Below are positions 1-64,000 of a stretch of DNA of 64,000 nucleotides, one piece after another. Within the stretch, counting starts at the first letter, position 1; every line of letters starts with the position of its first letter. The DNA comes from a virus. Both the position numbers and the translations under genes were made by a program. The DNA is taken from IMG/VR virus record IMGVR_UViG_3300035686_000005, positions 1 through 64,000 of that record; one strand, 5' to 3'. Under the pieces are notes generated by a model, which did not search any database, was not told the DNA's origin, and saw only the letters and a list, made by a program, of their open reading frames with translations.

Positions 1-17
1 TAGTAGTATTATTATAA

Positions 18-452
18 TTGTTGGCAATCAAAGTAATGGATAAACACATTATTACTTTCAAGTATAAGGGAGAAGTGATGCAGACTAGAGCATGTCTGCA
101 TTCTGACGATTTTATCTGGGTAGAAAATCATCCAGATTATCAGGAAGATTATTTGGCTTGTGACCTAGATGACTTTTACGAAAAATTAACCGACATTGCC
201 CCAAAGAATTACCACACAACGTCTGAGCTGAGAGTTGTTCCTAACGGCTATCTGATTGGTATCGGTCATTACTTATCAGAACAAGCAAAACAAATCCTCG
301 ATATGTCCTCTGATAGTGAGGGTATTGAGTTATGCAATTTTCTTTATCCGGTCATGTCTGCAATAGAAGCGCTCAAACATTACGGATTAACCAATGCAGA
401 GATCAGGGAAGTCATAAAGAAAGTTTACAAAAAAGAGTTAAGTCTTTTTTAA
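18..452 (+). CDS. hypothetical protein
   Basis: 144-aa ORF (TTG at 18, first ATG at 36); followed by motif 458-470 and a hairpin terminator. Confidence 0.6.
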   Translation: MLAIKVMDKHIITFKYKGEVMQTRACLHSDDFIWVENHPDYQEDYLACDLDDFYEKLTDIAPKNYHTTSELRVVPNGYLIGIGHYLSEQAKQILDMSSDSEGIELCNFLYPVMSAIEALKHYGLTNAEIREVIKKVYKKELSLF

Positions 453-457
453 CCCTC

Positions 458-470
458 TAAAGTAACTTTA
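458..470. repeat. TAAAGTWACTTTA copy (W=A)
   Basis: perfect 13-mer, 5 nt after the stop of 18-452 and before hairpin 477-498. Confidence 0.95.
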
Positions 471-476
471 CGGAAT

Positions 477-498
477 ACCCCCAGCAATGGGGGTTTTT
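477..498 (+). terminator. intrinsic terminator
   Basis: ACCCCC-AGCAAT-GGGGGT stem-loop followed by TTTTT. Confidence 0.7.
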
Positions 499-501
499 AA
501 T

Positions 502-519
502 TTGTAGCCATTCTAATAT
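502..519 (+). promoter_or_regulatory. promoter-like box TTGTAG-N6-TAATAT
   Basis: directly follows a terminator T-run; the 19-mer TTGTAGCCATTCTAATATA recurs at 16922-16940; the -10-like hexamer ends 39 nt before ATG 559. Confidence 0.45.
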
Positions 520-534
520 ATTGTGTTATACTTA

Positions 535-547
535 TAAAGTAACTTTA
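535..547. repeat. TAAAGTWACTTTA copy (W=A)
   Basis: perfect; 11 nt upstream of ATG 559. Confidence 0.95.
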
Positions 548-558
548 AACGTTGTTCC

Positions 559-978
559 ATGCCTAAGAAATACAATAACGGTCATGTTTTCACTACTGAA
601 GCTGGGGAGATAATTCTCATGCAACGGCTTGACAACCATTCTCCTGCTAGAGGCATATTCAAATGTTATTGCAAAAAGAAGTTTGAATCGTATATACACA
701 GTGTTTCATCTGGAGACACTAAAAGCTGTGGTTGCTACAAGAAAAAATTGCTGTCTTATGTGGGGAAAATGAACAAATTTCGAGTAAAGTACAAACCGAA
801 TCAGACAATCAAAAATAATTTCGGCACTATTAAATTTCTCAGCAGGAATAAAGATAATAATGATTTGGGTACTTTCAAATGTTTTTGTGGTAAAAAGTTT
901 GAAGGGAATATATCCTCAGTATTTACAATGCGTAAACAATCTTGTGGTTGTATTCGAGGTTCAGGAAGCGTAAAGTAA
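559..978 (+). CDS. tandem zinc-ribbon protein (two CxC...CGC modules)
   Basis: GIFKCYCKKKFE..SCGC and GTFKCFCGKKFE..SCGC repeats; the same module opens ORF 1975-2427; stop TAA is the centre of motif 971-983. Confidence 0.65.
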   Translation: MPKKYNNGHVFTTEAGEIILMQRLDNHSPARGIFKCYCKKKFESYIHSVSSGDTKSCGCYKKKLLSYVGKMNKFRVKYKPNQTIKNNFGTIKFLSRNKDNNDLGTFKCFCGKKFEGNISSVFTMRKQSCGCIRGSGSVK

Positions 979-983
979 CTTTA
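971..983. repeat. TAAAGTWACTTTA copy (W=A)
   Basis: perfect; central TAA is the stop of 559-978. Confidence 0.95.
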
Positions 984-1049
984 GAAATCAGAAAATCCCT
1001 CTACCAAAAATAGAGGGATCGTAAAACATTCAATTCAATACTAACAGAC

Positions 1050-1868
1050 ATGAAGACATCAAACACAACAAAAGCTAAACCTTTCATTAAGTGGGTAGGT
1101 GGCAAGGGGAAAATGCTAGAGCAATATGAACGCTTTTTTCCTAACAAGTATGACCGATACTTTGAGCCGTTTCTAGGTGGAGGTTCTGTTTTCTTCCACA
1201 TCGAACCCGATAGGGCAGTACTTAGCGACATCAATAAAGACTTGATATTTGCATACTTAGCAGTAAGGGATAACCCGGATCTGTTGATGGAGCTACTTGA
1301 CAAACATCTAGCCAATCATGATGCAGATTACTTCAAAAACACAAGAAGGACACATTACAGAACGGACATAGAAAAAGCAGCAAAGTTCGTTTACCTAAAC
1401 AAGACTTGCTTTAATGGTCTTTACCGGGAAAATAAAAAAGGAGAGCTAAACTCCCCATTAAACAAAGATTTCAACGGCAACCTTTACAATCGCCAAAATA
1501 TAGAGTATTGCTCAACAGCTTTGCAAGATGTTGACATAAGGTGTTGTGCCTTTGGGGAAGCTTTACTTAGTGTAAGACGGGGCGATTTTGTCTACCTCGA
1601 TCCTCCATACGATCCGGTATCCAAAACTAGTAATTTTGTGTCCTATAGTGCTGATGGATTTGACAGCATTAATCAGAAGACTCTCAGAGATGCGGTTATA
1701 TGCCTCTCAGACATGGGTGTAAAGGTGATGCTGTCCAATTCTGATACCCCTTTAATCAGGGAGCTGTACAAGCGATTCTCGATACATGAGGTTAAATCTC
1801 CGAGGTCGGTTAACTCAGTCGGAACCAAGAGAGGCAAGATATCAGAGTTACTGATTACCAACTACTAA
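1050..1868 (+). CDS. dam: N6-adenine DNA methyltransferase, Dam/D12 class
   Basis: KWVGGKGKML N-terminus, SAM-binding EPFLGGGSVFF, catalytic DPPY (VYLDPPYDP); stop TAA is the first triplet of motif 1866-1878. Confidence 0.85.
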   Translation: MKTSNTTKAKPFIKWVGGKGKMLEQYERFFPNKYDRYFEPFLGGGSVFFHIEPDRAVLSDINKDLIFAYLAVRDNPDLLMELLDKHLANHDADYFKNTRRTHYRTDIEKAAKFVYLNKTCFNGLYRENKKGELNSPLNKDFNGNLYNRQNIEYCSTALQDVDIRCCAFGEALLSVRRGDFVYLDPPYDPVSKTSNFVSYSADGFDSINQKTLRDAVICLSDMGVKVMLSNSDTPLIRELYKRFSIHEVKSPRSVNSVGTKRGKISELLITNY

Positions 1869-1878
1869 AGTAACTTTA
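1866..1878. repeat. TAAAGTWACTTTA copy (W=A)
   Basis: perfect; first TAA is the stop of dam. Confidence 0.95.
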
Positions 1879-1888
1879 TGGACGGTTC

Positions 1889-1916
1889 GCTCACTCAGCA
1901 ATGGGTGAGCTTTTTT
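1889..1916 (+). terminator. intrinsic terminator
   Basis: GCTCAC...GTGAGC stem followed by TTTTTT. Confidence 0.65.
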
Positions 1917-1974
1917 CCGGATATTGTTTTTAATTCTTGTATATTAAATAGTAGTAATTATAAAAAGTAAGGCA

Positions 1975-2427
1975 ATGGGAATCAAACCAAATCAATACAA
2001 ACCAAATCAAGTTTTTGAAACAAAAGGAGGATTAATCACGCTTATAAAGGCATACGAATATAATGGCATTTCGAGGAATGGACTTTTTATGTGTTACTGC
2101 AAAAAATTATTTGAGGCTAGTATTAACAATGTAAAAATTAAAAAAACAAATTCTTGTGGATGTCTGAAAAAAACTAATCCAGGAAGACCAAAAAAAGAAA
2201 ATTCACTTATCAGACATCCCTTGTACCGTAAATGGTTTGAAATCAAAAACAAACCAGATTCATACCCAATGTGGATCGCTAGCTTTGAAGATTTTATTAG
2301 GGATGTAAAATACGAATTAGGAGATGATTACATTGAAAAAAATGTATCGATAACTCGGATAGATGAACGTATTGGTTATGAACCGGGCAACATAAAACCT
2401 GGTAGGAAAGCTAAACAGCAACAATAA
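1975..2427 (+). CDS. zinc-ribbon plus AP2-like DNA-binding protein
   Basis: GLFMCYCKKLFE..SCGC module followed by HPLYRKWFEIKN...ITRIDERIGYEPGN, a pattern I associate with AP2-type DNA-binding domains of homing-endonuclease-like proteins. Confidence 0.55.
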   Translation: MGIKPNQYKPNQVFETKGGLITLIKAYEYNGISRNGLFMCYCKKLFEASINNVKIKKTNSCGCLKKTNPGRPKKENSLIRHPLYRKWFEIKNKPDSYPMWIASFEDFIRDVKYELGDDYIEKNVSITRIDERIGYEPGNIKPGRKAKQQQ

Positions 2428-2437
2428 AGTAACTTTA
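2425..2437. repeat. TAAAGTWACTTTA copy (W=A)
   Basis: perfect; first TAA is the stop of 1975-2427. Confidence 0.95.
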
Positions 2438-2450
2438 GATCCGGTTTGAG

Positions 2451-2476
2451 GCTTACTCAGAAATGGGTGAGCTTTT
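2451..2476 (+). terminator. intrinsic terminator
   Basis: GCTTAC...GTGAGC stem followed by TTTT; loop resembles that of 1889-1916. Confidence 0.55.
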
Positions 2477-2577
2477 CTGTATTTATCTGTAGCGAAATTG
2501 CCATATAATAGAAAGAAGCGCTCTGAGACAATCCTCTCAAAGCGCCCCGACAAAATAATTATTTTCTGCTGAAAACA

Positions 2578-2889
2578 ATGCCCGAAAGTCAATCCCCGCT
2601 AAAATTTACTAAGCTTGCAACAGGTACAGACTTAGATGCCTGGACTTTTGTGAGCAAGGGTTCTCCTGTAGGTGTCTGGGAGAAGCTTGGATATGTAGCT
2701 AAATTGGATGCCATCCAGTCTCATGGCAATAGAAGAGCAAAGGCAAAAATTAGAAGTAATTCATGCTGGGTTGCTTCTCTTACCGCCAAGTCCACCGAAC
2801 TTTTGCCGGAGGAAGGATACGACTGTGGCGTTGGAAAATATCAAACTCGCAGAGAAGCAGCCGAGCGTCTTCTCGTTGCAAGTCAGTGA
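2578..2889 (+). CDS. hypothetical protein
   Basis: 103-aa ORF in a co-oriented block; motif 2926-2938 and hairpin 2941-2971 lie downstream. Confidence 0.5.
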   Translation: MPESQSPLKFTKLATGTDLDAWTFVSKGSPVGVWEKLGYVAKLDAIQSHGNRRAKAKIRSNSCWVASLTAKSTELLPEEGYDCGVGKYQTRREAAERLLVASQ

Positions 2890-2925
2890 TTGTTCTTGCT
2901 TTACCTGACAGAAAAATCCCAAACA

Positions 2926-2938
2926 TAAAGTAACTTTA
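2926..2938. repeat. TAAAGTWACTTTA copy (W=A)
   Basis: perfect; intergenic, just before hairpin 2941-2971. Confidence 0.95.
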
Positions 2939-2940
2939 TC

Positions 2941-2971
2941 AATCCTGTTCACAAGACAGGATTATTTATTT
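2941..2971 (+). terminator. intrinsic terminator
   Basis: AATCCTGT...ACAGGATT 8-bp stem, T-rich tail. Confidence 0.6.
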
Positions 2972-2974
2972 GTA

Positions 2975-3001
2975 TTGACAATAGTTAAAATCTGGTATAA
3001 T
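2975..3001 (+). promoter_or_regulatory. sigma70-like promoter with extended -10
   Basis: TTGACA-N15-(TGG)TATAAT. Confidence 0.55.
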
Positions 3002-3091
3002 AGAGAAACACCCCTCAACTCTTGACCAAGCAGGGGTGTTTGTTAACCAATCGAAGGTAAAACCTTCATTACTTAAAGGATAGCAACAATC

Positions 3092-3787
3092 ATGACATTT
3101 GACTACAACCAGTATCAACAAGACGCAATTGATAGTAAGGAGAATCCTTTACCTAAAAAGCTTCTGCCAGGGTTTGACCGTGTTGGAATTGACATAGAGG
3201 TGTTCGCGTTACCGGGTCTTGAAACTGACCATAAGCGGTACATCTTGAGCCAAAGAAGTTTAACTTCGGTCGTAAAAAAGAGCCACACTTCAACTGCTAA
3301 CTTTTTTAGTTCTGATGAGTTTAAAAGTGTTTTTGGAAATAGTTTTACACCTTTAGAATTTTATGTAAAAAAATGTAATTCTTCAATACTAGGAATACCT
3401 TTAGAAGTTGCCATTATATATTGGACGAGACAAGCATATAAAGGAAACAAAGCTGCCCAAGATATTATTGATACTTTAATAGGGATTAAATTAGATAAAG
3501 TAAAAACTAAAAGAAAGCCCCCAAAAACTGCAAGTAAAGGTTTTATATACTTTATCTCTAATGGCAGTTCTGTTAAAGTAGGCTTTTCAAAACAGCCAGA
3601 AAGACGTTTATCGGATTTACAAACAGCACACAATAAAAAATTAGAACTTTTGGAAACTATTAAAGCTGAGCATAAAATAGAAAAAATGTTTCATACAAAA
3701 AATAAACACATAGCTTTATCGGGTGAGTGGTATCCCATAGAAAAGTTGGAAGTTATCAGACAGGAAATACAGAGTCTATTGTTATAA
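3092..3787 (+). CDS. T5orf172 (GIY-YIG-superfamily-like) domain protein
   Basis: C-terminal GFIYFISNGSSVKVGFSKQPERRLSDLQT...GEWY fits the T5orf172/MUG113 pattern; extended -10 promoter at 2975-3001. Confidence 0.6.
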   Translation: MTFDYNQYQQDAIDSKENPLPKKLLPGFDRVGIDIEVFALPGLETDHKRYILSQRSLTSVVKKSHTSTANFFSSDEFKSVFGNSFTPLEFYVKKCNSSILGIPLEVAIIYWTRQAYKGNKAAQDIIDTLIGIKLDKVKTKRKPPKTASKGFIYFISNGSSVKVGFSKQPERRLSDLQTAHNKKLELLETIKAEHKIEKMFHTKNKHIALSGEWYPIEKLEVIRQEIQSLLL

Positions 3788-3837
3788 CGATATGGACGCC
3801 GATTCCGGTTGTGTTGATTGGCGGAAAGAGTAAACGC

Positions 3838-3850
3838 TAAAGTAACTTTA
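3838..3850. repeat. TAAAGTWACTTTA copy (W=A)
   Basis: perfect; intergenic, before hairpin 3858-3882. Confidence 0.95.
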
Positions 3851-3857
3851 GAAAATA

Positions 3858-3882
3858 CCCCCTCAAATCGAGGGGGCTTTTT
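3858..3882 (+). terminator. intrinsic terminator
   Basis: CCCCCTC-AAATC-GAGGGGG followed by CTTTTT. Confidence 0.7.
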
Positions 3883-3922
3883 ATTGCAGACATGCATTGC
3901 AGACATCAGCCATTGCAGACAT
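3883..3922 (+). repeat. three direct copies of ATTGCAGACAT
   Basis: copies at 3883-3893, 3896-3906 and 3912-3922; the third encodes the C-terminus of 3906-4742. Confidence 0.85.
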
Positions 3923-4742
3923 ACTTGCCAAGCAACGCTTTAAGCTTTGCAACTTCCGTCTCTAAGTCTGCATTAGATTTTTTCAAGTCTGCATTCTCAG
4001 CTTCTAATTCCCGTATTCTTTGCAGATTCCTTGCACCCGTGTTGTGACAGCCAGGATATCGTATTTCGTCTGGATACCTGTGATGAAGTTCCTCTACTGC
4101 CTTGTACACAAACTTTTGGGTTAAGTCCCTATCGTTTGCAATTTCCAACGATCGCCTCCATGCCATTCTAAGCAAGTCAATCTTGCGTCTTGTTGGTTCT
4201 ACTTCTTGAGGTTTTCGATATTGGTTGCCAGGTATCGTCTGATAGACCTCGATTGCATTCAGGGGGAAGAGGACATACATTCCATAACTACAGATTGGCA
4301 AGCCTAGCAGGTTCTCATATCTGGCACTCATCCGTTCTGAGAAATAAGCGCTCAGGTGATGCTTTGGTAACTCGTGTTTACAGAAGTCTTTAAAAGAATT
4401 GTATTCCAATGCTTGCCAGCCGCCTAGTAATTCAATTTCCCATAGAATGGATCGTCTAGTTTTCCACAGTTTTTCCTTATGTTTTTTATCTTCTTCTTCA
4501 GCTGTTTTTAGTTTTGTTACCAGCTTTTCAACTTTTTTCTTAATGGCAATTCCGATTTTAACAGGTTCTTTTTTACAAAATCCTCCGTTTGCTTCTCTTG
4601 ATGCGCTTTGCAATACTGCTGCTTGATGAGCTGTTACAGTAACGCTTCCAAGAGTTTTTTCTAATTCTGATGTGTCTAGTTTGGTATAAGAACTTAACTG
4701 ATCGACAGGTGCTTTATATACTTTAATACTGCCAGGTTTCAT
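3906..4742 (-). CDS. hypothetical protein with C-terminal coiled coil (possible regulator)
   Basis: 278-aa lone minus-strand gene, divergent from 4803-5045; heptad-like IRELEAENADLKKSNADLETEVAKLKALL. Confidence 0.6.
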   Translation of the reverse strand: MKPGSIKVYKAPVDQLSSYTKLDTSELEKTLGSVTVTAHQAAVLQSASREANGGFCKKEPVKIGIAIKKKVEKLVTKLKTAEEEDKKHKEKLWKTRRSILWEIELLGGWQALEYNSFKDFCKHELPKHHLSAYFSERMSARYENLLGLPICSYGMYVLFPLNAIEVYQTIPGNQYRKPQEVEPTRRKIDLLRMAWRRSLEIANDRDLTQKFVYKAVEELHHRYPDEIRYPGCHNTGARNLQRIRELEAENADLKKSNADLETEVAKLKALLGKYVCNG

Positions 4743-4802
4743 GTTTTCCTTTGGATGCTATTTTAATATATAATATCAAAATATGAATTGTAAGGTGTGG
4801 AT

Positions 4803-5045
4803 ATGTTTCATAGGAAAAATGAACAGGCATACGACAAAATCATAGAAATAATCAAGACAAACGGCAGTGCAAGCCGATACGAGTTTCTAGAAAAAACGGG
4901 ACTCCCCAAGAGTACTCTAGACACAATGCTTCAACGATTGCGATATGAGAATAAGATTACTTATTACAACCATACGGAACTCAGGAATGCAGGTTTTAGA
5001 AGATGTAAAAAAACTGTTAGGCGGTATACCCTAAAAAATCAATAA
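4803..5045 (+). CDS. small winged-helix-like DNA-binding protein
   Basis: ATG 4803 has AAGG 7 nt upstream (ORF track starts at GTG 4797); SRYEFLEKTGLPKSTLDTMLQRLRYENKI; stop TAA is the first triplet of motif 5043-5055. Confidence 0.5.
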   Translation: MFHRKNEQAYDKIIEIIKTNGSASRYEFLEKTGLPKSTLDTMLQRLRYENKITYYNHTELRNAGFRRCKKTVRRYTLKNQ

Positions 5046-5055
5046 AGTAACTTTA
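5043..5055. repeat. TAAAGTWACTTTA copy (W=A)
   Basis: perfect; first TAA is the stop of 4803-5045; 7 nt upstream of the -35 at 5063. Confidence 0.95.
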
Positions 5056-5062
5056 GAGGTGC

Positions 5063-5091
5063 TTGACACAATCAAAAATACGTATTAGCAT
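5063..5091 (+). promoter_or_regulatory. sigma70-like promoter
   Basis: TTGACA-N17-TAGCAT. Confidence 0.55.
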
Positions 5092-5118
5092 TGAATACAT
5101 ACACAACAAACAAAACAA

Positions 5119-5307
5119 ATGGATACACAAAAAAGTAAGAAATCTGATCCTCATCCTACAAGTGTCAGAATTAAAAGACATGTTTATGAGGCGTTAGTGG
5201 AAATTAGTAAATCTGATAATAGAAGTATTAATGTTCTGTTAAATATGGCGGCTGAAGAGTTCATAAAAAACAATAAATATAAAGTACCAAGAGTTATAAT
5301 TGAGTAA
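5119..5307 (+). CDS. ribbon-helix-helix (CopG/Arc-like) protein
   Basis: TSVRIKRHVYEALVEISKSDNRSINVLLNMAAEEF has a beta-strand/helix/helix layout; TTGACA-N17-TAGCAT promoter at 5063-5091. Confidence 0.5.
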   Translation: MDTQKSKKSDPHPTSVRIKRHVYEALVEISKSDNRSINVLLNMAAEEFIKNNKYKVPRVIIE

Positions 5308-5330
5308 TAACTCCATGTATTTAGTACTGA

Positions 5331-5363
5331 GCGCTGATTCACACGATTCGGCGCTTTTATTTT
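5331..5363 (+). terminator. intrinsic terminator between convergent genes
   Basis: GCGCTGA...TTCGGCGC stem followed by TTTTATTTT. Confidence 0.55.
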
Positions 5364-5364
5364 A

Positions 5365-5377
5365 TAAAGTAACTTTA
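5365..5377. repeat. TAAAGTWACTTTA copy (W=A)
   Basis: perfect; last TTA is the minus-strand stop of 5375-6064. Confidence 0.95.
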
Positions 5378-6064
5378 GATAAAACCAAACAGATCAGTAT
5401 AGTCCAATTCGATCGCTCTGTTCGAAGTTCCTAAAGATTTAGCAACGCTGTATTGTTGCCCGATAGGATTAGATGATGGAATATTTGAAGCTGGCAACAC
5501 CTCAACAAAATTACCATTTGATGTTAACTGGCAACCTATACGAACAACTCCAGTATTGAGTGCTTGAATGTATGCTTTAACCCATGTGTTGGCTGTTAGC
5601 GTTCCGATTGCTAAAGAAGTATTAGCACCGTTATTTGAACAGACACCATACAGAATATTATCAGAATTATTTAAAGACAGATAAATACCATTAGTTGGTA
5701 TAGCTGCAATGATACTATTACCAAAACCTAAAATCCATTGTGTTGTTTGAGTGTTATCTCCTATTGTGGGAATTCTAAATTTAAATCTAAGTAGCCAATT
5801 AAAATTAGCTGAATTATTTGCACCTATGAGGAGATTAGAAGGTGAGTGTACGCTAGCATAACCCGTAGATGTTGTCCCACACGTAATCCTTGCAATTCCT
5901 GGTATAGAAAGAATAGGGGCAAGTCTTACGACTGATGCACCCGTACCAGAAATAACATTGAGCAATCCTGTGCTAAATCCTAGTGAGGGATCGCCCAGAA
6001 AATGCTCAGTTATTCGATATCTTCGATCTAATTCATCAAGGACTAATTGCTTTTCTCTAAACAT
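5375..6064 (-). CDS. hypothetical protein (virion-like composition)
   Basis: 229-aa Asn/Ser/Thr/Gly-rich ORF; first of three co-oriented minus-strand genes inside the + block; stop lies in motif 5365-5377. Confidence 0.6.
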   Translation of the reverse strand: MFREKQLVLDELDRRYRITEHFLGDPSLGFSTGLLNVISGTGASVVRLAPILSIPGIARITCGTTSTGYASVHSPSNLLIGANNSANFNWLLRFKFRIPTIGDNTQTTQWILGFGNSIIAAIPTNGIYLSLNNSDNILYGVCSNNGANTSLAIGTLTANTWVKAYIQALNTGVVRIGCQLTSNGNFVEVLPASNIPSSNPIGQQYSVAKSLGTSNRAIELDYTDLFGFI

Positions 6065-6073
6065 TATTCAAAC

Positions 6074-6787
6074 CTACTCAAAGCTTGAATAGGCGGCTAT
6101 CACATTGTCGTCAGTTGTCAAACTATATCCCGCATTCGTCGCATTCCAAGTAATAGTTTTACCTGAAATGCTGAATTTTGCCGATGCACCTCCCAAAGAT
6201 GTAATGATTTGTCCATTCACATACAACCGGACTGTAGCGGGTACGCTGGGCGTTTTAGCTAGTGCTGCTAAAGTGTTTGTTGCGGTAACAGTAAGCAACT
6301 CTAACGAAAATGTCCCTGCGCCCGAAACTTTTGGATCTTGGCTGATTATCTTTGTAGGAATTGCGATCGCATAATCAGCCGGAAGTCTAGCCGCATCGTA
6401 TCGATAGTTAAAATCGATATCAATTGCGTTAGCCGATCCGAAACTGTAAGCGGTTTCAGTTCCGTTTACTGAAGTGAAGAACGTTACCGTGTATACACCC
6501 GCAGCTTCTGTAAGCCTACCGTATACCTCGTTACCGTTAGTATCGGTATACTTCATTTTTGTGGCGTTACTTTGAACTTGGACTAGGTTATTTGTCCCTG
6601 TTGTGATCACACCTACCGAGTCTTCATCAGCCGACACTTGTACAGGAACTGCGACACCTTTACGCCCAGCCGTTGATAATGCTGTGGTCAAAGCTGCCGT
6701 TATATTTTGCGATCCTCCTGTGACATTAGTATTCGCAATCCGGATATTTCCGGATAAAATCCAGTTAAGCTGCTTTGACTTAATCAT
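6074..6787 (-). CDS. hypothetical protein (virion-like composition)
   Basis: 237-aa Thr/Ala/Gly/Asn-rich ORF; overlaps the upstream gene by 4 nt. Confidence 0.6.
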   Translation of the reverse strand: MIKSKQLNWILSGNIRIANTNVTGGSQNITAALTTALSTAGRKGVAVPVQVSADEDSVGVITTGTNNLVQVQSNATKMKYTDTNGNEVYGRLTEAAGVYTVTFFTSVNGTETAYSFGSANAIDIDFNYRYDAARLPADYAIAIPTKIISQDPKVSGAGTFSLELLTVTATNTLAALAKTPSVPATVRLYVNGQIITSLGGASAKFSISGKTITWNATNAGYSLTTDDNVIAAYSSFE

Positions 6788-7362
6788 TGGTATACTACCT
6801 CTACAATATCAGTGTTGTCGAGAAACATCGGTCTTAGCCACGTTAAAGTTACTTTATCAATCCGATAATCGACGGGATAAAGCGCTTTAACTCCATTCAC
6901 AGTAAATAAACTTAAATGTGGTTTTGTTGGTTCTTTAGTCAAAACGAATACAGTCTGTCCTAGTTGAGGCACAAACATCTCCCTATAAGAGGGGGACACA
7001 ACACCCGTGTCAGGTTCATCAGGGTTGTTGTTTATGGGATCGAGAATTACTCCCCTAGCCCTAAGTGTTGCAAGATCTATGTCTGCATTGCTATCAGAGG
7101 GAAGAGTGAACAGGAACCCATCTTTTTTGTCACCTCTGAACACACATTTATACGTGGTGGGTAGTCCAGATTTTGATTCGTTACACCAAAGATTAGTTTC
7201 AAAAGTGCCATTAACGGCAGTCTTGACTATGAAAGTCTGTTGGGGGTAATTGGTTTTATTGTCACGGTCATAGCTGCCAGGATGTAGCCTGAATTCTATT
7301 TCCAGACCCCCCCAAGCTTCCCCATTAATTCGTTCGACCTTACCCTTGACTTTTCTTAGCAC
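6784..7362 (-). CDS. hypothetical protein
   Basis: 192 aa, GTG start; the 16-mer box shared with the capsid-operon leader lies 26 nt upstream; internal motif copy read DKVTLTW. Confidence 0.6.
   Translation of the reverse strand: MLRKVKGKVERINGEAWGGLEIEFRLHPGSYDRDNKTNYPQQTFIVKTAVNGTFETNLWCNESKSGLPTTYKCVFRGDKKDGFLFTLPSDSNADIDLATLRARGVILDPINNNPDEPDTGVVSPSYREMFVPQLGQTVFVLTKEPTKPHLSLFTVNGVKALYPVDYRIDKVTLTWLRPMFLDNTDIVEVVYQ
6844..6856. repeat. TAAAGTWACTTTA copy (W=T)
   Basis: perfect; inside 6784-7362, read K-V-T-L. Confidence 0.95.
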
Positions 7363-7443
7363 TTTTGATAATGGCTATCTACGCTTAAAATAACACTACG
7401 AACAGAGATTACAGATTGAGTATTTATACTTATCAAAAATTTC

Positions 7444-7456
7444 TAAAGTAACTTTA
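7444..7456. repeat. TAAAGTWACTTTA copy (W=A)
   Basis: perfect; in the divergent intergenic region 7363-7530. Confidence 0.95.
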
Positions 7457-7530
7457 GTAAAACACTTGCCATCCGAAACGAGAGTAGCTAATATAAATAC
7501 AGACAGTCAAAAACAAGGTAAGAGAGACAG

Positions 7531-8754
7531 ATGGCTACTAAAACCGAATCCAACAAAAAATCAACCGCTAAGAAAGCAACAAAGACAAAGGACACACCAA
7601 AACAAGACAATCTGTTACTGGCTGGATTAGACAACGTAACAATCAGTGATGTGATGTATATCGGTATTGAAGGGGCGATCGACATGTTCGATTACCTCTG
7701 GAATTATGATAAATCTTGGTATGTTCGCAAAACCACTAAGCTGAATAAGGAACAATTGCAGCAGTATGAAAAATCTTTAACCGTTCCTAAAACTGGCAAT
7801 ACGAGCTATCTTCGCAATCTGAATCCTTTCTTAATATGGAAGAAAGATGGTAAGCATTATCTAATAAACGGTAACTCTCGTTTTCAGATGTATGAATCTG
7901 TCTATGAGCGCAATGACAATACAGAAATTTCCCCAATTGGTTATCAAATAGTTGAGGGTGAGCTAACTAAAGAGATTGTAGAGAGACTGCAATACAGCTT
8001 GAACGACACAACACGCCCCAACTCACCCATCGAGAAGTATAAGCGAATCATTGAGTATTTAAATCAAGGTTACGATCGCTCTTATATATGCCAATACTTT
8101 GATGTGTTGGAACAAGAGATAAGCAACGCCAAAACTCTGTTACAGAATCCGATTCCTGAACTGTTGGCAGACATGATTGACTCAGGTACTGCTACCACTG
8201 AAGGTGCTGTAAAGGTGATGCAGACGGCAAAGGCTTTAGAACTTGATCCGGAGATGATAATTGGTTTATCGCTAACTTTCTCCAAAAAAGGGAAAGTCAC
8301 TCAAGGTAGTGTAACAAAGTGGCGTAAGCATTATGAGGATGAGCAAGCCAGATTAAAGGCTGAAGCTGAAGCAGCTGAGCAAGCCAAACAGCAAGCCGAC
8401 GCTGAAGCGGCTGAGCAAGCTAAAGCAGCAGAGCAACGCCAAAATGTAAATGATGTTGCTGAAGAAACGGAGATATTAGATGAGGTCGTTAGAGAGTTTG
8501 ATGAATCTGAAACAGAAGAAGCGGAAACACCCGCAGTAATCGAAGTTCCTAAAATTGATATGTCTTCTCTCTTGGCTGAAACAAATCCTAGCCAGATAGG
8601 GTTAATGATGCGTATTGCTGCTCAGTACATTTCAAGCGATGCACTATCAGACGAAAAGCGATCCGAGATACATGAATCAATGAAAGCGTTACTCCTGACA
8701 ATCTCAAAGGATTTACCAGAGACAGAGAAAGCCAAGATTCAATCAGTACTGTAG
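7531..8754 (+). CDS. ParB/Srx-like N-terminal domain protein with acidic Ala/Glu/Gln tail (tentative)
   Basis: KHYLINGNSRFQMY resembles the ParB GxxR box; HTH-like middle region (ISNAKTLLQNPIPELLADMIDSG); architecture matches 22487-23902. Confidence 0.5.
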   Translation: MATKTESNKKSTAKKATKTKDTPKQDNLLLAGLDNVTISDVMYIGIEGAIDMFDYLWNYDKSWYVRKTTKLNKEQLQQYEKSLTVPKTGNTSYLRNLNPFLIWKKDGKHYLINGNSRFQMYESVYERNDNTEISPIGYQIVEGELTKEIVERLQYSLNDTTRPNSPIEKYKRIIEYLNQGYDRSYICQYFDVLEQEISNAKTLLQNPIPELLADMIDSGTATTEGAVKVMQTAKALELDPEMIIGLSLTFSKKGKVTQGSVTKWRKHYEDEQARLKAEAEAAEQAKQQADAEAAEQAKAAEQRQNVNDVAEETEILDEVVREFDESETEEAETPAVIEVPKIDMSSLLAETNPSQIGLMMRIAAQYISSDALSDEKRSEIHESMKALLLTISKDLPETEKAKIQSVL

Positions 8755-8759
8755 CGTCG

Positions 8760-8772
8760 TAAAGTAACTTTA
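8760..8772. repeat. TAAAGTWACTTTA copy (W=A)
   Basis: perfect; 5 nt after the stop of 7531-8754, before hairpin. Confidence 0.95.
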
Positions 8773-8778
8773 GCTCAT

Positions 8779-8800
8779 GCCTCCGAAAGGGGGCTTTTTT
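8779..8800 (+). terminator. intrinsic terminator
   Basis: GCCTCC-GAAA-GGGGGC followed by TTTTTT. Confidence 0.7.
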
Positions 8801-8802
8801 AT

Positions 8803-8831
8803 TTGACAATGTAAATACAAAAAGCTACAAT
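8803..8831 (+). promoter_or_regulatory. sigma70-like promoter
   Basis: TTGACA-N17-TACAAT. Confidence 0.65.
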
Positions 8832-8856
8832 TTAAAGACACCTAAATATTTTAGTC

Positions 8857-9294
8857 ATGAAATTTCCGAAATTCAACATGAAAAATTCAATCCATAAAAC
8901 CGCTCTAGCAATAGCTATAGCTTTCGCAATAGGACTAATATCACACTTGTATCATGACCAATACAAGTTCAATCCTATATTTTGGTATGTTACTGCCTTC
9001 TTAGACTGCATGTTTTGGGTAGTGATTTATTACCCTAACTATAGATGGCACAAACTCAAAACAGGACACAAATTTGTCTTGGTTATGGTGTGCATTCGTT
9101 TTTGTTGTTACTTTTTGCCTATTGATGTTCTAAGCTCTCCTCTGATAGTAGCTAGCATGAGGATTATAAGCCTGTTAATTATATTTGTGGTGGTGTTTTT
9201 TTGGGGCGATAATGATGATGATGGTAACGATAAAGAAAAGAAAGAGGTTAAGCCTAAAAAAAGAAAGTATTCTTTTATTCCTCAGAATAATTAA
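8857..9294 (+). CDS. membrane protein
   Basis: about four hydrophobic helices and a Lys-rich tail; canonical TTGACA-N17-TACAAT promoter at 8803-8831. Confidence 0.65.
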   Translation: MKFPKFNMKNSIHKTALAIAIAFAIGLISHLYHDQYKFNPIFWYVTAFLDCMFWVVIYYPNYRWHKLKTGHKFVLVMVCIRFCCYFLPIDVLSSPLIVASMRIISLLIIFVVVFFWGDNDDDGNDKEKKEVKPKKRKYSFIPQNN

Positions 9295-9301
9295 CTGGTT
9301 A

Positions 9302-9314
9302 TAAAGTAACTTTA
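9302..9314. repeat. TAAAGTWACTTTA copy (W=A)
   Basis: perfect; after the stop of 8857-9294, before hairpin 9321-9344. Confidence 0.95.
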
Positions 9315-9320
9315 GAGCAA

Positions 9321-9344
9321 GCCTCCCATAAGGGGGGCTTTTTT
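9321..9344 (+). terminator. intrinsic terminator
   Basis: GCCTCCC-ATAA-GGGGGGC followed by TTTTTT. Confidence 0.7.
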
Positions 9345-9381
9345 CATGGACATATACCCAAAAAGATTTTTTCAGAAACGC

Positions 9382-9411
9382 TTGACAGCTTGGTGCATAA
9401 GTAGCTACTAT
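9382..9411 (+). promoter_or_regulatory. sigma70-like promoter
   Basis: TTGACA-N18-TACTAT, 36 nt upstream of ATG 9448. Confidence 0.55.
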
Positions 9412-9447
9412 AAATACAGTTACAAATCACGGTTCAAGGAAAAACAC

Positions 9448-10347
9448 ATGGCTAACGCAACTTGGAATTATGGGACTGGCGTCAATGTTGAAGGTTTATC
9501 AACTTCTGAAATGCTGACAGCTGCTAATCTGGATTGGAATGTCAAAACATCACCTCTATTTTTTGGTGAGTTTGGGCAGCATGAAGTGCCAGGAATTAAG
9601 GGACTCTACCGAGAAGACACTAACGATTTTATCGATACTTTCAGTAACAGAGAGGTACGCAACAATAAACAAATTGTCAAGTTTTTTGAGAACCTTCTAA
9701 ACTTAGCCGATCTAAAAATAGAGACACTAGGACATATAAACAGCCGTGTAATTTACGCTAGCGCTCGGATGAGTCAGTACGATACAAACCTTAAAAATGT
9801 TGGTGATGTTACGCATCAAAGAATCATTCTCACAGATTCTCATCAGAATAATCAGGGATTTCGAGTTTACACACACGGCACAAGGTTGGTATGCACCAAC
9901 GGTATGGCTCAAAAAGTAAGCCAACAAGTTGGTATTGTGTCCCATACCGGGACGCTTAACAAAGACAAAGCACGGTTGCTTCTTAATGCTGCGGTTAACA
10001 CAGTAAAAAGACAAGCCAACGTTACCGAGTTTCTTGCAGAAAAAGCAATGACTATTCAAGAAGCTCAGTTGCAGCTGATTACTGCTTTTGGAAATCCGGA
10101 AAAATCCATTGATGAGCAACCAGCAATGGTTAAAACTTGTCTAGAGTTGTTTGATGGTAAAGGTCAAGGATCAGAACTGTTAAGCGCATACGGTACAGCA
10201 TACGGACTTCTTCAAAGTGTTACAGAATGGCAATCGCACCATAGCACGGCTAAAAGTCAGATTAACAGGTTTGAATCAATCCTTTCAGGAACATATGCCA
10301 CAAAAGCTATGGCTTTTGAGAAACAGCTAGTGAGAGCTTATCGATAA
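9448..10347 (+). CDS. DUF932-family protein
   Basis: start moved to ATG 9448 (AAGGA 8 nt upstream) because promoter 9382-9411 lies inside the longer ORF 9346-10347; DSHQNNQGFRVYTHGTRLVCTNGM resembles the DUF932 core. Confidence 0.6.
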   Translation: MANATWNYGTGVNVEGLSTSEMLTAANLDWNVKTSPLFFGEFGQHEVPGIKGLYREDTNDFIDTFSNREVRNNKQIVKFFENLLNLADLKIETLGHINSRVIYASARMSQYDTNLKNVGDVTHQRIILTDSHQNNQGFRVYTHGTRLVCTNGMAQKVSQQVGIVSHTGTLNKDKARLLLNAAVNTVKRQANVTEFLAEKAMTIQEAQLQLITAFGNPEKSIDEQPAMVKTCLELFDGKGQGSELLSAYGTAYGLLQSVTEWQSHHSTAKSQINRFESILSGTYATKAMAFEKQLVRAYR

Positions 10348-10365
10348 GCTAGCCTAGCTAATTGA

Positions 10366-10391
10366 GCCTACCCTTAACCGGGTAGGCTTTT
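10366..10391 (+). terminator. intrinsic terminator
   Basis: GCCTACCC-TTAACC-GGGTAGGC followed by TTTT. Confidence 0.7.
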
Positions 10392-10403
10392 CTATTTCTG
10401 GAC

Positions 10404-10416
10404 TAAAGTAACTTTA
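10404..10416. repeat. TAAAGTWACTTTA copy (W=A)
   Basis: perfect; after terminator 10366-10391, 10 nt before ATG 10427. Confidence 0.95.
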
Positions 10417-10426
10417 GGGGGTATCG

Positions 10427-11236
10427 ATGGAAGAAGCGATCGCAATGTGGGAAGGTGGAAAAGTCCTTAATGCAAGAAAAGGAAACTATGAAGACTACCG
10501 TGTTAGAGGTATGTTGTGTATGCACTGTCACCAAAGCGTATTTTGGCGTAAGTCATATAAAAAAGATGATGTCATATACAGCGCTGCTTGGTGCCATTTT
10601 CAAATTACTGAAGATACCAAGCTATGTGAGAAGAGACACCTCACAGACGAAACTAAGCGGCTTGTAGAGAAGCTTCAGCCAAAGGCTAGAGGGCAGCGTT
10701 TAGCTCTATTCAATTCGAGATTTTGGGACATCTTCTCACACGATAAGGACATACCCAAAGATTTTTACTTAGGGGTTAAAGAAAAAGCAATGTATGAACT
10801 GTCAGAACATTGTCGAAAACGATGGGACGTGAAGCAAATATTAAGCGTGTTGCCACAAAGGGTCAAAGACATTACTGATGCTGAGAACATCAGAAAAAAT
10901 GCATTAATACAATTTGCCAACCTAACAGAAAAGGACATCGAAATATTGTCCACACACTTTTTAGATATGAAGTATAACGTTTTACGTTACAAAATTTTGT
11001 GCGAAGTTGTTGAATGGCTAGGCACATCTAGCGCAAAAAATAGCTTTCATAAGGTCACAACCTTGGCATTTTTTAACGCGGTTGAGATAGCACCAAAACC
11101 AGTCAGAACAAATATGGTTGCAAACTTTATCCTAAATAGTCTCATAATGACTAAATGGGATCAAAACTTAGATGAGTTACCACAACCCAATAAGGGTATA
11201 GGTTTTGGACAGCCTAAAGTAACTTTAAAGAAATAG
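10427..11236 (+). CDS. hypothetical protein with CxxC zinc-finger-like N-terminus
   Basis: 269 aa, CMHCHQSVFW...WCHF...LCEKRH; C-terminus encodes motif copy PKVTLKK. Confidence 0.6.
   Translation: MEEAIAMWEGGKVLNARKGNYEDYRVRGMLCMHCHQSVFWRKSYKKDDVIYSAAWCHFQITEDTKLCEKRHLTDETKRLVEKLQPKARGQRLALFNSRFWDIFSHDKDIPKDFYLGVKEKAMYELSEHCRKRWDVKQILSVLPQRVKDITDAENIRKNALIQFANLTEKDIEILSTHFLDMKYNVLRYKILCEVVEWLGTSSAKNSFHKVTTLAFFNAVEIAPKPVRTNMVANFILNSLIMTKWDQNLDELPQPNKGIGFGQPKVTLKK
11215..11227. repeat. TAAAGTWACTTTA copy (W=A)
   Basis: perfect; last codons of 10427-11236 (KVTL); 9 nt upstream of the -35 at 11237. Confidence 0.95.
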
Positions 11237-11265
11237 TTGCACAATGCTGCATTTGTAGTTATAAT
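11237..11265 (+). promoter_or_regulatory. sigma70-like promoter
   Basis: TTGCAC-N17-TATAAT; near-identical layout to 61268-61296 (TTGCACAAT..ATTTGTAGTTATA). Confidence 0.6.
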
Positions 11266-11293
11266 CGATTTAGTGAGAGATTAGGCTAGGCAA

Positions 11294-11743
11294 ATGACAA
11301 GAGTATCGGCTAAATACATTCGGAGACTGGCAACACAATACGGGATTGAGATTACTGAACCGCTCAGATCTCAAGCCATCAAAGCTAAGTATGTTGAATT
11401 GATAGCCGATGCAATTTGCCAGGAACAAGGACGCATTGCTTACCAAGAGAAAGTTTTAGCATTTCAGGCAGAAATTGAAGAAGCCTGTGGATGTTTCTAC
11501 CATATGACAAATTTCAATAGTCTAATGCAGACTTGCGAAATCAGATACACAGCTGAAAAAACAACTGTTGGATATATCTCACAAGGAATGTTAGGTGTGT
11601 CCTATAGGCTCAGCTCAGATTGCAGAAATGTTTCACGCCCAGCTAAGACTGCTTTTGATGCAGCTGATGCGATAATCAACTGGCATATGAACCAACTCAA
11701 GCACTCACTATTTCCAGCTAAAGTAACTTTAGGTCAAAAATAA
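11294..11743 (+). CDS. hypothetical protein
   Basis: 149 aa; TTGCAC-N17-TATAAT promoter at 11237-11265; C-terminus encodes motif copy AKVTLGQK. Confidence 0.6.
11719..11731. repeat. TAAAGTWACTTTA copy (W=A)
   Basis: perfect; last codons of 11294-11743 (KVTL); 17 nt before ATG 11749. Confidence 0.95.
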
Positions 11744-11748
11744 AAATC

Positions 11749-13296
11749 ATGCTTGCAACAACAAACAATCAGTCTCAATCTCTTGTAATTTCCAATAGAC
11801 TTACGACTGAGCAAATAGAACTAATCAAACGCACTATTTGTAAAGGTGGAACAGACGACGAATTAAATTTGTTTATCCAACAATGCAACAGAACCGGATT
11901 AGATCCTTTCTCTAAACAAATCTATGCTGTAAAGCGTTATGACAGCAAGGCTAAAAGAGAGGTAATGAGTGTTCAGGTTTCTATAGATGGCTTGCGTTTA
12001 AACGCTCAACGTACAGGAAAATATCGAGGGCAGTTAGGAGCTTTTTGGTGTGGAATGGATGGGGAGTGGAAAGATGTTTGGTTGTTAGACAATCCCCCAG
12101 TAGCTGCCAAAATTGGCATTTTACGCTCTGATTTTTCAGAACCGCTTTGGCAAGTAGCCAGATATAAGAGTTATGTTCAGACCGTTCAGGGTGGCAGTCC
12201 TAATTCATTTTGGGCAAGAATGCCTGATATCATGTTGGCAAAATGCGCTGAAGCATTAGCGCTTAGAAAAGCGTTTCCTCAAGAGCTTAGCGGATTGTAT
12301 ATCAATGAAGAGATGCCCCCTGAATTTATCGAGGTCGAAAGCAACGTAGTTGTAGAACCGGAAGATGCACCGCAAAAAGAAGAAAGGGCACAACCCAAAA
12401 AAACCATTGTAATACCTACAAAAGAATCTGAGAAGACAACAGAGAAATTTGACCGGGATTACTGGATGCAACAAACCACCGATGAGCTGAAACGTCTTAC
12501 ATGGACTTCAGACAAAGGAAGAGACTATTTGATTGCAAACTTCAACGGTAAGCGTTCACGTCAAATTTTAACTGATGAAGAGTTGAAAGCATTTGCTCTC
12601 ATGCTTAAGGAAGAGAAAGCTCAAGAAAAATTAAACATTTCTGATGTTACTCTTTCTTACTTGAATGATGTTGCAAAGTTTTTTAACATCAGTCCACAAG
12701 TGTATCAAACCGAGATTAAGCGCTATACCGGAGATATGACTCAGATAATTTTTGAGTCTATTATGCGCGTCATGGTTACGGCGTTTACTAAGGATCGTGG
12801 TCTTGATTCTAAAGGAATTTGGGAAAACTTTGTAGAAGATGTTAAGCCACAAAAATACTCCTTTGAGTCAATCCAATCATGGGTTAATAAATTCTCCGAG
12901 ATCCCGTCAGATGATTCCGTACAATCTCCTGAAGAGTTCAAAGACCCTAACTATCTGTATGAAGTTGCAGAGATTCTATATGTAGATTCAGACGATCTTG
13001 ATGCAGAGATTGACAAGTATCAAGACAAATTAAGTCATTCAGACTATTTGGAAATTTTGGTTTGGATGGCTAAATGGTATGCAGATGCTGAAGCTAAGAA
13101 TGTTGAAATGGCTGAAGAAAGTTTCAATAAACATGTTGCTGTCAATGGTTATGCATTAGAAAGCATCGAAACTTGGAAAGATGCTTTTTACACAGCAACC
13201 GACAACGATTACTTACCTGTTGAGGAATATGAACAAACAAAAAGACAAAATCTCAAGCTTCTTGACAAAGATGTTACAGATGCAATAAGCGACTAA
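11749..13296 (+). CDS. Bet/RecT-family single-strand annealing protein with long C-terminal extension
   Basis: [42 protein letters not shown]...[16 protein letters not shown] fits the phage Bet N-terminal pattern; terminator at 13317-13340. Confidence 0.7.
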
Positions 13297-13316
13297 CAAC
13301 AATTCAACTGACAAAA

Positions 13317-13340
13317 AGCGCTCTTAACGGGGCGCTTTTT
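13317..13340 (+). terminator. intrinsic terminator
   Basis: AGCGCTC...GGGGCGCT followed by TTTT; follows the Bet gene. Confidence 0.65.
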
Positions 13341-13346
13341 ACTTTC

Positions 13347-13359
13347 TAAAGTTACTTTA
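13347..13359. repeat. TAAAGTWACTTTA copy (W=T)
   Basis: perfect; last TTA is the stop of the TIR gene (minus strand). Confidence 0.95.
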
Positions 13360-14004
13360 TTCTATTCCATTGATAATCTTAAGTAGTTTTCTGAAGCTTC
13401 CTTCAAAACTATCTGATTCTCTGAAGAATAGCCAATTGATATTTGCAATAGTATCTGGGATGTCTGCAATGATTTCTCGCCTCAAGATAGGAATAATTTT
13501 TTTACCACGTATTCTTGCATACTCTAGTTCATTAATGCAGACATCAGATATTGCATAGTCTTCAGACAGGACACATATGAAAAAGCATGATGAGTCGATG
13601 CCTTCTATAATGACCTCTTTCCAATAGTCGCTTGATTGTATATCTTCATAGTCTACCCAAGCATCATGTCCAGACTTTTTAAGCTGGTAGTGCAACCGTT
13701 CTACAAAGTCTTTATCTTTTCGGCTGTAAGAGATAAACAAATCATTGCAGAGCGCATACTTCTTTATGACTGTTGTAATCAATCCGTTTGCAACTATCCT
13801 ACGCTCTCCGGACATTGACTTAAGATGTGTCGCAACTATACCAAGATGTTCAACAGCACCAACAAAGCTACCTATTTGGATAATGTCACCTTTTTTGTAG
13901 TAGCCTCTAGTCCGGACAATTGCGCCCCTAATTAGATCGTTGATTAAGTCTTTGCAGACATACACGGTTGCAGCTGCCAGAAATACAGACAGATTTTCAT
14001 TCAT
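13357..14004 (-). CDS. TIR-domain protein fused to an MscS-like beta-domain
   Basis: C-terminal LFISYSRKDKDFVERLHYQLKKSGHDAWVDYEDI...VCINELEYA...KIIPIL (TIR_2 pattern, Glu retained); N-terminal GDIIQIGSFVGAVEHLGIVATHLKSMSGERRIVANG (MscS beta-domain pattern). Confidence 0.75.
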   Translation of the reverse strand: MNENLSVFLAAATVYVCKDLINDLIRGAIVRTRGYYKKGDIIQIGSFVGAVEHLGIVATHLKSMSGERRIVANGLITTVIKKYALCNDLFISYSRKDKDFVERLHYQLKKSGHDAWVDYEDIQSSDYWKEVIIEGIDSSCFFICVLSEDYAISDVCINELEYARIRGKKIIPILRREIIADIPDTIANINWLFFRESDSFEGSFRKLLKIINGIE

Positions 14005-14008
14005 TTTC

Positions 14009-14021
14009 TAAAGTAACTTTA
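14009..14021. repeat. TAAAGTWACTTTA copy (W=A)
   Basis: perfect; between divergent starts 14004 (-) and 14045 (+). Confidence 0.95.
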
Positions 14022-14044
14022 GAGCTATACTTAAATAGTAATTG

Positions 14045-14434
14045 ATGGAAGGATATATGGAAACTACGGGATTAGAACTATTGAGAAGCCATGCAAGATC
14101 TTTAGAAGATCTCATCAAAAAGATGACTGATGATGAAGACGTGATACTTATAGATACTGGCTGGTGTTTAGGTCTTGTTGCCCAAAATATTCTTGAATGT
14201 TTTGAGATAATAGCATCAGAATTGCCCGAAACATCAAAACCTTTTTTAGCTAATGATATACATACAGTAGCAGAGCTTTTAGAGAGGGCAGCATTTATTG
14301 CTACCGAATCAGAATCACACATTGATTTGTTGGCTATGTCCTACTTGATAGCTAGAGCTTATGCCAAAACCCAATCAATAGATAGAAAGTATGGTCAGCA
14401 CGTCATACAAGTATTAGAAGCTGAAAGCAATTAA
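14045..14434 (+). CDS. hypothetical protein
   Basis: ATG 14045 (track starts at TTG 14042); divergent from the TIR gene with only motif 14009-14021 between them. Confidence 0.55.
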   Translation: MEGYMETTGLELLRSHARSLEDLIKKMTDDEDVILIDTGWCLGLVAQNILECFEIIASELPETSKPFLANDIHTVAELLERAAFIATESESHIDLLAMSYLIARAYAKTQSIDRKYGQHVIQVLEAESN

Positions 14435-14505
14435 ATTTATTTGGCTACATTGTAATAATTTTAAAGTCCTGCTTAAAATATAAGTGGGACTTTCAATTTG
14501 TAGAC

Positions 14506-14739
14506 ATGACTAACCAATACTTTCAAAACTGTGATTTAACTGGATGTCAGTTTTACCGATTTGGTAAAGAATATATTTTTCATGTGCCACCTAAACACCC
14601 AGATCGTTTTATTATCAGGCGAGATCTTCTAGACATGGGATTAATAGAAGAGAAGGATATGTTGCAGATTCATTTTGTCATCAAGCCAACAGCTGAGCAA
14701 TTTGATATTTTGAATTCAGCTTTTGGAATAGAATTCTAA
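14506..14739 (+). CDS. hypothetical protein
   Basis: 77 aa; ATG is fused to TTGTAGAC (14498-14505); motif begins right after the stop. Confidence 0.55.
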   Translation: MTNQYFQNCDLTGCQFYRFGKEYIFHVPPKHPDRFIIRRDLLDMGLIEEKDMLQIHFVIKPTAEQFDILNSAFGIEF

Positions 14740-14752
14740 TAAAGTAACTTTA
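14740..14752. repeat. TAAAGTWACTTTA copy (W=A)
   Basis: perfect; begins right after stop 14737-14739; 4 nt upstream of the -35 at 14757. Confidence 0.95.
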
Positions 14753-14756
14753 TGGC

Positions 14757-14785
14757 TTGCATATTGCAAACATAATTGTTAGTAT
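14757..14785 (+). promoter_or_regulatory. sigma70-like promoter
   Basis: TTGCAT-N17-TAGTAT. Confidence 0.55.
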
Positions 14786-14811
14786 TTACTTGTAGTCACT
14801 CAATACTTCTC

Positions 14812-15687
14812 ATGCAAGATTTAACCCAACAAGCAAGAATGAATCAGAACACAAATCTAGAAGGCTTTAAGCTAATCAACAAGGCATTAGAAGGCACCGA
14901 CTTAAAGTGCAGGATATTTTATGACAGTTTCAACGATTCCTATTACTGGGAACACAATCAGATCAGATGCGATCCGTTTGATAATGTATACGATGCAATT
15001 GCTGGATTGATTTGGCATATTCAGGCTTTAGCCAATTCAAAAACTGAAGATGATCTAACAAGATCCATGTATACGCCTCAAGAGTTTATTGAGACAAGAA
15101 AAAAAGAGCATTTTGCTGTCTTCAATAAAATCTCACGAGCATTAGACAGCACGGCTGTTGATTCTGCAATAAATTATGATTCGTCCACCGATCAGTTTCA
15201 TTGGAGACATAAAAGAATAACCAGTGATGGGTACTTCAACATTTATGAAACCATAGCGGGTTTAGTTTTTCATCTAGAATCTTATGAAGTTTCCACAAAA
15301 GAGTTAACCTTTTTTGATTCGGAGTTTATCAAAGCTTTGGTTGATGCGCTTAGAACAACCGGGTTTAGCCTTGAATATGATTCAACACACAACACCTATA
15401 GCTGGACTCATTTAGACCAAGATACCCGCTTAGGAACTTTTATCGACCTGATACCGGGAATAAGAGAGGTCTTGAAGTATTGCAACTCTGAAATTAAGAA
15501 GACTCAGAACACTCAAAAAACTTTTGAGAAGTTGGCAGATACAGAGCGGAAATTAACCAGCCAAGAAGCTTATATACGAAAGCTGGAATTGCAAAACGCT
15601 GATTTGAGCGCAAGAAACGAAGAGTTGAGAAGAATAAACGATGTGATAATAAAATCACTGTCCAACAAGGCTTTAGATACTTTTTAA
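14812..15687 (+). CDS. hypothetical protein with three internal repeats and a C-terminal coiled coil
   Basis: start moved to ATG 14812, downstream of promoter 14757-14785; repeats YDSFNDSYYWEHNQIR.., YDSSTDQFHWRHKRIT.., YDSTHNTYSWTHLDQD.. Confidence 0.6.
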   Translation: MQDLTQQARMNQNTNLEGFKLINKALEGTDLKCRIFYDSFNDSYYWEHNQIRCDPFDNVYDAIAGLIWHIQALANSKTEDDLTRSMYTPQEFIETRKKEHFAVFNKISRALDSTAVDSAINYDSSTDQFHWRHKRITSDGYFNIYETIAGLVFHLESYEVSTKELTFFDSEFIKALVDALRTTGFSLEYDSTHNTYSWTHLDQDTRLGTFIDLIPGIREVLKYCNSEIKKTQNTQKTFEKLADTERKLTSQEAYIRKLELQNADLSARNEELRRINDVIIKSLSNKALDTF

Positions 15688-15726
15688 TATAGACTAGAAG
15701 CGTCTGGAAAATTTACGAGTTAACCC

Positions 15727-15750
15727 GCCTCCCTAGCTGGAGGCTTTTTT
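15727..15750 (+). terminator. intrinsic terminator
   Basis: GCCTCC-CTAGCT-GGAGGC followed by TTTTTT. Confidence 0.7.
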
Positions 15751-16104
15751 GTGCCTGGATTTAGAAGGTAGTAAATGATACGCCTATAAGGGGTTATACG
15801 TAGAAGACACACAAATATATCTCCACATTAGTAGAACCTGTTGAGCGCTTTAGTAGATGCCAGTAGGGAGATATTTAGAAAAGATATCCATTCGACCACC
15901 ACACCAAAGGACATACCCACATACGTTAAATCATGTTGAAACCCTCACCATCAATCCTTAGATGCCAAAAATGCCCCCCAAAACGGGCACAAAAATGAAA
16001 AAACGGGTGCTTCATAATTTGAAATGCTTAAAAATTGCCGTGATCACGTGGATGCGTTAGATGCTTAGACAATATCCAAAAAATCTATTAAGCCTGCGCA
16101 TTCA

Positions 16105-16153
16105 AGTAGGGTACTGTAAATTAGTTGCTTCAAGTTTCAGTAGGGTACTGTAA
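16105..16153 (+). repeat. two direct copies of AGTAGGGTACTGTAA (period 34)
   Basis: 16105-16119 and 16139-16153, each containing the small palindrome AGTA-GGG-TACT; just upstream of ORF 16166. Confidence 0.85.
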
Positions 16154-16165
16154 GTCTAAGCGTCG

Positions 16166-16870
16166 GTGTTATATACTGAAATAAGTTCAGAAATTATTAG
16201 GAAGTACCCAGACATGATCGCCAACAATTTTTTTGACGGAATCGAACAAGAAATTTTGGATAGCATAACCATTCGGTCGGCATCGGCTTACGACATCATC
16301 AACGAAAATCTTAAGCTACCGATAAGTAAGCGTACTTACTTGACCAATGTAAAAAAGGTTACTAAGTATGTAGAGAGTGGTAGAGTACCGACTGAGTTTT
16401 TAAACATCAAAGCGCCCCCAAAAAATGCAAGGGTTATGTCCTTCCCCTACTTCTGTTTACTTTTCAATTACATTGTTTACATCGATTCGTTAAGGGTAGC
16501 TGACGCCATACCTATGGAACGATGTTTACCAGAAATTAAGAAAGAGGCAAAGTACTGGTTTAGCGTCGAAAAGATAACCAGGATTCTTAACGATCACACA
16601 GTCAAGCAATACGACGATCAAGGGAAGCCGTTATATGAGGGTAAGATGTTTGATTTTTACTTTAAGGTTGAAGGTATCAAATGCCATATAAACAGTTTTC
16701 GCGTTTGGAGTGAGAAGCATCCAGAGTTACCATATTTTTCCCGTAGAAAATTATATACATCTGAAGAGTTCGATCAGTGGCGTAAATTCCTGAAATCAAA
16801 ACCCGGTCGAATCCCTCCCCAAAAGCAACACGATCAGCCAACTAAAAAAGTAGCAATAGAAATTTGCTAA
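16166..16870 (+). CDS. hypothetical protein
   Basis: 234-aa ORF from GTG 16166 (first ATG 16214); two 15-bp direct repeats lie just upstream; stop TAA is the first triplet of motif 16868-16880. Confidence 0.55.
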   Translation: MLYTEISSEIIRKYPDMIANNFFDGIEQEILDSITIRSASAYDIINENLKLPISKRTYLTNVKKVTKYVESGRVPTEFLNIKAPPKNARVMSFPYFCLLFNYIVYIDSLRVADAIPMERCLPEIKKEAKYWFSVEKITRILNDHTVKQYDDQGKPLYEGKMFDFYFKVEGIKCHINSFRVWSEKHPELPYFSRRKLYTSEEFDQWRKFLKSKPGRIPPQKQHDQPTKKVAIEIC

Positions 16871-16880
16871 AGTTACTTTA
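16868..16880. repeat. TAAAGTWACTTTA copy (W=T)
   Basis: perfect; first TAA is the stop of 16166-16870. Confidence 0.95.
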
Positions 16881-16896
16881 GAGAATTTATAAACCG

Positions 16897-16921
16897 TCCT
16901 CTCACAAGAGAGGATTTTTTA
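16897..16921 (+). terminator. intrinsic terminator
   Basis: TCCTCTC-ACAA-GAGAGGA followed by TTTTTT. Confidence 0.7.
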
Positions 16922-16939
16922 TTGTAGCCATTCTAATAT
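16922..16939 (+). promoter_or_regulatory. promoter-like box TTGTAG-N6-TAATAT
   Basis: identical to 502-519; follows a terminator T-run; 38 nt before ATG 16978. Confidence 0.45.
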
Positions 16940-16977
16940 AAAGTGATATAATAATCGAGTACCCTAAAATTTTGAGT

Positions 16978-17199
16978 ATGAAAACTACAGCCAGAAAATT
17001 CCAAGCTGCTGAATCAAACAAGTTTGGAATGAAAGGATTATTTACAAGGATTGTGCATAAGGGTGAATTTTTAACAGTGTTCACACCTTCTTGCAGTCCA
17101 GAAGAATTTAGAGCGTTTGTCGTTATCTGCCAACATGAGAATTTAGATCAAGCTAAGTGGATGGCTGAAGAGTTCAACAAATTTTCTTCTGTGATGTAA
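16978..17199 (+). CDS. hypothetical protein
   Basis: ATG 16978 lies 39 nt after promoter-like box 16922-16939; bidirectional hairpin 17226-17250 downstream. Confidence 0.5.
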   Translation: MKTTARKFQAAESNKFGMKGLFTRIVHKGEFLTVFTPSCSPEEFRAFVVICQHENLDQAKWMAEEFNKFSSVM

Positions 17200-17225
17200 G
17201 CTCTGAAGAAACTGAATAAAAAGAA

Positions 17226-17250
17226 GCCCCCCTACAATCAGGGGGCTTTT
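17226..17250. terminator. bidirectional hairpin terminator between convergent genes
   Basis: GCCCCC...GGGGGC stem flanked by an A-run upstream and a T-run downstream. Confidence 0.6.
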
Positions 17251-17264
17251 ACTTTGTTTGGTGC

Positions 17265-17277
17265 TAAAGTTACTTTA
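17265..17277. repeat. TAAAGTWACTTTA copy (W=T)
   Basis: perfect; last TTA is the stop of 17275-17577 (minus strand). Confidence 0.95.
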
Positions 17278-17577
17278 TGAATTTTTCCTGCCGTATTGTT
17301 TAAAAACTGTAGGTTTACTATTCTTAGCACTTTCAATCGATTGGGAACACACTAAGGAATATTGAGCATACAGATTAAAGCATTGCTCCCATGTTAAACC
17401 TAGCCGCCTAGCTTCGACCTCAATCATGTCTCGATACAAATCTCTGTTTTGATCGAGATTTCTTTGTACGCTTTCAGCTATATAACTCCTCATGGATTTT
17501 TCCTGGATCTTTACTACCACGGCTAGATACAATGCCTCTGGATCGGGTAAGTCGAATGAACCGTTACTGATGCGCAT
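17275..17577 (-). CDS. hypothetical small protein (possible regulator)
   Basis: 100-aa lone minus-strand gene divergent from 17680-18180; stop lies in motif 17265-17277. Confidence 0.55.
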   Translation of the reverse strand: MRISNGSFDLPDPEALYLAVVVKIQEKSMRSYIAESVQRNLDQNRDLYRDMIEVEARRLGLTWEQCFNLYAQYSLVCSQSIESAKNSKPTVFKQYGRKNS

Positions 17578-17619
17578 AATTTGATTTAGCTACAAATGAA
17601 AAAAAGTTTTACACGTGTG

Positions 17620-17648
17620 TTGCACACACCCCAATTATCAGTTAATAT
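17620..17648 (+). promoter_or_regulatory. sigma70-like promoter
   Basis: TTGCAC-N17-TAATAT. Confidence 0.55.
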
Positions 17649-17679
17649 GAATACAGAAATCAAGCAAAAGGAATTTTTC

Positions 17680-18180
17680 ATGTTGACAGTTAAAATCATC
17701 AAAGACGAACTTCAGAAACAAAACATTTCTGCAACCTTAAAGGTTATCGGTGAATTTTTGACGGCAAACGATATCGAAGTGTCAAATTTGGAAGATAATC
17801 AACTCGGTGAAGTGGTAAATCTTTTCATTACAGAGATGCAAAAAAAGGAAGGAAGTCAACTTGCTGTTTCTTCTCCGGCTGCACCGGGTAAACCTTCTAA
17901 AGTTACTTTATCTCTCAGACAAGAGCTTTACACAAAACCTCAAGAGCTTCAAACACAGGACAGAAGCAAAGAACGTCAACAAAATCACACTAATCAACTT
18001 TCTGACAAGATGCTTGATACTGCTCATGCTATTGCAGATAGAAATGTGGAGATGGTTGAAAATTTACCTATCTTGACAGAAGCTTTAACAATCCAAAAGT
18101 TGCAAGAAAAAGCACCCGATATTCAAAGATCTTGGAATAACGTCATAGATAGATTATCTGATGTAATGTTTGGTGTGTAA
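17680..18180 (+). CDS. hypothetical protein
   Basis: start moved to ATG 17680 (AAGGA 9 nt upstream) because TTGCAC-N17-TAATAT promoter 17620-17648 lies inside the longer ORF; internal motif copy. Confidence 0.55.
   Translation: MLTVKIIKDELQKQNISATLKVIGEFLTANDIEVSNLEDNQLGEVVNLFITEMQKKEGSQLAVSSPAAPGKPSKVTLSLRQELYTKPQELQTQDRSKERQQNHTNQLSDKMLDTAHAIADRNVEMVENLPILTEALTIQKLQEKAPDIQRSWNNVIDRLSDVMFGV
17898..17910. repeat. TAAAGTWACTTTA copy (W=T)
   Basis: perfect; inside 17680-18180 (SKVTLSL). Confidence 0.95.
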
Positions 18181-18905
18181 TGGATTTTTTAGACGCTTTC
18201 ATTGAACGGCTAGCCAGAGAGGGAAAGATAGAGATATCACAATCTGATCTGCTAGCCATTATTTCAGGATTTGATATCGAACCCGAAAATGTGACTGAAG
18301 AGGTTTTAGATCAGCTTTTTGATTTGATAATGCTGTCAAATGCTTTAAACAAAAAGCTAAGTGACTCTAAAGTTACTTTATCAATAGCTGACTGTGTTTA
18401 TGTCCTTTGTAGATTTGGGGTTAAAACGGCTGAAGAGATAGACGACGATTTCATAAAAATTGTTTTGTCTATCACCGCCAAACCAGAGGAATCAAAAGAA
18501 CCTGAATTAGTAACAACTGCTGAGAGTAACCCGATACCAAAGGTTAAACAACACACAGATAAACTGGCTGAAATTATCAGACTGAAAGCAGAATCTGAAG
18601 CAAGCAAACTATCCGAGGCAATAGCCAATGTTCCTTTAATTGTTAGGCAAAAACTACTAAAGGACATACAAGAGCGAGAAGCCAATGAAGATAAGCAAGA
18701 AACGCTTTTAGGACTGAAGAGAATTGTTGATTTTTCAGTGGTGTATACAACAGATCAAATTGAGTCTAGGCGGCTTCTGACTTGCGTCTTAGGCGGCTTA
18801 ATGTTAGTCTTTGCGATTACGATATTTAGCGGGATGTATGATCAACAAAACGAACCAAAAACCAATCAACCAACGATTGAAGTTAAAGAAAAATCTCAAT
18901 ATTGA
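18180..18905 (+). CDS. membrane-anchored protein (C-terminal TM)
   Basis: 241 aa, start overlaps the upstream stop (TAATG); LLTCVLGGLMLVFAITIFSG helix; internal motif copy. Confidence 0.6.
   Translation: MDFLDAFIERLAREGKIEISQSDLLAIISGFDIEPENVTEEVLDQLFDLIMLSNALNKKLSDSKVTLSIADCVYVLCRFGVKTAEEIDDDFIKIVLSITAKPEESKEPELVTTAESNPIPKVKQHTDKLAEIIRLKAESEASKLSEAIANVPLIVRQKLLKDIQEREANEDKQETLLGLKRIVDFSVVYTTDQIESRRLLTCVLGGLMLVFAITIFSGMYDQQNEPKTNQPTIEVKEKSQY
18368..18380. repeat. TAAAGTWACTTTA copy (W=T)
   Basis: perfect; inside 18180-18905 (SKVTLSI). Confidence 0.95.
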
Positions 18906-18933
18906 GGTTTGTGTTACTAAAGATGCTGTAAGG

Positions 18934-19161
18934 ATGAGGATTCCTCTTTCGAAAAATCTTAGTCCCGAAAACAGTATTTTGATAGAGGAAACAGTTAAAG
19001 AGGCTAAACATTGGCAAAAAAACCTAAGTAAGTCAAACCTGTTTAGCACTCAAGCTTTAATCGTTTACTCAATAGTAATTTGTCTAGGAATTCCTACAGG
19101 ACTAGCGACATTTTCAGTGTTTAGCAATCAACAACAACAAAAAATTGAGAGGGTTCGATAA
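18934..19161 (+). CDS. small membrane protein
   Basis: in-frame ATG 18934 after AAGG within ORF 18811-19161; ALIVYSIVICLGIPTGLATFSVF helix. Confidence 0.4.
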   Translation: MRIPLSKNLSPENSILIEETVKEAKHWQKNLSKSNLFSTQALIVYSIVICLGIPTGLATFSVFSNQQQQKIERVR

Positions 19162-19661
19162 TGGCTGGCAATTTTTTTGAATATGTAATCGGTGAAGTTC
19201 AAGGCATAACTGGCAACAGTAAAGCAACAAAACAAAATAAAGCTGGGGGTTTTGATTCAGTAGAGACGGGAGCTGATGTCAATAGAATTAAAGGTCTTGA
19301 TACAGCGTTAAAAACTTTCAATAAAGCAGCTGTTTTGCCAACGTCTACCAAAAAAGAAACGATTAAAGCGGCTGGTATATTAGCTAATCAGATTGCAGCT
19401 GGTAACGGCAAGTTGGCTGAATTGGCTCAACACAGAATGAAGATTGCTCAAGGGATTGATAGAAGATTGCAAATACAGACTACTTATCAATCAGGTATGC
19501 AAAACTTGAACATAAATATTGAAAGGAATCTTGCTCAGTACGGTCAAACAACCGAAGCAAACAACCTAAAGCAAGAGGTGATAGAGACTGGTTACACCGC
19601 ATGGATGACCGAGTGGAATGGAGAGACAGACGCCATAGCAGCTGCGTTGGATAGTTTCTGA
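19161..19661 (+). CDS. hypothetical protein
   Basis: 166 aa, TAATG stop-start overlap with the upstream gene; terminator 19685-19710. Confidence 0.6.
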   Translation: MAGNFFEYVIGEVQGITGNSKATKQNKAGGFDSVETGADVNRIKGLDTALKTFNKAAVLPTSTKKETIKAAGILANQIAAGNGKLAELAQHRMKIAQGIDRRLQIQTTYQSGMQNLNINIERNLAQYGQTTEANNLKQEVIETGYTAWMTEWNGETDAIAAALDSF

Positions 19662-19684
19662 GTTATGGGGAAAAATAGAACTGT

Positions 19685-19710
19685 GAGGGGGTCACACCCC
19701 TCTTTTTTTT
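19685..19710 (+). terminator. intrinsic terminator
   Basis: GAGGGG...CCCCTC followed by T8. Confidence 0.7.
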
Positions 19711-19740
19711 GTAAACTTTGATTTTGCTCTAGATAATTAT

Positions 19741-19758
19741 TTGTAGTCATGTTAAAAT
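19741..19758 (+). promoter_or_regulatory. promoter-like box TTGTAG-N6-TAAAAT
   Basis: same geometry as 502 and 16922; 38 nt before ATG 19797. Confidence 0.4.
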
Positions 19759-19770
19759 TCAGAAAAGTCG

Positions 19771-19783
19771 TAAAGTTACTTTA
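19771..19783. repeat. TAAAGTWACTTTA copy (W=T)
   Basis: perfect; 13 nt upstream of ATG 19797. Confidence 0.95.
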
Positions 19784-19796
19784 GAGGAAAGTCAAA

Positions 19797-20087
19797 ATGA
19801 TTAGATGGTTTCGTGACTCAGGATTTGTTCAAGCATATACAGCTTTGGGATTGTTTACAGGTTTTATGGCGACTGCCTTTGGAGAATGGATTTTTGCATT
19901 TTTCATTTTAGGTTTAGCTCTTTTTTTAATGGTGATAATGACCATAAAAAATGCAATGAAACTATCCGCCAAGCTGCCAGATAAACCCATACAACAGTTG
20001 TTTTTGACTGTTGGAATTTTCTATTGTGTCATCTATGGTTATTTGCTATTTGCTTTTTTGTTTGGATTAATTCAAGGAGCTAGGTAA
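19797..20087 (+). CDS. membrane protein (3 TM)
   Basis: 96 aa, strongly hydrophobic; promoter-like box 19741-19758 and motif 19771-19783 upstream. Confidence 0.65.
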   Translation: MIRWFRDSGFVQAYTALGLFTGFMATAFGEWIFAFFILGLALFLMVIMTIKNAMKLSAKLPDKPIQQLFLTVGIFYCVIYGYLLFAFLFGLIQGAR

Positions 20088-20088
20088 C

Positions 20089-21624
20089 GTGGATATTCGG
20101 AAAAAGATAGAACACGTCAACAAGATTCATTACGATAATCTGTTGTTGTGTGGATGCATTCAAGCGATCAGTTTGACTTTGATTTTATCTCCGTTGCTTG
20201 TTGGATTTACTGGGCAAAAAATGTCAGACGGTTTAAAAGCTAGATATTTTATGCTTGGTTTTATGTCCTCTCTTGCTCAATCAGCCGTTGCACAATTCTC
20301 TGGTAAAAATTCAGCTCTCAAGCGTGTTTACGATGATTACATTAAGAAAGGAACTGCCAGAGAAATTGTTAATACTGCAAAGTTGGATGAGGTAATTGAT
20401 ACTATCGGAGGTCAGGAAAGCTTGGTTCAGATAGTTGAAACAATGCCTGATTTTAAAAAGCCAAGGTACATCGCCCAGTTCAAGCTACAAGGCTTGCTTA
20501 AGCCTCCCCAACAGCCGCAAAACACAGAACAAGGACACAATAACCACAACGGAGAAGTAACGGTTAAGAAAGCTTTACCAGTCATCAACAGAGAAATCGA
20601 ACAGATTCTTGATATTTCGTGGATGAATCATGCTTTTTTCTTCCGGTCAGCTGTGATATTAGGTGCTGAAGGAGACGGCAAAACATCATTGCTTGCATAC
20701 ATGGCGATAAACATTTTTGATATTTGTCCAGATGTTGATCTAAAAATTCACAATATTCACTACGATCCAGATGATGAGGATGATCGGTGGTTTCCTGGAA
20801 TGCCTAAAGATGTTGAGGCTAGCCTATTCATTACTGATCCGGCAGAGTGCATTGCAGACATGAGGGCAGTCTATGCAGAGATGCAGCGAAGAGTAAATGA
20901 AGAAGGCAAGTTCAAGGGAGTTCCAGTAATCCGAATCGTTGATGAATTCCAAGGTTTAAAGGATTTGGTCAGCGAAGATGAGTGGGAAGATTACTTGAAT
21001 TGTATGAAGCAATTGAAAAATCAGGGGCGCAAATATGCTAAAAAGGTTAACGGTCAAGATACAGGCTTCAGAGTTATTGCCGGTATGCATTCCTTAAAAA
21101 AGGGTGAAACAGGTTTAGATTCTGGCTTTTTTGCGGGTGCTAACATCGTGTGTATGGGAAATACAATCACGGATCAAAATACGCCGTTTCCTTCAGATTT
21201 CAATACAAAACAGTTAGTAAAGGAAATAGGCATGGCTAACGCCCAACTAGTATCAATGGGTCTTTATAACCCTGCTACACCCCACACAGACAGAGCTAGA
21301 GCAGCAGTTACCCGGTTGGGTAAAGAGTCTCCATGTATCCGAATTTTCCCTAGGTTTGATTTGAGCAATTTGTCCTATCGGGTAGTAGAAACTACTAACA
21401 CCGTTACTGAGGATAGTCAATACCAAGAGTCAAATCAGAAAAAAGAATCTACAGCCGATCAATATGCTGGAGATGACTACATGGCAAAACTGAAGACTTG
21501 GTACACAGCTAAGAAAGGTGATGTTACTGACGACGATCTAAAACAACAAATGTTTATTTTGTCAGGCAAAGTTATCCCGGACGATTTACTACAACAGCTG
21601 AGGAGAATCTTGGATGAGTCGTAA
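20089..21624 (+). CDS. FtsK/SpoIIIE-like P-loop ATPase with N-terminal TM helices
   Basis: GTG start; Walker A GAEGDGKTS, Walker B IRIVDEFQGL, GRKY..GFRVIAGMHS; hydrophobic N-terminus. Confidence 0.6.
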   Translation: MDIRKKIEHVNKIHYDNLLLCGCIQAISLTLILSPLLVGFTGQKMSDGLKARYFMLGFMSSLAQSAVAQFSGKNSALKRVYDDYIKKGTAREIVNTAKLDEVIDTIGGQESLVQIVETMPDFKKPRYIAQFKLQGLLKPPQQPQNTEQGHNNHNGEVTVKKALPVINREIEQILDISWMNHAFFFRSAVILGAEGDGKTSLLAYMAINIFDICPDVDLKIHNIHYDPDDEDDRWFPGMPKDVEASLFITDPAECIADMRAVYAEMQRRVNEEGKFKGVPVIRIVDEFQGLKDLVSEDEWEDYLNCMKQLKNQGRKYAKKVNGQDTGFRVIAGMHSLKKGETGLDSGFFAGANIVCMGNTITDQNTPFPSDFNTKQLVKEIGMANAQLVSMGLYNPATPHTDRARAAVTRLGKESPCIRIFPRFDLSNLSYRVVETTNTVTEDSQYQESNQKKESTADQYAGDDYMAKLKTWYTAKKGDVTDDDLKQQMFILSGKVIPDDLLQQLRRILDES

Positions 21625-22015
21625 AAAAGGATCAACAGGTAAAAACTCTAAAGTTACTTTAGAGGGTGAGAAGAAAAAATCAACAGCTCTTGATTTTAGA
21701 TACCCGCCTAACTGGGCTTCTATATCAGAAGATATCAGGAAGAAATGCATTTTTTGTTGTTGGTGTTTAGTGAAGCCTAGCAAACTTACACATCATGTGG
21801 AGTATGTAAGGTTTCTATCAGAAAATGAATTCGAACTGTTGTTAGACAGAGTTATTGCAGGGGAAAATGTATTTCCTGTTTGTGATGGATGTCATAGGGT
21901 TATTCATAGCAAGAAATATTACGAAACTTCCCCTAAAGGAAGACAATTTGATCGGAACAACAAAGCCGCTATTGAACGGTTAAAGATTGGTTATCAAATT
22001 ATTGTGAGGAACTAA
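21614..22015 (+). CDS. HNH endonuclease
   Basis: CCWCLVKPSKLTHHVEY ... CDGCHRVIH; motif copy at codons 13-16. Confidence 0.65.
   Translation: MSRKKGSTGKNSKVTLEGEKKKSTALDFRYPPNWASISEDIRKKCIFCCWCLVKPSKLTHHVEYVRFLSENEFELLLDRVIAGENVFPVCDGCHRVIHSKKYYETSPKGRQFDRNNKAAIERLKIGYQIIVRN
21649..21661. repeat. TAAAGTWACTTTA copy (W=T)
   Basis: perfect; codons 13-16 of the HNH gene. Confidence 0.95.
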
Positions 22016-22362
22016 TGCTAGACAATCTCTACAACCATTACATTAAGAGGATGACCTCATCAAACAACCAACAAAGACAAATCGAACAATCAGCTGAAAT
22101 ACGAGAGCAAAGTAGCACAAACTCTGAAGTTAACAGGGCGCTAGACAATCTGGCTAGACTGAAACAGGAATCGCTAGAGGACATATCAGATCCTGAACTT
22201 AGACAACAAATGCAAGACTTTTTTGATGAAGTAGAAGAAGCTGGGAAATCTGCATTTGTCAAAGAACTCACAGCAACAGATAAACGCTATAAACCGGAAG
22301 AGTTTAGCATGTCTGATTTGTTTGGCGGGGGCGATGAAGACGATAGTTTTTTGACTCTGTAA
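22015..22362 (+). CDS. acidic hypothetical protein
   Basis: 115 aa, TAATG overlap with HNH gene; terminator 22387-22416. Confidence 0.55.
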   Translation: MLDNLYNHYIKRMTSSNNQQRQIEQSAEIREQSSTNSEVNRALDNLARLKQESLEDISDPELRQQMQDFFDEVEEAGKSAFVKELTATDKRYKPEEFSMSDLFGGGDEDDSFLTL

Positions 22363-22373
22363 CAGTTTAGGTC

Positions 22374-22386
22374 TAAAGTAACTTTA
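22374..22386. repeat. TAAAGTWACTTTA copy (W=A)
   Basis: perfect; 11 nt after the stop of 22015-22362, before hairpin. Confidence 0.95.
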
Positions 22387-22416
22387 TGAGACGGGATCGC
22401 CTGTCTCATTTTTTTT
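22387..22416 (+). terminator. intrinsic terminator
   Basis: TGAGACGG...CTGTCTCA followed by T8. Confidence 0.7.
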
Positions 22417-22425
22417 GAAAATCTA

Positions 22426-22453
22426 TTGCAACACTGAAAAAAATTGATATACT
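22426..22453 (+). promoter_or_regulatory. sigma70-like promoter
   Basis: TTGCAA-N16-TATACT. Confidence 0.55.
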
Positions 22454-22486
22454 AAGGAAACAACAAAAAACACAAAGGTTAAACAA

Positions 22487-23902
22487 ATGACTCAGGCGAT
22501 TGAAAAAAATCAGGAATTGGTAAACGGTGTTCAATACGGCACTACTACTTATGTATCGGCTGAAGAGTTAATAAACAAGCTTCAACCTTGCCCTAAAAGC
22601 TTATACATTCGTGGTGATGTTCTACCTGTACGTATTGGGGAAATGCAGGAAGAGTTGCTAGTAGAGGGTAGTAAGCCCAAAACATATCAGGTTCTATATC
22701 CGATCAACTACTTCATTTTAAGTCCTGAAACGGTTGCAAAATGGCAGTGTGATGAAGATGTTAGCCCCAATGTCCCATATACATTGAATGGCAATACTAG
22801 GCGTCAAACTATAGAAGGTCTATTGGAAAAAGAAAAAGAAAAGGAAGAGGGGATTATCATTAATCCTGTTCCTATTCAAGAGATTTATCTTAATGACTTT
22901 GCTGACGATACTATTGTCTACAGTTTACAAATCAAGTCGAACGATAGCACACAAGCACACTCAACAGTTGCCAAAATGCGCTCGATTGCAATGCGCTTAG
23001 AACGGCTGTTCAGTATGGGTGTAGATCAGACGGTAGCACGAAAGCAATGCACGAAAATTGCCCGTTGCACTCCTACCTTAGTTTCTCAAGCTGAGAAATT
23101 CCTAGATAAGGATGATATGTCCCCTGAACTCTTGGAGGAACGCCGTAAGCTATTCGAGAAGCTAGACAGCGGACTATTGAGCGTTGATAGCGTCATAACG
23201 ATTATGCAAATTGGGGACAATCCAGCCTACGAGAAGTCTTACAGCGACATTATTAAAGGCTTGTCTGAAATGTACGGCGTTATCATTTCACCCAGCAAAT
23301 CTCTGTTTAGCAAAACACAGATTGTCAATTATAAGAAAACTCTCGACGCAGCTTTAAAAGCCAAGAGTGAGAGTAGTGACGACGAGGATGAAGATAAGGA
23401 TAATGACAAAAAACAAATCACAGAGGATGATTTAGTAGCGGCTAGAGACAACATCAAAGTTGTTCTCAAAGAACTTACAACAGAAAAAGATCCTTTACCC
23501 GTCGAAAGTGTCCCTGTCTATAAAGAAGCGGCTGATAAGCTTGCCAAGGTTGCTCGTATTATCACCAAAACCTTGAAGCCTGAACAGTACCAAGAGTTCT
23601 ACTCTAAGCTAAATGGCTTAGTTGTTGAGTATATGGGCGACGGTACCGACTTGCAGGGTCTTGAAGAAAAGGACATAGTAACAGTAGGCAACAGTCTGAT
23701 GCAGGTATACCAAAAACTAACAAAGGCAGAAACCAAACCTGAAACTAAGACTGAAACCAAAGCAGAGGGCAAAGGCAAGGGTAAAGGCAAAGGTAAAAAT
23801 GCAGCTGACAAATTAGAAGGAACCCAGCAAGAAATATTCCCAACAGATCCAACACATCCCGACTACGATCCAACTAAAGATCCTGACAAAATGGATTTCT
23901 AG
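22487..23902 (+). CDS. ParB/Srx-like N-terminal domain protein with Lys/Gly/Glu-rich tail (tentative)
   Basis: YTLNGNTRRQTIEGL (GxxRR box), HTH-like LVSQAEKFLDKDDMSPELL..LDSGLLSVDS, KGKGKGKGK tract; promoter 22426-22453. Confidence 0.5.
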   Translation: MTQAIEKNQELVNGVQYGTTTYVSAEELINKLQPCPKSLYIRGDVLPVRIGEMQEELLVEGSKPKTYQVLYPINYFILSPETVAKWQCDEDVSPNVPYTLNGNTRRQTIEGLLEKEKEKEEGIIINPVPIQEIYLNDFADDTIVYSLQIKSNDSTQAHSTVAKMRSIAMRLERLFSMGVDQTVARKQCTKIARCTPTLVSQAEKFLDKDDMSPELLEERRKLFEKLDSGLLSVDSVITIMQIGDNPAYEKSYSDIIKGLSEMYGVIISPSKSLFSKTQIVNYKKTLDAALKAKSESSDDEDEDKDNDKKQITEDDLVAARDNIKVVLKELTTEKDPLPVESVPVYKEAADKLAKVARIITKTLKPEQYQEFYSKLNGLVVEYMGDGTDLQGLEEKDIVTVGNSLMQVYQKLTKAETKPETKTETKAEGKGKGKGKGKNAADKLEGTQQEIFPTDPTHPDYDPTKDPDKMDF

Positions 23903-23909
23903 TTTGGAC

Positions 23910-23922
23910 TAAAGTAACTTTA
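23910..23922. repeat. TAAAGTWACTTTA copy (W=A)
   Basis: perfect; 7 nt after the stop of 22487-23902, before hairpin. Confidence 0.95.
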
Positions 23923-23930
23923 GAAAAAAG

Positions 23931-23958
23931 AAGCGTCCCATAATCGGGGCGCTTCTGC
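23931..23958 (+). terminator. hairpin, weak T-tail
   Basis: AAGCGTCCC-ATAATC-GGGGCGCTT. Confidence 0.45.
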
Positions 23959-23977
23959 TTAGGAGGTAAACTCAAAA

Positions 23978-24280
23978 ATGCAGTACCAACCTAATTATAG
24001 ATCAAACAGAGACAGCAATCACGCCGAAATAGTAAAGGCTATCAAGAAGTTAGGATGTAGTGTTAAAGACACTTCAGCTGTTGGTGGAGGATTCCCAGAT
24101 ATTATCGTGGGAATCAAAGGACAAACTAAAAACACTAACGTCCTGATTGAAATTAAAAGTGCTAAGGGTCGTCTAAGACCTGATCAAGAGAAGTTTATAG
24201 CTAAGTGGCAAGGCAACGTGGCAGTTGTCAGGACAGTTGCAGAAGCCGAATATATATGCAACCATTACCTTAAGCTTTAG
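23978..24280 (+). CDS. VRR-NUC domain nuclease
   Basis: GGFPDIIVG...VLIEIKSAKGRLRPDQEKFIAKW pattern. Confidence 0.65.
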   Translation: MQYQPNYRSNRDSNHAEIVKAIKKLGCSVKDTSAVGGGFPDIIVGIKGQTKNTNVLIEIKSAKGRLRPDQEKFIAKWQGNVAVVRTVAEAEYICNHYLKL

Positions 24281-24681
24281 AGCCGCTTAACTTTTTCCAA
24301 AACATCATAAAATTTATAGTCCAGAGATTTCGACTCAAGAAATTTCTGGATTTTCCATATCCAATCCTTAAAGAATGTTTCAAAAACTCGATCGTCATCT
24401 TCTGCTAACATGTCCATCTCAGGCAATATGAACCGTTCTAGAAACAACAAATTAGTCGAGTTAGGGCTAAGTAAAGCAGACTCATGTAGATAATATCCAC
24501 CATTACCGTTCTTGTCTTTTACCCAAATATTTTGAATTACCAGAGTTGAATTGGGATTTCCTAAAGCGGCAATGTTTAAAGTAACTTTACGATTTGATAA
24601 TGGCTGGATTGTTTCACCATACTCATTTTCGTAAGGTTCATTTTTTGAAATAACTTCGCAAGTTCCATCAAACAAAATCAT
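24277..24681 (-). CDS. hypothetical protein, paralog of 24678-25109
   Basis: MILFDGTCEVISKNEPYENEYGETI aligns with MTILFISGTVEIIKSNEPWTNLDGETF in the neighbour. Confidence 0.6.
   Translation of the reverse strand: MILFDGTCEVISKNEPYENEYGETIQPLSNRKVTLNIAALGNPNSTLVIQNIWVKDKNGNGGYYLHESALLSPNSTNLLFLERFILPEMDMLAEDDDRVFETFFKDWIWKIQKFLESKSLDYKFYDVLEKVKRL
24577..24589. repeat. TAAAGTWACTTTA copy (W=A)
   Basis: perfect; inside 24277-24681 (RKVTLNI). Confidence 0.95.
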
Positions 24682-25109
24682 TGTACACCTCTGATCAAAT
24701 TGTTATATGAATTTACAACGTCAACCAAGTTCATAATTTCAGTGGTTTTGCTTGCAACCAAATTTATTTTGGCTATCCATTCATTAAATGATTGTATGTA
24801 TTTTGAATCGTTTGTAACATCGTCGCAAATTAAAGGTACTAATTTTATGTACCTTTCCATAAAAAATATATTCTCAAATGAGTAATCTTCAACATACTTT
24901 TTATAAATAATTTCTCCTCCTAGATGTTCTATTTCATTGGGTGTCCAAGTATTTAATGAAATAAACAGAGAAGGATTTTGGTTAAATGTAGCAACAGATA
25001 AAACTTCTTTACGATCACTAATCACATTGAATGTTTCTCCGTCCAAATTAGTCCAAGGTTCATTAGATTTAATTATTTCTACAGTCCCTGAAATAAATAA
25101 AATAGTCAT
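24678..25109 (-). CDS. hypothetical protein, paralog of 24277-24681
   Basis: 143 aa, 4-nt overlap with the downstream paralog. Confidence 0.6.
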   Translation of the reverse strand: MTILFISGTVEIIKSNEPWTNLDGETFNVISDRKEVLSVATFNQNPSLFISLNTWTPNEIEHLGGEIIYKKYVEDYSFENIFFMERYIKLVPLICDDVTNDSKYIQSFNEWIAKINLVASKTTEIMNLVDVVNSYNNLIRGVQ

Positions 25110-25118
25110 GATGATTCC

Positions 25119-26339
25119 TTATCTATCAATTAATCCGTGTCCGGGTGTTCCTAAATCTGATACTAGCGCTGCTATTATTCTAAGCAATTCTGTAGTTGTT
25201 GGTGTTGTAGTTGTTGGTGCTGTACGTTGCAATGTAAGACCTAAAGATCCAGTAACATTATTCCATCCCGAAGAAGTCCAACCAGTACGTCTGGTACCAA
25301 TAACCTGATTGCCTGAGTGGCGATAGAATGAACCGTCAGCAACTTCTATACTTCCTGTGTTGTAGATTTGGAATCCAGTAACGCCTGAATCTCTCACGAT
25401 TCTTATGGCATTTGCACCCGATGCAAATGTGTTGATTGTTAATCCGATGTCTGCTGCATTTCCTATCTGAATCGTTGCACGGGTAAACCTACCACTAGAA
25501 GCCGTGGTGGCACCAATTGAAGTCGAATTAATTACAGAATTATTTAATGAAGCAAAAGTTATTGTAGGTAAGTCTATTGTTCCACCAGTAATAACTTGAT
25601 CTACATTATTGATTGTGCAATTAGACAAAGCAACAGAGGACATATTACCCCCTGATATTGTTTGTCCATTATTGTTTATGCTACTACCACTTATCGAACC
25701 GGAGAAGCTGACGCCAGATATTGACCCCCCAGTGATACTAACGCTATTGGAGTTTTGATTTGCCATAGTCCCAAGATTTAAGACTACGGTTGAATATGTC
25801 CCTGTTGATGATCTGAAGACAAGACCCGATCCGGCTATGTTTGCAATATTGGTAAGCTCTGTCGATCCGGCTTGCTTATTGTTAAACACAAGCCAATTAG
25901 ATGCGCTTAGAACCCCTGATTGACTGGCGTTAGCTGTCTGTATTCCTAAAGTTTTTGTCGTGGCGTCATAGGTCAAAGGAGAGGTGATCGCTTCAATGTA
26001 GCTCTCTCCAGACGGGATCGGATCGGTTGCAATATTTTCCCTAAACGTAAATTCTAGTACCCGTCTAACATCCTCCATATCAACGGATCGACCGTCTTGG
26101 TATTTTACGAAAACTCTATCCTTTTCGATAAATATTTTAGTAGCGTTCAATGTTCCATACGCTACCTCAAGATTATCCCGATTGAGTCTAATCTCAGAGT
26201 TGCCAACATAAAATATTAGCGTCTTCTCTTCAACACCTCGACTGTCATCAACTCTCACAAAAGAGTCGATGAAATTTAAGGTTTCAAGTATTCGTTTTTT
26301 AGATTTGACCCAATCAGCCAGATCTTCTATAACACTCAT
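25119..26339 (-). CDS. tail fiber-like protein
   Basis: 406 aa with Ser/Thr/Gly/Asn-rich repetitive segments (SGSISGSSINNNGQTISGGN); ATG overlaps the last base of motif 26339-26351. Confidence 0.55.
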   Translation of the reverse strand: MSVIEDLADWVKSKKRILETLNFIDSFVRVDDSRGVEEKTLIFYVGNSEIRLNRDNLEVAYGTLNATKIFIEKDRVFVKYQDGRSVDMEDVRRVLEFTFRENIATDPIPSGESYIEAITSPLTYDATTKTLGIQTANASQSGVLSASNWLVFNNKQAGSTELTNIANIAGSGLVFRSSTGTYSTVVLNLGTMANQNSNSVSITGGSISGVSFSGSISGSSINNNGQTISGGNMSSVALSNCTINNVDQVITGGTIDLPTITFASLNNSVINSTSIGATTASSGRFTRATIQIGNAADIGLTINTFASGANAIRIVRDSGVTGFQIYNTGSIEVADGSFYRHSGNQVIGTRRTGWTSSGWNNVTGSLGLTLQRTAPTTTTPTTTELLRIIAALVSDLGTPGHGLIDR

Positions 26340-26351
26340 AAAGTTACTTTA
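26339..26351. repeat. TAAAGTWACTTTA copy (W=T)
   Basis: perfect; central TAA (minus) is the stop of 26344-26559; terminal base starts the ATG of 25119-26339. Confidence 0.95.
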
Positions 26352-26559
26352 GAATTTTAGCTTCTCTAAGAATAAATATACAGATGACCTGACTTTCAAA
26401 AAACTCTATATCAAAAAGATCGTAACCCATATCATAAAACGTATTTAACCAGTTAGTCAAATTGACCGTTTCTTGTTTTGTTCCTTGTGAAAAGCTACAA
26501 GATGAGACGAAATATTTTCTAAGATTCTGAGAGTCTGATTCCATGAGTAAAACCTCCAA
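26344..26559 (-). CDS. hypothetical small protein
   Basis: 71 aa; stop is the central TAA of motif 26339-26351; overlaps the hub gene 3' end. Confidence 0.45.
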   Translation of the reverse strand: MEVLLMESDSQNLRKYFVSSCSFSQGTKQETVNLTNWLNTFYDMGYDLFDIEFFESQVICIFILREAKILK

Positions 26560-28807
26560 ACTGAATTATGTTTACTTGTCTAACTGGTTTAGCCGAAGTC
26601 GATCTATGTATCATGTCTGATGATGGACTTGCAGCAATACCTACATGGGTAATGGTGCCAGGGGGAAAGTTACCATAAGTATTTTTAAAAAATACAATAT
26701 CTCCTGGCATCAGCTGAGCAATATTAGTTATCTTTTGACCGCAATCATTACCGCTCAAAGATGAAGCCATTAGAATTCCTGTGGACATACCATCAGATGC
26801 GGCTGAAGTTATGAAATCAGCTTTTGGGTGATTGGCGGCTCTCAAGATTGTCCGAACAAAATCCATACATCTTTCGGTCTGTCCTGGTTTAAAATCTCTG
26901 TCAGGATTTACCCACTTTTGAGCTTCTTTTAAAATGTCTGCATTCTTACCCGTTGCATTGGTTTTAGGATTCCCTTGTGTAATCTGATCTCCAGGGGGCT
27001 TCTCTTCTTCAGGGGGTTCAATCTTAACAGGTAGGTATAGATCTAAAGTTACTTTAATAAATCCGTTCCAAATAATGTTAACGGCTTTTAGTCTAAAAGT
27101 TCTGAAGTATGCAGAGTTGAAAGGAAGATTTTTTATCGTATCCTTTTCAATGCTTACCAGTGTTCCTGGTTGCAAAGAAAGCACCTCAAACGTAGGATAA
27201 TTGACCTCTAGAGATGTTGAAAAGCCTTCACCTATTGCTTCATCATCTGGTAGTGATTCAATAGGCGGTAGCGCTTCTAAGACTCGCTCTTGACTTGCAG
27301 TTTCAGACGATGTAAATATACATCCCCATTCAGCTTTAGTTTTAATCTTTGGTGCATCTTTCAATGCAACTATCTTGATAGATTCCTTTTCAGCTTGAAT
27401 TGTATATCCTGAACTGTTTGCAACTCTGAGTAAAAATTGATAATCAGTTTCTGAATTTTGCTGAAGTTTCTTAGACTTATCGAGAGAAGAAAACGGTGGA
27501 ATTATTGTGTCAATTCCATAATCTAAACCGATCCTTTCTGCCAGTTGTCTAAGCGATATAGTATCGAATGATGTCCTTTTCAATCGGCTGATTAAGAATC
27601 TGATACCACGTCCACCAATTGTAGTAATAGAAGGTACGTTGTTAGAAGTTTGGCGAGAAACGAACCAATAAGAGGACACATAACGATCCTCGGAATCAGA
27701 CCATCCTATTTCTATCTGAATTTGTACGACCCAATCAGGTAACGCTGATACTTTAGCGGCTGTTGGTGCTTGAACTGGTAAAGGTGCTGTCAGTTGAGGT
27801 GTGGCGGGTGTTTGTGGGGTAAACGTGTTAGGAGTGGTAACAGCTTTTGGTGAAACGTTGCCAACTAAAGACGGGATACGTGCTAACCATTTTCTAGATT
27901 CAGATGCTACCAGCTGGGCTTTATCGGTGCCGTTGACTGTACGACGCGCATTGACAAAATCAAAATTTGCTCCGCTTCCATAGTCTGATAATTTCTTACC
28001 CGTGAATGTTGGGCATCCGTTTATACCAGTCATGCCACCGACCGCGATCGGAATCGCCCAACGCAACTGCTTAACTAGATTGACGTTATTAACAAAATCT
28101 TGCTTGAAATACGCGCCAAATCTGCTGTAATTATCTCTCCAAGTAATCTGAATTAGTCCTCTTCCGTAGTAAGGCGCATAGCGGGTATTTGCACCGCCTA
28201 TCTCTTCCGTATAGACACCCATCACAGTTTCAATTGTGATGTTGCCTAAAATGCTTGCAATATGAGAGTTATCCTTTAATCCTATTGAGTAACAATATCG
28301 AATGATTGACGCTGCCAACTCATCTCCCTTAGTCCCATCAGGGGGAAATGTGTAATTTCCTAGCTTTATCGGTGCGTTAGTGTTAGGCGCATTAGTATCT
28401 CCAGGGGGTCTGTCATCAGCTTGATTTGGTGACTTTAAGAGATTATCAGGGACTTGTATTCCTCCAGTTTTCAAAGCCCTATCCAAAAGTAGCAAATCGT
28501 ATTCATGATCCGGATCGTGAAAGGTTAACTGAACAGAATTGCTTCTGTCGGCTTCTCCATTGGATAGTTGCAATGAAATTAAATTATCAATGACTTTTTC
28601 AATTTCTTCATCAGCAAACTTATAAGTAATGGTCGGTTCTACTGTAGTTGTAACTGGTTTGGCTACAGTTGCAGTATTAGAAGTTCCTGTACCTGTGTTA
28701 GCTGGGGGTGTTTGTGTGACAGGTTTAGGCGTTTGATTTATAATCGTTTCTTTAATCGGTTTATAAATCAATCTTGCTCTTACTATCGGAACTCTTAATA
28801 CAGCCAT
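26519..28807 (-). CDS. baseplate hub / late-control-D-like protein with GH19 and NlpC/P60 peptidoglycan hydrolase domains
   Basis: YYGRGLIQITWRDNY (GH19 signature), gpD-like middle (ISLRQLAERIGLDYGID..QNSETDYQFLLRVANSSGY), C-terminal CMDFVRTIL..PGDIVFF..THVGIA (NlpC/P60). Confidence 0.7.
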   Translation of the reverse strand: MAVLRVPIVRARLIYKPIKETIINQTPKPVTQTPPANTGTGTSNTATVAKPVTTTVEPTITYKFADEEIEKVIDNLISLQLSNGEADRSNSVQLTFHDPDHEYDLLLLDRALKTGGIQVPDNLLKSPNQADDRPPGDTNAPNTNAPIKLGNYTFPPDGTKGDELAASIIRYCYSIGLKDNSHIASILGNITIETVMGVYTEEIGGANTRYAPYYGRGLIQITWRDNYSRFGAYFKQDFVNNVNLVKQLRWAIPIAVGGMTGINGCPTFTGKKLSDYGSGANFDFVNARRTVNGTDKAQLVASESRKWLARIPSLVGNVSPKAVTTPNTFTPQTPATPQLTAPLPVQAPTAAKVSALPDWVVQIQIEIGWSDSEDRYVSSYWFVSRQTSNNVPSITTIGGRGIRFLISRLKRTSFDTISLRQLAERIGLDYGIDTIIPPFSSLDKSKKLQQNSETDYQFLLRVANSSGYTIQAEKESIKIVALKDAPKIKTKAEWGCIFTSSETASQERVLEALPPIESLPDDEAIGEGFSTSLEVNYPTFEVLSLQPGTLVSIEKDTIKNLPFNSAYFRTFRLKAVNIIWNGFIKVTLDLYLPVKIEPPEEEKPPGDQITQGNPKTNATGKNADILKEAQKWVNPDRDFKPGQTERCMDFVRTILRAANHPKADFITSAASDGMSTGILMASSLSGNDCGQKITNIAQLMPGDIVFFKNTYGNFPPGTITHVGIAASPSSDMIHRSTSAKPVRQVNIIQFGGFTHGIRLSES
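27044..27056. repeat. TAAAGTWACTTTA copy (W=T)
   Basis: perfect; inside the hub gene (IKVTLDL). Confidence 0.95.
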
Positions 28808-28811
28808 ACTC

Positions 28812-28824
28812 TAAAGTAACTTTA
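28812..28824. repeat. TAAAGTWACTTTA copy (W=A)
   Basis: perfect; stop of 28822-29403; 4 nt before ATG 28807. Confidence 0.95.
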
Positions 28825-29403
28825 AGAAATCTCTCTATAAATTTTTATTACTGTGTTTTGATCGCCAAATATGGAAGCGGTTGCAGCTCCCCACACTTGA
28901 ATCATTAAGAAAACAACAGCATTTTTTGTTAATGCTAAGGTGGCGTTAGCGTCATGATCGCGTCTGTAATTTTGCACGATCGTTGATGACTGTTGGAAGA
29001 CAGTATCCTCTGATAATCCTACTTCTTGACCGTTTGCAGATATCCATAATTTGGATCTGGGTGCATTTGCATTAGTTCCACTTACTAAGGTTTTGGCAAT
29101 TATTGTATATGTCCCTGTTTCTGGCACAATGAACACACCCGATGCTGCATTAAAAGCAATAGCTTTGTTTAAGGTAGTCATCCAACCGTCGATTGGGTTT
29201 GCTACTCCGTTACCTGTAAACGTCTTTGTTGTTGCTTTATTGGCAATAACCAATATTTCAGATTTACTTATCTGATTTAATAAAGCTGTAATAGAATTGT
29301 TTGCAGAGATGAGACTATTGATGGTTGTTACCATTGCATTAAGCGATGATGCTGGCACTGTTTGTCCATCAATAAAAGTTAAATCTAACGGTTGAATAGT
29401 CAT
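28822..29403 (-). CDS. tail fiber-associated protein
   Basis: 193 aa, position next to the fiber gene; bracketed by motifs 28812 and 29408. Confidence 0.45.
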   Translation of the reverse strand: MTIQPLDLTFIDGQTVPASSLNAMVTTINSLISANNSITALLNQISKSEILVIANKATTKTFTGNGVANPIDGWMTTLNKAIAFNAASGVFIVPETGTYTIIAKTLVSGTNANAPRSKLWISANGQEVGLSEDTVFQQSSTIVQNYRRDHDANATLALTKNAVVFLMIQVWGAATASIFGDQNTVIKIYREIS

Positions 29404-29407
29404 GTTC

Positions 29408-29420
29408 TAAAGTTACTTTA
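29408..29420. repeat. TAAAGTWACTTTA copy (W=T)
   Basis: perfect; stop of 29418-30782; 4 nt before ATG 29403. Confidence 0.95.
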
Positions 29421-30782
29421 CGCCAATCTAAAAAACATTATTCTTGAATATATCTCTTGAAATCCTGACCTATTTGCAGATACGCCACCACCACTAGAAC
29501 TAGCCGTCTCTACAACATGCCTAAGTGTCAACAATGCAGTAGATGAGAAAGTTAAAATATCAATAAGTTTCATCTCTGCATTAACGTTAACAGAAGAAGA
29601 AACAAAACCAGAGTTAGACAAAGCTGAATAATTAGTTGCTGCGACTTCATCATAAAGATATATTCTACTTCCGTTGATTCTATTAGCTGTTGATGTTGCC
29701 AAGATCAGGTATGTCCCTGCTTTGACTCTTACCGCAGCTGCAACAATATCAACGATGTCTGCATTGGCATTTTGTCTTGCAATAGTATTAATTTGCCGAA
29801 TATTGACGCCAGAATTAAGGGACACACTAACACCAGATGCATAGCGTTCATCAACAATGCTGATTCTGTTTGCAAGGTTCGCTGATATATTTGAACCTGC
29901 AATAATTGCGCGAACCGTTCTAGAGTTTATTGCATTGAAGCTATTGTCTGAACCTGGTAGATCAGGGACTAAAGGGTTAACTCCAAAAGTTTGCTGATCC
30001 TCAAAAGTGTTAGGCTCATCTAACCTTGCATAATTAGTTAAGTCTGGAGTAAGAGCTAACCTAAGCAATGCATCCAATTCGCTTAAGTTTTTCCGGCTTG
30101 CAGGTTCAGTTAAAAGATTGGCAAATGTTGCAGCATTATACGCTATGTTTGTTGTTGTTGTTCCACTGCCTACTAGAGAACCGCTTACGACTAGCCAAGA
30201 TGCATTGACGTTGTTTGTACCATCCAGCAAATTACCAGGGTCGTGATAGTTGCCAGCTGCCAAAGGATCGACATTAACACCCGATGTTACTTTCATCCAT
30301 TGGTAGAGTCTTGAACCTCTAAAGGTTATTTCGTTCTTAGCAAACGATTGTGTTGTTGTCCAGTTTTTATAAACAAAACCAGGAATTCTAGCAGCTAACC
30401 GATCAAGGAATGGAACCTTAGTTAAGAGGTCAGTGATTGAGTAAAGACTCGTATCAAGCGTATCTTGGCTGAAAAATCCAGCGATTAAAGTATTACCATT
30501 TATGGGCGTTAAGTTGTCTAATATTGCAAAAAATTCATCAACCTTAGTAAATGTTGGGTTTGTGCCAGATTCAATGACAAATTTGTAAGCTATACCATAA
30601 TCTTTAGTAGTTGGCAATACAATGCTAGCCAATCCACTAGCAATATTAACTGAAGGGAAGGGTATTCCTCCAATTACTAATTTTCCAGTTCCGTCTAAAA
30701 ATGTTTCTGTTGGTGTTGCTGTGATGCGTCCTGTTGTCAGATTCGTATATGAAAAATTTACAGTTGCTTGAATGCTTGGCAT
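29418..30782 (-). CDS. tail fiber protein
   Basis: 454 aa immediately downstream of baseplate J/I-like genes; bracketed by motifs. Confidence 0.5.
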   Translation of the reverse strand: MPSIQATVNFSYTNLTTGRITATPTETFLDGTGKLVIGGIPFPSVNIASGLASIVLPTTKDYGIAYKFVIESGTNPTFTKVDEFFAILDNLTPINGNTLIAGFFSQDTLDTSLYSITDLLTKVPFLDRLAARIPGFVYKNWTTTQSFAKNEITFRGSRLYQWMKVTSGVNVDPLAAGNYHDPGNLLDGTNNVNASWLVVSGSLVGSGTTTTNIAYNAATFANLLTEPASRKNLSELDALLRLALTPDLTNYARLDEPNTFEDQQTFGVNPLVPDLPGSDNSFNAINSRTVRAIIAGSNISANLANRISIVDERYASGVSVSLNSGVNIRQINTIARQNANADIVDIVAAAVRVKAGTYLILATSTANRINGSRIYLYDEVAATNYSALSNSGFVSSSVNVNAEMKLIDILTFSSTALLTLRHVVETASSSGGGVSANRSGFQEIYSRIMFFRLA

Positions 30783-30794
30783 AAAGTTACTTTA
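30782..30794. repeat. TAAAGTWACTTTA copy (W=T)
   Basis: perfect; supplies the stop of 30792-31349 and the A of ATG 30782. Confidence 0.95.
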
Positions 30795-31349
30795 GTCTTC
30801 GAATACTATATTTATATTTCCTGGAGTTCCAAAATTCCTTGCAATAAACTTGACAATTTGATATTCAGGACTACCTAAAAAATATATTGATGGGATTACA
30901 ATCTCATAGTTGTACAAAGGAGTTCCGATAGTAGCAGGGAGTATAGAAGCTGGGGGATTAGAAGTGCCTAGTATAAAGCCGCTAGTCGCTCTTAATTTGG
31001 CTCTTAAATTAAAATCTTCGAACAATACTATCAAGGTATCGGGAAATAAACGCCGACTAAAAATTTTATATGTATCTCGTAACAACTTACGTTTTGCCTC
31101 AACATCCCAATTCTTATCCCAAAACAAACGCCATGGCGAAGCGCAATCAACAGCCATAAAATCAAGAAAGGACACATCAACAGTCATCGGATCAACCTGA
31201 TTATATAGGTCTAACCAGTATGCATAATATAAAGCAAAAAACTTTTTATATGTTTCGATTATTGACAAAATTACAGAGTTATTTCCTAGCTTTAAAGCCA
31301 TGGGAAGGTAAAACTCAACAGACAATTTTTCATAAGGTAATACTTCCAT
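30792..31349 (-). CDS. baseplate protein (P2 gpI-like)
   Basis: position after the J-like gene; DPMTVDVSFLDFMAVDCASPW...EAKRKLLRDTYKIFSRR resembles the gpI pattern. Confidence 0.5.
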   Translation of the reverse strand: MEVLPYEKLSVEFYLPMALKLGNNSVILSIIETYKKFFALYYAYWLDLYNQVDPMTVDVSFLDFMAVDCASPWRLFWDKNWDVEAKRKLLRDTYKIFSRRLFPDTLIVLFEDFNLRAKLRATSGFILGTSNPPASILPATIGTPLYNYEIVIPSIYFLGSPEYQIVKFIARNFGTPGNINIVFED

Positions 31350-32539
31350 TATGTGTATGTCCTTATAAAATTGTTTGGTTCAATTATTACCCGCAATGTA
31401 TTAATTTTTACGGGTGCTTTCTTATCACTAGCCGTTACTATTTTTACTAATGGCAAATCTCTTGCTTGTAAAATATCTCCCACATAACCCCATCTAGCAA
31501 CGGGTGTCAATGCCCCCAACAACTTAACCTGAAATATCAATTCATATAATTCTAAGGATTCCATTTCCTTAGTTTTAGCAATTGTAAAAGTTTCTCTAAC
31601 TTTGTTGTTTATGCTATCCGAAAGCTGGATCGAATCATCAGTTGAAGCAACTTTGATTGATATATCAATATCGACTAAAGGAAGAGTTAAAGAGTTGAAA
31701 TATAGCCGACCTCCTACTAAGGGGGCACGTGTACCAATATCAGCCGATAGACTTCTAATTTGTGCTGAGTTCAAAGCTGATCCGTCTGGATTTATTGCAA
31801 ACACATTCATACTTGCAACTTGGACTAATGATCCATCAAAGCTCACGTCAGGAATTGCAACAGCGATCGAACCGTTTCCCAGTGTTCCCTCTACAGCTAA
31901 TTCGAACTCTGAAGGCTGTATCAGGCTAAACTGTGTTTCCAAAAGCTTGGCAAGTAGTATCGACACACGATCGAAAAATTGATCGGGTGTCTCTTCATCG
32001 TTCCCCCCTCTAGACGGCTCATCAAGCCATATAGAATCTAGTTCAGGGTATACTTGCACAATAATCGCTTTTTGAGCCGCTTGATTGGCTTTAGAGCCTA
32101 TCTCCACGGCAATTGCATCTACGGAACAATACTGATATTGCAATGGATCGGATGTGTCCGTGTTAGCTGGAATAACTAGATCGTTCTGAGTTGCGAAAAC
32201 AACACCATTGCCGATTTGAAATCTAGTCCCACGTAAAATAATATATTCTCTATCAAAAATATTAGAAAGCAAAAATCGAACTGTGCATATAGCAAACGTT
32301 CCTTTGCTTCTCATAAACCCCAAATTCTCAATAACATTTGCGGCAATATAGGGAATAAGCTGTGCTTGAATATCAACCAATCTAGCAATACTGCTAGCTT
32401 GTGCCTCTCCCAATATAGTTAAAACAGAAGATGGAGAAAAGTCAAACAAACGCCCATTAGAAGCGGTTGTCACGTCATCTTTAAACCGCTCAAAGTATTC
32501 TTCTTTTGTAAGTTTAAGGTTACTCGGTAAATCTACCAT
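31349..32539 (-). CDS. baseplate J-like protein
   Basis: 396 aa, N-terminal DFSPSSVLTILGEAQASSIARLVD...GFMRSKGTFAICTVRF typical of J-like proteins. Confidence 0.65.
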   Translation of the reverse strand: MVDLPSNLKLTKEEYFERFKDDVTTASNGRLFDFSPSSVLTILGEAQASSIARLVDIQAQLIPYIAANVIENLGFMRSKGTFAICTVRFLLSNIFDREYIILRGTRFQIGNGVVFATQNDLVIPANTDTSDPLQYQYCSVDAIAVEIGSKANQAAQKAIIVQVYPELDSIWLDEPSRGGNDEETPDQFFDRVSILLAKLLETQFSLIQPSEFELAVEGTLGNGSIAVAIPDVSFDGSLVQVASMNVFAINPDGSALNSAQIRSLSADIGTRAPLVGGRLYFNSLTLPLVDIDISIKVASTDDSIQLSDSINNKVRETFTIAKTKEMESLELYELIFQVKLLGALTPVARWGYVGDILQARDLPLVKIVTASDKKAPVKINTLRVIIEPNNFIRTYT

Positions 32540-32545
32540 AAATCA

Positions 32546-32558
32546 TAAAGTTACTTTA
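32546..32558. repeat. TAAAGTWACTTTA copy (W=T)
   Basis: perfect; stop of 32556-32903; coordinates set from the ORF track (the printed line reads 1 lower). Confidence 0.9.
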
Positions 32559-32903
32559 GAGCGTGATATTGATTAAGAATCTTACTGATGGATCTTGGAA
32601 TCTATCAAATGTTTGGTTGCTAAGATCCTGAAGTTCATAAATATAAAATTTATCTCTAACTACTGCCCATCTGTTTAATCCGGCTGATAAGATATCCATC
32701 TGAAACTCTGTATTCTCGTTCATGATATTAGTAGCTGCAAGAAACAGATTTGTGGTATTTCCGTAATCAGGAAAAAATTCTCTCTCCCCAATTCGGACAT
32801 CCAAAAAGATCCAACCCCTAGTAATCGCCAAATCTTCAAGTTCTGACACTAAGGACAAATCGCCAGAAACAGTCTCTATTGGGTATTTAATTGCTTCTGT
32901 CAT
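32556..32903 (-). CDS. baseplate wedge protein (gp25/gpW-like)
   Basis: 115 aa, RIGEREFFPDYGN matches the GER..P.fG core. Confidence 0.6.
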   Translation of the reverse strand: MTEAIKYPIETVSGDLSLVSELEDLAITRGWIFLDVRIGEREFFPDYGNTTNLFLAATNIMNENTEFQMDILSAGLNRWAVVRDKFYIYELQDLSNQTFDRFQDPSVRFLINITL

Positions 32904-33310
32904 ACTTCTAAATACTGAATAACTACTCTAGCTCTTGTAAGTATTCCCTGTTGCGATCGTGGCTTTTCGGCTAACAAATTAAAGGTTGCTGAAACATTGG
33001 TAAAAACTACGTTGACAGTAGGAAGATTAGCTATCTTAAATTGGAGTATGGAGGGGGTAGATTTAGTACTTTCGGGAACACAAAAACTTTTTAACAATAT
33101 CACATCATCAACCGCTCGTTGACCGTCAATATGAATTGTTAAAGACCTAGGATTAGGTTGACTATTTAACCAAAATTGCTGAGAATTTACGGCAAAGGGA
33201 ACGCTAGGAGATTGATAATTGGCTGTATATCCTCCACCGTCTATCTCAGCTTCAAGATATTGAATCTTGTATATTTTTCCTGTTTCTGTGTTCCTTATGT
33301 AGGCTTCCAT
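32900..33310 (-). CDS. hypothetical baseplate/tail protein
   Basis: 136 aa, 4-nt overlap with the gp25-like gene. Confidence 0.5.
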   Translation of the reverse strand: MEAYIRNTETGKIYKIQYLEAEIDGGGYTANYQSPSVPFAVNSQQFWLNSQPNPRSLTIHIDGQRAVDDVILLKSFCVPESTKSTPSILQFKIANLPTVNVVFTNVSATFNLLAEKPRSQQGILTRARVVIQYLEV

Positions 33311-33623
33311 CTTCTAAATTTTGCATGGAATAGTATTTTCTGAATTCTTGATAACCCGGATCTTTTTTCCATTGTTGTGACCATCTCCATCGATGATATT
33401 TGTATATTAAATATTTAGGATGTTTCAAGATATATAATAATCTGCTACCAGGTAAGAACATCCATAAAAATATCTTTCCAATTGCCATTTTCCATATTTT
33501 TTTAACTTCTAGATCTTTGGTATATTCTGAATAGTTTTTACCAGGATTTTGAAGCTTCCATACATCACCTTTTTGTTTTTCGGTTGGTGCAACCATCCAA
33601 GCTAAAAGATTTAAAAAATCCAT
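33252..33623 (-). CDS. hypothetical protein
   Basis: 123 aa; ATG overlaps the last base of motif 33623-33635. Confidence 0.45.
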   Translation of the reverse strand: MDFLNLLAWMVAPTEKQKGDVWKLQNPGKNYSEYTKDLEVKKIWKMAIGKIFLWMFLPGSRLLYILKHPKYLIYKYHRWRWSQQWKKDPGYQEFRKYYSMQNLEDGSLHKEHRNRKNIQDSIS

Positions 33624-33635
33624 AAAGTTACTTTA
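33623..33635. repeat. TAAAGTWACTTTA copy (W=T)
   Basis: perfect; supplies the tape measure stop and the A of ATG 33623. Confidence 0.95.
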
Positions 33636-36600
33636 GACCGATAACGAAACTTTAAAATCAAGCATTCTATCTAACTGCTCAACAACTTGTTGAGCTACTT
33701 CTAAGGGGGATGTGCTAGCCGAATTGACAACGATTGCACCCTGGTTAATATTGATTTGGCGTCGTGAAGAATCATTGCTTTGAGTGTTTGTGTATTGGTT
33801 GGTTGCTGCATACTCTTGGAGCATTTCAAAGGCGGGAAATATAGCATTATTCCCATTATCACTATTTTGAATATTATTAATACTCTGTTTGTTATCTGTT
33901 AAAGAAGTATTGACAAATCTATAAGAGTTGAGTATGTCCTCTGTGTTTGTGTGGTTTAAGAGTGTATCTGAGTTAGTCGGCAGATTGCCCCTAAACGCAC
34001 TTCCAAAGCTTATAGTTTTTAGATTGACAACTGAATCATATAAGGTGGAAAACTCTTTATTTTTCTGGATTATGTTATCTCCTAAAACTGTCTTAGTAGA
34101 AGTATGAACATTATCATTTTTAAAATTATTAATAACACTCTCATTGCTTATCACACTCTTAAAAATATTTTCTATAGCGTAATTTCTTAGAGACTCATAA
34201 TCAGGAAAAATGTACTCAGCATCATTTGCTATTAGCAGGTTAGCTCTAGGCGGCTTATTTGCCAACTCTTGCTTGATAGCATCAACAAAGGACACATTGC
34301 TTGCTAAAGTAACTTTAGAACTATCTGGTAGGTTTCCTGAGTATGAATTTCCACCAAATAAACTATTGAGAGTGTTTCCTATTCCCCCTGCTATAGTCCC
34401 TAATCCTTGGAAAAAGCTAAACGGCGAACCTATTGCCGTTCCTATACCCGTCCCAATAACATCAGTTGCTCCTTGTGTAGCTCTGCCAACATTAACACCC
34501 GGTAATACCGGAATACTAGCAACAGCTTTTCTGAGTCGATTAAATCCATTCAAAAGAGTGTTAACATTTTCTAAAAAGACGTTAACACCTCTGATGGCAT
34601 CTCGTAACGACTTCATGATATCAAAATTTATACCTCCAAAAATATCGCTGAATTCCGCCAAAAATCCTTGTTTGCCAAATACTAGGTTAACCGTTCTAGA
34701 CACCTCAGTAAAAACTGATTGACTACCTTCTATATCAATATCTAAATCTCTCTGTATACCAAATATCCCAGTTCTCTGAGCAAACAGAGTGTCTTGAAAA
34801 GAACTTAGCTGGGCGTCTATAGAATCAGTCTGAAGTCTGCCTATAAGCTCTTGAGGCACACGTTTTTGTAATGAAGCTTGCAACACATCGATTTGTTGAG
34901 ATTGGGTAGCCTTCTTAAGGTTTACACCCAACTCTTCAGCCGTTTGTTTGATTACATCACCAAACCCAGAATTTTTAAAGAACTCTTGACGGTCTATAGC
35001 TTTCCCAAGATTGCCAGTTACAGCGCTGGTGTATGCATTCTGAACCTGAAAATTTGTCACACCAGGGGTGCTTTGTGCCAGTATTGCAAAACGTGTATTT
35101 GTATCTACTATTTGCTTGGAAATATCTTCAAGCGACCTACCAGAATTTCTATAAGCTCCTAAAAATGCAGAAGTCCCACGAGTGTTTAAATTTGTAATAT
35201 CTTCAGCAGATACACTCGTGTCTCTTCCTGCGATCTCAGTACCTGTCTGCAAACGTTCATAAAACGCATCAGCAGTTTTACGATCTACACCAGTTAATCG
35301 CTGGGTTTCTGAAGAAATACCAACCATTGCAAGTTGATCTTTTCTTGCTTTATCGACTTGTCTATTAAATTCTGCCATGGCAAAGTTGGCAGCTGTTAGA
35401 GCTAAAACAATAGAACCGCTAATAGCAGCACCAACACCTAAAGCAGCAATACGTGATAAGCCTAATCCTTCCGAAATTGTACGTGTGCCTTCTATCGCTT
35501 CTTGAATTCCTTGGGGGGCACGTCTAGAAACAGCGTCTGTCAGAAATCCGCCGATTGCATTTCTTTGAGGTGGAACATCAGCAGACCTTCTTAGATTGCT
35601 ACGACCAAAACCAACACCCGAAGATGTCAGAGGATCTTGTGTTGTGTCCTCTCTGTATTGCAATCCAGCCTTACGAGCGCTTCTTATTTGGTCTTGGCGT
35701 CTCTTCTCATTATCAGCTGCTTGCTTGGCTTCTTGCTGCCTTTGACGCAATAATTCTTGCTCTTGGCGTTTTGCTTCAGCTTCAGCACGTTTTCGATTTT
35801 CAACCTGTTGTTTGAGTCTTTGGTTGAATACTTCTGAAATGTTTTGCTGTGCCTCTTCTCGGTTCTGTCGATTTTGCGGTTCATTGCCAACAACAGTACT
35901 AAAAGCTTGGCTAGCTCGTTGATTTCGTTCTTCTAACCTTGCTTTTTTTTCTTCCTGTTGTTTGATAAAAGCCTCAGTGGCGAACCGTCTAGTGTTAGAA
36001 GTTTCTCTATTAACTAAAACTTCATCAGTCTTAAAGAATGCATTTTCTTGATTCTTTTGTGTTACTTGACTGATTATTGTTTCAGCTTTACTCTGTCTCC
36101 TAGTTCTAGATGTTTGAGTTTTTTCTACCTCTCTTTCTTTTTCTTTGGCAAGATTAGCACGAATTTCACGGTTTTCTCGCTCTATCTTGCGTCTTAATTG
36201 ATTGCTAATTTCTCCAGTATCTTCTTGTGTCGTTTGTCGTTTTTCCTTAGTTGAAGCTCCCTGTTTTTGTTGTTCCTTGGAATCTAAAGTAACTTTAAGC
36301 CTTGTCTCAATTGGCTTGCTTAATTCTGCAACAGTTTTCTTAGATTGATCGGTGAGGTTTCTTACCCGGTTGATAGACTCATTGATTGCATCATTAAATT
36401 TTCTCTGTTGAGTCTCCCAACTGGAAATGTTACGACTCAGCTGATTGAGTTGATTCAGCTGATTCAGCTTGTTTTGGGATTGGGTTAATGATGCAAGGAA
36501 TGCTTGAGACTGTGAGGTTATGTTGCCAAAACTTTTATTAATATCCGTGCTTGCAAATCTGCTTGTTGCCGATTGCAATCTACTTACCTCATCCGTTAAA

Positions 36601-36668
36601 GTTCTAACACCCGTAACAGCGCTACGAGTGTTTGCTTCAAAAATGAGAGTAAGTTTTTTGGCTGGCAT
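33633..36668 (-). CDS. tail tape measure protein
   Basis: 1011 aa, charged coiled-coil N-terminal half, Gly-rich hydrophobic segments, position between chaperone-position and baseplate genes. Confidence 0.85.
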   Translation of the reverse strand: MPAKKLTLIFEANTRSAVTGVRTLTDEVSRLQSATSRFASTDINKSFGNITSQSQAFLASLTQSQNKLNQLNQLNQLSRNISSWETQQRKFNDAINESINRVRNLTDQSKKTVAELSKPIETRLKVTLDSKEQQKQGASTKEKRQTTQEDTGEISNQLRRKIERENREIRANLAKEKEREVEKTQTSRTRRQSKAETIISQVTQKNQENAFFKTDEVLVNRETSNTRRFATEAFIKQQEEKKARLEERNQRASQAFSTVVGNEPQNRQNREEAQQNISEVFNQRLKQQVENRKRAEAEAKRQEQELLRQRQQEAKQAADNEKRRQDQIRSARKAGLQYREDTTQDPLTSSGVGFGRSNLRRSADVPPQRNAIGGFLTDAVSRRAPQGIQEAIEGTRTISEGLGLSRIAALGVGAAISGSIVLALTAANFAMAEFNRQVDKARKDQLAMVGISSETQRLTGVDRKTADAFYERLQTGTEIAGRDTSVSAEDITNLNTRGTSAFLGAYRNSGRSLEDISKQIVDTNTRFAILAQSTPGVTNFQVQNAYTSAVTGNLGKAIDRQEFFKNSGFGDVIKQTAEELGVNLKKATQSQQIDVLQASLQKRVPQELIGRLQTDSIDAQLSSFQDTLFAQRTGIFGIQRDLDIDIEGSQSVFTEVSRTVNLVFGKQGFLAEFSDIFGGINFDIMKSLRDAIRGVNVFLENVNTLLNGFNRLRKAVASIPVLPGVNVGRATQGATDVIGTGIGTAIGSPFSFFQGLGTIAGGIGNTLNSLFGGNSYSGNLPDSSKVTLASNVSFVDAIKQELANKPPRANLLIANDAEYIFPDYESLRNYAIENIFKSVISNESVINNFKNDNVHTSTKTVLGDNIIQKNKEFSTLYDSVVNLKTISFGSAFRGNLPTNSDTLLNHTNTEDILNSYRFVNTSLTDNKQSINNIQNSDNGNNAIFPAFEMLQEYAATNQYTNTQSNDSSRRQININQGAIVVNSASTSPLEVAQQVVEQLDRMLDFKVSLSV
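34305..34317. repeat. TAAAGTWACTTTA copy (W=A)
   Basis: perfect; inside the tape measure gene (SKVTLAS). Confidence 0.95.
36285..36297. repeat. TAAAGTWACTTTA copy (W=A)
   Basis: perfect; inside the tape measure gene (LKVTLDS). Confidence 0.95.
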
Positions 36669-36680
36669 AAAGTAACTTTA
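36668..36680. repeat. TAAAGTWACTTTA copy (W=A)
   Basis: perfect; supplies the stop of 36678-37088 and the A of the tape measure ATG. Confidence 0.95.
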
Positions 36681-37088
36681 TAGAATTGAGTCTAAATAGT
36701 CTTCAGCAAGTTTTGTCAATACTCTATCAGTCGGATCTGTCCAGTCTTCAGGCAGCAAAGGTAACTCAAGATAGCCTTGTAAATATTCTGCTTTGCCCCC
36801 TATTTCTTCTCTTATTGCAATGCGGCTAGCAACAATTCTATGAGATTCTACAGTTTCACTTGTTAGTTCTCTTTTTTTTCTGCCAGGATATACAGCTCTT
36901 TTAAAAGCTAAATATCTGGCTGATAGGCTTCTTAGTCTACCATCTTCAGGATTTAATTCATTCTCAAATTGGTTAGTAAATATGTCCTCTCTTGCTTCCT
37001 TCCAATCACGCATAAGAGAGGACATATCGCTCAACTTTAAAGCTATACCGTTTAGATTTAGTTGATCAGCTAAAGTAACTTTAATCAT
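36678..37088 (-). CDS. tail assembly chaperone-position protein
   Basis: 136 aa between tube and tape measure; starts MIKVTL (motif at codons 2-6). Confidence 0.5.
   Translation of the reverse strand: MIKVTLADQLNLNGIALKLSDMSSLMRDWKEAREDIFTNQFENELNPEDGRLRSLSARYLAFKRAVYPGRKKRELTSETVESHRIVASRIAIREEIGGKAEYLQGYLELPLLPEDWTDPTDRVLTKLAEDYLDSIL
37071..37083. repeat. TAAAGTWACTTTA copy (W=A)
   Basis: perfect; codons 2-6 of 36678-37088 (MIKVTL). Confidence 0.95.
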
Positions 37089-37121
37089 CTAATATTCTGG
37101 TATGCTTGCTTTTCCAGTTTT

Positions 37122-37808
37122 TTAGCGTCTTGGAATCCTCTCCACATTGAATGAAAATCCTTTATTAACATTGTTTGTGGGTTCCACGCTAGGGGGTTCA
37201 GGGTCATGCCCCCCATTATTGTTACTGTCATCCAGTATTCTGAAATCTTCTGAAAGGGTAAACGCATCCCCACGAAAAAAGTCAGACAAAGCTGAATCTA
37301 TTGCAACTACATACGGATGATGTTTTTTATCATCGTATAGTTGAGACGCTTTAAGTTTTCCCAATCCATTCCAATCAATCAAAACTGATTCAATTGCAAG
37401 GCATTTGAAAAAACTTCTCTCTTCATCCTTATTGAGCTTTCGGACTTGCCCGATCAAGTCCATAAATTCCAATACTGTGAAGTTGCGAATAGTTGCATAA
37501 AAGTCTTTACTTTTACAATAAAGACAGTCTCCTTCATCAGAAATTGTAATTTTTGGCAACGGAGGTCTTACCCGGTCGATCGCTCGTGAAACCATATAAA
37601 TATATTTATGGTTTTTGCGATCGGACATGAGCCATAACGGATCGACAGTTCCATGACCGTTCCAATCTGTCACACAAGAAGCGACCTCTGATGCATAAAC
37701 ATATGCCTCTGAATCATCTTCTGAAATGTCGATGTCCAGTTGTTCTAATGCAGTGTTAGGCTCAAACACTGCATAAAAACTTTTATCAGCCGATTCAACT
37801 CTTACCAT
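37122..37808 (-). CDS. tail assembly chaperone-position protein
   Basis: 228 aa directly downstream of the tube gene. Confidence 0.5.
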   Translation of the reverse strand: MVRVESADKSFYAVFEPNTALEQLDIDISEDDSEAYVYASEVASCVTDWNGHGTVDPLWLMSDRKNHKYIYMVSRAIDRVRPPLPKITISDEGDCLYCKSKDFYATIRNFTVLEFMDLIGQVRKLNKDEERSFFKCLAIESVLIDWNGLGKLKASQLYDDKKHHPYVVAIDSALSDFFRGDAFTLSEDFRILDDSNNNGGHDPEPPSVEPTNNVNKGFSFNVERIPRR

Positions 37809-37816
37809 GTCAAAAA

Positions 37817-38281
37817 TTATGCGGGTGCTTGATCGGATCTAACTTCAATCTTCGAGTAGTTGCTAACCTCAATAACCAAGGTTAAGAATGAAGCCGTTGT
37901 AGCATTTGCGTTAGCATCAATATTTGGCGATACTGGCTGACGTGAAATACTACAATTAGTGTATGTGTAGTAAACTCCAGCTGAAATCAAAGTAACAGCT
38001 ACGTTATATGGAGAAGCCGATTGACTCTTTAGCCAGGTTTCTAGCTTCCTTACAGCTGATTTTGTACGAGGCGAAGTAAGAGTCAAACTGTCGTAGCTTG
38101 GTTTACCTGGTAAACGTGTTGGTTGATCCGTTACAGGATCTACAATGTCATCACCAAAAGCATAGGTTTTGTTGACTTCTGTTGCAGATGTCCAGTTAAT
38201 GTCTAGATCTTTGACTCTAGCTCTCCCCTCTGTGATGGGGATTAACTGGTTATCGCTGAAAGTCCTAGAAGCATTACTCAT
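37817..38281 (-). CDS. tail tube protein
   Basis: 154 aa immediately after the sheath gene. Confidence 0.6.
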   Translation of the reverse strand: MSNASRTFSDNQLIPITEGRARVKDLDINWTSATEVNKTYAFGDDIVDPVTDQPTRLPGKPSYDSLTLTSPRTKSAVRKLETWLKSQSASPYNVAVTLISAGVYYTYTNCSISRQPVSPNIDANANATTASFLTLVIEVSNYSKIEVRSDQAPA

Positions 38282-38315
38282 GTAATTCGATTCCTTAGAC
38301 GATTTTCTTGAGTTC

Positions 38316-38328
38316 TAAAGTAACTTTA
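38316..38328. repeat. TAAAGTWACTTTA copy (W=A)
   Basis: perfect; between the sheath stop and the tube start. Confidence 0.95.
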
Positions 38329-38338
38329 GGGCTAAATT

Positions 38339-39529
38339 TTAGCCACGCTTAACAAAAGATCTTGAAATCCTTTCCCGTGTTTGTACTAGATAAAGTTCGA
38401 TAGTAATCGCCAAGTTTCCATCAGCAAGCCTAGATGGGATGATGGTATAACTGTCTGGCTGTGTTCCGTCTTCTTGGAGAGGTGCAACACTAAATGCACC
38501 TTCAGCCGCAATTTGATCGAGCAAAACTTTTAAGGACAAAATAACATCTGCATTAACTGCATTATCTTGCGCCCCAACTGCAACAGTTACGTTATTTTCT
38601 CCCTGAATAACATCAGTAGGCAGGAATAAGAATGGCTTCAATACTTCCGCAGTTCTAGCGAAAATATCATTAGCAGCGTACCTCGTGTTCATATAACGCC
38701 ATGAGGTATCTTTGCTGAGAGTTCTAGCACCACAAAGCGTATAAACTTTACGGGATAACCCATCCCCATCAAGAAAGATAGTATTGATTCCCTTATCGTT
38801 AAGCTCTGTGTATTCGTCTGTTCCTATGTACCATTTTGGTAGGAACACTTCATCAACACTAGAGAAAGGAATCGGATCTTGAAAAGCTGCGGGTGAATAA
38901 TAGCCGATTCGATTACGATTAATAAACGTAGTTCTGGCAGCTGCTACGACCGACAACGGAATATTATTGTTATCAGAATCTTTACCAAATCCCCAAAAAC
39001 AAGAACTGTGTCCCTGTGGTGAATTTAATACAGCAGCTTCAGCCAATGCTTTTGTCTTATCATTGGCAGCTGTAGACAAATTGTGATAATATTCCCAATT
39101 CATCAGATTATCAGAAACCAAATTTTGGGCAGCTGCAAAAACAGTCTCTTGACCTGTTGCAAGAGTAGCCGCTTCGGGCGAGATTATGATACCGGGAGCA
39201 AGTCGGATATTTTTTGCGAGTACTAAGAAGCCAGCTACCAAATGATCTACTAGAGTTGGTGTGGTGGCAGTTGACAAGCCATTAACGAAGTAGACAGGCA
39301 CTGAGTTATCAATCAGCCTAAGAAATCTATAAGCAGGCTTGGAAGCGCTATTAGCACCAACTATCGCGTCAAATTCTACCAATGTCGGAACTAATTTTAG
39401 CTCGTTAGCCGCAATTGTACCTCCAGTTCCTTTGGTTCCAACTAAATATATGGCGTTGATTTTGTTGGTCAGAATGTTCCCAATCTGTTGAGTGAGAACT
39501 GTTGTAGTAATAAAAGGATGGCTACTCAC
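38339..39529 (-). CDS. contractile tail sheath protein
   Basis: 396 aa, size and position; N-terminal pattern ..IYLVGTKGTGG...EFDAIVG. Confidence 0.65.
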   Translation of the reverse strand: MSSHPFITTTVLTQQIGNILTNKINAIYLVGTKGTGGTIAANELKLVPTLVEFDAIVGANSASKPAYRFLRLIDNSVPVYFVNGLSTATTPTLVDHLVAGFLVLAKNIRLAPGIIISPEAATLATGQETVFAAAQNLVSDNLMNWEYYHNLSTAANDKTKALAEAAVLNSPQGHSSCFWGFGKDSDNNNIPLSVVAAARTTFINRNRIGYYSPAAFQDPIPFSSVDEVFLPKWYIGTDEYTELNDKGINTIFLDGDGLSRKVYTLCGARTLSKDTSWRYMNTRYAANDIFARTAEVLKPFLFLPTDVIQGENNVTVAVGAQDNAVNADVILSLKVLLDQIAAEGAFSVAPLQEDGTQPDSYTIIPSRLADGNLAITIELYLVQTRERISRSFVKRG

Positions 39530-40064
39530 TTACTTTGTATCCTCCAATAACGTCATTATTTTCTGAAACTGCTATCAGTCCAACTTGAATTATTCTCCCC
39601 TCTGGTGGTATGTCGGTTGAGGTTAAGGACTCAACATCAGACATGATGCTTGTAATTCCCTCACCTGAATATACCCAACTACCAGTTGCTTTATTTCTCA
39701 TGGCTTGCCCACTAGATAAAGCCATGAAAGGGGTGAATTCGTAATATGGTTGATAGCCCAACAAGATATCGTCAAGAGCAAACTCTATAAGCTCTAATGC
39801 TTCTTGATGATTTCTCAGTGTGAAAAGCTCAACACGCAATTCTAAAGTATAAGTCTTCTCTAGAATTGGTTTTTTGAATTCGCCGTATCTAACAAAAGTT
39901 CTATCAGTTCGTTGATGTCCAAAAAATATATTATTTCTAGTTTTAGCTGAACTATCGGTAGTGAATGCATCTGCCCATAACTTTACCTTAGATGTCTGTA
40001 ATTTAGACTCAAGATAGTTTGCGCAAGTTTTCTCGTATTCCGTTATAAACCGGGATGTATTCAC
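39522..40064 (-). CDS. neck/tail-completion-position protein
   Basis: 180 aa, GTG start 3 nt after motif 40068-40080. Confidence 0.45.
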   Translation of the reverse strand: MNTSRFITEYEKTCANYLESKLQTSKVKLWADAFTTDSSAKTRNNIFFGHQRTDRTFVRYGEFKKPILEKTYTLELRVELFTLRNHQEALELIEFALDDILLGYQPYYEFTPFMALSSGQAMRNKATGSWVYSGEGITSIMSDVESLTSTDIPPEGRIIQVGLIAVSENNDVIGGYKVSE

Positions 40065-40067
40065 CTA

Positions 40068-40080
40068 TAAAGTTACTTTA
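40068..40080. repeat. TAAAGTWACTTTA copy (W=T)
   Basis: perfect; central TAA is the stop of 40073-40543; 3 nt before GTG 40064. Confidence 0.95.
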
Positions 40081-40543
40081 GATAACGCCTATAGACATTA
40101 CCGCTAAAATTTGGAATTGGGGCTTTTGACTGCCCATAATACATTTTTCCTTGATATCTATTAACCGATTGATTTTCTGTTATCGGTTTTATGATATTGC
40201 CGCTTGTATCTACCAGTGCAGACTTGCCTTCAGCAATATAACGCAATCTTTCTATTACATCTTCATAATCTAACCTCGGCTTTTCCCTCTCTTCATAGGA
40301 GGATAAATTTTTACGAGCTATTACGACATTTGCCCAAACAAGAAAAGGGACTTTGTAATTAGTTGGCAACGGTAGCGGGTATTTAATGCCGATTATCTGA
40401 TCGACCTCAGATGAAGCTAAAGACAAAGCATTGTAAATCCTTGACTCTATTTCAATCTCAGAATCATTATCAATATTCCCAAGTTCTCTAAACTCTTCCA
40501 ATTGATAATGTTTTAAAAAATCCGATACCGTTGCATATACCAT
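40073..40543 (-). CDS. head-tail adaptor, DUF1320-like
   Basis: MVYATVSDFLKHYQLEEFRELG...ALSLASSEVDQIIGIKYPLPL resembles the DUF1320 (Mu gp36-like) N-terminus. Confidence 0.55.
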   Translation of the reverse strand: MVYATVSDFLKHYQLEEFRELGNIDNDSEIEIESRIYNALSLASSEVDQIIGIKYPLPLPTNYKVPFLVWANVVIARKNLSSYEEREKPRLDYEDVIERLRYIAEGKSALVDTSGNIIKPITENQSVNRYQGKMYYGQSKAPIPNFSGNVYRRYLK

Positions 40544-40561
40544 CTAAATTACCGCCAAGAT

Positions 40562-40840
40562 TTACTTTTTCTTTTCTGCCGTCGCAGTGGCTGTATTAGT
40601 TTCAGCTGATGATGCTTTTGGTTGTGTGTCCTGTTGTGTTTGTGTTTCCTCTTCAGGAACGGCTGTGATCGTTAAGCTTTTGTTAAATGTAGAAGTTTGA
40701 CCACTACTCAGCTTATCAAAATCAACAGGTGATACTATCTCAGGACTGATTAATTTCAACCACGCTCTAACATCTTCTTGGGAAACACCATTTAGAGTCT
40801 GTGTCTCACCGTTTTGTTTCAATTCAACATTATACATCAT
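40562..40840 (-). CDS. hypothetical protein
   Basis: 92-aa ORF in the head module. Confidence 0.5.
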   Translation of the reverse strand: MMYNVELKQNGETQTLNGVSQEDVRAWLKLISPEIVSPVDFDKLSSGQTSTFNKSLTITAVPEEETQTQQDTQPKASSAETNTATATAEKKK

Positions 40841-41123
40841 GCTTTTTCTTGGTAGTTGTTTTTTCCGGTTCTGTCAAGGTTTCTTCTAGATTTTCCAATC
40901 CAGAATCAGGAAGTTCTATAAGCTCTAGAACTTCCTTCTCTTCAGTTATTAAAACTGAATAAGTGTCTTGGATCAACTTTTTTGATCCTGGCTTTAGCGT
41001 GTCTATTTCGGGTGATGGTATCTGAAGCCGCAATAGACTCAAAATCTCTTCTAGTGACTTGCTAGAAACCTCATAGACAACATTTTTAGGCTGTCCCTTT
41101 AAAGTAACTTTAGCGCTAAACAT
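40830..41123 (-). CDS. hypothetical protein
   Basis: start placed at ATG 41123, which overlaps the capsid gene stop (TGATG); track ORF starts at 41141; begins MFSAKVTL (motif). Confidence 0.45.
   Translation of the reverse strand: MFSAKVTLKGQPKNVVYEVSSKSLEEILSLLRLQIPSPEIDTLKPGSKKLIQDTYSVLITEEKEVLELIELPDSGLENLEETLTEPEKTTTKKKHDV
41100..41112. repeat. TAAAGTWACTTTA copy (W=A)
   Basis: perfect; codons 5-8 of 40830-41123, just after the capsid gene stop. Confidence 0.95.
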
Positions 41124-42274
41124 CAGATTACTTTTCTCCATCCTAAATAACGAGGATCAGAACAGGCAGCTAAAAAGCGGCTGTCAACAGAAATCTTTTC
41201 ACGCTTAGGGGCACGTGATATCAGCTCTGTCACTACTGCGAAAGTTGAAGCGTAATTGTTGGTTGCAGTAGGAACATATGCACCCTCAATAATTCCTTGA
41301 GTCATAAAGATGTAGGAATCATTGGTTAAATACGGTTTGGTTATTGTTTCTCCCGTTGTAATATCTTCCGTGTAAAAGAATGCATCGGTAACGATAAATT
41401 CAGGCATTCTAAGTCCTGATTGAGCGGCTGAAGTCATCTCATTTTGTAACCAAGTCCTACAATCCTCTACCGTTGGACGTGGCAAACTTGCTAAAACTTC
41501 AGGAGCGATTGTGTCGTATAACCCCTTCATACGAGCAATCTTAACTCGTGTGTCTGTTGCGTTTAGCATGTAATCAGCAATAATTGCTGGCATTGCTAAA
41601 GAATCAGGCAACCGAAAAACATTTGCATAATATGCATTGAAGTGATCACGTAAGTTTTCCAGAGGTTTAGCCGTTGTGACTGCACTCCAAAGATTTGCAC
41701 CCGCTAAAGGTAATGGGCGATTAGTTGCAGGTACTTGATTGAGATATGAAATTTCAAAACCTAACCGAGTTTCCGGATCGATGTACAGCGATGTTGCTGT
41801 TGCGTACAGCTGCATTATCAAAACCGTACAAAGTCTTACAATCGTAGCGGTTAAATATGCGGGTATTTGGACATATTCGCGCACAAAGGCATCATATACA
41901 GCCGTTTCATTGGCTCTAAGATGCAATTCCGCATCCCGAAGAATATCAAAATCTTCTTCAGTCAGTAACCTTGCTCTAGCGATTTTAGTCGATCCAATTA
42001 ATTCTAAAGAGAATTGTACACTCTCTCTTCTTATTGGATACTCACCATCAACCCCCACAATGAAGGCTAATGTGGGTCTTACACCTTCGATTTTCCTAAA
42101 AGCTAATCTAGGGCTAATGTATCGCCTTAACACAACATAGGGATTGAGAATCGGATCAGGATCTCCCGGTTTATATGTCTGACCGTTTTGACTTATCTTG
42201 TCAAAAGTCAAATCAATTGTTTTGTTGATTACTTCCGGATACTGATCAATTATTTCAATAATACTTTCGGGCAT
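41123..42274 (-). CDS. major capsid protein (lambda gpE-like position)
   Basis: 383 aa, last large gene of the terminase-portal-protease-decoration-capsid series. Confidence 0.55.
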   Translation of the reverse strand: MPESIIEIIDQYPEVINKTIDLTFDKISQNGQTYKPGDPDPILNPYVVLRRYISPRLAFRKIEGVRPTLAFIVGVDGEYPIRRESVQFSLELIGSTKIARARLLTEEDFDILRDAELHLRANETAVYDAFVREYVQIPAYLTATIVRLCTVLIMQLYATATSLYIDPETRLGFEISYLNQVPATNRPLPLAGANLWSAVTTAKPLENLRDHFNAYYANVFRLPDSLAMPAIIADYMLNATDTRVKIARMKGLYDTIAPEVLASLPRPTVEDCRTWLQNEMTSAAQSGLRMPEFIVTDAFFYTEDITTGETITKPYLTNDSYIFMTQGIIEGAYVPTATNNYASTFAVVTELISRAPKREKISVDSRFLAACSDPRYLGWRKVI

Positions 42275-42288
42275 AATTCATCAATTTC

Positions 42289-42301
42289 TAAAGTTACTTT
42301 A
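42289..42301. repeat. TAAAGTWACTTTA copy (W=T)
   Basis: perfect; between stop 42309 and capsid start 42274. Confidence 0.95.
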
Positions 42302-42308
42302 TTAAGGC

Positions 42309-42899
42309 TTAAGAGAAGTCTATTTGAGGATATAAACGCTCTAACTCTGCATCAATATGAGGAATCAACCTTCTTTTCACAACGCCCCCATTGAAGCATC
42401 CAAAATGAGAATTGGGGCGTCTAACAAAGGACACAACCTGATTAGGACAAATCATACCTAATCGATTACCATCGACCGTAACAGGTCTTGAGGTGGCGAC
42501 TCCAATAACTGTATTAACTGCGGGTGCTGTTGGTGGTGCTGTAAAGGTAATTGTGTTGTTATCAAAATCCGTATCAGCAACAGTACCAACCGCAGCACCC
42601 GCAGCACCCGTGTTAAGGTCAATTACGGTTATTACATCCCCAGCAACAAACACACCCGAAGTCCAACGAGAAACGGTCATAACAGATCCTGCTAGCGACT
42701 TGAATCGAGTTCTAGGCAAGAATCGATACTTCAACGGATCGGGTGTTGTTCCGGCAAATAAGCCAGGGGGAAAAATTTTGTATTTATAGATTGTATAGTC
42801 TAATTCGATGTGATTTGGGGCACGTAATCCCTCTGTCCTAGCAAGAATTGACTGAGGGAAAGTTTCCCCATGAGATTCACTTGTTTGAAGTATCGGCAT
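42309..42899 (-). CDS. head decoration-position protein
   Basis: 196 aa between the protease/scaffold and capsid genes. Confidence 0.4.
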   Translation of the reverse strand: MPILQTSESHGETFPQSILARTEGLRAPNHIELDYTIYKYKIFPPGLFAGTTPDPLKYRFLPRTRFKSLAGSVMTVSRWTSGVFVAGDVITVIDLNTGAAGAAVGTVADTDFDNNTITFTAPPTAPAVNTVIGVATSRPVTVDGNRLGMICPNQVVSFVRRPNSHFGCFNGGVVKRRLIPHIDAELERLYPQIDFS

Positions 42900-42903
42900 T
42901 GAA

Positions 42904-43989
42904 TTAAATATCCTGAACTATACTTTCTGCAAATTGATCAACCGATTGATTACCAGGAATACGGCTCTTGTGTCCTGTTGTTCCATTCCTGGTATCGTTA
43001 GCATCGATTTTGCCATTAGATAATAAAGCCTGATCAGTAGCAGACAACCGATCGATCGGCTTCTTTTTGCTAGCTCTTTCTAAAGTTCTAGCGATTGTTC
43101 TAAATTCGATCATTGCGTCCTCTGCTGTCATTTCAGAGAAACGATTGAGATCTGTTTGATGATCGTCACTAAAATCAAGATTAAACTCTTCTTTAGTCAA
43201 GCAGTTTTTAACTGCCCATAACTCTAACGCTTGATTGCGAAGTTTCCAATAGTTAGACTCTAAAGTAACTTTATTGAGTTTAGTCTTTAGGTCTTGATTT
43301 TCAGTAGCCAACTGATTACTGTTATCGGCTTTTGGTTCAGTTGATTCTGATGATTTATCACGATCAGCCATATCTTCTAATCCTATAATTTCAATTGGAT
43401 ACTTTTCAATCAGTTCAAAATTTTGTTTTTCATCTTTGGTATACTTGCCAGCATTGGGATTAGCCGGAATGTCCACGGCTGAAACTTCGTGAAGTTCCCA
43501 ATCAATAGCCTTCATAACCGCTGGCTTGACAAGTTCTTTATCTCCGAATTTATCCTCTTTATATTCGGCTTTTGAAATTACTTCCAATGTGTTTACTACA
43601 AAACCAATCGAATTACCCGGTTCTACATCGTCCTCAACATCTTTGAGATATTGATCCGCTTTTTCCGATCGATTCAATTTGACGGTTAATATTAATTGTT
43701 TGTCAATTATTTCCGCTTGTTTAACTTTGCCAATACGAGAGCTGTTAGAGAAAAAGCTGCCAGGATGACCATCGAAAAACAGACACACGCCACTATTAAC
43801 GCGATCAAGCTTGACATGTTCAGGTTTATGGCTAACTATTAGCGTGTAAGGTTCCCATCTTTCCCATGAAAAGCGCTCTACTGGTGTTTCGTCGCTTGCG
43901 ATAATCTTAACCGTCCTATTCTCAACATCAACATCGGACGGCTTAACAGCTCTGCATTGAATAAATTGTTTTGGTTCAAATTTTGTCAT
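42904..43989 (-). CDS. prohead protease / scaffold fusion
   Basis: N-terminal half resembles HK97-type prohead protease; C-terminal coiled coil (NQDLKTKLNKVTLESNYWKLRNQALEL). Confidence 0.55.
   Translation of the reverse strand: MTKFEPKQFIQCRAVKPSDVDVENRTVKIIASDETPVERFSWERWEPYTLIVSHKPEHVKLDRVNSGVCLFFDGHPGSFFSNSSRIGKVKQAEIIDKQLILTVKLNRSEKADQYLKDVEDDVEPGNSIGFVVNTLEVISKAEYKEDKFGDKELVKPAVMKAIDWELHEVSAVDIPANPNAGKYTKDEKQNFELIEKYPIEIIGLEDMADRDKSSESTEPKADNSNQLATENQDLKTKLNKVTLESNYWKLRNQALELWAVKNCLTKEEFNLDFSDDHQTDLNRFSEMTAEDAMIEFRTIARTLERASKKKPIDRLSATDQALLSNGKIDANDTRNGTTGHKSRIPGNQSVDQFAESIVQDI
43261..43273. repeat. TAAAGTWACTTTA copy (W=A)
   Basis: perfect; inside the protease/scaffold gene (NKVTLES). 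Confidence 0.95.
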
Positions 43990-44123
43990 GGCTCAACAAG
44001 CGTCATGACAGAACAATAACACTACGAACATTAATGCAACAAAAAAATAGCTCGATTAACTCCTGAATTCAAATTCAAAAGCAACCAAGCAAAATATATT
44101 TAGATTGAATAAACTATACCACA

Positions 44124-45380
44124 CTACCGTAATTCTTCAGGAATAAAGTCAGGTACTCCCAATATTTTCCGAATTCTGTTTAACATTTCAATGTCTTCTA
44201 ATTCTACTCTCCCTTTACCTATTGCAGATATGGCTATCTCTGCAATCTTCAAACTCATAGGATTTTTCTCATCTATTGCAAAGCTACCATAGTCGGATTG
44301 TTCCCCAAAGTTATAAATAATAATCGGTCGAAACAATTTCTCAACCAACTCTTGACCAAGAAATTGAGCCATAGCCATTACTGACATTTGGAATAGTTCT
44401 AGATGTACGTTGGAAAGTCCGGAGTCCCCTACTCCGCTATTAGTAATCGATACAAGGGTAGGAGGCACTAAGAAAGCAATCATTCTATACTGTTCACACA
44501 GCTTAATAATTCCGGTTAGAAAATCAGCATTTACATTTAATTCGATTGAAAACAAATCATCATCCGGATCAATAACCGTAATACCAGCCGCCCCCAATTC
44601 TTCCAACTGCTTTACGCTATCCCAACCTTTTTTTACCAGGACTTCTTCCCCAGTAGCAGGATTGATCACGGGCAATCCCGTCTCTTGATCAACAAGTATT
44701 ACATCGGCTGATGTCTCTGTTTTCTTAACTAATATTGGAGTGGCTTGACGCTGTCCAGCTAAGGCTAGAACTGGCATGATTAACTTGTGTAGCTCCCAAT
44801 AGGGTAAAGCGGCTTCTACACGCCCCGTACCCAGCTCATAATCAAAACTTAAATCAACACCAGTTACAAGATGTATCCCGGTATCCGCTCTTATTTCCAA
44901 AGGTTGCATACCAGTTTCGTAATATATAATCTTTTCAATTTCTCCCTTTTTCAGATGAAAATCATAATTTATTGGATCATATGTGTAAATTTCGCTTAAA
45001 ATCTTCCGGTTGAATGGTGTATCCTCAACCGCTACTTGACTCCATGAATACCCATACCAATAACAGCTGGCAATTCTTCTAAGAACCTCAAACCAGTTAC
45101 CCTTGCAATTAGATATCGAGTTTCGTATGTCCTTTGTTATGCGTGGCGAAGTATGCGAGTATTCTTTAAAAATTGAAAACAAATATAAAAATATAATCTC
45201 AGTGCAATACTTCGATATCGGATCGACAACTAATAATTCTCTACAGGCTAAAAGATAAAGCCTTTCTTTTCTCTTCCGGTATTCTAGAGAAAAAACACTT
45301 ACAAAGCTAACTAAATCCTCTAAAGTAACTTTATTGATTTTCTTAGCAAATACTTTACCGTTTCCTTTGCTGATAACCAT
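44124..45380 (-). CDS. portal protein (by position)
   Basis: 418 aa immediately downstream of the terminase large subunit, overlapping its 3' end. Confidence 0.5.
   Translation of the reverse strand: MVISKGNGKVFAKKINKVTLEDLVSFVSVFSLEYRKRKERLYLLACRELLVVDPISKYCTEIIFLYLFSIFKEYSHTSPRITKDIRNSISNCKGNWFEVLRRIASCYWYGYSWSQVAVEDTPFNRKILSEIYTYDPINYDFHLKKGEIEKIIYYETGMQPLEIRADTGIHLVTGVDLSFDYELGTGRVEAALPYWELHKLIMPVLALAGQRQATPILVKKTETSADVILVDQETGLPVINPATGEEVLVKKGWDSVKQLEELGAAGITVIDPDDDLFSIELNVNADFLTGIIKLCEQYRMIAFLVPPTLVSITNSGVGDSGLSNVHLELFQMSVMAMAQFLGQELVEKLFRPIIIYNFGEQSDYGSFAIDEKNPMSLKIAEIAISAIGKGRVELEDIEMLNRIRKILGVPDFIPEELR
45321..45333. repeat. TAAAGTWACTTTA copy (W=A)
   Basis: perfect; codons 17-20 of the portal ORF, 22 nt after the terminase stop. 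Confidence 0.95.
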
Positions 45381-47142
45381 ATTGATATTTTGTTAAAGGT
45401 TTACCTAGGCTTCTAGAAGACCCTGGCTTTTTGTGATGTTTCTGATAGATAACAATTGCAGACTCTGCAAACACCAAAGCAAAATAAAAATCGTCGTCAT
45501 GATCATTTGGTCTTATGAATTGACCTGTTTTGATATCTCTCTTGATCGACGTTACATGCTTCTTAAACTTTCTGTGAGGTATGCAATCTAATCGATAGTT
45601 GCAATCAATAAAAGATAAAAATATCTCTTCCTGAAAAAGTGTATTGCTGATTGCAAAGCAGTCAACTTCTAAACCACCATATTCTACCTTAATTTTTGCA
45701 ACATCAGTCATTATGTTGCGTTGATCAGCCATTACAAGTACACCTTGAGAAGCTTTTTCTAATTCGTTTGCAGACTTGCGCCCTGGTTCATTGTCAATTA
45801 CTGCGAAGTCAATTTGATTTGATTGCAGATATGAGATAATATTGCTCTCTTCAATTTCAATTACTGCCCTAATATTTTTTCGTTTGAAGTCCTTAGCATC
45901 TACTTCTAAATCTACCAGGTAATGTGTCCCTGTTCCTTGATCGATGCCCACGATCCGGATAGGGTTGTCTATCTCATATGGCTTGAGATTGACAACCGCT
46001 TCATAGTCTGATGGAGTAATACCAGTTACAGTAAACTTCGATTCTAATCCTAATTTGTTTTGGTGATAAATCAATACAGATTCAGGATCTAATCCGTCTT
46101 TAATCAAATCTCTGAGTCTATACTCATCATCTGGCACCTTAAGCAAGGGACTGAGATAAATACTGATTGAAGGGTAGTATATTGTGTCTTCCGGTATACT
46201 ATCCAGAAATTCGTCGGCTGATAGCAGAGATTGTCTTGAATAAAGCTGACAGTCTTTAATGTTGGTTGTGATGTCTGCATTGCAATTGCTACACGCTACG
46301 AATGGATTGTCCTCAGTTCCATGAAAATCTAAGATTTCGCCTCTATTATTAAAATACTCAAAATTACCCTCTAAAGTTACTTTAGGCTTAAGTAAGTTTC
46401 CTAACGGATGTAACCAGGAAAGTTCCTTACACACAGGACACATTACACCCGGTTCAAAATTGTGCTTGGCGTCTCTGATACCTTGCTCAATACCAGTACC
46501 GCTTCCTGGAGTTCCTAGCTCCCGTATAGGTTTTGATTTTAAACGGGATGCGCCAAGTCTAGGAGAAAGATCAACGTTAGTTTTCCAACTTGATTTTTCT
46601 TCATAATATAATTTACTAGCTTGGAAAGCATTTTGCTCTTTACCTTCTGCCGATCCTCCGCTCTTATCTTCGCTGGATGAATTAGCATGAGTGAAATTCG
46701 CTATTGCCATCCCCATTTTGAAGCGTCTTACACTGTCTCTTTCAACCTTGTAAGGTGTTTGTTGCTTCCAATGCTTGACCATAGCTTGGAACTGGCTAGG
46801 CTGTTGGTTTAGCATACTTTGACCAGATGCATATACCCAACCTATGTTAATCTGTCCATTAATTAAATCATCGATTGCGACCAAATAATTAGCCAAAGAC
46901 TTACTTATCTGGCTTGCTCCCGTTGTCAATACATGCCTAAGTCTGTTATCGGCTGTCAGTCGTAACTGTTGCTTAAACCATAAAGTTACTTTAATCTTTT
47001 CGCCATTCTCATTGCAACCATAGTCGATAATTCTCTGAGTTGCATTGATTGCACCTATCCGTTTAAGTGCATTCTGCAAATAAGTATTTTTGCGACGGTT
47101 TTTATACTGCCGTGCTATGTCTGCAATGGTTTGACCTGGCAT
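45355..47142 (-). CDS. terminase large subunit (GpA-like)
   Basis: 595 aa; P-loop-like TTGASQISKS, Cys pairs CPVCKE...CSNCNAD, nuclease-like IVGIDQGTGTHYLV. Confidence 0.75.
   Translation of the reverse strand: MPGQTIADIARQYKNRRKNTYLQNALKRIGAINATQRIIDYGCNENGEKIKVTLWFKQQLRLTADNRLRHVLTTGASQISKSLANYLVAIDDLINGQINIGWVYASGQSMLNQQPSQFQAMVKHWKQQTPYKVERDSVRRFKMGMAIANFTHANSSSEDKSGGSAEGKEQNAFQASKLYYEEKSSWKTNVDLSPRLGASRLKSKPIRELGTPGSGTGIEQGIRDAKHNFEPGVMCPVCKELSWLHPLGNLLKPKVTLEGNFEYFNNRGEILDFHGTEDNPFVACSNCNADITTNIKDCQLYSRQSLLSADEFLDSIPEDTIYYPSISIYLSPLLKVPDDEYRLRDLIKDGLDPESVLIYHQNKLGLESKFTVTGITPSDYEAVVNLKPYEIDNPIRIVGIDQGTGTHYLVDLEVDAKDFKRKNIRAVIEIEESNIISYLQSNQIDFAVIDNEPGRKSANELEKASQGVLVMADQRNIMTDVAKIKVEYGGLEVDCFAISNTLFQEEIFLSFIDCNYRLDCIPHRKFKKHVTSIKRDIKTGQFIRPNDHDDDFYFALVFAESAIVIYQKHHKKPGSSRSLGKPLTKYQYGYQQRKR
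46372..46384. repeat. TAAAGTWACTTTA copy (W=T)
   Basis: perfect; inside the terminase large subunit (PKVTLEG). Confidence 0.95.
46981..46993. repeat. TAAAGTWACTTTA copy (W=T)
   Basis: perfect; inside the terminase large subunit (IKVTLWF). Confidence 0.95.
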
Positions 47143-47717
47143 TAATTGTACTGAGTTGCATATTCAGTAGCAAAGTCAGAAACTGCTACTCTATTTTGGA
47201 TCTGTTCTGCCACTTCATACAACTGATCGAGTACATATTCTGGTATGTATTCGGAGTTGTTTAAAAATTCAAAGAATATACCCAATTCTTCCCTGACCCT
47301 GCTCTCTGCTATCTGCTGAATTTTGACCTCTACGGGTGCATAAAGACCCAATATCTTAGATCGTTCTTTTGATATCTTTAAAGCCGTCTGAACTGCATCT
47401 AAATCACCGTTTTCAATCTGATCGTAAATCTTATCAAGATAATCATCATAGCGTTTAAGTTCAAGTCCTCTGAGAGCATGTACTGATTGGGTGTTTTCGA
47501 TGCAGATTTGATTCAATGCCCGGTTGCAATCATCAAGAGCTAACCTGTAGGAATATCGAGGTAAATCGAATTCTCTCCTGATCATCTCTTGAATTTCTCG
47601 GTATGTTTTTCCTTGTGCCCTAAGTTCTAAAGCACGGTTAGACCTAATGGCAATTCTTGTGTCCCTTGGTTGCGGTCTTACTAAACCTCGTCTCGTACTT
47701 GCTCGTAATTCTGACAT
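47142..47717 (-). CDS. terminase small subunit (by position)
   Basis: 191 aa, HTH-like ALELRAQGKTYREIQEMI; 1-nt overlap with the large subunit. Confidence 0.5.
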   Translation of the reverse strand: MSELRASTRRGLVRPQPRDTRIAIRSNRALELRAQGKTYREIQEMIRREFDLPRYSYRLALDDCNRALNQICIENTQSVHALRGLELKRYDDYLDKIYDQIENGDLDAVQTALKISKERSKILGLYAPVEVKIQQIAESRVREELGIFFEFLNNSEYIPEYVLDQLYEVAEQIQNRVAVSDFATEYATQYN

Positions 47718-47878
47718 ATTTAGTTTAAATAAAAAGTCTATAAAAACTATAAGAACCTCCCCACATATCAGCTTATGCTCTTAGTAGCGGCTGATCAGGA
47801 CAGGTCATATAGTGAGGCACTTAAAACCAGTAACAGGATCTAAGAACCAATTATTTAATTTTTTGTACCTCACCTACT

Positions 47879-47907
47879 AGTTTAAAGTAACTTTATTGAT
47901 TTGTCAA
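47879..47907 (-). promoter_or_regulatory. promoter-like element upstream of the terminase genes
   Basis: minus strand TTGACA-N17-TAAACT with motif copy 47883-47895 filling the spacer. Confidence 0.4.
47883..47895. repeat. TAAAGTWACTTTA copy (W=A)
   Basis: perfect; lies in the 17-nt spacer of the minus-strand TTGACA/TAAACT promoter-like element upstream of the terminase genes. Confidence 0.95.
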
Positions 47908-47920
47908 TAAAGTAAATTTT
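47908..47920. repeat. degenerate motif copy TAAAGTAAATTTT
   Basis: 2 mismatches; part of palindrome 47890-47913. Confidence 0.6.
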
Positions 47921-47945
47921 TTGGGTTAATATTTCTAATTCCTTA

Positions 47946-48167
47946 TCACTCATCAACAAACCAACCTATCCCCGGAATGTATCTAACCGTTTTACCTTGC
48001 TCTAATTCTTCTGTTGTCAGATCATAATCCCCATACCATTCCGGAATAGGTAAGTCTTTTCGGAGAATACTTTTATCCAAAAATGAAAACCCATCATCAC
48101 CCGGTGTAGTTAACAATCTTTCCATCTCTATTTCCAACTGTTGCTGACGCTCCTCATCATTTACCAT
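47946..48167 (-). CDS. hypothetical protein
   Basis: 73-aa acidic ORF downstream of the polymerase. Confidence 0.5.
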   Translation of the reverse strand: MVNDEERQQQLEIEMERLLTTPGDDGFSFLDKSILRKDLPIPEWYGDYDLTTEELEQGKTVRYIPGIGWFVDE

Positions 48168-48182
48168 AATATCCCTCTCTTT

Positions 48183-50411
48183 TCAAACAAATAAACTCAA
48201 CTGCTCAACTTCCTCTTTCAGGGGTTCAGGTTTAAATTCATCCAGAAAGCAAGCCATCTCTTCATACATTTCTCGAAGTATGTCTGCATAATGAGTAACG
48301 TCATAATCTCCCGTTGTAGTTGGCTGTCCATCAATTCCAATGTAGTAGCTTACCGTGTCTCGTTCCTGTCCAAAACCAAGATTAATCAGTTTTACTTCTC
48401 CTACTCTAATTTTACGAGTTACTGTTAGCTGATCCTTTGGGTATTCTCCAGAAACTAGTAAAGCCAGTGTCTCTTGGTAGTAATCGATTGCAGACTTAGG
48501 CGACTCAGCATACAGTTCTAAAAACCTCACTTGGAATTTCTTCTCAAGAGGTAACTTATCTCGTTTCTTGTATCTTCCTTTGGCGGTCAAACCAAACTTT
48601 TGTTTTTTAGGATTCCACTCAACCTTGATGTAGTTTTTCTTGATATTGCCTAGGTCTAGATCAATCCCGAATTTCATACAAGCTTGCATTATTCGATTGT
48701 AGGAAACCTTTTCGGCTCCGAAATTATCCACTATCCATTGATAAAGTTTTGGGTCTTTTGAAACTGATTTTTCAATGAACTTTTTACCGTTTGTTGTCTT
48801 AAATTTGTAGCTTTTCTCAAAATTTCTCGGTACATCCTCAGGCGGGATAAACAAAATTTTATTGACAGCTTCTAAATCAAGTTTCGATCCAGATGGTATA
48901 TTTTCTTTGATTTGTTCAACTATTGCAACGGCTGAAAGTAGCTTATCACTGGGATTAGGAGGAAGCTTTTTAAGTGTTTCCTGAGATATTGGATAATACT
49001 TGTGTATGTCTGTTTTGTCTGTCTTGACGTATACAGAATCAGTATCTGTCAGAACAACTTGACCACCCATAGCCTCAACAAATCCCATAGCCCACTTAAG
49101 TCTTGCACGAGCAAACAAAGTAACCATTGCAGCTGCAAAGCTATCACCATAAGGAATCTGGGCTTTTAAAGAACCGTATGCACTATTTAGAACTGGCTTA
49201 ATTGCAGTTGTCAAATCAATCTCAGCTTGAGTGATATTTTCCTTATACTTGATTGCCATCCTATACTCAACCCCTTGTTGCATGATTGCCAACATAAGCA
49301 TGTCAGGATCGTGTTGAGAATGAATTCCATATTGCATCATGCATGAAGGATATTGACCTGAAAAGTCACACCCTGCAACATCCGTGTGAATTCCACTCAC
49401 TGTATGAGTAATCGCCCCCTGAATACCATAGGGGACATTAGGCGGCAAGCTTTTTGTATTGGCTTCCCCATAGTAATCGTCTAAATTTGAATTCCACTTT
49501 GAAGCATTACCCGATGTTGCCAACTTTTGCAAGTTGTATTTAGGAAAGTAAACCAACTGATAATAGAGAGACGGCATTAAAAAATCGGCTAGCAATTGAG
49601 TATCTTCCAAGTCATAAAAAAGGTACTCTTTAACTGATTCCCAATTGCCCGTTCTATATGCCTCCTCAAGACCTTCTAAACCTAAATCGAGTCTAGGTGT
49701 GTCCCTTAGTCCAAGCTGTATTGGAAGTTCCTTTAAGCTGTACTTGGTAAACTTTCTGAGTACTGAGTCATAGGCAATCGCTAGTTGGTAAATATCAACG
49801 TGATCGCATCGCTTACCATTGAATTTGCAATACACGGGATAGAACCCGATGTCTTGATAACGTCCAGCCAACTCCGCAGCCGCAAACCTGTATTGATAAT
49901 CGTAACTAATAAAGAATGGACTTCTTATTCCTAACTGCTGTGACTTGTGAAATAGATAGGACAAATCGAAGTTTGTTCCATTGAATGTAAAAAGAATATC
50001 CGGTTGCTTCTTATTGAGAAATCGAAACAGAATCTCTAACATTTGAAGTTCTGATTCTTCTCTAATAAAAACTTTTTGACCCTTCTCATTCATTATCCCG
50101 ATAGCTTTTAGCTGAGAAGATTTAGCCCTCAATTCAGGGTCATCAGTTAATATCTTGGTTGTTTCAATATCAAGGTAGACTTTGGTTAAATTCTCATAAG
50201 GCTCTAAAGTTACTTTAGATTGCCACGTAGGAACGGTCTTTGATGTCACACTAAATATGTCAATACAGCGTTCAGGAGGTGTGATAATATTACCTTTATA
50301 GACAAAAATCCATTCCCTGACTTCATCACAATGCAATTGTCTATCAGCTAACTCGTTATAACGACTTTTAATTAATTGGTACTCGGCTTCAGTCAATTCT
50401 CTATCGTCCAT
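48183..50411 (-). CDS. polB: family B DNA polymerase
   Basis: Exo I DIETT, Exo II FNGTNFDLSYL, Exo III YLFYDLEDT, motif A DFSGQYPS, motif B KPVLNSAYG, motif C LTDTDS. Confidence 0.9.
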   Translation of the reverse strand: MDDRELTEAEYQLIKSRYNELADRQLHCDEVREWIFVYKGNIITPPERCIDIFSVTSKTVPTWQSKVTLEPYENLTKVYLDIETTKILTDDPELRAKSSQLKAIGIMNEKGQKVFIREESELQMLEILFRFLNKKQPDILFTFNGTNFDLSYLFHKSQQLGIRSPFFISYDYQYRFAAAELAGRYQDIGFYPVYCKFNGKRCDHVDIYQLAIAYDSVLRKFTKYSLKELPIQLGLRDTPRLDLGLEGLEEAYRTGNWESVKEYLFYDLEDTQLLADFLMPSLYYQLVYFPKYNLQKLATSGNASKWNSNLDDYYGEANTKSLPPNVPYGIQGAITHTVSGIHTDVAGCDFSGQYPSCMMQYGIHSQHDPDMLMLAIMQQGVEYRMAIKYKENITQAEIDLTTAIKPVLNSAYGSLKAQIPYGDSFAAAMVTLFARARLKWAMGFVEAMGGQVVLTDTDSVYVKTDKTDIHKYYPISQETLKKLPPNPSDKLLSAVAIVEQIKENIPSGSKLDLEAVNKILFIPPEDVPRNFEKSYKFKTTNGKKFIEKSVSKDPKLYQWIVDNFGAEKVSYNRIMQACMKFGIDLDLGNIKKNYIKVEWNPKKQKFGLTAKGRYKKRDKLPLEKKFQVRFLELYAESPKSAIDYYQETLALLVSGEYPKDQLTVTRKIRVGEVKLINLGFGQERDTVSYYIGIDGQPTTTGDYDVTHYADILREMYEEMACFLDEFKPEPLKEEVEQLSLFV
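50205..50217. repeat. TAAAGTWACTTTA copy (W=T)
   Basis: perfect; inside polB (SKVTLEP). Confidence 0.95.
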
Positions 50412-50467
50412 TAGCTTATTCTCCTTTAGGGGATATTAAATCCCCGTGCTTGCACTTTGAATAAATC

Positions 50468-50496
50468 TCTCTTGTAGCTATAATAACTACAAGAGA
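50468..50496. promoter_or_regulatory. 10-bp inverted repeat enclosing a TATAAT in the polB/primase divergent region
   Basis: TCTCTTGTAG-CTATAATAA-CTACAAGAGA. Confidence 0.6.
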
Positions 50497-50515
50497 TTAA
50501 TTTGGCTACACACCT

Positions 50516-53266
50516 ATGCAAACAACACTTTCTCGTTCTGACCTTAACGGTCATCAAACTGCATCTGAAACACAATATGGATATGCCGTCAATCGTAAAG
50601 TAATAGCAAAACCTTTAGATAGAAGCCCTAATTTTTGGACAATCCTAGACGAATGGACAATCGAAACTGAATCTGAAGCGATTAAAGCACAATTGGACGG
50701 GTTTGACGTTATATGGAGTCTTATAGACCGTCAAGAGTTCGCACAAGCGATAAAAGAATTCAAAACTGGTGAGTTTAAAAACGTCAAAGGTAAGCCAACA
50801 GATAGTAAAGGGAGGCGAACGATCGATAATAGTCTAATTAAGTACTGTGACACTGTACTTATCGATTTCGACCTTTGCCCCCTTAGCAGCGTTCCCAAAT
50901 CAATTATAGACCAAAGTTGGTTAATGTGTCCCTCTGCATCTCAGACGACTCCTAGTGCAACGGGGGATGTTAGCAAGATGCATTTTATACATAAGATGCC
51001 CAACCGCATACCCGCTAAGTATGCAGCTGCCTACAGGAAAGCATATTTAGACCGTGTGGCAAACGGACTTGCATACGATGAGAAGTGCATCGACCCTAGA
51101 AGAGAGTTCTATGGTAAAAATCCAGAGTTCACAGATCAAAGATTCTATAAAGTAACTTTAGAGAATCGGATTCCTCTGGAGTTACACACAGAAATTCTAA
51201 CCGAGGTAATGAACCTTGACAGAAAAAATCCGTATGGTAATGTACCTGAGAGTGTTGGTGAATTTCTAGAACTCAACAAAGAACCTAAAACCAAAAAGAG
51301 GGGACGCCCTAAAAAGAATGCAGACATATCTGCATTGGTCGATCAACATCTGTTAAGCTTCTGTGATTTGGAAGAGATCGTAAATGGGTTATTTCCTGAT
51401 AGCACTTGGAATAAAAAGGGATCATCGCCCAATGTTTTCGATCAATACGAGACAGTTAACCCATTAAGACCAGATGCAAAAAATGCTACAGCGTTTGCGA
51501 TCGAACATAGCAGCGAAAGCAATCGGATACTCTGTCATTACAAGGCTAGTGACTTCAACTGTTCGTTGTATGAATTCTATGCACGATACAAATTGTTTCA
51601 GCGTGGTGACTCGGATGCAGAAACCAAAAACATTAAATCATTCGTAAGCGGTAAAGGTTTTGTTGATTTGGTTGGGGATATCTGCAATCAGTTAGGTATC
51701 GATGAGTACGAGTTTCCAGAAGAGAAAAAGAAGAAAAAACCAAAACCCCCAACAGACGTACTCTTGAAAATTGCTGAGAACTTCGATCGGAGTGTTATGA
51801 AGTTCTGCAACCTTAACACTAAAGTCTTCTATTTCATCTATAACCGTAACTCTGGAGTATGGGATTACAACTCATCTTTAACCTGGTATGGTGCTGAATT
51901 AAGACGGCTTCTAGAAGACTTTAACTCACTACTCCTAGAAGAAAATCCGGAGTATCAAGAATTGGAAGAAGGAGAAGTTAGCAAGATGGTTTCGTTCATA
52001 AAAGAACATCATGCTAACAACAATTGGATCTTGTCTCAAATCCCATCATTCAGAAACGAATGGATCGGGTTAAGTGATTGCGATTACAACACTAAAACTA
52101 ACGAGTTTGCAGAGAAAAGCCCAAATCACAATCTGTATTTTCGTTTCTCCTTTTCGCGTAAGGATTTTAATGCAACCATCAACATAAAGCAGCGCTACCT
52201 AGAGGCTTTTGAGTTTGCAACTCAAAACAAAACAACAGCCGAGATTCTTTGGCTCTATAAATGTGCAGAAGTCTTGAAGCTAGGTAAAAAAGCTTGGAGA
52301 GCTTTAGTAGTGTCTGGAGCAAGCCGTACCGGAAAATCATCATTTTGTCGATCGCTCATGTATCTAGAGGCATCGGGTGAGAAAGCTCTAAACGTAATCG
52401 CGGAAGTAAACCAAGATGCTTTAAACACGGATTTTGCATTCAGCCGTGTTAACGCATATACAACGGCGTTGCACTTCCCAGAGTTAAGGTTATACACCAA
52501 ACAGGATGTGAACTGGTTACTTCAAATTGTAGACAGTTCTGGTGGAATAAACATCAATGAAAAGTTCAAGCCGATAGTGAATATTGACAGAGATTTTCCT
52601 GTGTATATGTCCATCCAAGATGACTTTAAGATTCCGGCTGGCAACGTTGGTGTTGAATCTCGTTTGCTTTTTACCGAGATAAAACTGCCAGCCAAAGCAG
52701 GTTTACCAATTGCTGATGGAGGCATATGGTACAAAGAACAAGAAAATATATCTTGGTGTAAGGAACTTAACGACCTATATCACGATCCAGAAATGCAAAA
52801 ACAATTGTTTCTTTGGATTCTTCATAACGAAAACACACAGGACATAGAACGCCGACTTGATGAGTTAGTTGGCTCTAAAGAAATGAAAGATCAACAAAAA
52901 TCAGTTCTAGTCCAAAACTCACCATTAACAGAAATGTTTGAAGAGTATGAGATCGAAGTTACTGGGGATGAAAATGATTTTGTTGTATCTAAGGACTTCA
53001 GAGCGTTAGCCAAGAAACATTTAGAGTCTGAAGAGGGTATGAGTCGTGTGTCCTCTGGTTACGTGTCTGGAGTCATACAAAACCATATTCAGAAAAAGTT
53101 TCCCAATGAGTGGGAAAGCATTAAGAAATATGTAACCAAAGGAGAAAAAATAGATTCATTTATCTGGAAAGATGGTAAATCAATCAGGGTGATTAAAGGA
53201 ATCAGATTTACGCCCAAAAAGATGAATGGAGTCAGGACACAGGAAACGGAGTTAGCTACTTTCTAG
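50516..53266 (+). CDS. primase-polymerase / SF3 (D5-like) helicase
   Basis: 916 aa; Walker A VVSGASRTGKSS in the C-terminal half, DxD-like VLIDFDL in the N-terminal half; divergent from polB. Confidence 0.65.
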   Translation: MQTTLSRSDLNGHQTASETQYGYAVNRKVIAKPLDRSPNFWTILDEWTIETESEAIKAQLDGFDVIWSLIDRQEFAQAIKEFKTGEFKNVKGKPTDSKGRRTIDNSLIKYCDTVLIDFDLCPLSSVPKSIIDQSWLMCPSASQTTPSATGDVSKMHFIHKMPNRIPAKYAAAYRKAYLDRVANGLAYDEKCIDPRREFYGKNPEFTDQRFYKVTLENRIPLELHTEILTEVMNLDRKNPYGNVPESVGEFLELNKEPKTKKRGRPKKNADISALVDQHLLSFCDLEEIVNGLFPDSTWNKKGSSPNVFDQYETVNPLRPDAKNATAFAIEHSSESNRILCHYKASDFNCSLYEFYARYKLFQRGDSDAETKNIKSFVSGKGFVDLVGDICNQLGIDEYEFPEEKKKKKPKPPTDVLLKIAENFDRSVMKFCNLNTKVFYFIYNRNSGVWDYNSSLTWYGAELRRLLEDFNSLLLEENPEYQELEEGEVSKMVSFIKEHHANNNWILSQIPSFRNEWIGLSDCDYNTKTNEFAEKSPNHNLYFRFSFSRKDFNATINIKQRYLEAFEFATQNKTTAEILWLYKCAEVLKLGKKAWRALVVSGASRTGKSSFCRSLMYLEASGEKALNVIAEVNQDALNTDFAFSRVNAYTTALHFPELRLYTKQDVNWLLQIVDSSGGININEKFKPIVNIDRDFPVYMSIQDDFKIPAGNVGVESRLLFTEIKLPAKAGLPIADGGIWYKEQENISWCKELNDLYHDPEMQKQLFLWILHNENTQDIERRLDELVGSKEMKDQQKSVLVQNSPLTEMFEEYEIEVTGDENDFVVSKDFRALAKKHLESEEGMSRVSSGYVSGVIQNHIQKKFPNEWESIKKYVTKGEKIDSFIWKDGKSIRVIKGIRFTPKKMNGVRTQETELATF
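51148..51160. repeat. TAAAGTWACTTTA copy (W=A)
   Basis: perfect; inside the primase/helicase gene (YKVTLEN). Confidence 0.95.
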
Positions 53267-53272
53267 CTGCTT

Positions 53273-53285
53273 TAAAGTAACTTTA
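53273..53285. repeat. TAAAGTWACTTTA copy (W=A)
   Basis: perfect; 6 nt after stop 53266, before hairpin 53295-53322. Confidence 0.95.
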
Positions 53286-53294
53286 GAAAATAAA

Positions 53295-53322
53295 AGATCC
53301 GGATTGCATATGATCCGGATCT
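53295..53322. terminator. bidirectional hairpin between convergent genes
   Basis: AGATCCGGA...TCCGGATCT 9-bp stem, A/T-rich flanks on both sides. Confidence 0.55.
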
Positions 53323-53381
53323 ATTTCAGTATGCATCCTTAGTAAGGTTCTATCATATCACAAACGTTGATTAAAGTCGTT

Positions 53382-53801
53382 TTAACGTTCAGTAACCAAC
53401 TTATAAGCTTCAATCAAACATCTGATCATAGGACTTTCTACACCAACACCTTCCCACCATTTAAACGATTTAGTTTTGGCGTAAGTCTTGTGTTCGCAAG
53501 TTGCTAGCCATTCAACACCACCTCTTTTTGTTATTTCTTCTACCAATTCTGGATATTGTTCAAATTTAGCAACCGCTATTTTTACATACAATTTAAGCTT
53601 GTTTTCTTCTCCATTCACTTTACTTTTGAAAGTCTTATAAGCGGCTTCTGCATCTGGATAAACTTTCCCGTTTTTGTCTCTTATTGGAAATTGTTTATCA
53701 ATCCGTCTCTTTCTATAGCTTAAAGTGGTAGGGAACGTCAATGAAGCACCGAGTTTATCATTACTCCCAGAATATATGTTAATAGGTTGAAATTTGTCCA
53801 T
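53382..53801 (-). CDS. NADAR/YbiA-like protein (tentative)
   Basis: INIYSGSNDKLGASLTFP.., ..YPDAEAAYKTFK.., ..KFEQYPELVEEITKRG.., WWEGVG loosely follow the NADAR motif order; single gene bracketed by motifs 53273 and 53851. Confidence 0.35.
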   Translation of the reverse strand: MDKFQPINIYSGSNDKLGASLTFPTTLSYRKRRIDKQFPIRDKNGKVYPDAEAAYKTFKSKVNGEENKLKLYVKIAVAKFEQYPELVEEITKRGGVEWLATCEHKTYAKTKSFKWWEGVGVESPMIRCLIEAYKLVTER

Positions 53802-53850
53802 CTTTAAAAATAAATTACGATATAAATCATTATAGCTACAAATTTAACCA

Positions 53851-53863
53851 TAAAGTTACTTTA
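53851..53863. repeat. TAAAGTWACTTTA copy (W=T)
   Basis: perfect; between terminator 53864-53895 and start 53801 (minus strand). Confidence 0.95.
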
Positions 53864-53895
53864 ATAAAGAAAAACACCCCAACCAATAGGGGTGT
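53864..53895 (-). terminator. intrinsic terminator
   Basis: minus strand ACACCCC...GGGGTGT followed by TTTTTCTTTAT. Confidence 0.65.
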
Positions 53896-53935
53896 CAGTA
53901 AGAGATATTTTTTGGCTACAAATCTTTGGTTGTTC

Positions 53936-54406
53936 CTATGATAGTACAATCTCCGAGTTTGTGCAATTGGTTTTAGACACAATTACTAAAACCGCCAAAA
54001 GCCTATCTTGCAGATTACGACCAAATAACCATTCGGATTCTTCATAATCTTCATTCTGGAGATCCCAACAAATTTGAAACTTGCCCTCAAATTCTCGGAT
54101 CTGAATTTCTGACCCTTTGTAACTAAATTGACAATATGTGATGTTTTTGCCGTCTGTGTAGTATTGGAACTGATGCTTGGCTGTCAACTCTTCGATAATT
54201 CTCATGTCCAAGTAGGATACCAAGAGTTGTCTGAACCTGGTAAGAAGTGTTTTCATCCTTTCACTCTCTATTATCGCTTCATCTGCCACACCCCTTTCAA
54301 AACCCGCTTGGAGGCTTCTGTATTTTTGATCGATCAATTCATCAAGAAAACTTTTTCCGTCCTGTACAGATTCATTCATATGGCTTAAATTGAATACATC
54401 ACTCAA
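53936..54406 (-). CDS. hypothetical protein
   Basis: 156-aa ORF; terminator 53864-53895 downstream. Confidence 0.55.
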   Translation of the reverse strand: MSDVFNLSHMNESVQDGKSFLDELIDQKYRSLQAGFERGVADEAIIESERMKTLLTRFRQLLVSYLDMRIIEELTAKHQFQYYTDGKNITYCQFSYKGSEIQIREFEGKFQICWDLQNEDYEESEWLFGRNLQDRLLAVLVIVSKTNCTNSEIVLS

Positions 54407-54426
54407 TTATATACCACAGTTAGACC

Positions 54427-54454
54427 AAAAATAAACCCCCTCGATTTGAGGGGG
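54427..54454 (-). terminator. intrinsic terminator
   Basis: minus strand CCCCCTC-AAATC-GAGGGGG followed by TTTATTTTT; same stem-loop as 3858-3876. Confidence 0.7.
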
Positions 54455-54461
54455 TAAACTC

Positions 54462-54474
54462 TAAAGTTACTTTA
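54462..54474. repeat. TAAAGTWACTTTA copy (W=T)
   Basis: perfect; 10 nt after stop 54485 (minus strand), before terminator. Confidence 0.95.
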
Positions 54475-54484
54475 GAGACGGTTT

Positions 54485-55231
54485 CTATAGAGGGCTAACT
54501 CCATACAATACCGGACTTTCATCTCCGAAGTCATAACTTGTGTATGGTTCTAATGATTTCACATCTTTGAAGTTGTTCTGAAACCAAACTAGAATGGCTT
54601 GCATGGCTTCAGAATTCGTAAGTGGTAAATTGTTTCTAACACAATAAAAATCGATTGATTGTTTAATTTTAGAGATAGGCGTATACACAGTCACATCGCC
54701 CAACTGAAGATGATACATGTTGTTAAGATACTCCGCAACATAGTCTATACCTTGATTAGGCGTTTGTATTTTTTTGGCTGGAGACTGCAAACCGCTAATT
54801 TTGGAAGCGTTAGTGTAAACTACACCTTCTAAGACGTTTTCTTCCAATTCTTGATTGTATTGTACAATTGTGTCCCAATCGATAGCGGGATTGTGTTGTT
54901 TTGCCCAAAGCTCAATTGCATCGTCAATCTCTTTAAAAGAGAAGAATTCATCTAAATTATTAAGATGCTCGGCTATCTTATTGCGAGTAAACTTTAAACC
55001 AGTACTAAACGACATATTCGGCATGTATTTAAAGTTGCAATCAAGGTAAGTAATTGCCAATTTTACACAGTTTGACAATTGCGGTTGTGTTTTCTCTGGC
55101 ACGTCTACCTCAGTGTCAATCGCGCTATCATCGCCTATACCCAGCATCTTACATAGATACTCTGCAACATCGTTACTGCCCTCTCTACGAGCTTCTAGGA
55201 TTAATCTGCAAATATCAATTACTTCTTGCAT
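54485..55231 (-). CDS. hypothetical protein
   Basis: 248-aa ORF followed by motif 54462 and terminator 54427-54454. Confidence 0.55.
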   Translation of the reverse strand: MQEVIDICRLILEARREGSNDVAEYLCKMLGIGDDSAIDTEVDVPEKTQPQLSNCVKLAITYLDCNFKYMPNMSFSTGLKFTRNKIAEHLNNLDEFFSFKEIDDAIELWAKQHNPAIDWDTIVQYNQELEENVLEGVVYTNASKISGLQSPAKKIQTPNQGIDYVAEYLNNMYHLQLGDVTVYTPISKIKQSIDFYCVRNNLPLTNSEAMQAILVWFQNNFKDVKSLEPYTSYDFGDESPVLYGVSPL

Positions 55232-55300
55232 TGCTGTCTATTACCAAATCAGTGAATGTATTTAGTATAAATATATTTTTAAGTTATTGCAAGTATTCAG

Positions 55301-55313
55301 TAAAGTTACTTTA
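55301..55313. repeat. TAAAGTWACTTTA copy (W=T)
   Basis: perfect; directly after terminator 55313-55347 (minus strand), upstream of start 55231. Confidence 0.95.
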
Positions 55314-55347
55314 AAAACAGAAGAGATCCGCTATTAAACGGATCTCT
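55313..55347 (-). terminator. intrinsic terminator
   Basis: AGAGATCCG...CGGATCTCT 9-bp stem, TCTGTTTTT on the minus strand. Confidence 0.65.
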
Positions 55348-55409
55348 GACAGTCCCTATCTTTGGCTACTTGAAACCTAACGGAATTGAGACATCACATA
55401 TTTACCTCA

Positions 55410-55453
55410 ATAACATTATAACCTAATTCTGGATAACATTATAACCTAATTCT
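55410..55453. repeat. 21-bp tandem duplication ATAACATTATAACCTAATTCT (period 23)
   Basis: 55410-55430 and 55433-55453; the second copy covers the stop of 55446-55850. Confidence 0.85.
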
Positions 55454-55850
55454 CGTTATCCAGTTTAAAAATTCTTTTCAGTTCCTCTCTTTTGATTGCA
55501 TATTGGCGCTTCTCTCTTGCAACCATCCAGCATTCTAAAAAGGCTTTAATTCTATCCCGCGTATTCTCACCCTCAACAATTACGCCGACATTGAAAGATG
55601 ACGCTAACATATCCATTGCGTTGCTAATAATAAATGCTGCCATGATACGCTTCATTAATCTGGCAGATGCATATAACTCTAAACTCTTAACACCCACCTC
55701 AGCAGTTGGCATCATACCGTTTAAAGTCTTATAAGCCAGTTCTAAATGATTTTGATCAGATGGTATCAGCTCCTCTATGACTTCTGATAAGAAGTCGGCT
55801 ATTTCCTGATCCTTTACTCTCGGCTGATATTCTTCAGATTCGGGATGCAT
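55446..55850 (-). CDS. hypothetical protein
   Basis: 134-aa ORF; its 3' end lies in a 21-bp tandem duplication. Confidence 0.55.
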   Translation of the reverse strand: MHPESEEYQPRVKDQEIADFLSEVIEELIPSDQNHLELAYKTLNGMMPTAEVGVKSLELYASARLMKRIMAAFIISNAMDMLASSFNVGVIVEGENTRDRIKAFLECWMVAREKRQYAIKREELKRIFKLDNEN

Positions 55851-55865
55851 ACTTGTACTCTACTC

Positions 55866-55878
55866 TAAAGTAACTTTA
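55866..55878. repeat. TAAAGTWACTTTA copy (W=A)
   Basis: perfect; 15 nt upstream of ATG 55850 (minus strand). Confidence 0.95.
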
Positions 55879-55907
55879 ATAAAAATCCTACATACGGGAT
55901 GTAGGAT
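55878..55907 (-). terminator. intrinsic terminator
   Basis: ATCCTACAT...ATGTAGGAT 9-bp stem, TTTTATT on the minus strand. Confidence 0.6.
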
Positions 55908-55965
55908 CTGAAAATAATGATTCATCTAATTCATACTACCAGTATACGTTATATTTATCAAGTTG

Positions 55966-55974
55966 TGTTATAAT
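55966..55974 (+). promoter_or_regulatory. extended -10 element TGTTATAAT
   Basis: 25 nt upstream of ATG 56000. Confidence 0.45.
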
Positions 55975-55999
55975 CCCTTCAACTACAAACGGAGCATAT

Positions 56000-56215
56000 A
56001 TGATCGGAGAAGCTAGCAGCACATTGATTAAGTTCGGAGAATTTACCTTTGTGATATATCGAGAAAATAGGGGAATATTAGAATTTTTAAAGAATTTTGA
56101 AAGAGATGAATGGACACACGATATAAGTAAAGCCGCCAGATTTGCAGCATATGAAACGGCATATGATAAAGCACATGAGAAAAACGGATATCCCGGAGTA
56201 GTAACGATGAGCTGA
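56000..56215 (+). CDS. hypothetical small protein
   Basis: 71 aa with GGAG 5 nt upstream, extended -10 TGTTATAAT (55966-55974) and its own terminator 56262-56295; preferred over the antisense hydrophobic ORF 55936-56241. Confidence 0.5.
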   Translation: MIGEASSTLIKFGEFTFVIYRENRGILEFLKNFERDEWTHDISKAARFAAYETAYDKAHEKNGYPGVVTMS

Positions 56216-56261
56216 GCTATAATGGAACACAGGAACACCAATTTCTCCTTTTCGACAGTTT

Positions 56262-56295
56262 ACCCGCTAGCGCTCTGTTAGCGGGTTTATTTTTA
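56262..56295 (+). terminator. intrinsic terminator of the lone + gene 56000-56215
   Basis: ACCCGCTA...TAGCGGGT followed by TTATTTTTA. Confidence 0.65.
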
Positions 56296-56331
56296 TCCAC
56301 AAATAGAGCCGTTTCCAATAGGTATCGGCTC

Positions 56332-56344
56332 TAAAGTTACTTTA
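56332..56344. repeat. TAAAGTWACTTTA copy (W=T)
   Basis: perfect; 7 nt after stop 56352 (minus strand). Confidence 0.95.
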
Positions 56345-56351
56345 TAAAATC

Positions 56352-57323
56352 TTAATCGTGACACAAACAAGATATATCAGTGTCTTCACCATCTTCTGTA
56401 TTTTCGTTAAGATATTCGGTGTAATTTTTGCCAGAAATAAAAGTTCTCCCGGTAGCTTTTTCTTTATCTACCCACCAATTAATTTTTTTAGGGTATTGTT
56501 CATATTGAATCCTTTGTTCGTATGGTGTATGCCAAAAGCAAAAATCACAATTGCCTACTTCTGGAAATTCCCATTGTCTAGTTAAATCCCAATAATCGTG
56601 AACATCTTTAGTTGTTACTCCGTATTCCCATAATGGAAATTGCCTAAACCGCCACTCTAATTTATTAACAATCCTATGTTTGTTCCTATATTTGCCTTTA
56701 ATATCGCACTTAATTGATATATCTAAAGGTTCACATCCACCAGCGTTAGACCAATCCCATTTTTTATTTATCTTATCCCAATCAGCTAAGCTTCTATAGA
56801 CTCTTCTAGATTCATCTGCTCTAAATCCTATATTCATTTGAATTGGTGTGACAGTTAAATTACCTTGGCTATCTGTCACAGGATTTAAAACATTGTTGTA
56901 ACACCAAAAAAAGACGGGTTTTATTTTCATTTCCACAGTACAAAACCTAGTTGTTTTGTTGGGTAATGCCTTTTTCCTGTCAATCAAGGAATCAAAATCC
57001 TCACCCCATACCCAATTTATCTCCTTTCCTAAGTACTGCTCTAATCTGAGTATGTTTATCAATGTTTGATCCAATTCTCGGCTTCCCTCAAAATGTGGGC
57101 ATTTATTTATAATGTCTCTTAATAATCCTTTATCTTGAATTCGACAATTCTTATCTTTAGTTAAAACAATTGCAAATACATAATAGTCTGTCGGATAATG
57201 AATAGCCATATATGAACTAGAACGACCTCCGCTCAAACTGGTAACACTAACTTCAGCTAGATCTTTGGTATTCTTTAAAATACTCATTGCGCTTTGTTTG
57301 TCGGCGTCTTGTTGTTTAACCAT
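56352..57323 (-). CDS. PP-loop ATPase, PAPS-reductase-like
   Basis: VTSLSGGRSSSYMA matches the SGGxDS PP-loop; C-terminal Cys cluster CDFCFWH. Confidence 0.65.
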   Translation of the reverse strand: MVKQQDADKQSAMSILKNTKDLAEVSVTSLSGGRSSSYMAIHYPTDYYVFAIVLTKDKNCRIQDKGLLRDIINKCPHFEGSRELDQTLINILRLEQYLGKEINWVWGEDFDSLIDRKKALPNKTTRFCTVEMKIKPVFFWCYNNVLNPVTDSQGNLTVTPIQMNIGFRADESRRVYRSLADWDKINKKWDWSNAGGCEPLDISIKCDIKGKYRNKHRIVNKLEWRFRQFPLWEYGVTTKDVHDYWDLTRQWEFPEVGNCDFCFWHTPYEQRIQYEQYPKKINWWVDKEKATGRTFISGKNYTEYLNENTEDGEDTDISCLCHD

Positions 57324-57387
57324 AATATCTCTCAGTGAATATTGTATTCATTATAATTTAAAACAAATTGATGTACAACAAAGACAA

Positions 57388-57400
57388 TAAAGTAACTTTA
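57388..57400. repeat. TAAAGTWACTTTA copy (W=A)
   Basis: perfect; directly after terminator 57401-57428 (minus strand), upstream of start 57323. Confidence 0.95.
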
Positions 57401-57428
57401 GAAAAAAAAGCTCCCATTGTTGGGAGCT
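57401..57428 (-). terminator. intrinsic terminator
   Basis: AGCTCCCA-ACAA-TGGGAGCT followed by T8 on the minus strand. Confidence 0.7.
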
Positions 57429-57495
57429 GTAGTCTTTAAGGGTGCGTAGTTGCATCTTCTGAGACATCATCTACTCTTACCATTATAATATAAAG

Positions 57496-57579
57496 ATTGG
57501 GAAGAGTATAAATACTGATGTTATACTAAAGTCAAGATTCTGAATAGCCGACCGTAGGAACGTCAAGCCTACGGTTTTT
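57496..57579 (+). ncRNA. candidate small RNA (about 80 nt)
   Basis: GAGACA-N17-TATAAT (57461-57489) upstream, internal AGTATA/TATACT hairpin, terminator 57552-57579, no ORF; antisense to the surrounding gene orientation. Confidence 0.3.
57552..57579 (+). terminator. intrinsic terminator on the + strand within a minus-strand block
   Basis: CCGTAGG...CCTACGG followed by TTTTT. Confidence 0.55.
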
Positions 57580-57584
57580 GTTGC

Positions 57585-57609
57585 AAAAAATGCCCCCATT
57601 GCTGGGGGC
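57585..57609 (-). terminator. intrinsic terminator
   Basis: GCCCCC-AGCAAT-GGGGGC followed by TTTTTT on the minus strand; loop identical to that of 477-498. Confidence 0.65.
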
Positions 57610-57634
57610 TTCTACGCTTTATCAGAGTATCATT

Positions 57635-58081
57635 CTATTCTATCTCTATCCCGTTCATATAGAGAAACTCGGTGAATCTGTCCTTGTCTTCATAGCCCTC
57701 AAATGCTCCTGTTAGCGGCTTATCCTTCTTAGATGAACCCATACTAAAGCCATCAACACCTAAGTACAAAACAGCTTGGTTGAGATTCTTCTCGGTAACT
57801 TTCCAGCTTTCTAGATATTTATTGGACTTGAACGGGATAATTTCCCAGTCAAAAGCATTACAGATATCTATAAACTGAGAAAGATATAAATCCCAATCGC
57901 CCCCCTTACGAGTCTTTAGATGAGGATTGACCATAGGAAGGCGTTCTGTGTCCTTTGTTGTCTTCTTAGTGCCTTCATGGCTCTCTGAGTAGGCAACCAT
58001 AGCTTGATTAAGCTTCCATCCATTCTCAGGAGTGGGGTTAGCTTTAAATTCTACAAACAGTTGATCGATGTTCATAACCAA
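57635..58081 (-). CDS. hypothetical protein
   Basis: 148-aa ORF; terminator 57585-57609. Confidence 0.55.
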   Translation of the reverse strand: MVMNIDQLFVEFKANPTPENGWKLNQAMVAYSESHEGTKKTTKDTERLPMVNPHLKTRKGGDWDLYLSQFIDICNAFDWEIIPFKSNKYLESWKVTEKNLNQAVLYLGVDGFSMGSSKKDKPLTGAFEGYEDKDRFTEFLYMNGIEIE

Positions 58082-58136
58082 AAAATCTCTAGTACTCTTC
58101 GAGTGTATTCGGTGTGAATACAGTTGTCAAGACCTC

Positions 58137-58149
58137 TAAAGTAACTTTA
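58137..58149. repeat. TAAAGTWACTTTA copy (W=A)
   Basis: perfect; forms a 13-bp perfect inverted pair with 58178-58190 around hairpin 58158-58175. Confidence 0.95.
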
Positions 58150-58150
58150 T

Positions 58151-58175
58151 AAAAAATGCCCCCCTTATGGGAGGC
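58151..58175 (-). terminator. intrinsic terminator
   Basis: GCCTCCC-ATAA-GGGGGGC followed by T-run on the minus strand; flanked by two motif copies. Confidence 0.6.
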
Positions 58176-58177
58176 TC

Positions 58178-58190
58178 TAAAGTTACTTTA
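58178..58190. repeat. TAAAGTWACTTTA copy (W=T)
   Basis: perfect; 12 nt after stop 58203 (minus strand). Confidence 0.95.
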
Positions 58191-58202
58191 TAAAGTCAGG
58201 AA

Positions 58203-58898
58203 CTAGAAACCTAATCCCCCATACTCAGCCGAAAACGTATTTATTACCTCGTCTCCTTCCTCAAAACATTCGTAATGCTTAGGCATTGTATGCATCGCCC
58301 CAATGTTACCAGTAAAATCATTCCCGTCAAAATAGATCACAGGAATACGGGTAAATTTGGCGAATTCTATTTCAGCTTTCGTAGACGATCCAATATATCC
58401 AGCAGAATTGGATATCACACAAATTGCATCACTCAAGTGTATTTTTTGGAAGTGCAACCGCTTCACCAAAGAATAGTCGGTGTTGGTGTTCTCTGCATAC
58501 TTGTGAAAAGAATGTCCCCAGCTTCCACACTGCAACACAATCCAACCAAAAAAGGTTAACCGTCTGTTAGCTTCCATTGCCTCGAAGAAAAACTGAGTTG
58601 AGCCACATAAAGTAATAACTCCCGAATGTTCCTGAATGTGTGTGTTAGCGTCCATTAATTTTGTTTGTGTATCTTTTGTTGTCTGCATTGCTTTCCCTAG
58701 CCAATTGGTTATGTATTCTTCAGCCGTGGATGCTCCCGATTCTTCAAGCTGTTCCTGAGTTACACACTCTACAAAATGCTCCCAAATCTGGGATTTCATA
58801 GAATCATTATCTGGTAAGTTGAAATAGATGTGTGCAAGCTGATCATCCGTCATAGATGAAATTGTGTGAGTCTTGCCGTTGTTTTGGTAAATTCTCAT
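58203..58898 (-). CDS. protein with nucleoside 2-deoxyribosyltransferase-like C-terminal domain
   Basis: ITLCGSTQFF..FGWIVLQCG...SDAICVISNSAGYIGSSTKAEIEFAKFTRIPVIYF resembles the Rossmann-like NDT/DUF4406 pattern; TTGACA-N17-TACAAT promoter 58922-58950. Confidence 0.45.
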   Translation of the reverse strand: MRIYQNNGKTHTISSMTDDQLAHIYFNLPDNDSMKSQIWEHFVECVTQEQLEESGASTAEEYITNWLGKAMQTTKDTQTKLMDANTHIQEHSGVITLCGSTQFFFEAMEANRRLTFFGWIVLQCGSWGHSFHKYAENTNTDYSLVKRLHFQKIHLSDAICVISNSAGYIGSSTKAEIEFAKFTRIPVIYFDGNDFTGNIGAMHTMPKHYECFEEGDEVINTFSAEYGGLGF

Positions 58899-58921
58899 GT
58901 CTGCAATGATTGGTTTTCTTG

Positions 58922-58950
58922 ATTGTATTCTATTGTAGCTATAATGTCAA
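58922..58950 (-). promoter_or_regulatory. sigma70-like promoter
   Basis: minus strand TTGACA-N17-TACAAT, 23 nt upstream of ATG 58898. Confidence 0.6.
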
Positions 58951-58978
58951 ACTAAAGAGCCGTCCTTAGTGACGGCTC

Positions 58979-58991
58979 TAAAGTTACTTTA
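58979..58991. repeat. TAAAGTWACTTTA copy (W=T)
   Basis: perfect; 11 nt after stop 59003 (minus strand), abuts hairpin 58956-58979. Confidence 0.95.
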
Positions 58992-59002
58992 GTGGACGGA
59001 AT

Positions 59003-59839
59003 TTAGAAAACCGATAATCCCCTGATCACAATGTTGTTCATTACCGCCAAGTTGGTCTGCTGCGAACCTTGCAACAGCTTGTCATAATCAGACGGCTTAT
59101 GCTTTTTGAGATAAGCTTTGAACAACAACAATGCAGAGTCAAGCGTTCTGAATCGTTTCTTTGCATACTTGTTAATGTGCTTTAGTAACTCTGGAGTGAA
59201 GATGTCTGCATTGATTTCATCTGTAATATCACCTGTGAAAATGTAACCGTTCATGTCTAAGAACTGATCAATTGCATCATCTACACTCATGGTTGCATTA
59301 GGCGGTTCTGACAACTCGATACCAAGCATCGACTCTAAAGCGTTTACCATTTTCCAATCATTACGTTCTTTGGCGTTGAGTATCAGACGATAGGTTCGCA
59401 ACACTTCGCTATTGGTAAGATTGTGTCCTTGTTGTGTGTTGTTTGGAACTGTACGCTCTGATTCTTTACGGAATCCACAAACATCTTGGATTGTTGCCCG
59501 AATGCCTACACGGGCAAATGCTCTGTATGCTGCTTTAGCAATATCGGTGCAATATCGCCCAGCTTCAAAAGCGTAGTATTCAAGAATTACTGATAAAGCT
59601 GTGTCGGGTATTCCGTGTATAGCAAAGGATTCTAGCTTACCACCCCAAAAGCCTTCATCACTAAGCATTTCAGCCAATTTAGAGGCTAATAGCTTACCAT
59701 CATTTTGAAACCCTTGAACTAATCCAGTGTGAGCAACACCCGCCAATCTGGCAGCACCTCGAATACTGCAATATCCAACACCATCAGCATCTACACGTAG
59801 CTCTTTCTGAATCTGCTCGAAAACGGTTATACTTGACAT
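59003..59839 (-). CDS. hypothetical protein (possible DNA-binding)
   Basis: start moved to ATG 59839 (MSSITVFEQ); the track's 27-aa extension runs into a hairpin. Confidence 0.55.
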   Translation of the reverse strand: MSSITVFEQIQKELRVDADGVGYCSIRGAARLAGVAHTGLVQGFQNDGKLLASKLAEMLSDEGFWGGKLESFAIHGIPDTALSVILEYYAFEAGRYCTDIAKAAYRAFARVGIRATIQDVCGFRKESERTVPNNTQQGHNLTNSEVLRTYRLILNAKERNDWKMVNALESMLGIELSEPPNATMSVDDAIDQFLDMNGYIFTGDITDEINADIFTPELLKHINKYAKKRFRTLDSALLLFKAYLKKHKPSDYDKLLQGSQQTNLAVMNNIVIRGLSVF

Positions 59840-59865
59840 AGGAAATCTTCGATTTAGATTTACAC

Positions 59866-59894
59866 GCCCTCGTGATTGCGGGGGCTTCTTTATT
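59866..59894 (+). terminator. hairpin plus TTCTTTATT (unit A of the 59.9-60.2 kb array)
   Basis: GCCCTCG-TGATTG-CGGGGGC. Confidence 0.5.
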
Positions 59895-59970
59895 GTAGCC
59901 AATATAAATACGACACACAATGCAGATTAGTGGTATACTCAGGTAGTCTGATCTCTCAAGTGGTAATCAC

Positions 59971-59995
59971 GCCCCCTTGCTGGGGCTTCTTTATT
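59971..59995 (+). terminator. hairpin plus TTCTTTATT (unit B)
   Basis: GCCCC-CTTGCT-GGGGC. Confidence 0.5.
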
Positions 59996-60011
59996 GCAGA
60001 CATGCTACAAT
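59994..60011 (+). promoter_or_regulatory. promoter-like box TTGCAG-N6-TACAAT
   Basis: follows hairpin B; no ORF downstream. Confidence 0.4.
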
Positions 60012-60040
60012 ATAAGCTCTTGCATTTCAATTGGTGATAT

Positions 60041-60068
60041 GCCCTCACTAGCTGGAGGCTTCTTTATT
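60041..60068 (+). terminator. hairpin plus TTCTTTATT (unit C)
   Basis: GCCCTC-ACTAGCT-GGAGGC (one bulge); resembles 15727-15744. Confidence 0.45.
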
Positions 60069-60084
60069 GCAGACATAGTATAAT
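60067..60084 (+). promoter_or_regulatory. promoter-like box TTGCAG-N6-TATAAT
   Basis: follows hairpin C; no ORF downstream. Confidence 0.4.
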
Positions 60085-60113
60085 ATAATCATTACATTAC
60101 ATCCTGTTATCTC

Positions 60114-60148
60114 AGCTGCAAGTTCTAGACGCTTGCAGCTTTTTGTTT
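60114..60148 (+). terminator. intrinsic terminator (unit D)
   Basis: AGCTGCAAG...CTTGCAGCT 9-bp stem followed by TTTTGTTT. Confidence 0.6.
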
Positions 60149-60178
60149 GATATTATAATAGTCTTCTTATTTCTTATC

Positions 60179-60208
60179 GCCGTTAGCCACTCCGCTAGCG
60201 GCTTTTTT
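60179..60208 (+). terminator. intrinsic terminator (unit E)
   Basis: GCCGTTAGC...GCTAGCGGC followed by TTTTTT. Confidence 0.6.
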
Positions 60209-60214
60209 ATTGAA

Positions 60215-60227
60215 TAAAGTTACTTTA
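60215..60227. repeat. TAAAGTWACTTTA copy (W=T)
   Basis: perfect; after terminator 60179-60208. Confidence 0.95.
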
Positions 60228-60287
60228 GCAACCGTGTATAGTTGCGTTGTGAAGTTTCTAATTTTTCGAAATTTATAAGTGAAGCCG

Positions 60288-60330
60288 TGCAGACATGACT
60301 GATTGTGTCCTTTGTTGTCTCATGTCTGCA
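60288..60330. repeat. 11-bp inverted repeat TGCAGACATGA / TCATGTCTGCA
   Basis: arms 60288-60298 and 60320-60330, 21-nt spacer. Confidence 0.85.
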
Positions 60331-60331
60331 A

Positions 60332-60344
60332 TAAAGTCACTTTA
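60332..60344. repeat. degenerate motif copy TAAAGTCACTTTA
   Basis: central C instead of W. Confidence 0.7.
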
Positions 60345-60601
60345 AAGGGATAGTATTATATCATACTTCTCTCAGGAAAGGAAGAGGGGGTAAATTAAGA
60401 TTGTGTAAAGATTTCCACACGAAACACACAATTTAAGGAAGTGCCAGTTATCAAGGGTTTCAGCTCTTGGCACTCACACGAAACGGCGAGAGTCTCACAA
60501 AATAAAAAAATCTACGTGAGGCATACACAGCAAAGGTTCTAGCCGTTTTCTCTCGACTCTCGCACACTCCAGGTTAGACAGACTTGGAAAAAATAAATAA
60601 A

Positions 60602-60619
60602 TTACCCCCCCCTATTCCA
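60602..60619 (+). repeat. C8-tract element TTACCCCCCCCTATTCCA
   Basis: first of five C8/G9 elements in 60.6-61.04 kb. Confidence 0.9.
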
Positions 60620-60711
60620 TTAATTGAACATGTCTGAATTTATCCTTATGTCCTTTTGTCGCCTTCTTTTTTGGCGCTTTATTTCCTAAATATATTTGTT
60701 ACTTCAGTTAC

Positions 60712-60729
60712 CAGTAGAATATTCTACTG
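60712..60729. repeat. perfect 18-bp palindrome CAGTAGAATATTCTACTG
   Basis: read directly from the sequence. Confidence 0.9.
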
Positions 60730-60734
60730 CCAGC

Positions 60735-60749
60735 TAGGGGGGGGGTAAA
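60735..60749 (-). repeat. inverted C-tract element (TAGGGGGGGGGTAAA on +)
   Basis: G9 run 60737-60745. Confidence 0.9.
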
Positions 60750-60913
60750 CATTTATTTTTTGGCGAATCATACTCTCTTAAAGTATCGAGAGGTTGTGAG
60801 AAATGGCTGAAACCCTTGATATATATGCCTCACGTAAATTTTTTTCATCCGAGAGAACACACAAATTTTGTGTGAATCGCTGAAACCTATACACAGCAAG
60901 CCACACAGAGATT

Positions 60914-60928
60914 TAGGGGGGGGGTAAA
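60914..60928 (-). repeat. inverted C-tract element (TAGGGGGGGGGTAAA on +)
   Basis: G9 run 60916-60924. Confidence 0.9.
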
Positions 60929-60977
60929 AATATTGTAATATATGCCTCACGTTGGTAAAATACGTCAAAAAAATATA

Positions 60978-61036
60978 TTACCCCCCCCTATTCCACAAGT
61001 TGCATATTTACCCCCCCCTATTCCACAAGTTGCATA
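60978..61036 (+). repeat. tandem 30-bp direct repeat, two copies of TTACCCCCCCCTATTCCACAAGTTGCATA
   Basis: 60978-61006 and 61008-61036. Confidence 0.9.
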
Positions 61037-61246
61037 AATTTCCCCTAACAACATCGACAGACAACAGAGGACGCACTAACGCCTTACCACTGCCGTTTGC
61101 CTGCGCTTTAGAGACACGCTAAGAAGAATCGGGTGTGATTGCACATATATAGATGTCGGTTGTCTGAACCGAATCTAGACTTATGCACTTTTTTGCATAA
61201 TATACGGATACAAATAAACCGAGTATTTATACTCAAGGGAATGCTC

Positions 61247-61259
61247 TAAAGTTACTTTA
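61247..61259. repeat. TAAAGTWACTTTA copy (W=T)
   Basis: perfect; 8 nt upstream of the -35 at 61268. Confidence 0.95.
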
Positions 61260-61267
61260 GAAAAAGC

Positions 61268-61296
61268 TTGCACAATTTTAGAATTGTAGTTATAGT
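61268..61296 (+). promoter_or_regulatory. sigma70-like promoter
   Basis: TTGCAC-N17-TATAGT. Confidence 0.6.
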
Positions 61297-61322
61297 AAAT
61301 ACAGTTACTCAGAGAGAATCAG

Positions 61323-61769
61323 ATGAAGCTGACTTACAACGATCGCAATTATGCCTCAATTCCTCCATCAGAATGGATGTTCATAGCTAACAAATCTGTT
61401 GAGCTGATTAGCGATTCTGTTGTTACCGCAATTGAGGAATATGAACCTCATTTAAGACCAACAGACGCGGCTATCTACTACCTAGAAGACAAGCACGGTT
61501 ATCGAATAGCCAACTGTTATAAATCAATGTTTTGGTCAGATTGGGAAATACTATTATTTCCTAATCCCCACATAGATGAAACCTTGCGTATCAATAAGCT
61601 AGACATGCAAGTGACGAAACAGTTTCATCAAGGCATGGATTATTTTAACAAAGGTTATTCTATGCCAGTAGAGGACAGTCCCTTAAAAGATGGCTGGATG
61701 GCAGCTAGGGAGATGGATCAAATCAAGAAACGTTACCTGCAACAGTGCAAAGAAACTTTTGTTTTCTAA
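61323..61769 (+). CDS. hypothetical protein
   Basis: 148 aa; TTGCAC-N17-TATAGT promoter 61268-61296; stop TAA is the first triplet of motif 61767. Confidence 0.6.
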   Translation: MKLTYNDRNYASIPPSEWMFIANKSVELISDSVVTAIEEYEPHLRPTDAAIYYLEDKHGYRIANCYKSMFWSDWEILLFPNPHIDETLRINKLDMQVTKQFHQGMDYFNKGYSMPVEDSPLKDGWMAAREMDQIKKRYLQQCKETFVF

Positions 61770-61779
61770 AGTAACTTTA
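61767..61779. repeat. TAAAGTWACTTTA copy (W=A)
   Basis: perfect; first TAA is the stop of 61323-61769. Confidence 0.95.
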
Positions 61780-61820
61780 GTGGGTGCATTGCCAAAACCA
61801 CACACACCAAAGGACACACC

Positions 61821-62060
61821 ATGATCGTTATCAGATCGCATTCAGAACTGATTAGAGATATCAAACTCCAAATCGAAAGAGAATCTAAAAAGCTCGAATA
61901 TTACGAAAGATGTAAAAAGGGTTTAGATGTCTGGAATCTGTCTAAAAAAAATCTACAAGAAGCCATTGATAGAACTCAAGGACAGTTATTGGCTTACAAG
62001 CATTGTCTAGAAATGGCTAAATCATTCCAAAAATTTGACGAGTCAAAAACAGAGGTTTGA
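61821..62060 (+). CDS. hypothetical protein
   Basis: 79 aa; conserved initiation region AAAGGACACACCATGAT. Confidence 0.55.
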   Translation: MIVIRSHSELIRDIKLQIERESKKLEYYERCKKGLDVWNLSKKNLQEAIDRTQGQLLAYKHCLEMAKSFQKFDESKTEV

Positions 62061-62062
62061 TA

Positions 62063-62293
62063 ATGGACAAGCTAGTCAGTATCAGGGTTTACAGATGGGA
62101 TGGTTTTTCAGACGGGATCGAGAAGCCGGAAGTTGATTTAGGAAAGCTAACTGCATCTATTGAAACAGACAAATTGATCATAAAATCTATTAACGGCATT
62201 CCTGTTAATGTGATTATGTCTGATGCAACATTGTATGAGTTCTATCCTGATTTTACCGGATACGAAATCGAAGATCCTTTAAAGTTACTTTAG
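62063..62293 (+). CDS. hypothetical protein
   Basis: ATG 62063 (track starts at TTG 62057); C-terminus PLKLL-stop is encoded by motif 62280-62292. Confidence 0.5.
   Translation: MDKLVSIRVYRWDGFSDGIEKPEVDLGKLTASIETDKLIIKSINGIPVNVIMSDATLYEFYPDFTGYEIEDPLKLL
62280..62292. repeat. TAAAGTWACTTTA copy (W=T)
   Basis: perfect; the only copy read in the K-L-L frame; its final TA plus G gives stop TAG 62291-62293. Confidence 0.95.
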
Positions 62294-62329
62294 AACTCAG
62301 CTTAATTACCACAAGAGAAAGGACACACC

Positions 62330-62647
62330 ATGATACTCGAAAGCGAAGAATTCCAAGTATTGGCTGAAACTTGCACATATCAAGACAACGAAAGTGCTGA
62401 TTATCTGGCATACTGTGACGATGGTATGAAGCGTAGATACACTATCTATGCATATTGCATGACGCCAATTAATGTTTATGAAGAGGAATTGATGTGGACA
62501 ACATCAAACGGAGAAAAAATTAAAGCCTCAGAGATAAAGCCCAGTCACAGGAAAAACATCATTAATCTATTGCAGAGACGGTTAAGGGATTGTGATGATG
62601 ATTTTCAGAAAGGTGTTATCTTATGTCAAATTATAGCTTTCAGCTAG
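62330..62647 (+). CDS. hypothetical protein
   Basis: 105 aa; same 17-nt initiation region as 61821; terminator 62685-62716. Confidence 0.55.
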   Translation: MILESEEFQVLAETCTYQDNESADYLAYCDDGMKRRYTIYAYCMTPINVYEEELMWTTSNGEKIKASEIKPSHRKNIINLLQRRLRDCDDDFQKGVILCQIIAFS

Positions 62648-62684
62648 ACGTGTTATAATACACCTAATCGTATCAATTTGCTTG

Positions 62685-62716
62685 CCATCTGTAATCTCCT
62701 ACAGGTGGTTTTTCTT
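62685..62716 (+). terminator. intrinsic terminator
   Basis: CCATCTGT...ACAGGTGG followed by TTTTT. Confidence 0.6.
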
Positions 62717-62722
62717 TTGGGC

Positions 62723-62735
62723 TAAAGTTACTTTA
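62723..62735. repeat. TAAAGTWACTTTA copy (W=T)
   Basis: perfect; after terminator 62685-62716, upstream of 62786. Confidence 0.95.
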
Positions 62736-62785
62736 TAACTTTTCGATAAATGTAGCCATATTAAATATTTAAGGTTAGAATCGAT

Positions 62786-62995
62786 ATGTCCTTAAAAAAT
62801 TTCCACATGAACGACACACCCAGAAGTATTGAATTGCAGAATGAAAGGGATTACATCAGCTGGTTGAAACGTCAAGGTATCTCACGAGCTGAGCATAGTA
62901 GAAGAGTGAGTGCATTGATAAAGAGTCATCCAATACCCTTGCAATTGGAACTGAAAGCTTTAAAGGAACGTCTGAAAAGGAAACACAACCGATAG
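62786..62995 (+). CDS. hypothetical protein
   Basis: 69-aa basic ORF. Confidence 0.5.
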   Translation: MSLKNFHMNDTPRSIELQNERDYISWLKRQGISRAEHSRRVSALIKSHPIPLQLELKALKERLKRKHNR

Positions 62996-63028
62996 ATATG
63001 GCGAAATACATTTTCAAGTTTGATCCAG

Positions 63029-63364
63029 ATGAAGACGATACGAGGGGAAGCGGACGTGATTAAGACCTACACAAGAAAATCGACATACACAGAGGACACA
63101 GCCCTAGGTGTTTATGTCAGGAATGATAAAGCCAGCATTGATGAGATACCCAAAACTATCAGCCTACCCAATGCAGAGATCAAAATTCAGGACGATTCTG
63201 GATTTGTATTTCTCCTGGCTGCTGCTAACAATCCTGGCAAGGAATGGATTAAAGAGGGGGAATGGTACCGACATGTGCAATCTGGTCTTAAGGCAAAATT
63301 ACACGCCCCCAAGAGCCGTACATATCAAGAAGCGGTAATGGAATTGCAGGTAATGTTTCCTTAG
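63029..63364 (+). CDS. hypothetical protein
   Basis: ATG 63029 within track ORF 63020-63364. Confidence 0.5.
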   Translation: MKTIRGEADVIKTYTRKSTYTEDTALGVYVRNDKASIDEIPKTISLPNAEIKIQDDSGFVFLLAAANNPGKEWIKEGEWYRHVQSGLKAKLHAPKSRTYQEAVMELQVMFP

Positions 63365-63378
63365 CGTTAGCAACAGAA

Positions 63379-63391
63379 TAAAGTTACTTTA
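63379..63391. repeat. TAAAGTWACTTTA copy (W=T)
   Basis: perfect; central TAA (minus) is the stop of 63384-63899. Confidence 0.95.
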
Positions 63392-63899
63392 GATTTTCAT
63401 CAGCTCCAGATTGATTTCTGGAGCTGTTGACATTTAATAGAGTTTTTAATAAAACAACATCATTGTTTAGATTGAGGAGTAAAGTCAGAACTAACATTAC
63501 TTGACCGTTACTTTCTTGCTTTGCAGAGATAACAGCCATATTTTCTTTGACTGCCACAATCGCCTCTTTCAGCTTCCCTATTTCTTCTTGCAATTCGTGT
63601 ATTGCATTGAGCCGAGAGATTATAGAATCCAGTCCATTTTCTAACTCTCGTATCAGTTCCCGATTCGCGTCATATCGATCGATATTGCTGCTTTGCCTCT
63701 CCTTCTCCCGGTCGATTATATAGGCGACAACTCCAGACACTATAGTTGCGCCAAGTCCTACCCAACCTTCCGGGGATATCGATCGAGCAAGCTTAAGCAG
63801 GAATGGCAAATCGAACAGCTTGGAAAAAATATACATCACCACTATCCAAAAAATGGCAATGTACAGTAATTTTTTCCACTTCTTTTTAAAGTAATACAA
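63384..63899 (-). CDS. membrane-anchored coiled-coil protein
   Basis: 171 aa, TTG start, two N-terminal hydrophobic helices; stop is the central TAA of motif 63379-63391. Confidence 0.55.
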   Translation of the reverse strand: MYYFKKKWKKLLYIAIFWIVVMYIFSKLFDLPFLLKLARSISPEGWVGLGATIVSGVVAYIIDREKERQSSNIDRYDANRELIRELENGLDSIISRLNAIHELQEEIGKLKEAIVAVKENMAVISAKQESNGQVMLVLTLLLNLNNDVVLLKTLLNVNSSRNQSGADENLK

Positions 63900-64000
63900 G
63901 CTGACTTACTTTATGGTTATGGGCAAGCGTATCATTCATGTTATCACTGATGATAGTTTTGGGAGTGTTATCACAATAAACAATTCTCAACGTTGGTGTC

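Follow-up and report, generated by a model that had tools for sequence, protein, structure and literature searches.

Short palindromes iterated throughout phage genomes, such as those of Cluster O mycobacteriophages, have been reported but to our knowledge never explained. In Corndog and its Cluster O relatives, the 17-bp palindrome 5′-TGTTCGGNNNCCGAACA is present in 34 copies in a genome of about 70 kb (PMC4351075), and it is the closest published analogue of the sites described here. Cluster A phages such as L5 and Bxb1 carry 13-bp stoperators, dispersed and mostly intergenic, at 20 to 30 per genome; the stoperator consensus diverges with its reader among relatives, and the effect is genome-wide silencing (PMC6550527, PMC9283540). 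Among plasmid systems, the palindromic OB operators are recognised by KorB, a CTP clamp whose effect extends over a distance (PMC11790492).

We analysed a 64,000-nt part (hereafter the window) of the 65,376-bp record of a cyanobacterial virus, G0, in which the 13-mer palindrome TAAAGTWACTTTA, consisting of the arms TAAAG and CTTTA and a 3-nt spacer TWA, recurs throughout. The window holds 66 exact matches, against 0.02 expected from shuffled sequence, and the whole record holds 68. Allowing up to one mismatch across the record raised this number by a single copy, to 69; one-off variants are thus almost completely absent and the copies are perfectly uniform. When copies were assigned against a greedy ORF set, 18 of those in the window were internal to ORFs (Table 1), and one more internal copy, the 19th, is found beyond the window at position 65037 of the genome. 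Sites are 25-fold enriched in intergenic sequence, where boundary copies often provide the TAA stop codon and/or abut the next ATG. Seven of the 18 internal copies (6844, 11215, 11719, 21649, 37071, 41100 and 45321) are no more than 60 nt from the end or start of a gene, those at 21649 and 41100 in ORFs whose start codons are predicted without orthologue confirmation. The gene names given by an earlier sequence-only reading were partly backed: Pfam supports polB and portal, and the large terminase is supported by distant homologues with PF05876 and by its place beside the portal gene, whereas tape measure and primase/helicase are names based on size and position only.

Table 1. Palindrome copies and candidate reader genes in the window (positions are those of the window).
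Feature	Position	Strand	Gene or ORF	Remarks
Full set of exact TAAAGTWACTTTA copies	458..63391	.		66 copies: 48 boundary, 18 internal
Internal copy, KVTL	6844..6856	-	ORF 6784-7362 (192 aa)	stop 60 nt further
Internal copy, KVTL	11215..11227	+	ORF 10427-11236	stop 9 nt further
Internal copy, KVTL	11719..11731	+	ORF 11294-11743	stop 12 nt further
Internal copy, KVTL	17898..17910	+	ORF 17596-18180	mid-gene; coding-strand W=T
Internal copy, KVTL	18368..18380	+	ORF 18180-18905	coding-strand W=T
Internal copy	21649..21661	+	ORF 21614-22015	codons 12-16; N-terminal extension absent from G3 orthologue
Internal copy, KVTL	24577..24589	-	ORF 24277-24681
Internal copy, KVTL	27044..27056	-	ORF 26519-28807 (762 aa)	weak Glyco_hydro_19 match
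Internal copy 1	34305..34317	-	ORF 33633-36668 (1011 aa)	tape-measure-like (size and position)
Internal copy 2	36285..36297	-	ORF 33633-36668	tape-measure-like
Internal copy (MIKVTL...)	37071..37083	-	ORF 36678-37088	codons 3-6; MI/MF-starting orthologues support start
Internal copy	41100..41112	-	ORF 40830-41141	codons 11-14; putative start, orthologue search empty
Internal copy	43261..43273	-	ORF 42904-43989	L131 variant (KATL) at same codons
Internal copy	45321..45333	-	Mu-type portal gene 44124-45380	codons 17-20; lineage-specific
Internal copy (..NLLKPKVTLE..)	46372..46384	-	large-terminase-like gene 45355-47142	kept in L131, centre G
Internal copy (..EKIKVTLWF..)	46981..46993	-	large-terminase-like gene 45355-47142	L131 = QVTK
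Internal copy (..SKVTLEPYEN..)	50205..50217	-	polB 48183-50411	kept in L131, centre C
Internal copy	51148..51160	+	primase/helicase-like gene 50516-53266 (916 aa)	L131 variant at same codons = KVAL
Terminal copy, K-L-L-stop (..TA AAG TTA CTT TAG)	62280..62292	+	ORF 62057-62293	end of ORF
ParB/KorB/Noc-fold protein, candidate palindrome reader	7531..8754	+	407 aa	motif copy at 7444, 75 nt upstream
Paralogue of ParB-like protein	22487..23902	+	471 aa	motif copy at 22374, about 100 nt upstream

The copies are also evenly distributed, with roughly one site per kb in the window and a mean spacing of about 950 bp. The coefficient of variation of the spacing is 0.56, compared with 0.98 under random placement, and the largest gap measures 2,322 bp, compared with a simulated mean of 4,551 bp; none of 5000 simulations was as even. 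When the boundary copies were kept fixed and the internal ones were placed at random coding positions, the largest gap grew to 4.5 kb (P<=0.0002), and in a sum-of-squared-gaps test each of four genomes (G0, G1, G2 and G3) reached P<=0.0002. Internal copies therefore occupy the gaps between boundary copies, and they do so in all four genomes. Because the in-gene copies fill those stretches in which gene borders are too far apart, the ~68 palindromes, in-gene copies included, are true DNA-level sites.

The sequence-only reading had stated that all 18 copies within ORFs are translated K-V-T-L, that ten of them have W=T on the coding strand, and that the K-L-L frame is used at 62280 alone. All of this was reproduced, down to the list of the ten: each internal copy starts at codon position 3 (xxT AAA GTW ACT TTA), and K-L-L occurs only as K-L-L-stop in the terminal copy. 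The reading was also right that K-V-T-L is partly forced; the frame in fact proved to be mostly forced, since one frame always contains a stop and a second contains one when W=A. An additional meaning of the constant peptide in this genome was not supported. The third frame fixes five residues ([LIV]KLLY) and rarer codons, whereas the K-V-T-L frame fixes four; for W=T copies, codon usage favours K-V-T-L by 6.9:1 and predicts the alternative frame in ~1 in 8 cases, and the near-cognate background puts it at ~1 in 3, so that ten of ten has a p of about 0.03 to 0.26. Since no other frame is open at every copy and none fixes fewer residues, K-V-T-L is a by-product of the DNA site and has no meaning of its own. 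All 19 KVTL tetrapeptides in the ORF set are encoded by the motif, with 0.48 expected from composition, and codon usage predicts about 0.008 in-frame copies per genome. For annotation, the lesson is that a conserved tetrapeptide such as KVTL in a phage enzyme may be the imprint of a DNA signal.

We compared the internal sites with those of L131, the closest relative compared, whose large terminase is 63% identical to that of G0 and whose own motif variant is TAAAGCGACTTTA. Four sites stand at the same codons in both genomes, in the primase, polB, the terminase and ORF 42904-43989. At these sites the codons AAA (4/4 cases), ACT (3/3) and TTA (4/4) are unchanged while other codons drift, although the genome-wide codon identity for conserved K, T and L is 0.52, 0.29 and 0.15 (product of about 1e-6). 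The central base follows the rule of each genome (W for G0, S for L131), and the L131 peptide has changed twice, to KVAL and KATL, where TAAAGCGACTTTA demands it. The polB of L139 retains the peptide KVTL with the non-motif codons AAA GTT ACA CTA. The orthologue alignment that had been proposed as a check thus gave a positive result, with synonymous positions frozen, and the frozen codons, own-variant centres and peptide switches of L131 bear out the claim that selection at the nucleotide level keeps the internal copies and can override the protein. Absence of the peptide from relatives, named beforehand as an argument against that claim, was found in part: of the nine internal G0 sites that fall in the region common to both genomes, five are missing from L131, as in TerL at 46981. 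Sites hence turn over between relatives, which indicates that individual sites are replaceable, and a G3 copy lies within three codons of the position equivalent to G0 43261.

Perfect uniformity, with hardly any one-off variants, and a motif common to unrelated phages might also be expected of a mobile REP/MITE-like mini-palindrome or of biased repair of near-matches, as proposed for HIP1, which sets a precedent for cyanobacterial systems that can iterate palindromes and in which some relatives are rich. Such a selfish or mutational origin is already disfavoured, and we give it very little credence. The sites at 46981, 50205 and 51148 arose without indels relative to their orthologues, the first by substitutions as seen against L131, and neither insertion nor the stable hairpin of a REP/MITE element was found; the intergenic enrichment, even spacing, positional conservation and absence of the motif from host genomes argue against it as well.

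Boundary copies favour a central A on the sense strand (83:38), and the asymmetric spacer CGCA of L139 is always in one orientation, on the sense strand, which together suggest some strand-specific component. These biases would suit punctuation at the RNA level, i.e., a stop/restart junction, processing site or hairpin with the in-gene copies as tolerated accidents, as would the 12 copies that run directly into TG to give TAA-AGT-WAC-TTT-ATG and the copies found within 40 nt of 27 of the 45 terminator-like hairpins of G0. We nevertheless regard RNA punctuation as very unlikely, because in-gene accidents would be about 2000 times too frequent, synonymous sites are frozen at orthologous codons, and placement evens out the spacing. 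The bare 13-mer folds at 0.0 kcal/mol, the full CTC/GAG flanks (−6.4 kcal/mol) accompany only 2 of 68 copies, Rfam returned no match for the motif, and G1 and G2 show no such association with terminators.

The sequence-only reading had suggested that the copies inside genes might serve as internal promoters or processing sites or coincide with domain borders, which we consider the least probable explanation of all. TAAAGT resembles a −10 hexamer (TAnnnT) with A13 at the canonical +1 distance, but a palindromic promoter would fire both ways, and a terminator comes immediately after many boundary copies. Several internal sites do lie in variable loops; conservation around internal sites is, however, average rather than border-like (percentiles 0.07 to 0.79), and sites move between relatives. 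With no fold in the 13-mer, with site turnover, and with gap-filling as the demonstrable role, the guess was not supported.

The identical 13-mer recurs in three lineages, G0/G3, G1 and G2, and comparisons of the cyanophages G1 and G2 with G0 by blastn, blastp and small protein profiles were empty; the sole protein link between G0 and G1 is a ParB-like protein seen only by hhalign. Variants are genome-specific among relatives, and motif type cuts across phage relatedness, G3 being identical to G0 and L131 different. The closer relatives of G0 have other variants together with different host-like oligonucleotide signatures (HIP1 richness, GATC absence). Such a pattern could arise if a cyanobacterial protein recognised TAAAG-N3-CTTTA, phages accumulated sites for it and variants mirrored hosts, a doubtful reading to which we assign a low probability. 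The G3 contig lies within a Chroococcidiopsis MAG, and this phage contig holds 71 copies while the remaining roughly 6 Mb hold one. Among 401 cyanobacterial genomes, a sample that may lack the true hosts, each held 0 to 6 copies, like the reversed-pattern control, mostly inside conserved genes and without a common neighbouring regulator.

The most probable reader is instead encoded by the phages themselves. A ParB-family gene is present in every lineage and has a copy of the palindrome shortly before it (30-100 nt upstream in G0, G3, G1, G2 and L201-L208), although this position is weak evidence because most boundaries carry a site. The AF2 model of the protein encoded at 7531-8754 (pLDDT 79.6) has a predicted ParB N-domain and HTH fold; Foldseek matched it to ParB-CDP (E 7e-8), KorB 8qa9 (TM(target) 0.65) and Noc (E 1e-6), with KorB giving the best superposition, and its atlas look-alikes are ParB/HTH_ParB clusters. 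In Pfam, the ParB-like proteins of G0 had no match at E<1, ParB_N and HTH_ParB included, whereas the G2 protein matches both of these domains. By hhalign, the G1 protein is homologous to that of G0 (91.5%, E 8.6e-7), and relatedness between the G2 and G0 proteins was not detectable. Where the CTP-binding boxes GERRxR and ENxxR would be expected, the ParB-like proteins have the invariant residues G114 N115 R117 (NGNSR) and N158 D159 R162 (NDTTR), which are box-like though non-canonical. Motif type is not mirrored in the presumed recognition helix, which reads SQQTVSNAKAL in L131 (S centre) and SQQTLSNAKAL in L201 (W centre). That the 13-mer is identical despite remote (G1) or undetectable (G2) kinship of the ParB-like proteins sits uneasily with a phage-encoded reader, and a host factor may be involved instead.

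A reader outside the ParB family could be a repressor, such as a small protein of the RHH or HTH type, that blocks transcription elongation or initiation genome-wide in the manner of L5 gp71. The 13-bp sites recur at intervals of about 1 to 2 kb, chiefly in short gaps between genes and overlapping stop or start codons, and the genome-specific variants have a published parallel in the 20 to 30 cognate, diverging stoperators per genome (PMC6550527). The L204 motif sits between TTGACA and TAGAGT hexamers, G0 has a weak RHH_4 match, and L139 and L140 encode HTH_3 proteins. Stoperators, however, are asymmetric and co-oriented with transcription, whereas the G0 sites are palindromic with only the 83:38 bias at the central base. 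In a Pfam tally of 84 G0 ORFs, most of them without a match, neither an integrase nor any other indication of lysogeny turned up. Motif type fails to sort with the relatedness of the phages, and a small DNA-binding protein common with G1 or G2 was not found. All in all, a repressor of this kind seems improbable.

We thus favour, as the probable explanation, a single genome-wide set of exact, evenly spaced sites in double-stranded DNA, of which the in-gene copies are ordinary members and which a phage ParB/KorB-family protein would bind; judging from the predicted fold, the likeliest role of the sites is that of putative loading sites for such a protein. Most sites lie at gene boundaries, where they cost nothing, and where boundaries are too far apart, or overlapping genes offer no space, a site is built within a gene by point substitutions. 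A dimeric protein, with the product of 7531-8754 and its paralogue 22487-23902 as candidates, may load at each palindrome and slide or spread over a limited distance, so that a site would be needed every 1 to 2 kb, and may thereby silence, time or organise the genome in its entirety. That a ParB/KorB-type clamp coats or silences an entire, apparently lytic genome from about 70 loading sites, which would be a shared address between cyanophages, is a bolder and rather unlikely version. If it were true, the need for these sites would be strong enough to place them, in frame, within the genes for polB, terminase and the tail. Because unrelated cyanophages use the identical site, the protein of one phage could then act on the genome of another, and the address could serve cross-regulation, exclusion or exploitation between co-infecting viruses. 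The analysis names specific proteins and DNA as candidates for testing.

Compared with known systems, the G0 palindromes resemble those of Cluster O in their invariant inverted arms, 3-bp spacer and near absence of one-off variants, in copies that lie between ORFs, close to 5′ ends and plainly within genes, in host genomes without the motif, and in a phage that is not obviously temperate and encodes a protein with a ParB-like domain (PMC4351075). G0 itself has tens of copies, few of them degenerate, within ORFs and between them. The two systems differ in sequence and host phylum; G0 has twice the copy number, demonstrated even spacing and gap-filling, and a constrained central base, and its motif differs between close relatives yet recurs identically in unrelated lineages. 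KorB-OB of the IncP plasmid RK2 shares with G0 a ParB-family protein and a short palindromic operator whose central base is degenerate, and KorB acts on distant promoters by sliding (PMC11790492). OB sites are, however, not known in-frame within essential genes, a KorA-like partner was not identified in G0, and the likeness of the G0 protein is one of predicted fold. RK2 has about a dozen OB sites, compared with the about 70 sites in G0. Noc sites and parS are 14- to 16-bp palindromes recognised by the HTH of a ParB-fold protein, and Noc has about 70 dispersed sites; these systems are chromosomal, with megabase-scale spacing and control of the division site or segregation, in contrast to a 65-kb virus. 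Stoperators are bound by the monomeric immunity repressor of a temperate phage and are co-oriented with transcription, unlike the palindromes of G0. HIP1 (GCGATCGC) is likewise a highly iterated palindrome that occurs within genes as well as outside them and is present in some G0 relatives too, but it is a host-genome-wide 8-mer, whereas the G0 13-mer is virtually absent from the 401 cyanobacterial genomes and not dense in the MAG chromosome. New in G0 and its relatives are evenly spaced sites for which genes have been rewritten to fill gaps, the persistence of sites at orthologous codons although the motif itself changes between relatives, and the recurrence of the same 13-mer in unrelated cyanophages, each with a ParB-family gene; together, these features point to a distance-limited, DNA-bound function such as that of a sliding clamp.

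The 13-bp palindrome TAAAGT-W-ACTTTA (TAAAGTWACTTTA), in which W is A or T, occurs in 66 exact copies in the window, compared with 0.02 expected from dinucleotide shuffles, and in 68 copies across the full 65,376-bp virus record. Allowing one mismatch added a single further copy, and a weak dyad extends into the flanks (cTC-motif-GAg), with approximately half of the copies agreeing at each flanking position. When the copies were placed relative to a greedy ORF set, all 18 that the sequence-only reading had described as internal to ORFs proved to be so, 7 of them lying no more than 60 nt from a gene end or start; the annotated starts of the genes holding the copies at 21649 and 41100 are without orthologue backing. 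The best reading of these copies is that they belong to a genome-wide array of protein-binding sites and maintain its spacing.

The motif spacing had a CV of 0.56 versus 0.98 for random placement, with a largest gap of 2,322 bp against 4,551 bp on average in the simulations; such evenness was reached in none of the 5,000 runs. Were the boundary copies the only ones, there would be gaps of 5.4 and 5.6 kb. When the boundary copies were kept in place and the internal ones were redistributed at random within coding sequence, the largest gap averaged 4.5 kb (P ≤ 0.0002) and the squared gaps summed to a much higher value (P ≤ 0.0002); the sum-of-squares test was also significant in the three other genomes with the identical 13-mer, G1, G2 and G3 (P ≤ 0.0002). 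The in-gene copies thus fill gaps, some of them within long genes (tape-measure-like, polB, primase and terminase) and others amid runs of overlapping small genes whose borders leave no room.

All internal copies start at codon position 3 (xxT AAA GTW ACT TTA) and are read as Lys-Val-Thr-Leu (KVTL). This constancy had been remarked upon and holds, but a special meaning for it is not supported. It is essentially forced by the frames: frame 1 of the motif opens with TAA, and frame 3 holds TAA if W=A. Ten internal copies do carry W=T on the coding strand, as had been listed, and the copy at 62280 is indeed read K-L-L-stop. With W=T, frame 3 becomes [NTA]-AAG-TTA-CTT-[TAY], a reading that ties down five residues ([LIV]KLLY) and draws on rarer codons. 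The KVTL frame is favoured 6.9-fold for the exact motif by expectation from phage codon usage and 2.3-fold among background 13-mers four mismatches from the motif, so that ten of ten copies in this frame corresponds to p-values of ~0.26 to ~0.03 in this genome. The frame is just as exclusive in three other genomes, where the sole exceptions lie in ORFs of 51 and 59 aa that are probably non-genes. In the pooled genomes the preference exceeds simple availability, as expected if sites go where protein disturbance is least. Each of the 19 KVTL tetrapeptides found across the ORF set is encoded by a motif copy (0.48 expected from composition), and we see no reason for assigning a function to the peptide.

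In the closest relative, L131, whose large terminase is 63% identical, the motif takes the forms TAAAG-(TSA or CGA/TCG)-CTTTA (S is C or G), and W-centred copies are absent. Four internal sites of our genome lie at identical codons in the region common to both (see the table). Over the 2,079 residues conserved between these orthologues, codon identity was 0.38 overall and 0.52, 0.29 and 0.15 for K, T and L, respectively; AAA, ACT and TTA were identical wherever a site is shared, and synonymous positions beside them differed. The centre of these sites was always W in our genome and always S in L131, and where L131 uses an asymmetric variant the amino acid is altered along with the motif. At the polB position of the relative L139, whose own motif is a 14-bp variant, the peptide is KVTL with the codons AAA GTT ACA CTA. 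The earlier proposal of nucleotide-level selection was right and now has the backing of orthologues, with AAA/ACT/TTA frozen amid synonymous drift. The remaining five internal sites of the shared region are lineage-specific and formed without indels (in the terminase, EKIKVTLWF versus EKLQVTKWF). Two own-type sites are common to L139 and L140. The sites thus behave as functional DNA elements would, being kept over short distances and replaced over longer ones. By conservation percentile, the internal-site columns showed no clear bias toward variable positions.

Coordinates and properties of the motif-associated features, motif variants and motif-bearing genomes
Feature	Genome or locus	Position	Details
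ParB-like candidate reader	window	7531-8754	
ParB-like candidate reader	window	22487-23902	paralogue of 7531-8754 (E 6.5e-25 to family profile)
Shared site, primase/helicase-like	window	51148	KVTL; KVAL in L131
Shared site, polB	window	50205	KVTL; KVTL in L131
Shared site, large terminase	window	46372	KVTL; KVTL in L131
Shared site, ORF 42904-43989	window	43261	KVTL; KATL in L131
Terminator-like hairpin	window	58137-58190	GC-rich, bidirectional; flanked by two copies, W=A and W=T
TIR_2/TIR and MscS beta-domain (Pfam) gene	window	13357-14004 (-)	motif copies on either side, at 13347 and 14009
Terminal repeat	full record	1-127 and 65250-65376	exactly 127 bp
Ten-copy cluster	G1 (L126)	1297-3368 (genome 41297-43368)	within 2 kb, immediately upstream of ParB-like gene
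Motif between TTGACA and TAGAGT	L204	95-140	hexamers 17 nt apart; upstream of ParB-like gene
HTH_ParB (Pfam) gene	L201	2970-3842	few genes upstream of ParB-like 1 gene
HTH_ParB (Pfam) gene	L202	7730-8782	few genes upstream of ParB-like 1 gene
Motif variant	L138		TAAACCGGTTTA
Motif variant	L139		TAAAG-CGCA-CTTTA, sense orientation only
Motif variant	L140, L206, L208		TAAAG-YAYR-CTTTA
Motif variant	L205		TATAG-TWA-CTATA
Genome with identical 13-mer	G1		47.8 kb; P22-type portal, polA; 67 copies
Genome with identical 13-mer	G2		41 kb; T7-like; 21 copies

None of the 50,697 cultured phage records proved related when window genes were searched against them by megablast and tblastn; for G1 and G2, polA matches were uninformative. 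An IMG/VR search for related loci by terminase, alone or as an alignment, returned nothing. Terminase homologues came from metagenomes and from cyanobacterial MAGs named Waterburya and Chroococcidiopsis. The window's DNA is of biocrust origin, and the sequencing runs listed as containing it are two biocrust DNA metagenomes and no RNA run; Chroococcidiopsis-like cyanobacteria of biocrusts are candidate hosts. G3 is a 69.8-kb contig in a Chroococcidiopsis MAG, with a 49% identical terminase and ~30 genes in common with our genome, and it has 70 W-centred copies versus one in the remaining ~6 Mb of the MAG. The identical 13-mer also occurs in two IMG/VR genomes: G1, a podovirus-like cyanophage unrelated to our virus, and G2, which additionally uses CTA/TAG centres. 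Neither showed similarity to our genome by nucleotide, blastp or small-profile comparison, and no protein shared between the family of our genome and G1 or G2 was found by blastp (E<1) or small family profiles. Both carry pentapeptide-repeat genes, which are typical of cyanobacteria. The 401 cyanobacterial genomes searched hold 0 to 6 copies each, as for a reversed control, mostly inside conserved genes and with no common neighbouring regulator. The motif is thus a signal of the phages rather than a repeat spread through host genomes.

Short-palindrome content differed sharply among relatives (G3, L131, L138, L139 and L140). CGATCG occurs 236 times in G3 (23 times the expectation), GATC is absent from L131 and L138 (21.8 kb each), and HIP1 (GCGATCGC) reaches 1.6-2.2 per kb in L139 and L140, with two copies in our genome. 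Such contrasts suggest that the hosts are not the same, or that pressures from methylation and restriction differ. The Pfam tally of our genome also lists a D12-class adenine methyltransferase, VRR-NUC, RecT and a T5orf172/MUG113 protein. We do not regard the terminal repeat as biological: its length, 127 bp, is that of a common assembler k-mer, and it probably marks a circular assembly and not physical ends.

The bare 13-mer has no RNA fold, flanks giving a hairpin of -6.4 kcal/mol were found at two copies only, and Rfam returned no family match. The perfect dyad, the uniformity of the copies and the limited distances between them favour a DNA-binding protein that forms dimers and would act on duplex DNA over ~1 to 2 kb. 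A motif copy lies within 40 nt of 27 of the 45 terminator-like hairpins in the genome. At co-directional gene boundaries (window boundary copies plus G1-G3) the sense-strand centre favours A by 83 to 38, which supplies a second TAA in another frame, and internal copies show no such bias. In the 21.8-kb locus L139 the CGCA spacer is always on the sense strand (10 CGCA versus 0 TGCG on the + strand), which a purely symmetric duplex site does not predict. Both observations suggest an additional strand-specific component.

The reader of the array is probably a ParB/KorB-like protein. Pfam did not recognise either candidate, a word-index homologue search returned only the query itself, and PDB sequence searches with protein or profile gave nothing meaningful. 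Protein-atlas neighbours of the first candidate were ParB/HTH_ParB clusters, and its AlphaFold model from 12 homologues (pLDDT 79.6) matched ParB-CDP (E 7e-8), KorB (8qa9, TM 0.65 on target) and Noc. A distant homologue is present in G1 (hhalign 91.5%, E 8.6e-7; also by the atlas), a link that hhalign recovered and that blastp and small profiles did not, and a G2 protein has canonical ParB_N plus HTH_ParB. In all lineages and relatives examined, a motif copy of that genome's own type is found 30-100 nt upstream of the ParB-like gene, with two copies there in G1, whose ten-copy cluster may be a regulatory or centromere-like hub. In L204 the motif falls exactly between the TTGACA and TAGAGT hexamers, the classic operator-within-promoter geometry. 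No counterpart of the HTH_ParB gene of L201 and L202 was seen at the syntenic position in our genome. The putative CTP boxes of the ParB-like protein are non-canonical (NGNSR, NDTTR), and its presumed recognition helix showed no clear covariation with motif type. That genomes with very distant ParB-like proteins have an identical motif is awkward for a phage-encoded reader; the reader may instead be host-encoded.

A literature search on the 13-mer gave unrelated matches only. HIP1 is a host-wide repeat, whereas the present motif is phage-side, HIP1 itself being abundant in some relatives. L5-type stoperators resemble the motif in their 13-bp size, dispersion and co-evolving consensus, but they are asymmetric and come from temperate phages (PMC6550527); a stoperator-like repressor may be the reader. 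For the ParB-like reader that we propose, the published precedent is KorB, a CTP clamp of the ParB family whose loading site is a short palindromic operator and which exerts repression from afar (PMC11790492). Among published cases, the closest is a 17-bp palindrome, TGTTCGGNNNCCGAACA, in Cluster O mycobacteriophages. It is present in 34 invariant copies between and within genes, is absent from the host, accompanies a ParB-like domain protein and is of unknown function (PMC4351075). Our finding belongs to this known, unexplained kind, to which it adds the demonstration that the sites are evenly spaced and fill gaps, synonymous positions that stay frozen while amino acids change to track the motif variant, motif drift between close relatives, and a single exact 13-mer that recurs in unrelated lineages of cyanophages.

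Follow-up and report, generated by a model that had tools for sequence, protein, structure and literature searches.

Genomic Context of the TIR Gene

A single minus-strand gene encoding a TIR-domain protein (P0001) lies at this locus between two plus-strand neighbours, a RecT gene and a divergent ORF, and is accompanied by a terminator-like hairpin and two copies of a 13-bp palindrome (Table 1). The first-pass annotation, made from the DNA letters alone, had placed the ORF on the minus strand inside a plus-strand block, and both flanking genes agree with this.

The window, i.e., the whole stretch of DNA that was analysed (64,000 nucleotides; positions 1 to 64,000 of IMG/VR record IMGVR_UViG_3300035686_000005), is a phage genome. 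Domain scans of the window recognize RecT, portal, DNA polymerase, an endolysin domain and baseplate J. The DNA polymerase is matched only by myophages of Nostoc, Anabaena and Dolichospermum, and the phage is probably a cyanophage of the Nostoc/Anabaena type. It appears to be virulent, and no integrase was found among the approximately 60 window ORFs scanned, which makes the classical abortive-infection role of a prophage awkward for P0001. The same set of about 60 ORFs contains no NAD-salvage, Macro or Nudix genes of a linked pathway; neither tRNA genes nor Rfam families were found in the window.

Relatives of this phage were sought in several collections. Megablast with positions 11,000–16,000 gives no match among GenBank phages, and a RecT-based scan of IMG/VR reveals no phage relatives. 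The RecT search of JGI metagenomes returns eight loci, all of them on short high-GC contigs, which have only the RecT core in common with the window and in which the 13-bp motif is absent. Isolated phages seldom carry TIR domains, and why phages have them at all has been called unclear (PMC10404802).

Translation of P0001 starts from an ATG codon, and the ORF cannot extend further because of an in-frame TAG two codons upstream. The identical protein is encoded by two independent metagenomic contigs (61,283 and 65,390 bp), and the second contig examined is identical to the window across the TIR-gene region. The truncated form described below is known from a single sequence; checks of DNA or protein show the two contigs to be identical. 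The GC content of the gene (0.378 vs. 0.383 as the genome mean) and its codon adaptation index (CAI, 0.708 vs. 0.734 ± 0.039) are typical of the genome.

The hairpin located between RecT and the TIR gene, which converge on it, has a 10-bp stem (−12.4 kcal/mol, z = −2.46; RNA folding of the minus strand). It was not called by a consensus terminator scan, and a promoter consensus scan found no promoter for the TIR gene. The divergent neighbour had been put forward as a possible partner of the TIR protein. This ORF has no match in Pfam, PADLOC, PHROGs or NCBIfam and no significant PDB match, and its homologues are absent from the four contigs with readable context that carry other members of the family (L001, L004, L005 and L006); the partner assignment was dropped.

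Table 1. Coordinates of the TIR gene, its predicted protein segments and the adjoining features within the window.
Feature	Position	Strand	Basis and remarks
RecT gene	11749–13296	+	ORF list/domain match; flank of the TIR gene
Candidate bidirectional intrinsic terminator hairpin	13313–13340		A-run and T-run flanks; between convergent RecT and TIR genes
Palindrome TAAAGTWACTTTA, copy with W = T (TAAAGTTACTTTA)	13347–13359		last 3 nt serve, on the minus strand, as TAA stop codon of the TIR gene
CDS of the truncated MscS-TIR protein P0001, 215 aa	13357–14004	−	ORF list; Pfam TIR_2 and MS_channel_2nd; stop codon counted in
TIR domain of predicted catalytic type, residues 85–215	13360–13752	−	TIR_2; Foldseek; PDB sequence matches
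Codon of E159, putative catalytic glutamate	13528–13530	−	in C-I-N-E-L; aligns with Cat1 E74; invariant in 7/7 members
MscS beta-domain, residues 34–84	13753–13905	−	PF00924; Foldseek
One long helix, residues 1–33	13906–14004	−	13-aa hydrophobic stub (TM3a pore-helix remnant), then amphipathic TM3b-like segment; AF2 helix 3–33
Palindrome copy with W = A (TAAAGTAACTTTA)	14009–14021		4 nt upstream of the TIR ATG; 20–35 nt upstream of the divergent plus-strand ORF
Neighbour ORF, divergent, 130 aa	14042–14434	+	context only; start more likely ATG at 14045 or 14057

Domain Architecture of P0001

P0001 combines the beta-domain of MscS channels with a TIR domain in one fused protein, as supported by profile HMMs, the predicted structure and the active-site alignment. 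Pfam TIR_2 (PF13676) covers residues 90–208 (E = 1.5e-26; 93.7 bits at a cut-off of 28; profile positions 2–122 of 122), and MS_channel_2nd (PF00924) covers residues 19–78 (E = 1e-10; 42 bits at a cut-off of 20.2). The AF2 model (pLDDT 90.5) consists of a helix (residues 3–33), a beta part (residues 41–83) and a flavodoxin-like TIR fold (residues 85–213). In Foldseek comparison the beta-domain is closest to MscS of T. tengcongensis (3t9n; rmsd 1.1 Å over 80 columns), followed by matches to YbiO, YnaI and E. coli MscS. The TIR part is matched by SPARTA TIR-APAZ, AbTir, SARM1 and TRR-2 (probability 1.00, rmsd 2.0–2.6 Å), while its sequence matches in the PDB are Cat1, PdTIR and AbTIR.

The same pair of domains had been proposed in the first-pass annotation, and both Pfam families score above their cut-offs and both folds are recovered in the model. 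The fusion had also been regarded there as undescribed, and no description of an MscS-TIR fusion was found in the searchable literature.

The glutamate of the CxxEL motif, which the first reading considered to be kept, passes the alignment check. Residues S92, D118, S153 and E159 of P0001 are identical to S7, D33, S68 and E74 of Cat1, which line the NADase site of that enzyme; the D33A, S68A and E74A variants of Cat1 gave no growth arrest. Three of these positions (D118, S153 and E159) are invariant across the seven-member family described below. Y93, S94 and R95 of P0001 stand for H8, N9 and N10 of Cat1. Four residues before the glutamate the family has V, Q or E, where Cat1 has Trp, which is also kept by plant TIRs. 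The BB-loop of P0001 (DIQSSDYW) is devoid of the Pro/Gly found in four of the six relatives. An aligned glutamate alone is no proof of catalysis, since non-enzymatic TLR TIRs also keep Glu at this position. Judging from the alignment with Cat1, the NADase-type active site of P0001 appears to be intact.

The MscS-TIR Family

Comparison of sequences points to a tiny and new MscS-TIR family, of which P0001 is a truncated member. The family comprises seven sequences, P0001 included, all of them from metagenome assemblies and all carrying both the TIR and the MscS beta-domain. The six other members (P0002, P0012, P0013, P0064, P0066 and P0120; 363–475 aa) are full length, with TM1, TM2, the TM3a pore helix, TM3b and the beta-domain followed by the TIR domain. 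The model of P0002 (pLDDT 93.1) has MscS, YbiO, YnaI and MSL1 as top matches over 160–275 columns.

A Pfam scan of the seven members gives only TIR_2, MS_channel_2nd, TIR and one CAP12 TIR match. The MscS alpha-beta domain (PF21082), of which the cytoplasmic vestibule of the channel is made, is present in ordinary MscS matches and has no match in any of the seven members (precomputed or scanned). To judge by these profiles, the TIR domain stands where the C-terminal alpha-beta domain of the channel would be.

P0001 shares with its relatives the junction KKYALxNDxFISYSR and the C-terminus SFEGSFRxLLKxIN, and it is the only short member of the seven. The more distant P0064, P0066 and P0120 are all full length, which makes truncation the derived state. 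On comparative grounds, P0001 is thus an N-terminally truncated descendant of full-length MscS-TIR proteins. This origin had been missed in the first reading, and it changes the mechanistic question.

The four full-length members with readable contigs are all located in phage-like or mobile-element-like DNA. The relative on L001 adjoins tail and tail-fibre genes, that on L004 lies near a ParB-like homologue, and that on L005 is found near DUF932 and Dam. Pattern scans based on the family alignment revealed no further members in IMG/VR, JGI metagenomes or GTDB species genomes. The scan based on the P0064/P0066 alignment returned only ordinary MscS-like genes of Polyangium and one TIR of Cytophagales, and in a tblastn search with P0002 none of 50,697 phage records and 72,556 plasmids spanned both domains.

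Proposed Function

The preferred reading, held at about even confidence, is that P0001 is an oligomerising, NAD-consuming conflict effector which derives from the rare MscS-TIR family and has lost its membrane sensor. MscS channels are heptameric, and their TM3b/beta-domain part forms the subunit ring. The corresponding part of P0001 could serve as an oligomerisation platform gathering several TIR domains. Contact between TIR domains would then build the active site, as in SARM1, Cat1 and AbTir, with subsequent consumption of NAD+, which might yield ADPR or a cyclic ADPR-type nucleotide. The full-length relatives probably link TIR assembly to the state of their membrane-embedded channel (for example, tension or a disturbance like the entry of phage DNA). 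In P0001 this coupling would be lost, and activity would have to be set by expression, a ligand or a partner. A lone reverse-strand TIR gene whose stop codon is followed by a terminator-like hairpin fits separate expression control. The role of the protein most likely consists in phage–host or phage–phage conflict, in which it would manipulate NAD+ or TIR signalling, as a weapon or as a counter-weapon, during infection of a Nostocales-type cyanobacterium.

TIR domains are central immunity effectors in bacteria, plants and animals, and the switch by which they are activated is the key question. In the systems known to us, the switch is a nucleotide ligand, an Argonaute guided by nucleic acid, an NLR-type sensor or a phage protein that binds directly. 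A broader proposal, which is tentative and somewhat unlikely to hold in full, is that MscS-TIR proteins are NADases gated by the state of the membrane, their heptameric channel body sensing mechanical or electrical disturbances of the inner membrane (for example, DNA injection by a phage or the onset of lysis) and responding by TIR assembly and NAD+ cleavage or signalling. P0001 would then be a soluble, sensor-stripped ring TIR, which might act as a deregulated NADase in host takeover or else inhibit the full-length system in a dominant-negative manner. If this is true, an MscS-type channel partner would add a new TIR input, the physical state of the membrane, and a new ring scaffold, the heptamer. 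The mobile or phage-like context of the readable members, together with a sensor-less copy in a phage, bears on the question of why phages carry TIRs.

Alternatively, P0001 could be a counter-defence decoy or poison subunit, which would keep its surfaces for oligomerisation and TIR contact, co-assemble with full-length MscS-TIR proteins that competing phages encode or with TIR immune proteins of the cyanobacterial host, and block their activation, catalysis being irrelevant. Such a role is suggested by P0001 being shorter at its N-terminus than its homologues while keeping the beta-domain, which makes the subunit ring in MscS, and for an apparently virulent phage anti-defence is more natural than abortive infection. 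The nearest TIR-only relatives of P0001 (42–45% identity) include multi-domain TIRs named from filamentous cyanobacteria, namely from Leptolyngbya and, in the case of a TIR-WD40 protein, from Phormidesmis. However, the four active-site residues have survived an overall divergence of about 50%, for which a pure decoy would have no need. A full-length partner is not known from this host or phage, and the literature searched gave no precedent. A decoy is thus considered unlikely, and a catalytically competent effector remains the preferred reading.

Loss of the Membrane Part

The first-pass annotation had interpreted the N-terminus as a single hydrophobic helix and the protein as membrane-associated. 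Neither point stood up to comparison with the full-length relatives, relative to which P0001 is devoid of TM1, TM2 and most of the TM3a pore helix. Its hydrophobic stretch, LSVFLAAATVYVC, has 13 residues and is followed by an amphipathic helix (hydrophobic moment of approximately 0.7 at residues 16–28). The maximum of the Kyte-Doolittle profile with a 19-residue window is 1.44, below the threshold of 1.6. Compared with the family, TM3a carries a six-residue deletion, and Arg, Thr and Arg are new in the TM3b segment. Identity of the TM3 remnant to the relatives is 15–27%, as against 39–73% among the full-length members themselves, which indicates that the membrane constraint was lost. A credible transmembrane span is thus absent from P0001.

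These data bear on a third possibility, namely that P0001 is anchored in the inner membrane by a single N-terminal TM helix and acts in superinfection exclusion or in the timing of NAD depletion. The full-length relatives are, by their sequences and models, clearly membrane proteins, and the short stub with its amphipathic helix could occupy one leaflet or pack as a bundle within the oligomer. The shortness and low hydropathy of the stub, the deletion in TM3a, the newly gained Arg, Thr and Arg and the divergence of the whole region make an anchored protein distinctly unlikely.

Integrity of the Gene

The gene could also be regarded as a decaying, functionless remnant of a full-length MscS-TIR gene that was cut by rearrangement or by gain of a palindrome. 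P0001 is indeed the sole short member of its family, its N-terminal helix is highly diverged, and its ATG is located 4 nt from a motif copy in which two of the three frames contain stop codons. The retained part of the protein argues against decay. The 215 codons are intact and the structure model is confident. Identity of the beta-domain to the three closest relatives, P0002, P0012 and P0013, is 37–49% (55–61% among these three), and that of the TIR domain is 48–51% (52–70% among the three). Both domains are thus almost as conserved as among the relatives, and the TIR domain shows no acceleration in rate. Start and stop punctuation is standard for this genome, codon usage is native, and a terminator-like hairpin lies downstream. 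Furthermore, tblastn of the whole window with the transmembrane regions of P0002, P0012 and P0013 found no leftover N-terminal coding sequence near the gene or anywhere else in the window. A functionless remnant is therefore very improbable.

The 13-bp Palindrome

Motif copies had been reported at 13,347 and 14,009, and these positions were confirmed. The inverted repeat that was said to bracket the gene also exists, the two copies being exact reverse complements. This property is automatic, because the motif itself is a 13-bp palindrome except for its central base, and it is not specific to the TIR gene. The window contains 67 matches to TAAAGTWACTTTA at no more than one mismatch (0.23 expected), and 66 copies across the genome are exact. 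The motif is present at 47 of the 80 gene junctions, and copies also occur inside ORFs. Both junctions of 28 of the 79 internal genes carry it, in eight cases with opposite central bases. Its first TAA serves as the stop codon of 14 genes, including the TIR gene. A rule tying the central base to gene strand was looked for, and none was found. With exact copies at gene boundaries throughout the genome, the inverted repeat does not mark a cassette; the motif is genome-wide gene punctuation. The contigs L001, L004 and L005 of full-length relatives each have their own high-copy palindrome, copies of which lie at both ends of the MscS-TIR gene on L001.

If the single-gene cassette of the first reading is taken as a mobile unit with 13-bp inverted repeats as its ends and a recent insertion in reverse orientation, it is hardly credible: the gene is oriented opposite to its neighbours and its end copies differ in the central base, but so many other genes are bracketed likewise, GC content and CAI lie within the genome range, the relatives have palindromes of their own, and no transposase, integrase or other recombinase was found nearby. 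Neither an empty-site genome, in which RecT would be followed by the motif and gene 14042, nor the same cassette elsewhere was found in the RecT searches of IMG/VR and JGI metagenomes.

Comparison with Known Systems

SpbK of ICEBs1, an example of single-protein TIR effectors of abortive infection that mobile elements carry, resembles P0001 in being a single TIR-containing gene on a mobile element, from which NADase-type chemistry would be expected (PMC12847820). The phage protein YonE is its trigger (PMC12847820). SpbK belongs to ICEBs1, an element expressed in uninfected cells, whereas P0001 is encoded by an apparently virulent phage and has a channel-derived partner domain; the PADLOC spbK match of P0001 is marginal (E = 0.0035). 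Kiwa is a membrane-embedded defence system that senses phage-induced membrane changes (PMC11785009). It provides a conceptual precedent for a membrane protein as an infection sensor and bears on the full-length relatives, although there is no homology, Kiwa has neither a TIR nor an MscS fold, and the membrane part of P0001 is lost.

Thoeris ThsB is also a TIR protein. PADLOC ThsB matches of P0001 are weak (4e-7 and weaker), ThsB_TIR (PF08937) scores 15.1 at a cut-off of 21.2, and NCBIfam ThcB4 scores 30.9 vs. 220. There is no ThsA-type effector beside the gene, and the neighbours have no SIR2, SLOG or Macro match. Membership in Thoeris was rejected because the ThsB models are sub-threshold and no ThsA-type gene is adjacent. 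The PADLOC SAVED_TIR match covers only the TIR part of P0001. A CBASS or Pycsar TIR effector was likewise rejected: P0001 consists of the beta-domain and TIR only, with no SAVED or cNMP-binding sensor, and a scan of window ORFs revealed no cyclase. Retron-TIR matches are sub-threshold or confined to TIR, and this assignment was rejected as well.

MscS channels (E. coli MscS, 3t9n, YbiO and YnaI) resemble P0001 in the sequence and fold of the beta-domain and the TM3b-like helix, and their transmembrane body is matched by the full-length relatives also. P0001 differs from them in lacking TM1, TM2 and the greater part of the pore helix, and the whole family has TIR instead of PF21082. NCBIfam MscS models score 30 bits vs. 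cut-offs of 400–500.

The best PDB sequence and fold matches of the TIR domain are TIR NADases activated by oligomerisation, namely Cat1 (CRISPR-associated TIR 1), AbTir and SPARTA TIR-APAZ, and Cat1 has the four active-site residues, including Glu, in common with P0001. The same logic would be expected in P0001, with the active site formed only when TIR domains are brought together. Assembly in these systems depends on CARF, APAZ/Ago or a coiled coil, whereas in P0001 this place is taken by the MscS beta-domain, and a cyclic-nucleotide or nucleic-acid sensor is missing.

The TIR fold of SARM1 is matched by P0001, with no homology outside TIR. In SARM1, a ring scaffold holds several TIR NADase domains, and contact between them is regulated. 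This ring is a SAM-domain octamer under the control of an NMN/NAD-binding ARM domain, whereas its counterpart in P0001 would be a presumably heptameric, channel-derived beta-domain ring.

Domain Composition and Predicted Structure

The gene under study encodes a protein of 215 aa (the window protein), the N-terminus of which is fixed by an in-frame TAG located two codons 5' of the ATG. Pfam assigns residues 90–208 to TIR_2 (E=1.5e-26, 93.7 bits, cut-off 28) and residues 19–78 to the MscS beta-domain, MS_channel_2nd (E=1e-10, 42 bits, cut-off 20.2). The AlphaFold2 model, built from a 38-sequence alignment, is confident (mean pLDDT 90.5) and consists of a long helix (3–33), a small beta-domain (41–83) and a TIR fold (85–213). 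According to Foldseek comparison with the PDB, its C-terminal half resembles the NADase-type TIRs of SPARTA TIR-APAZ, AbTir and SARM1. The N-terminal half resembles MscS of T. tengcongensis (3t9n, rmsd 1.1 Å, 80 columns) and also matches YbiO, YnaI and E. coli MscS. The domain call, made by eye in the first-pass annotation, is correct.

The best viral structural match of the model is the BFVD entry A0A1G5S9Z4 (208 aa, 200 columns aligned, E=4.6e-7, TM 0.41, rmsd 8.6 Å, 14% identity), which may likewise be a small viral protein of two domains, one half of it TIR-like.

Features of the window discussed in the text
Feature	Position	Strand	Remarks
Orphan D12-class N6-adenine DNA methyltransferase	1050–1868	+	Pfam E=7e-58
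T5orf172/MUG113-domain protein	3092–3787	+	
RecT gene	11749–13296	+	Pfam RecT E=5.8e-32; flanks the TIR ORF
Hairpin with flanking A-run and T-run	13313–13340		separates the RecT and TIR genes, which converge
MscS-TIR ORF	13357–14004	-	215 aa, ATG start
130-aa ORF	14042–14434	+	other flank of the TIR ORF

The MscS-TIR Family and Its Truncated Member

Three metagenomic proteins, P0002, P0012 and P0013 (363–369 aa), found in homology searches, align along the entire window protein at 43–46% identity. P0064 (383 aa), P0066 (378 aa) and P0120 (475 aa) came from an exhaustive profile search covering 1.84 billion representative proteins. TIR_2 and MS_channel_2nd are present in all seven sequences, and the C-terminal alpha-beta domain of MscS (PF21082) gave no match in any of them. 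The longer members contain three or four strongly hydrophobic segments; the P0002 model (pLDDT 93.1) matches MscS-family channels over 160–275 columns, the transmembrane body included. The junction KKYALxNDxFISYSR and the C-terminus are conserved family-wide, so the fusion has a single origin.

The family is rare. It comprises at least seven members, counted as single-stretch two-domain matches among the best 150 of the exhaustive search, where multi-TIR proteins crowd the list. Searches of 50,697 GenBank phage records and 72,556 plasmids found no such fusion, nor did pattern scans of GTDB species genomes, IMG/VR and JGI metagenomes. For the four full-length members looked up, the DNA context is phage-like or mobile-element-like. 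In contig L001 the MscS-TIR gene comes after those for a tail protein and a tail fibre; L004 carries a homologue of the window ParB-like gene and small HTH genes; L005 carries DUF932 (a homologue of window ORF 9346–10347) and a phage-type Dam; in L006 an FHA gene lies nearby.

A small ORF (91–98 aa) is located directly 3' of the full-length gene in L001 (3410–3685) and L004 (1149–1445). The two contigs share it at 83.5% identity, compared with 62% for the MscS-TIR gene; it has no PHROGs match (L001) and no precomputed Pfam match (L001, L004), and the window carries no homologue. It may be a partner or reflect mere synteny.

Full length is the state of all the more distant members, P0064, P0066 and P0120, so the 215-aa form derives from it by N-terminal truncation. 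The shortened protein starts inside the pore helix TM3a, where a further 6 residues are deleted, and no leftover N-terminal coding sequence was found throughout the window. This identity and descent are close to certain. In the N-terminal helix (the TM3 remnant), the window protein is 15–27% identical to all six full-length members, which share 39–73% with one another. Compared with P0002, P0012 and P0013, the values are 37–49% versus 55–61% among these three for the beta-domain and 48–51% versus 52–70% for the TIR domain. Arg, Thr and Arg have appeared in the TM3b segment. Judging from these comparisons, the membrane constraint appears to be lost, and the beta-domain and TIR domain appear to be still under constraint.

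The membrane association proposed earlier is not supported, because the N-terminus has just 13 hydrophobic residues, its maximal 19-residue Kyte–Doolittle value (1.44) is below the threshold of 1.6, and an amphipathic stretch (hydrophobic moment about 0.7) follows the stub. At most, the protein could be peripheral, or the stub could be buried within an oligomer.

TIR Active Site

The window protein is a TIR superfamily member with the hallmarks of the catalytic class. Among PDB sequences it is matched best by Cat1 (E=2.5e-8), whose NADase site is lined by S7, H8, N9, N10, D33, S68 and E74; the N10A, D33A, S68A and E74A variants no longer cause growth arrest (PMC12162218). These residues align without gaps to S92, Y93, S94, R95, D118, S153 and E159, and four of the seven (S92, D118, S153, E159) are identical. 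Every one of the seven family members keeps D118, S153 and E159, the last being the glutamate noticed in the first-pass annotation, which aligns with Cat1 E74. Glutamate at this position is also kept by some non-enzymatic TIRs. The BB-loop of the window protein is devoid of the Pro/Gly found in four of six relatives, and the Trp located four residues ahead of the Glu in Cat1 is missing family-wide. The alignment is good, if indirect, evidence for catalytic competence, which is somewhat likelier than not.

Possible Mechanism and Relation to Known Systems

The ring that lies beneath the membrane in MscS is made up of the beta-domains and TM3b helices of its seven subunits. SARM1, Cat1 and AbTir acquire their NADase site only on TIR–TIR contact. 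The MscS-derived part of the window protein would therefore serve as an oligomerisation platform for TIR. In the full-length members, TIR assembly would plausibly be coupled to the state of the channel or membrane. In the window protein this coupling would be lost, and activity would then be set by expression timing or by an unknown ligand or partner. SARM1, Cat1 and AbTir, as ring- or filament-activated TIR NADases, would be the closest in likely mode of action. Kiwa, a precedent for infection sensing by a membrane-embedded system (PMC11785009), bears on the full-length relatives.

Architecture, descent, sensor loss and active-site retention are established for the window protein; its role is most likely in conflict. 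It could be a weapon that depletes NAD+ or produces a signal, or else a counter-weapon, a decoy blocking full-length MscS-TIR or host TIR proteins by co-assembly. Classical prophage-type abortive infection fits awkwardly with the probably virulent lifestyle of the phage. Taken as a whole, the explanation is about as likely to hold as to fail.

Other assignments were rejected. The protein does not qualify as an MscS channel: tests for a transmembrane paddle, a full pore helix and the alpha-beta domain showed each to be absent. For Thoeris ThsB, CBASS/Pycsar TIR effectors and retron-TIR, models matched below threshold or in the TIR domain alone, and the partner genes that these systems require were not found among the ORFs scanned. 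The divergent 130-aa ORF does not hold as the partner previously suggested.

In line with the first-pass annotation, full-text literature searches turned up no account of an MscS-TIR fusion. In isolated phages, TIR domains are reported to be uncommon and to have an unclear role (PMC10404802). New here are a TIR effector with a channel-derived partner and its sensor-less form in the window. The architecture is unusual and should be cheap to test; the family is tiny and uncultured, and all functional statements are inferences.

Phage Genome and Host

The phage setting is borne out by genes for RecT, portal, family-B DNA polymerase, an endolysin domain, baseplate J and the orphan D12-class methyltransferase; no integrase was found among the window ORFs scanned. 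The methyltransferase could act in anti-restriction. Three metagenomic contigs carry a gene for the identical 215-aa protein, two of them being 61,283 and 65,390 bp long, and the TIR gene lies ~0.6 kb from an end of the latter. These lengths and this position indicate that the window is near a whole genome; the two contigs would be permutations of a single genome that is circular or terminally redundant.

The DNA polymerase matches only N1, A-1(L), Elbi, YongM, YongM2 and Dfl-JY23 (30–36% identity), all myophages of Nostoc, Anabaena and Dolichospermum, so the host is probably a filamentous Nostocales cyanobacterium. Among the nearest TIR-only relatives of the protein, the ones with organism names belong to filamentous cyanobacteria (Leptolyngbya; TIR-WD40 proteins of Phormidesmis). 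Megablast of 11000–16000 against GenBank phages gave no match, Pfam and PHROGs gave no family for most ORFs of the window, and no tRNA or Rfam family was found across it. The phage represents a deeply divergent, metagenome-only lineage (GCA_034690465.1 contig JAXMNB011671963.1; Logan SRR11830169).

The TIR gene probably forms its own transcription unit. The hairpin between it and RecT looks like a candidate bidirectional terminator; a promoter was sought and none was found. Other reverse-strand islands in the mostly + early region are 5375–7362, 3906–4742 and 17275–17577, whose genes had no PADLOC match; gene 5375–6064 (-) carries an SO2946-like C-terminal domain (PF22237).

Palindromic Repeats at Gene Boundaries

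The first-pass annotation interpreted the TIR gene as a cassette bounded by inverted repeats. The two motif copies are where it placed them (13347 and 14009) and are exact reverse complements, which follows automatically from TAAAGTWACTTTA being palindromic about its central base. The 64-kb window contains 66 exact copies (458–63391; for example at 28812, 29408, 32546 and 40068), with 0.23 expected by chance at ≤1 mismatch. The motif is present at 47 of 80 gene junctions and brackets 28 of 79 internal genes on both sides, eight of them with opposite central bases. Its first TAA is the stop codon of 14 genes, the TIR gene included; 15 copies lie deep within ORFs, all in the sole stop-free frame, encoding KVTL. 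Since the motif occurs genome-wide at junctions, brackets and stops, the TIR gene obeys the usual punctuation of the genome. Its GC content (0.378 vs mean 0.383) and codon adaptation (0.708 vs 0.734 ± 0.039) are native, and no recombinase was found nearby. The interpretation as a cassette is rejected.

TAAAGTWACTTTA frequently occurs in the longer form cTAAAGTWACTTTAg, and in the structural block several junction copies end 3–6 nt ahead of the next ATG. It could possibly serve as punctuation in mRNA or be bound by a dimeric protein. Across the window, the central base groups by region, not by gene strand: A in 16 of 18 copies at 1–16 kb, T at 16.8–21.6 kb, A at 22.3–24.6 kb, T in seven of eight copies at 26.3–33.6 kb, A at 34.3–38.3 kb, then mixed downstream.

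Similar phages and contigs (Elbi, N1, L001, L004, L005) each have their own high-copy repeat, located at gene boundaries wherever position was checked. Anabaena phage Elbi (MZ078141.1 23028–64938) has tttTAGAGTSACTCTAaaa (22 copies in 42 kb), often with CCCCGGAGTCA about 20 nt downstream. Nostoc phage N1 has 19 copies of CCCCCGGAATCAA, and a palindrome of this type is absent from it. L005 has four copies of TCTGCTAGCAGA. The L001 and L004 repeats are CCCGGTACCGGG, plus TTACCWWGGTAA or GAACCWWGGTTC, and in L001 the full-length MscS-TIR gene has copies at both its ends. The palindromes in the window and in Elbi, L001 and L004 have a GT(N)AC core in common.
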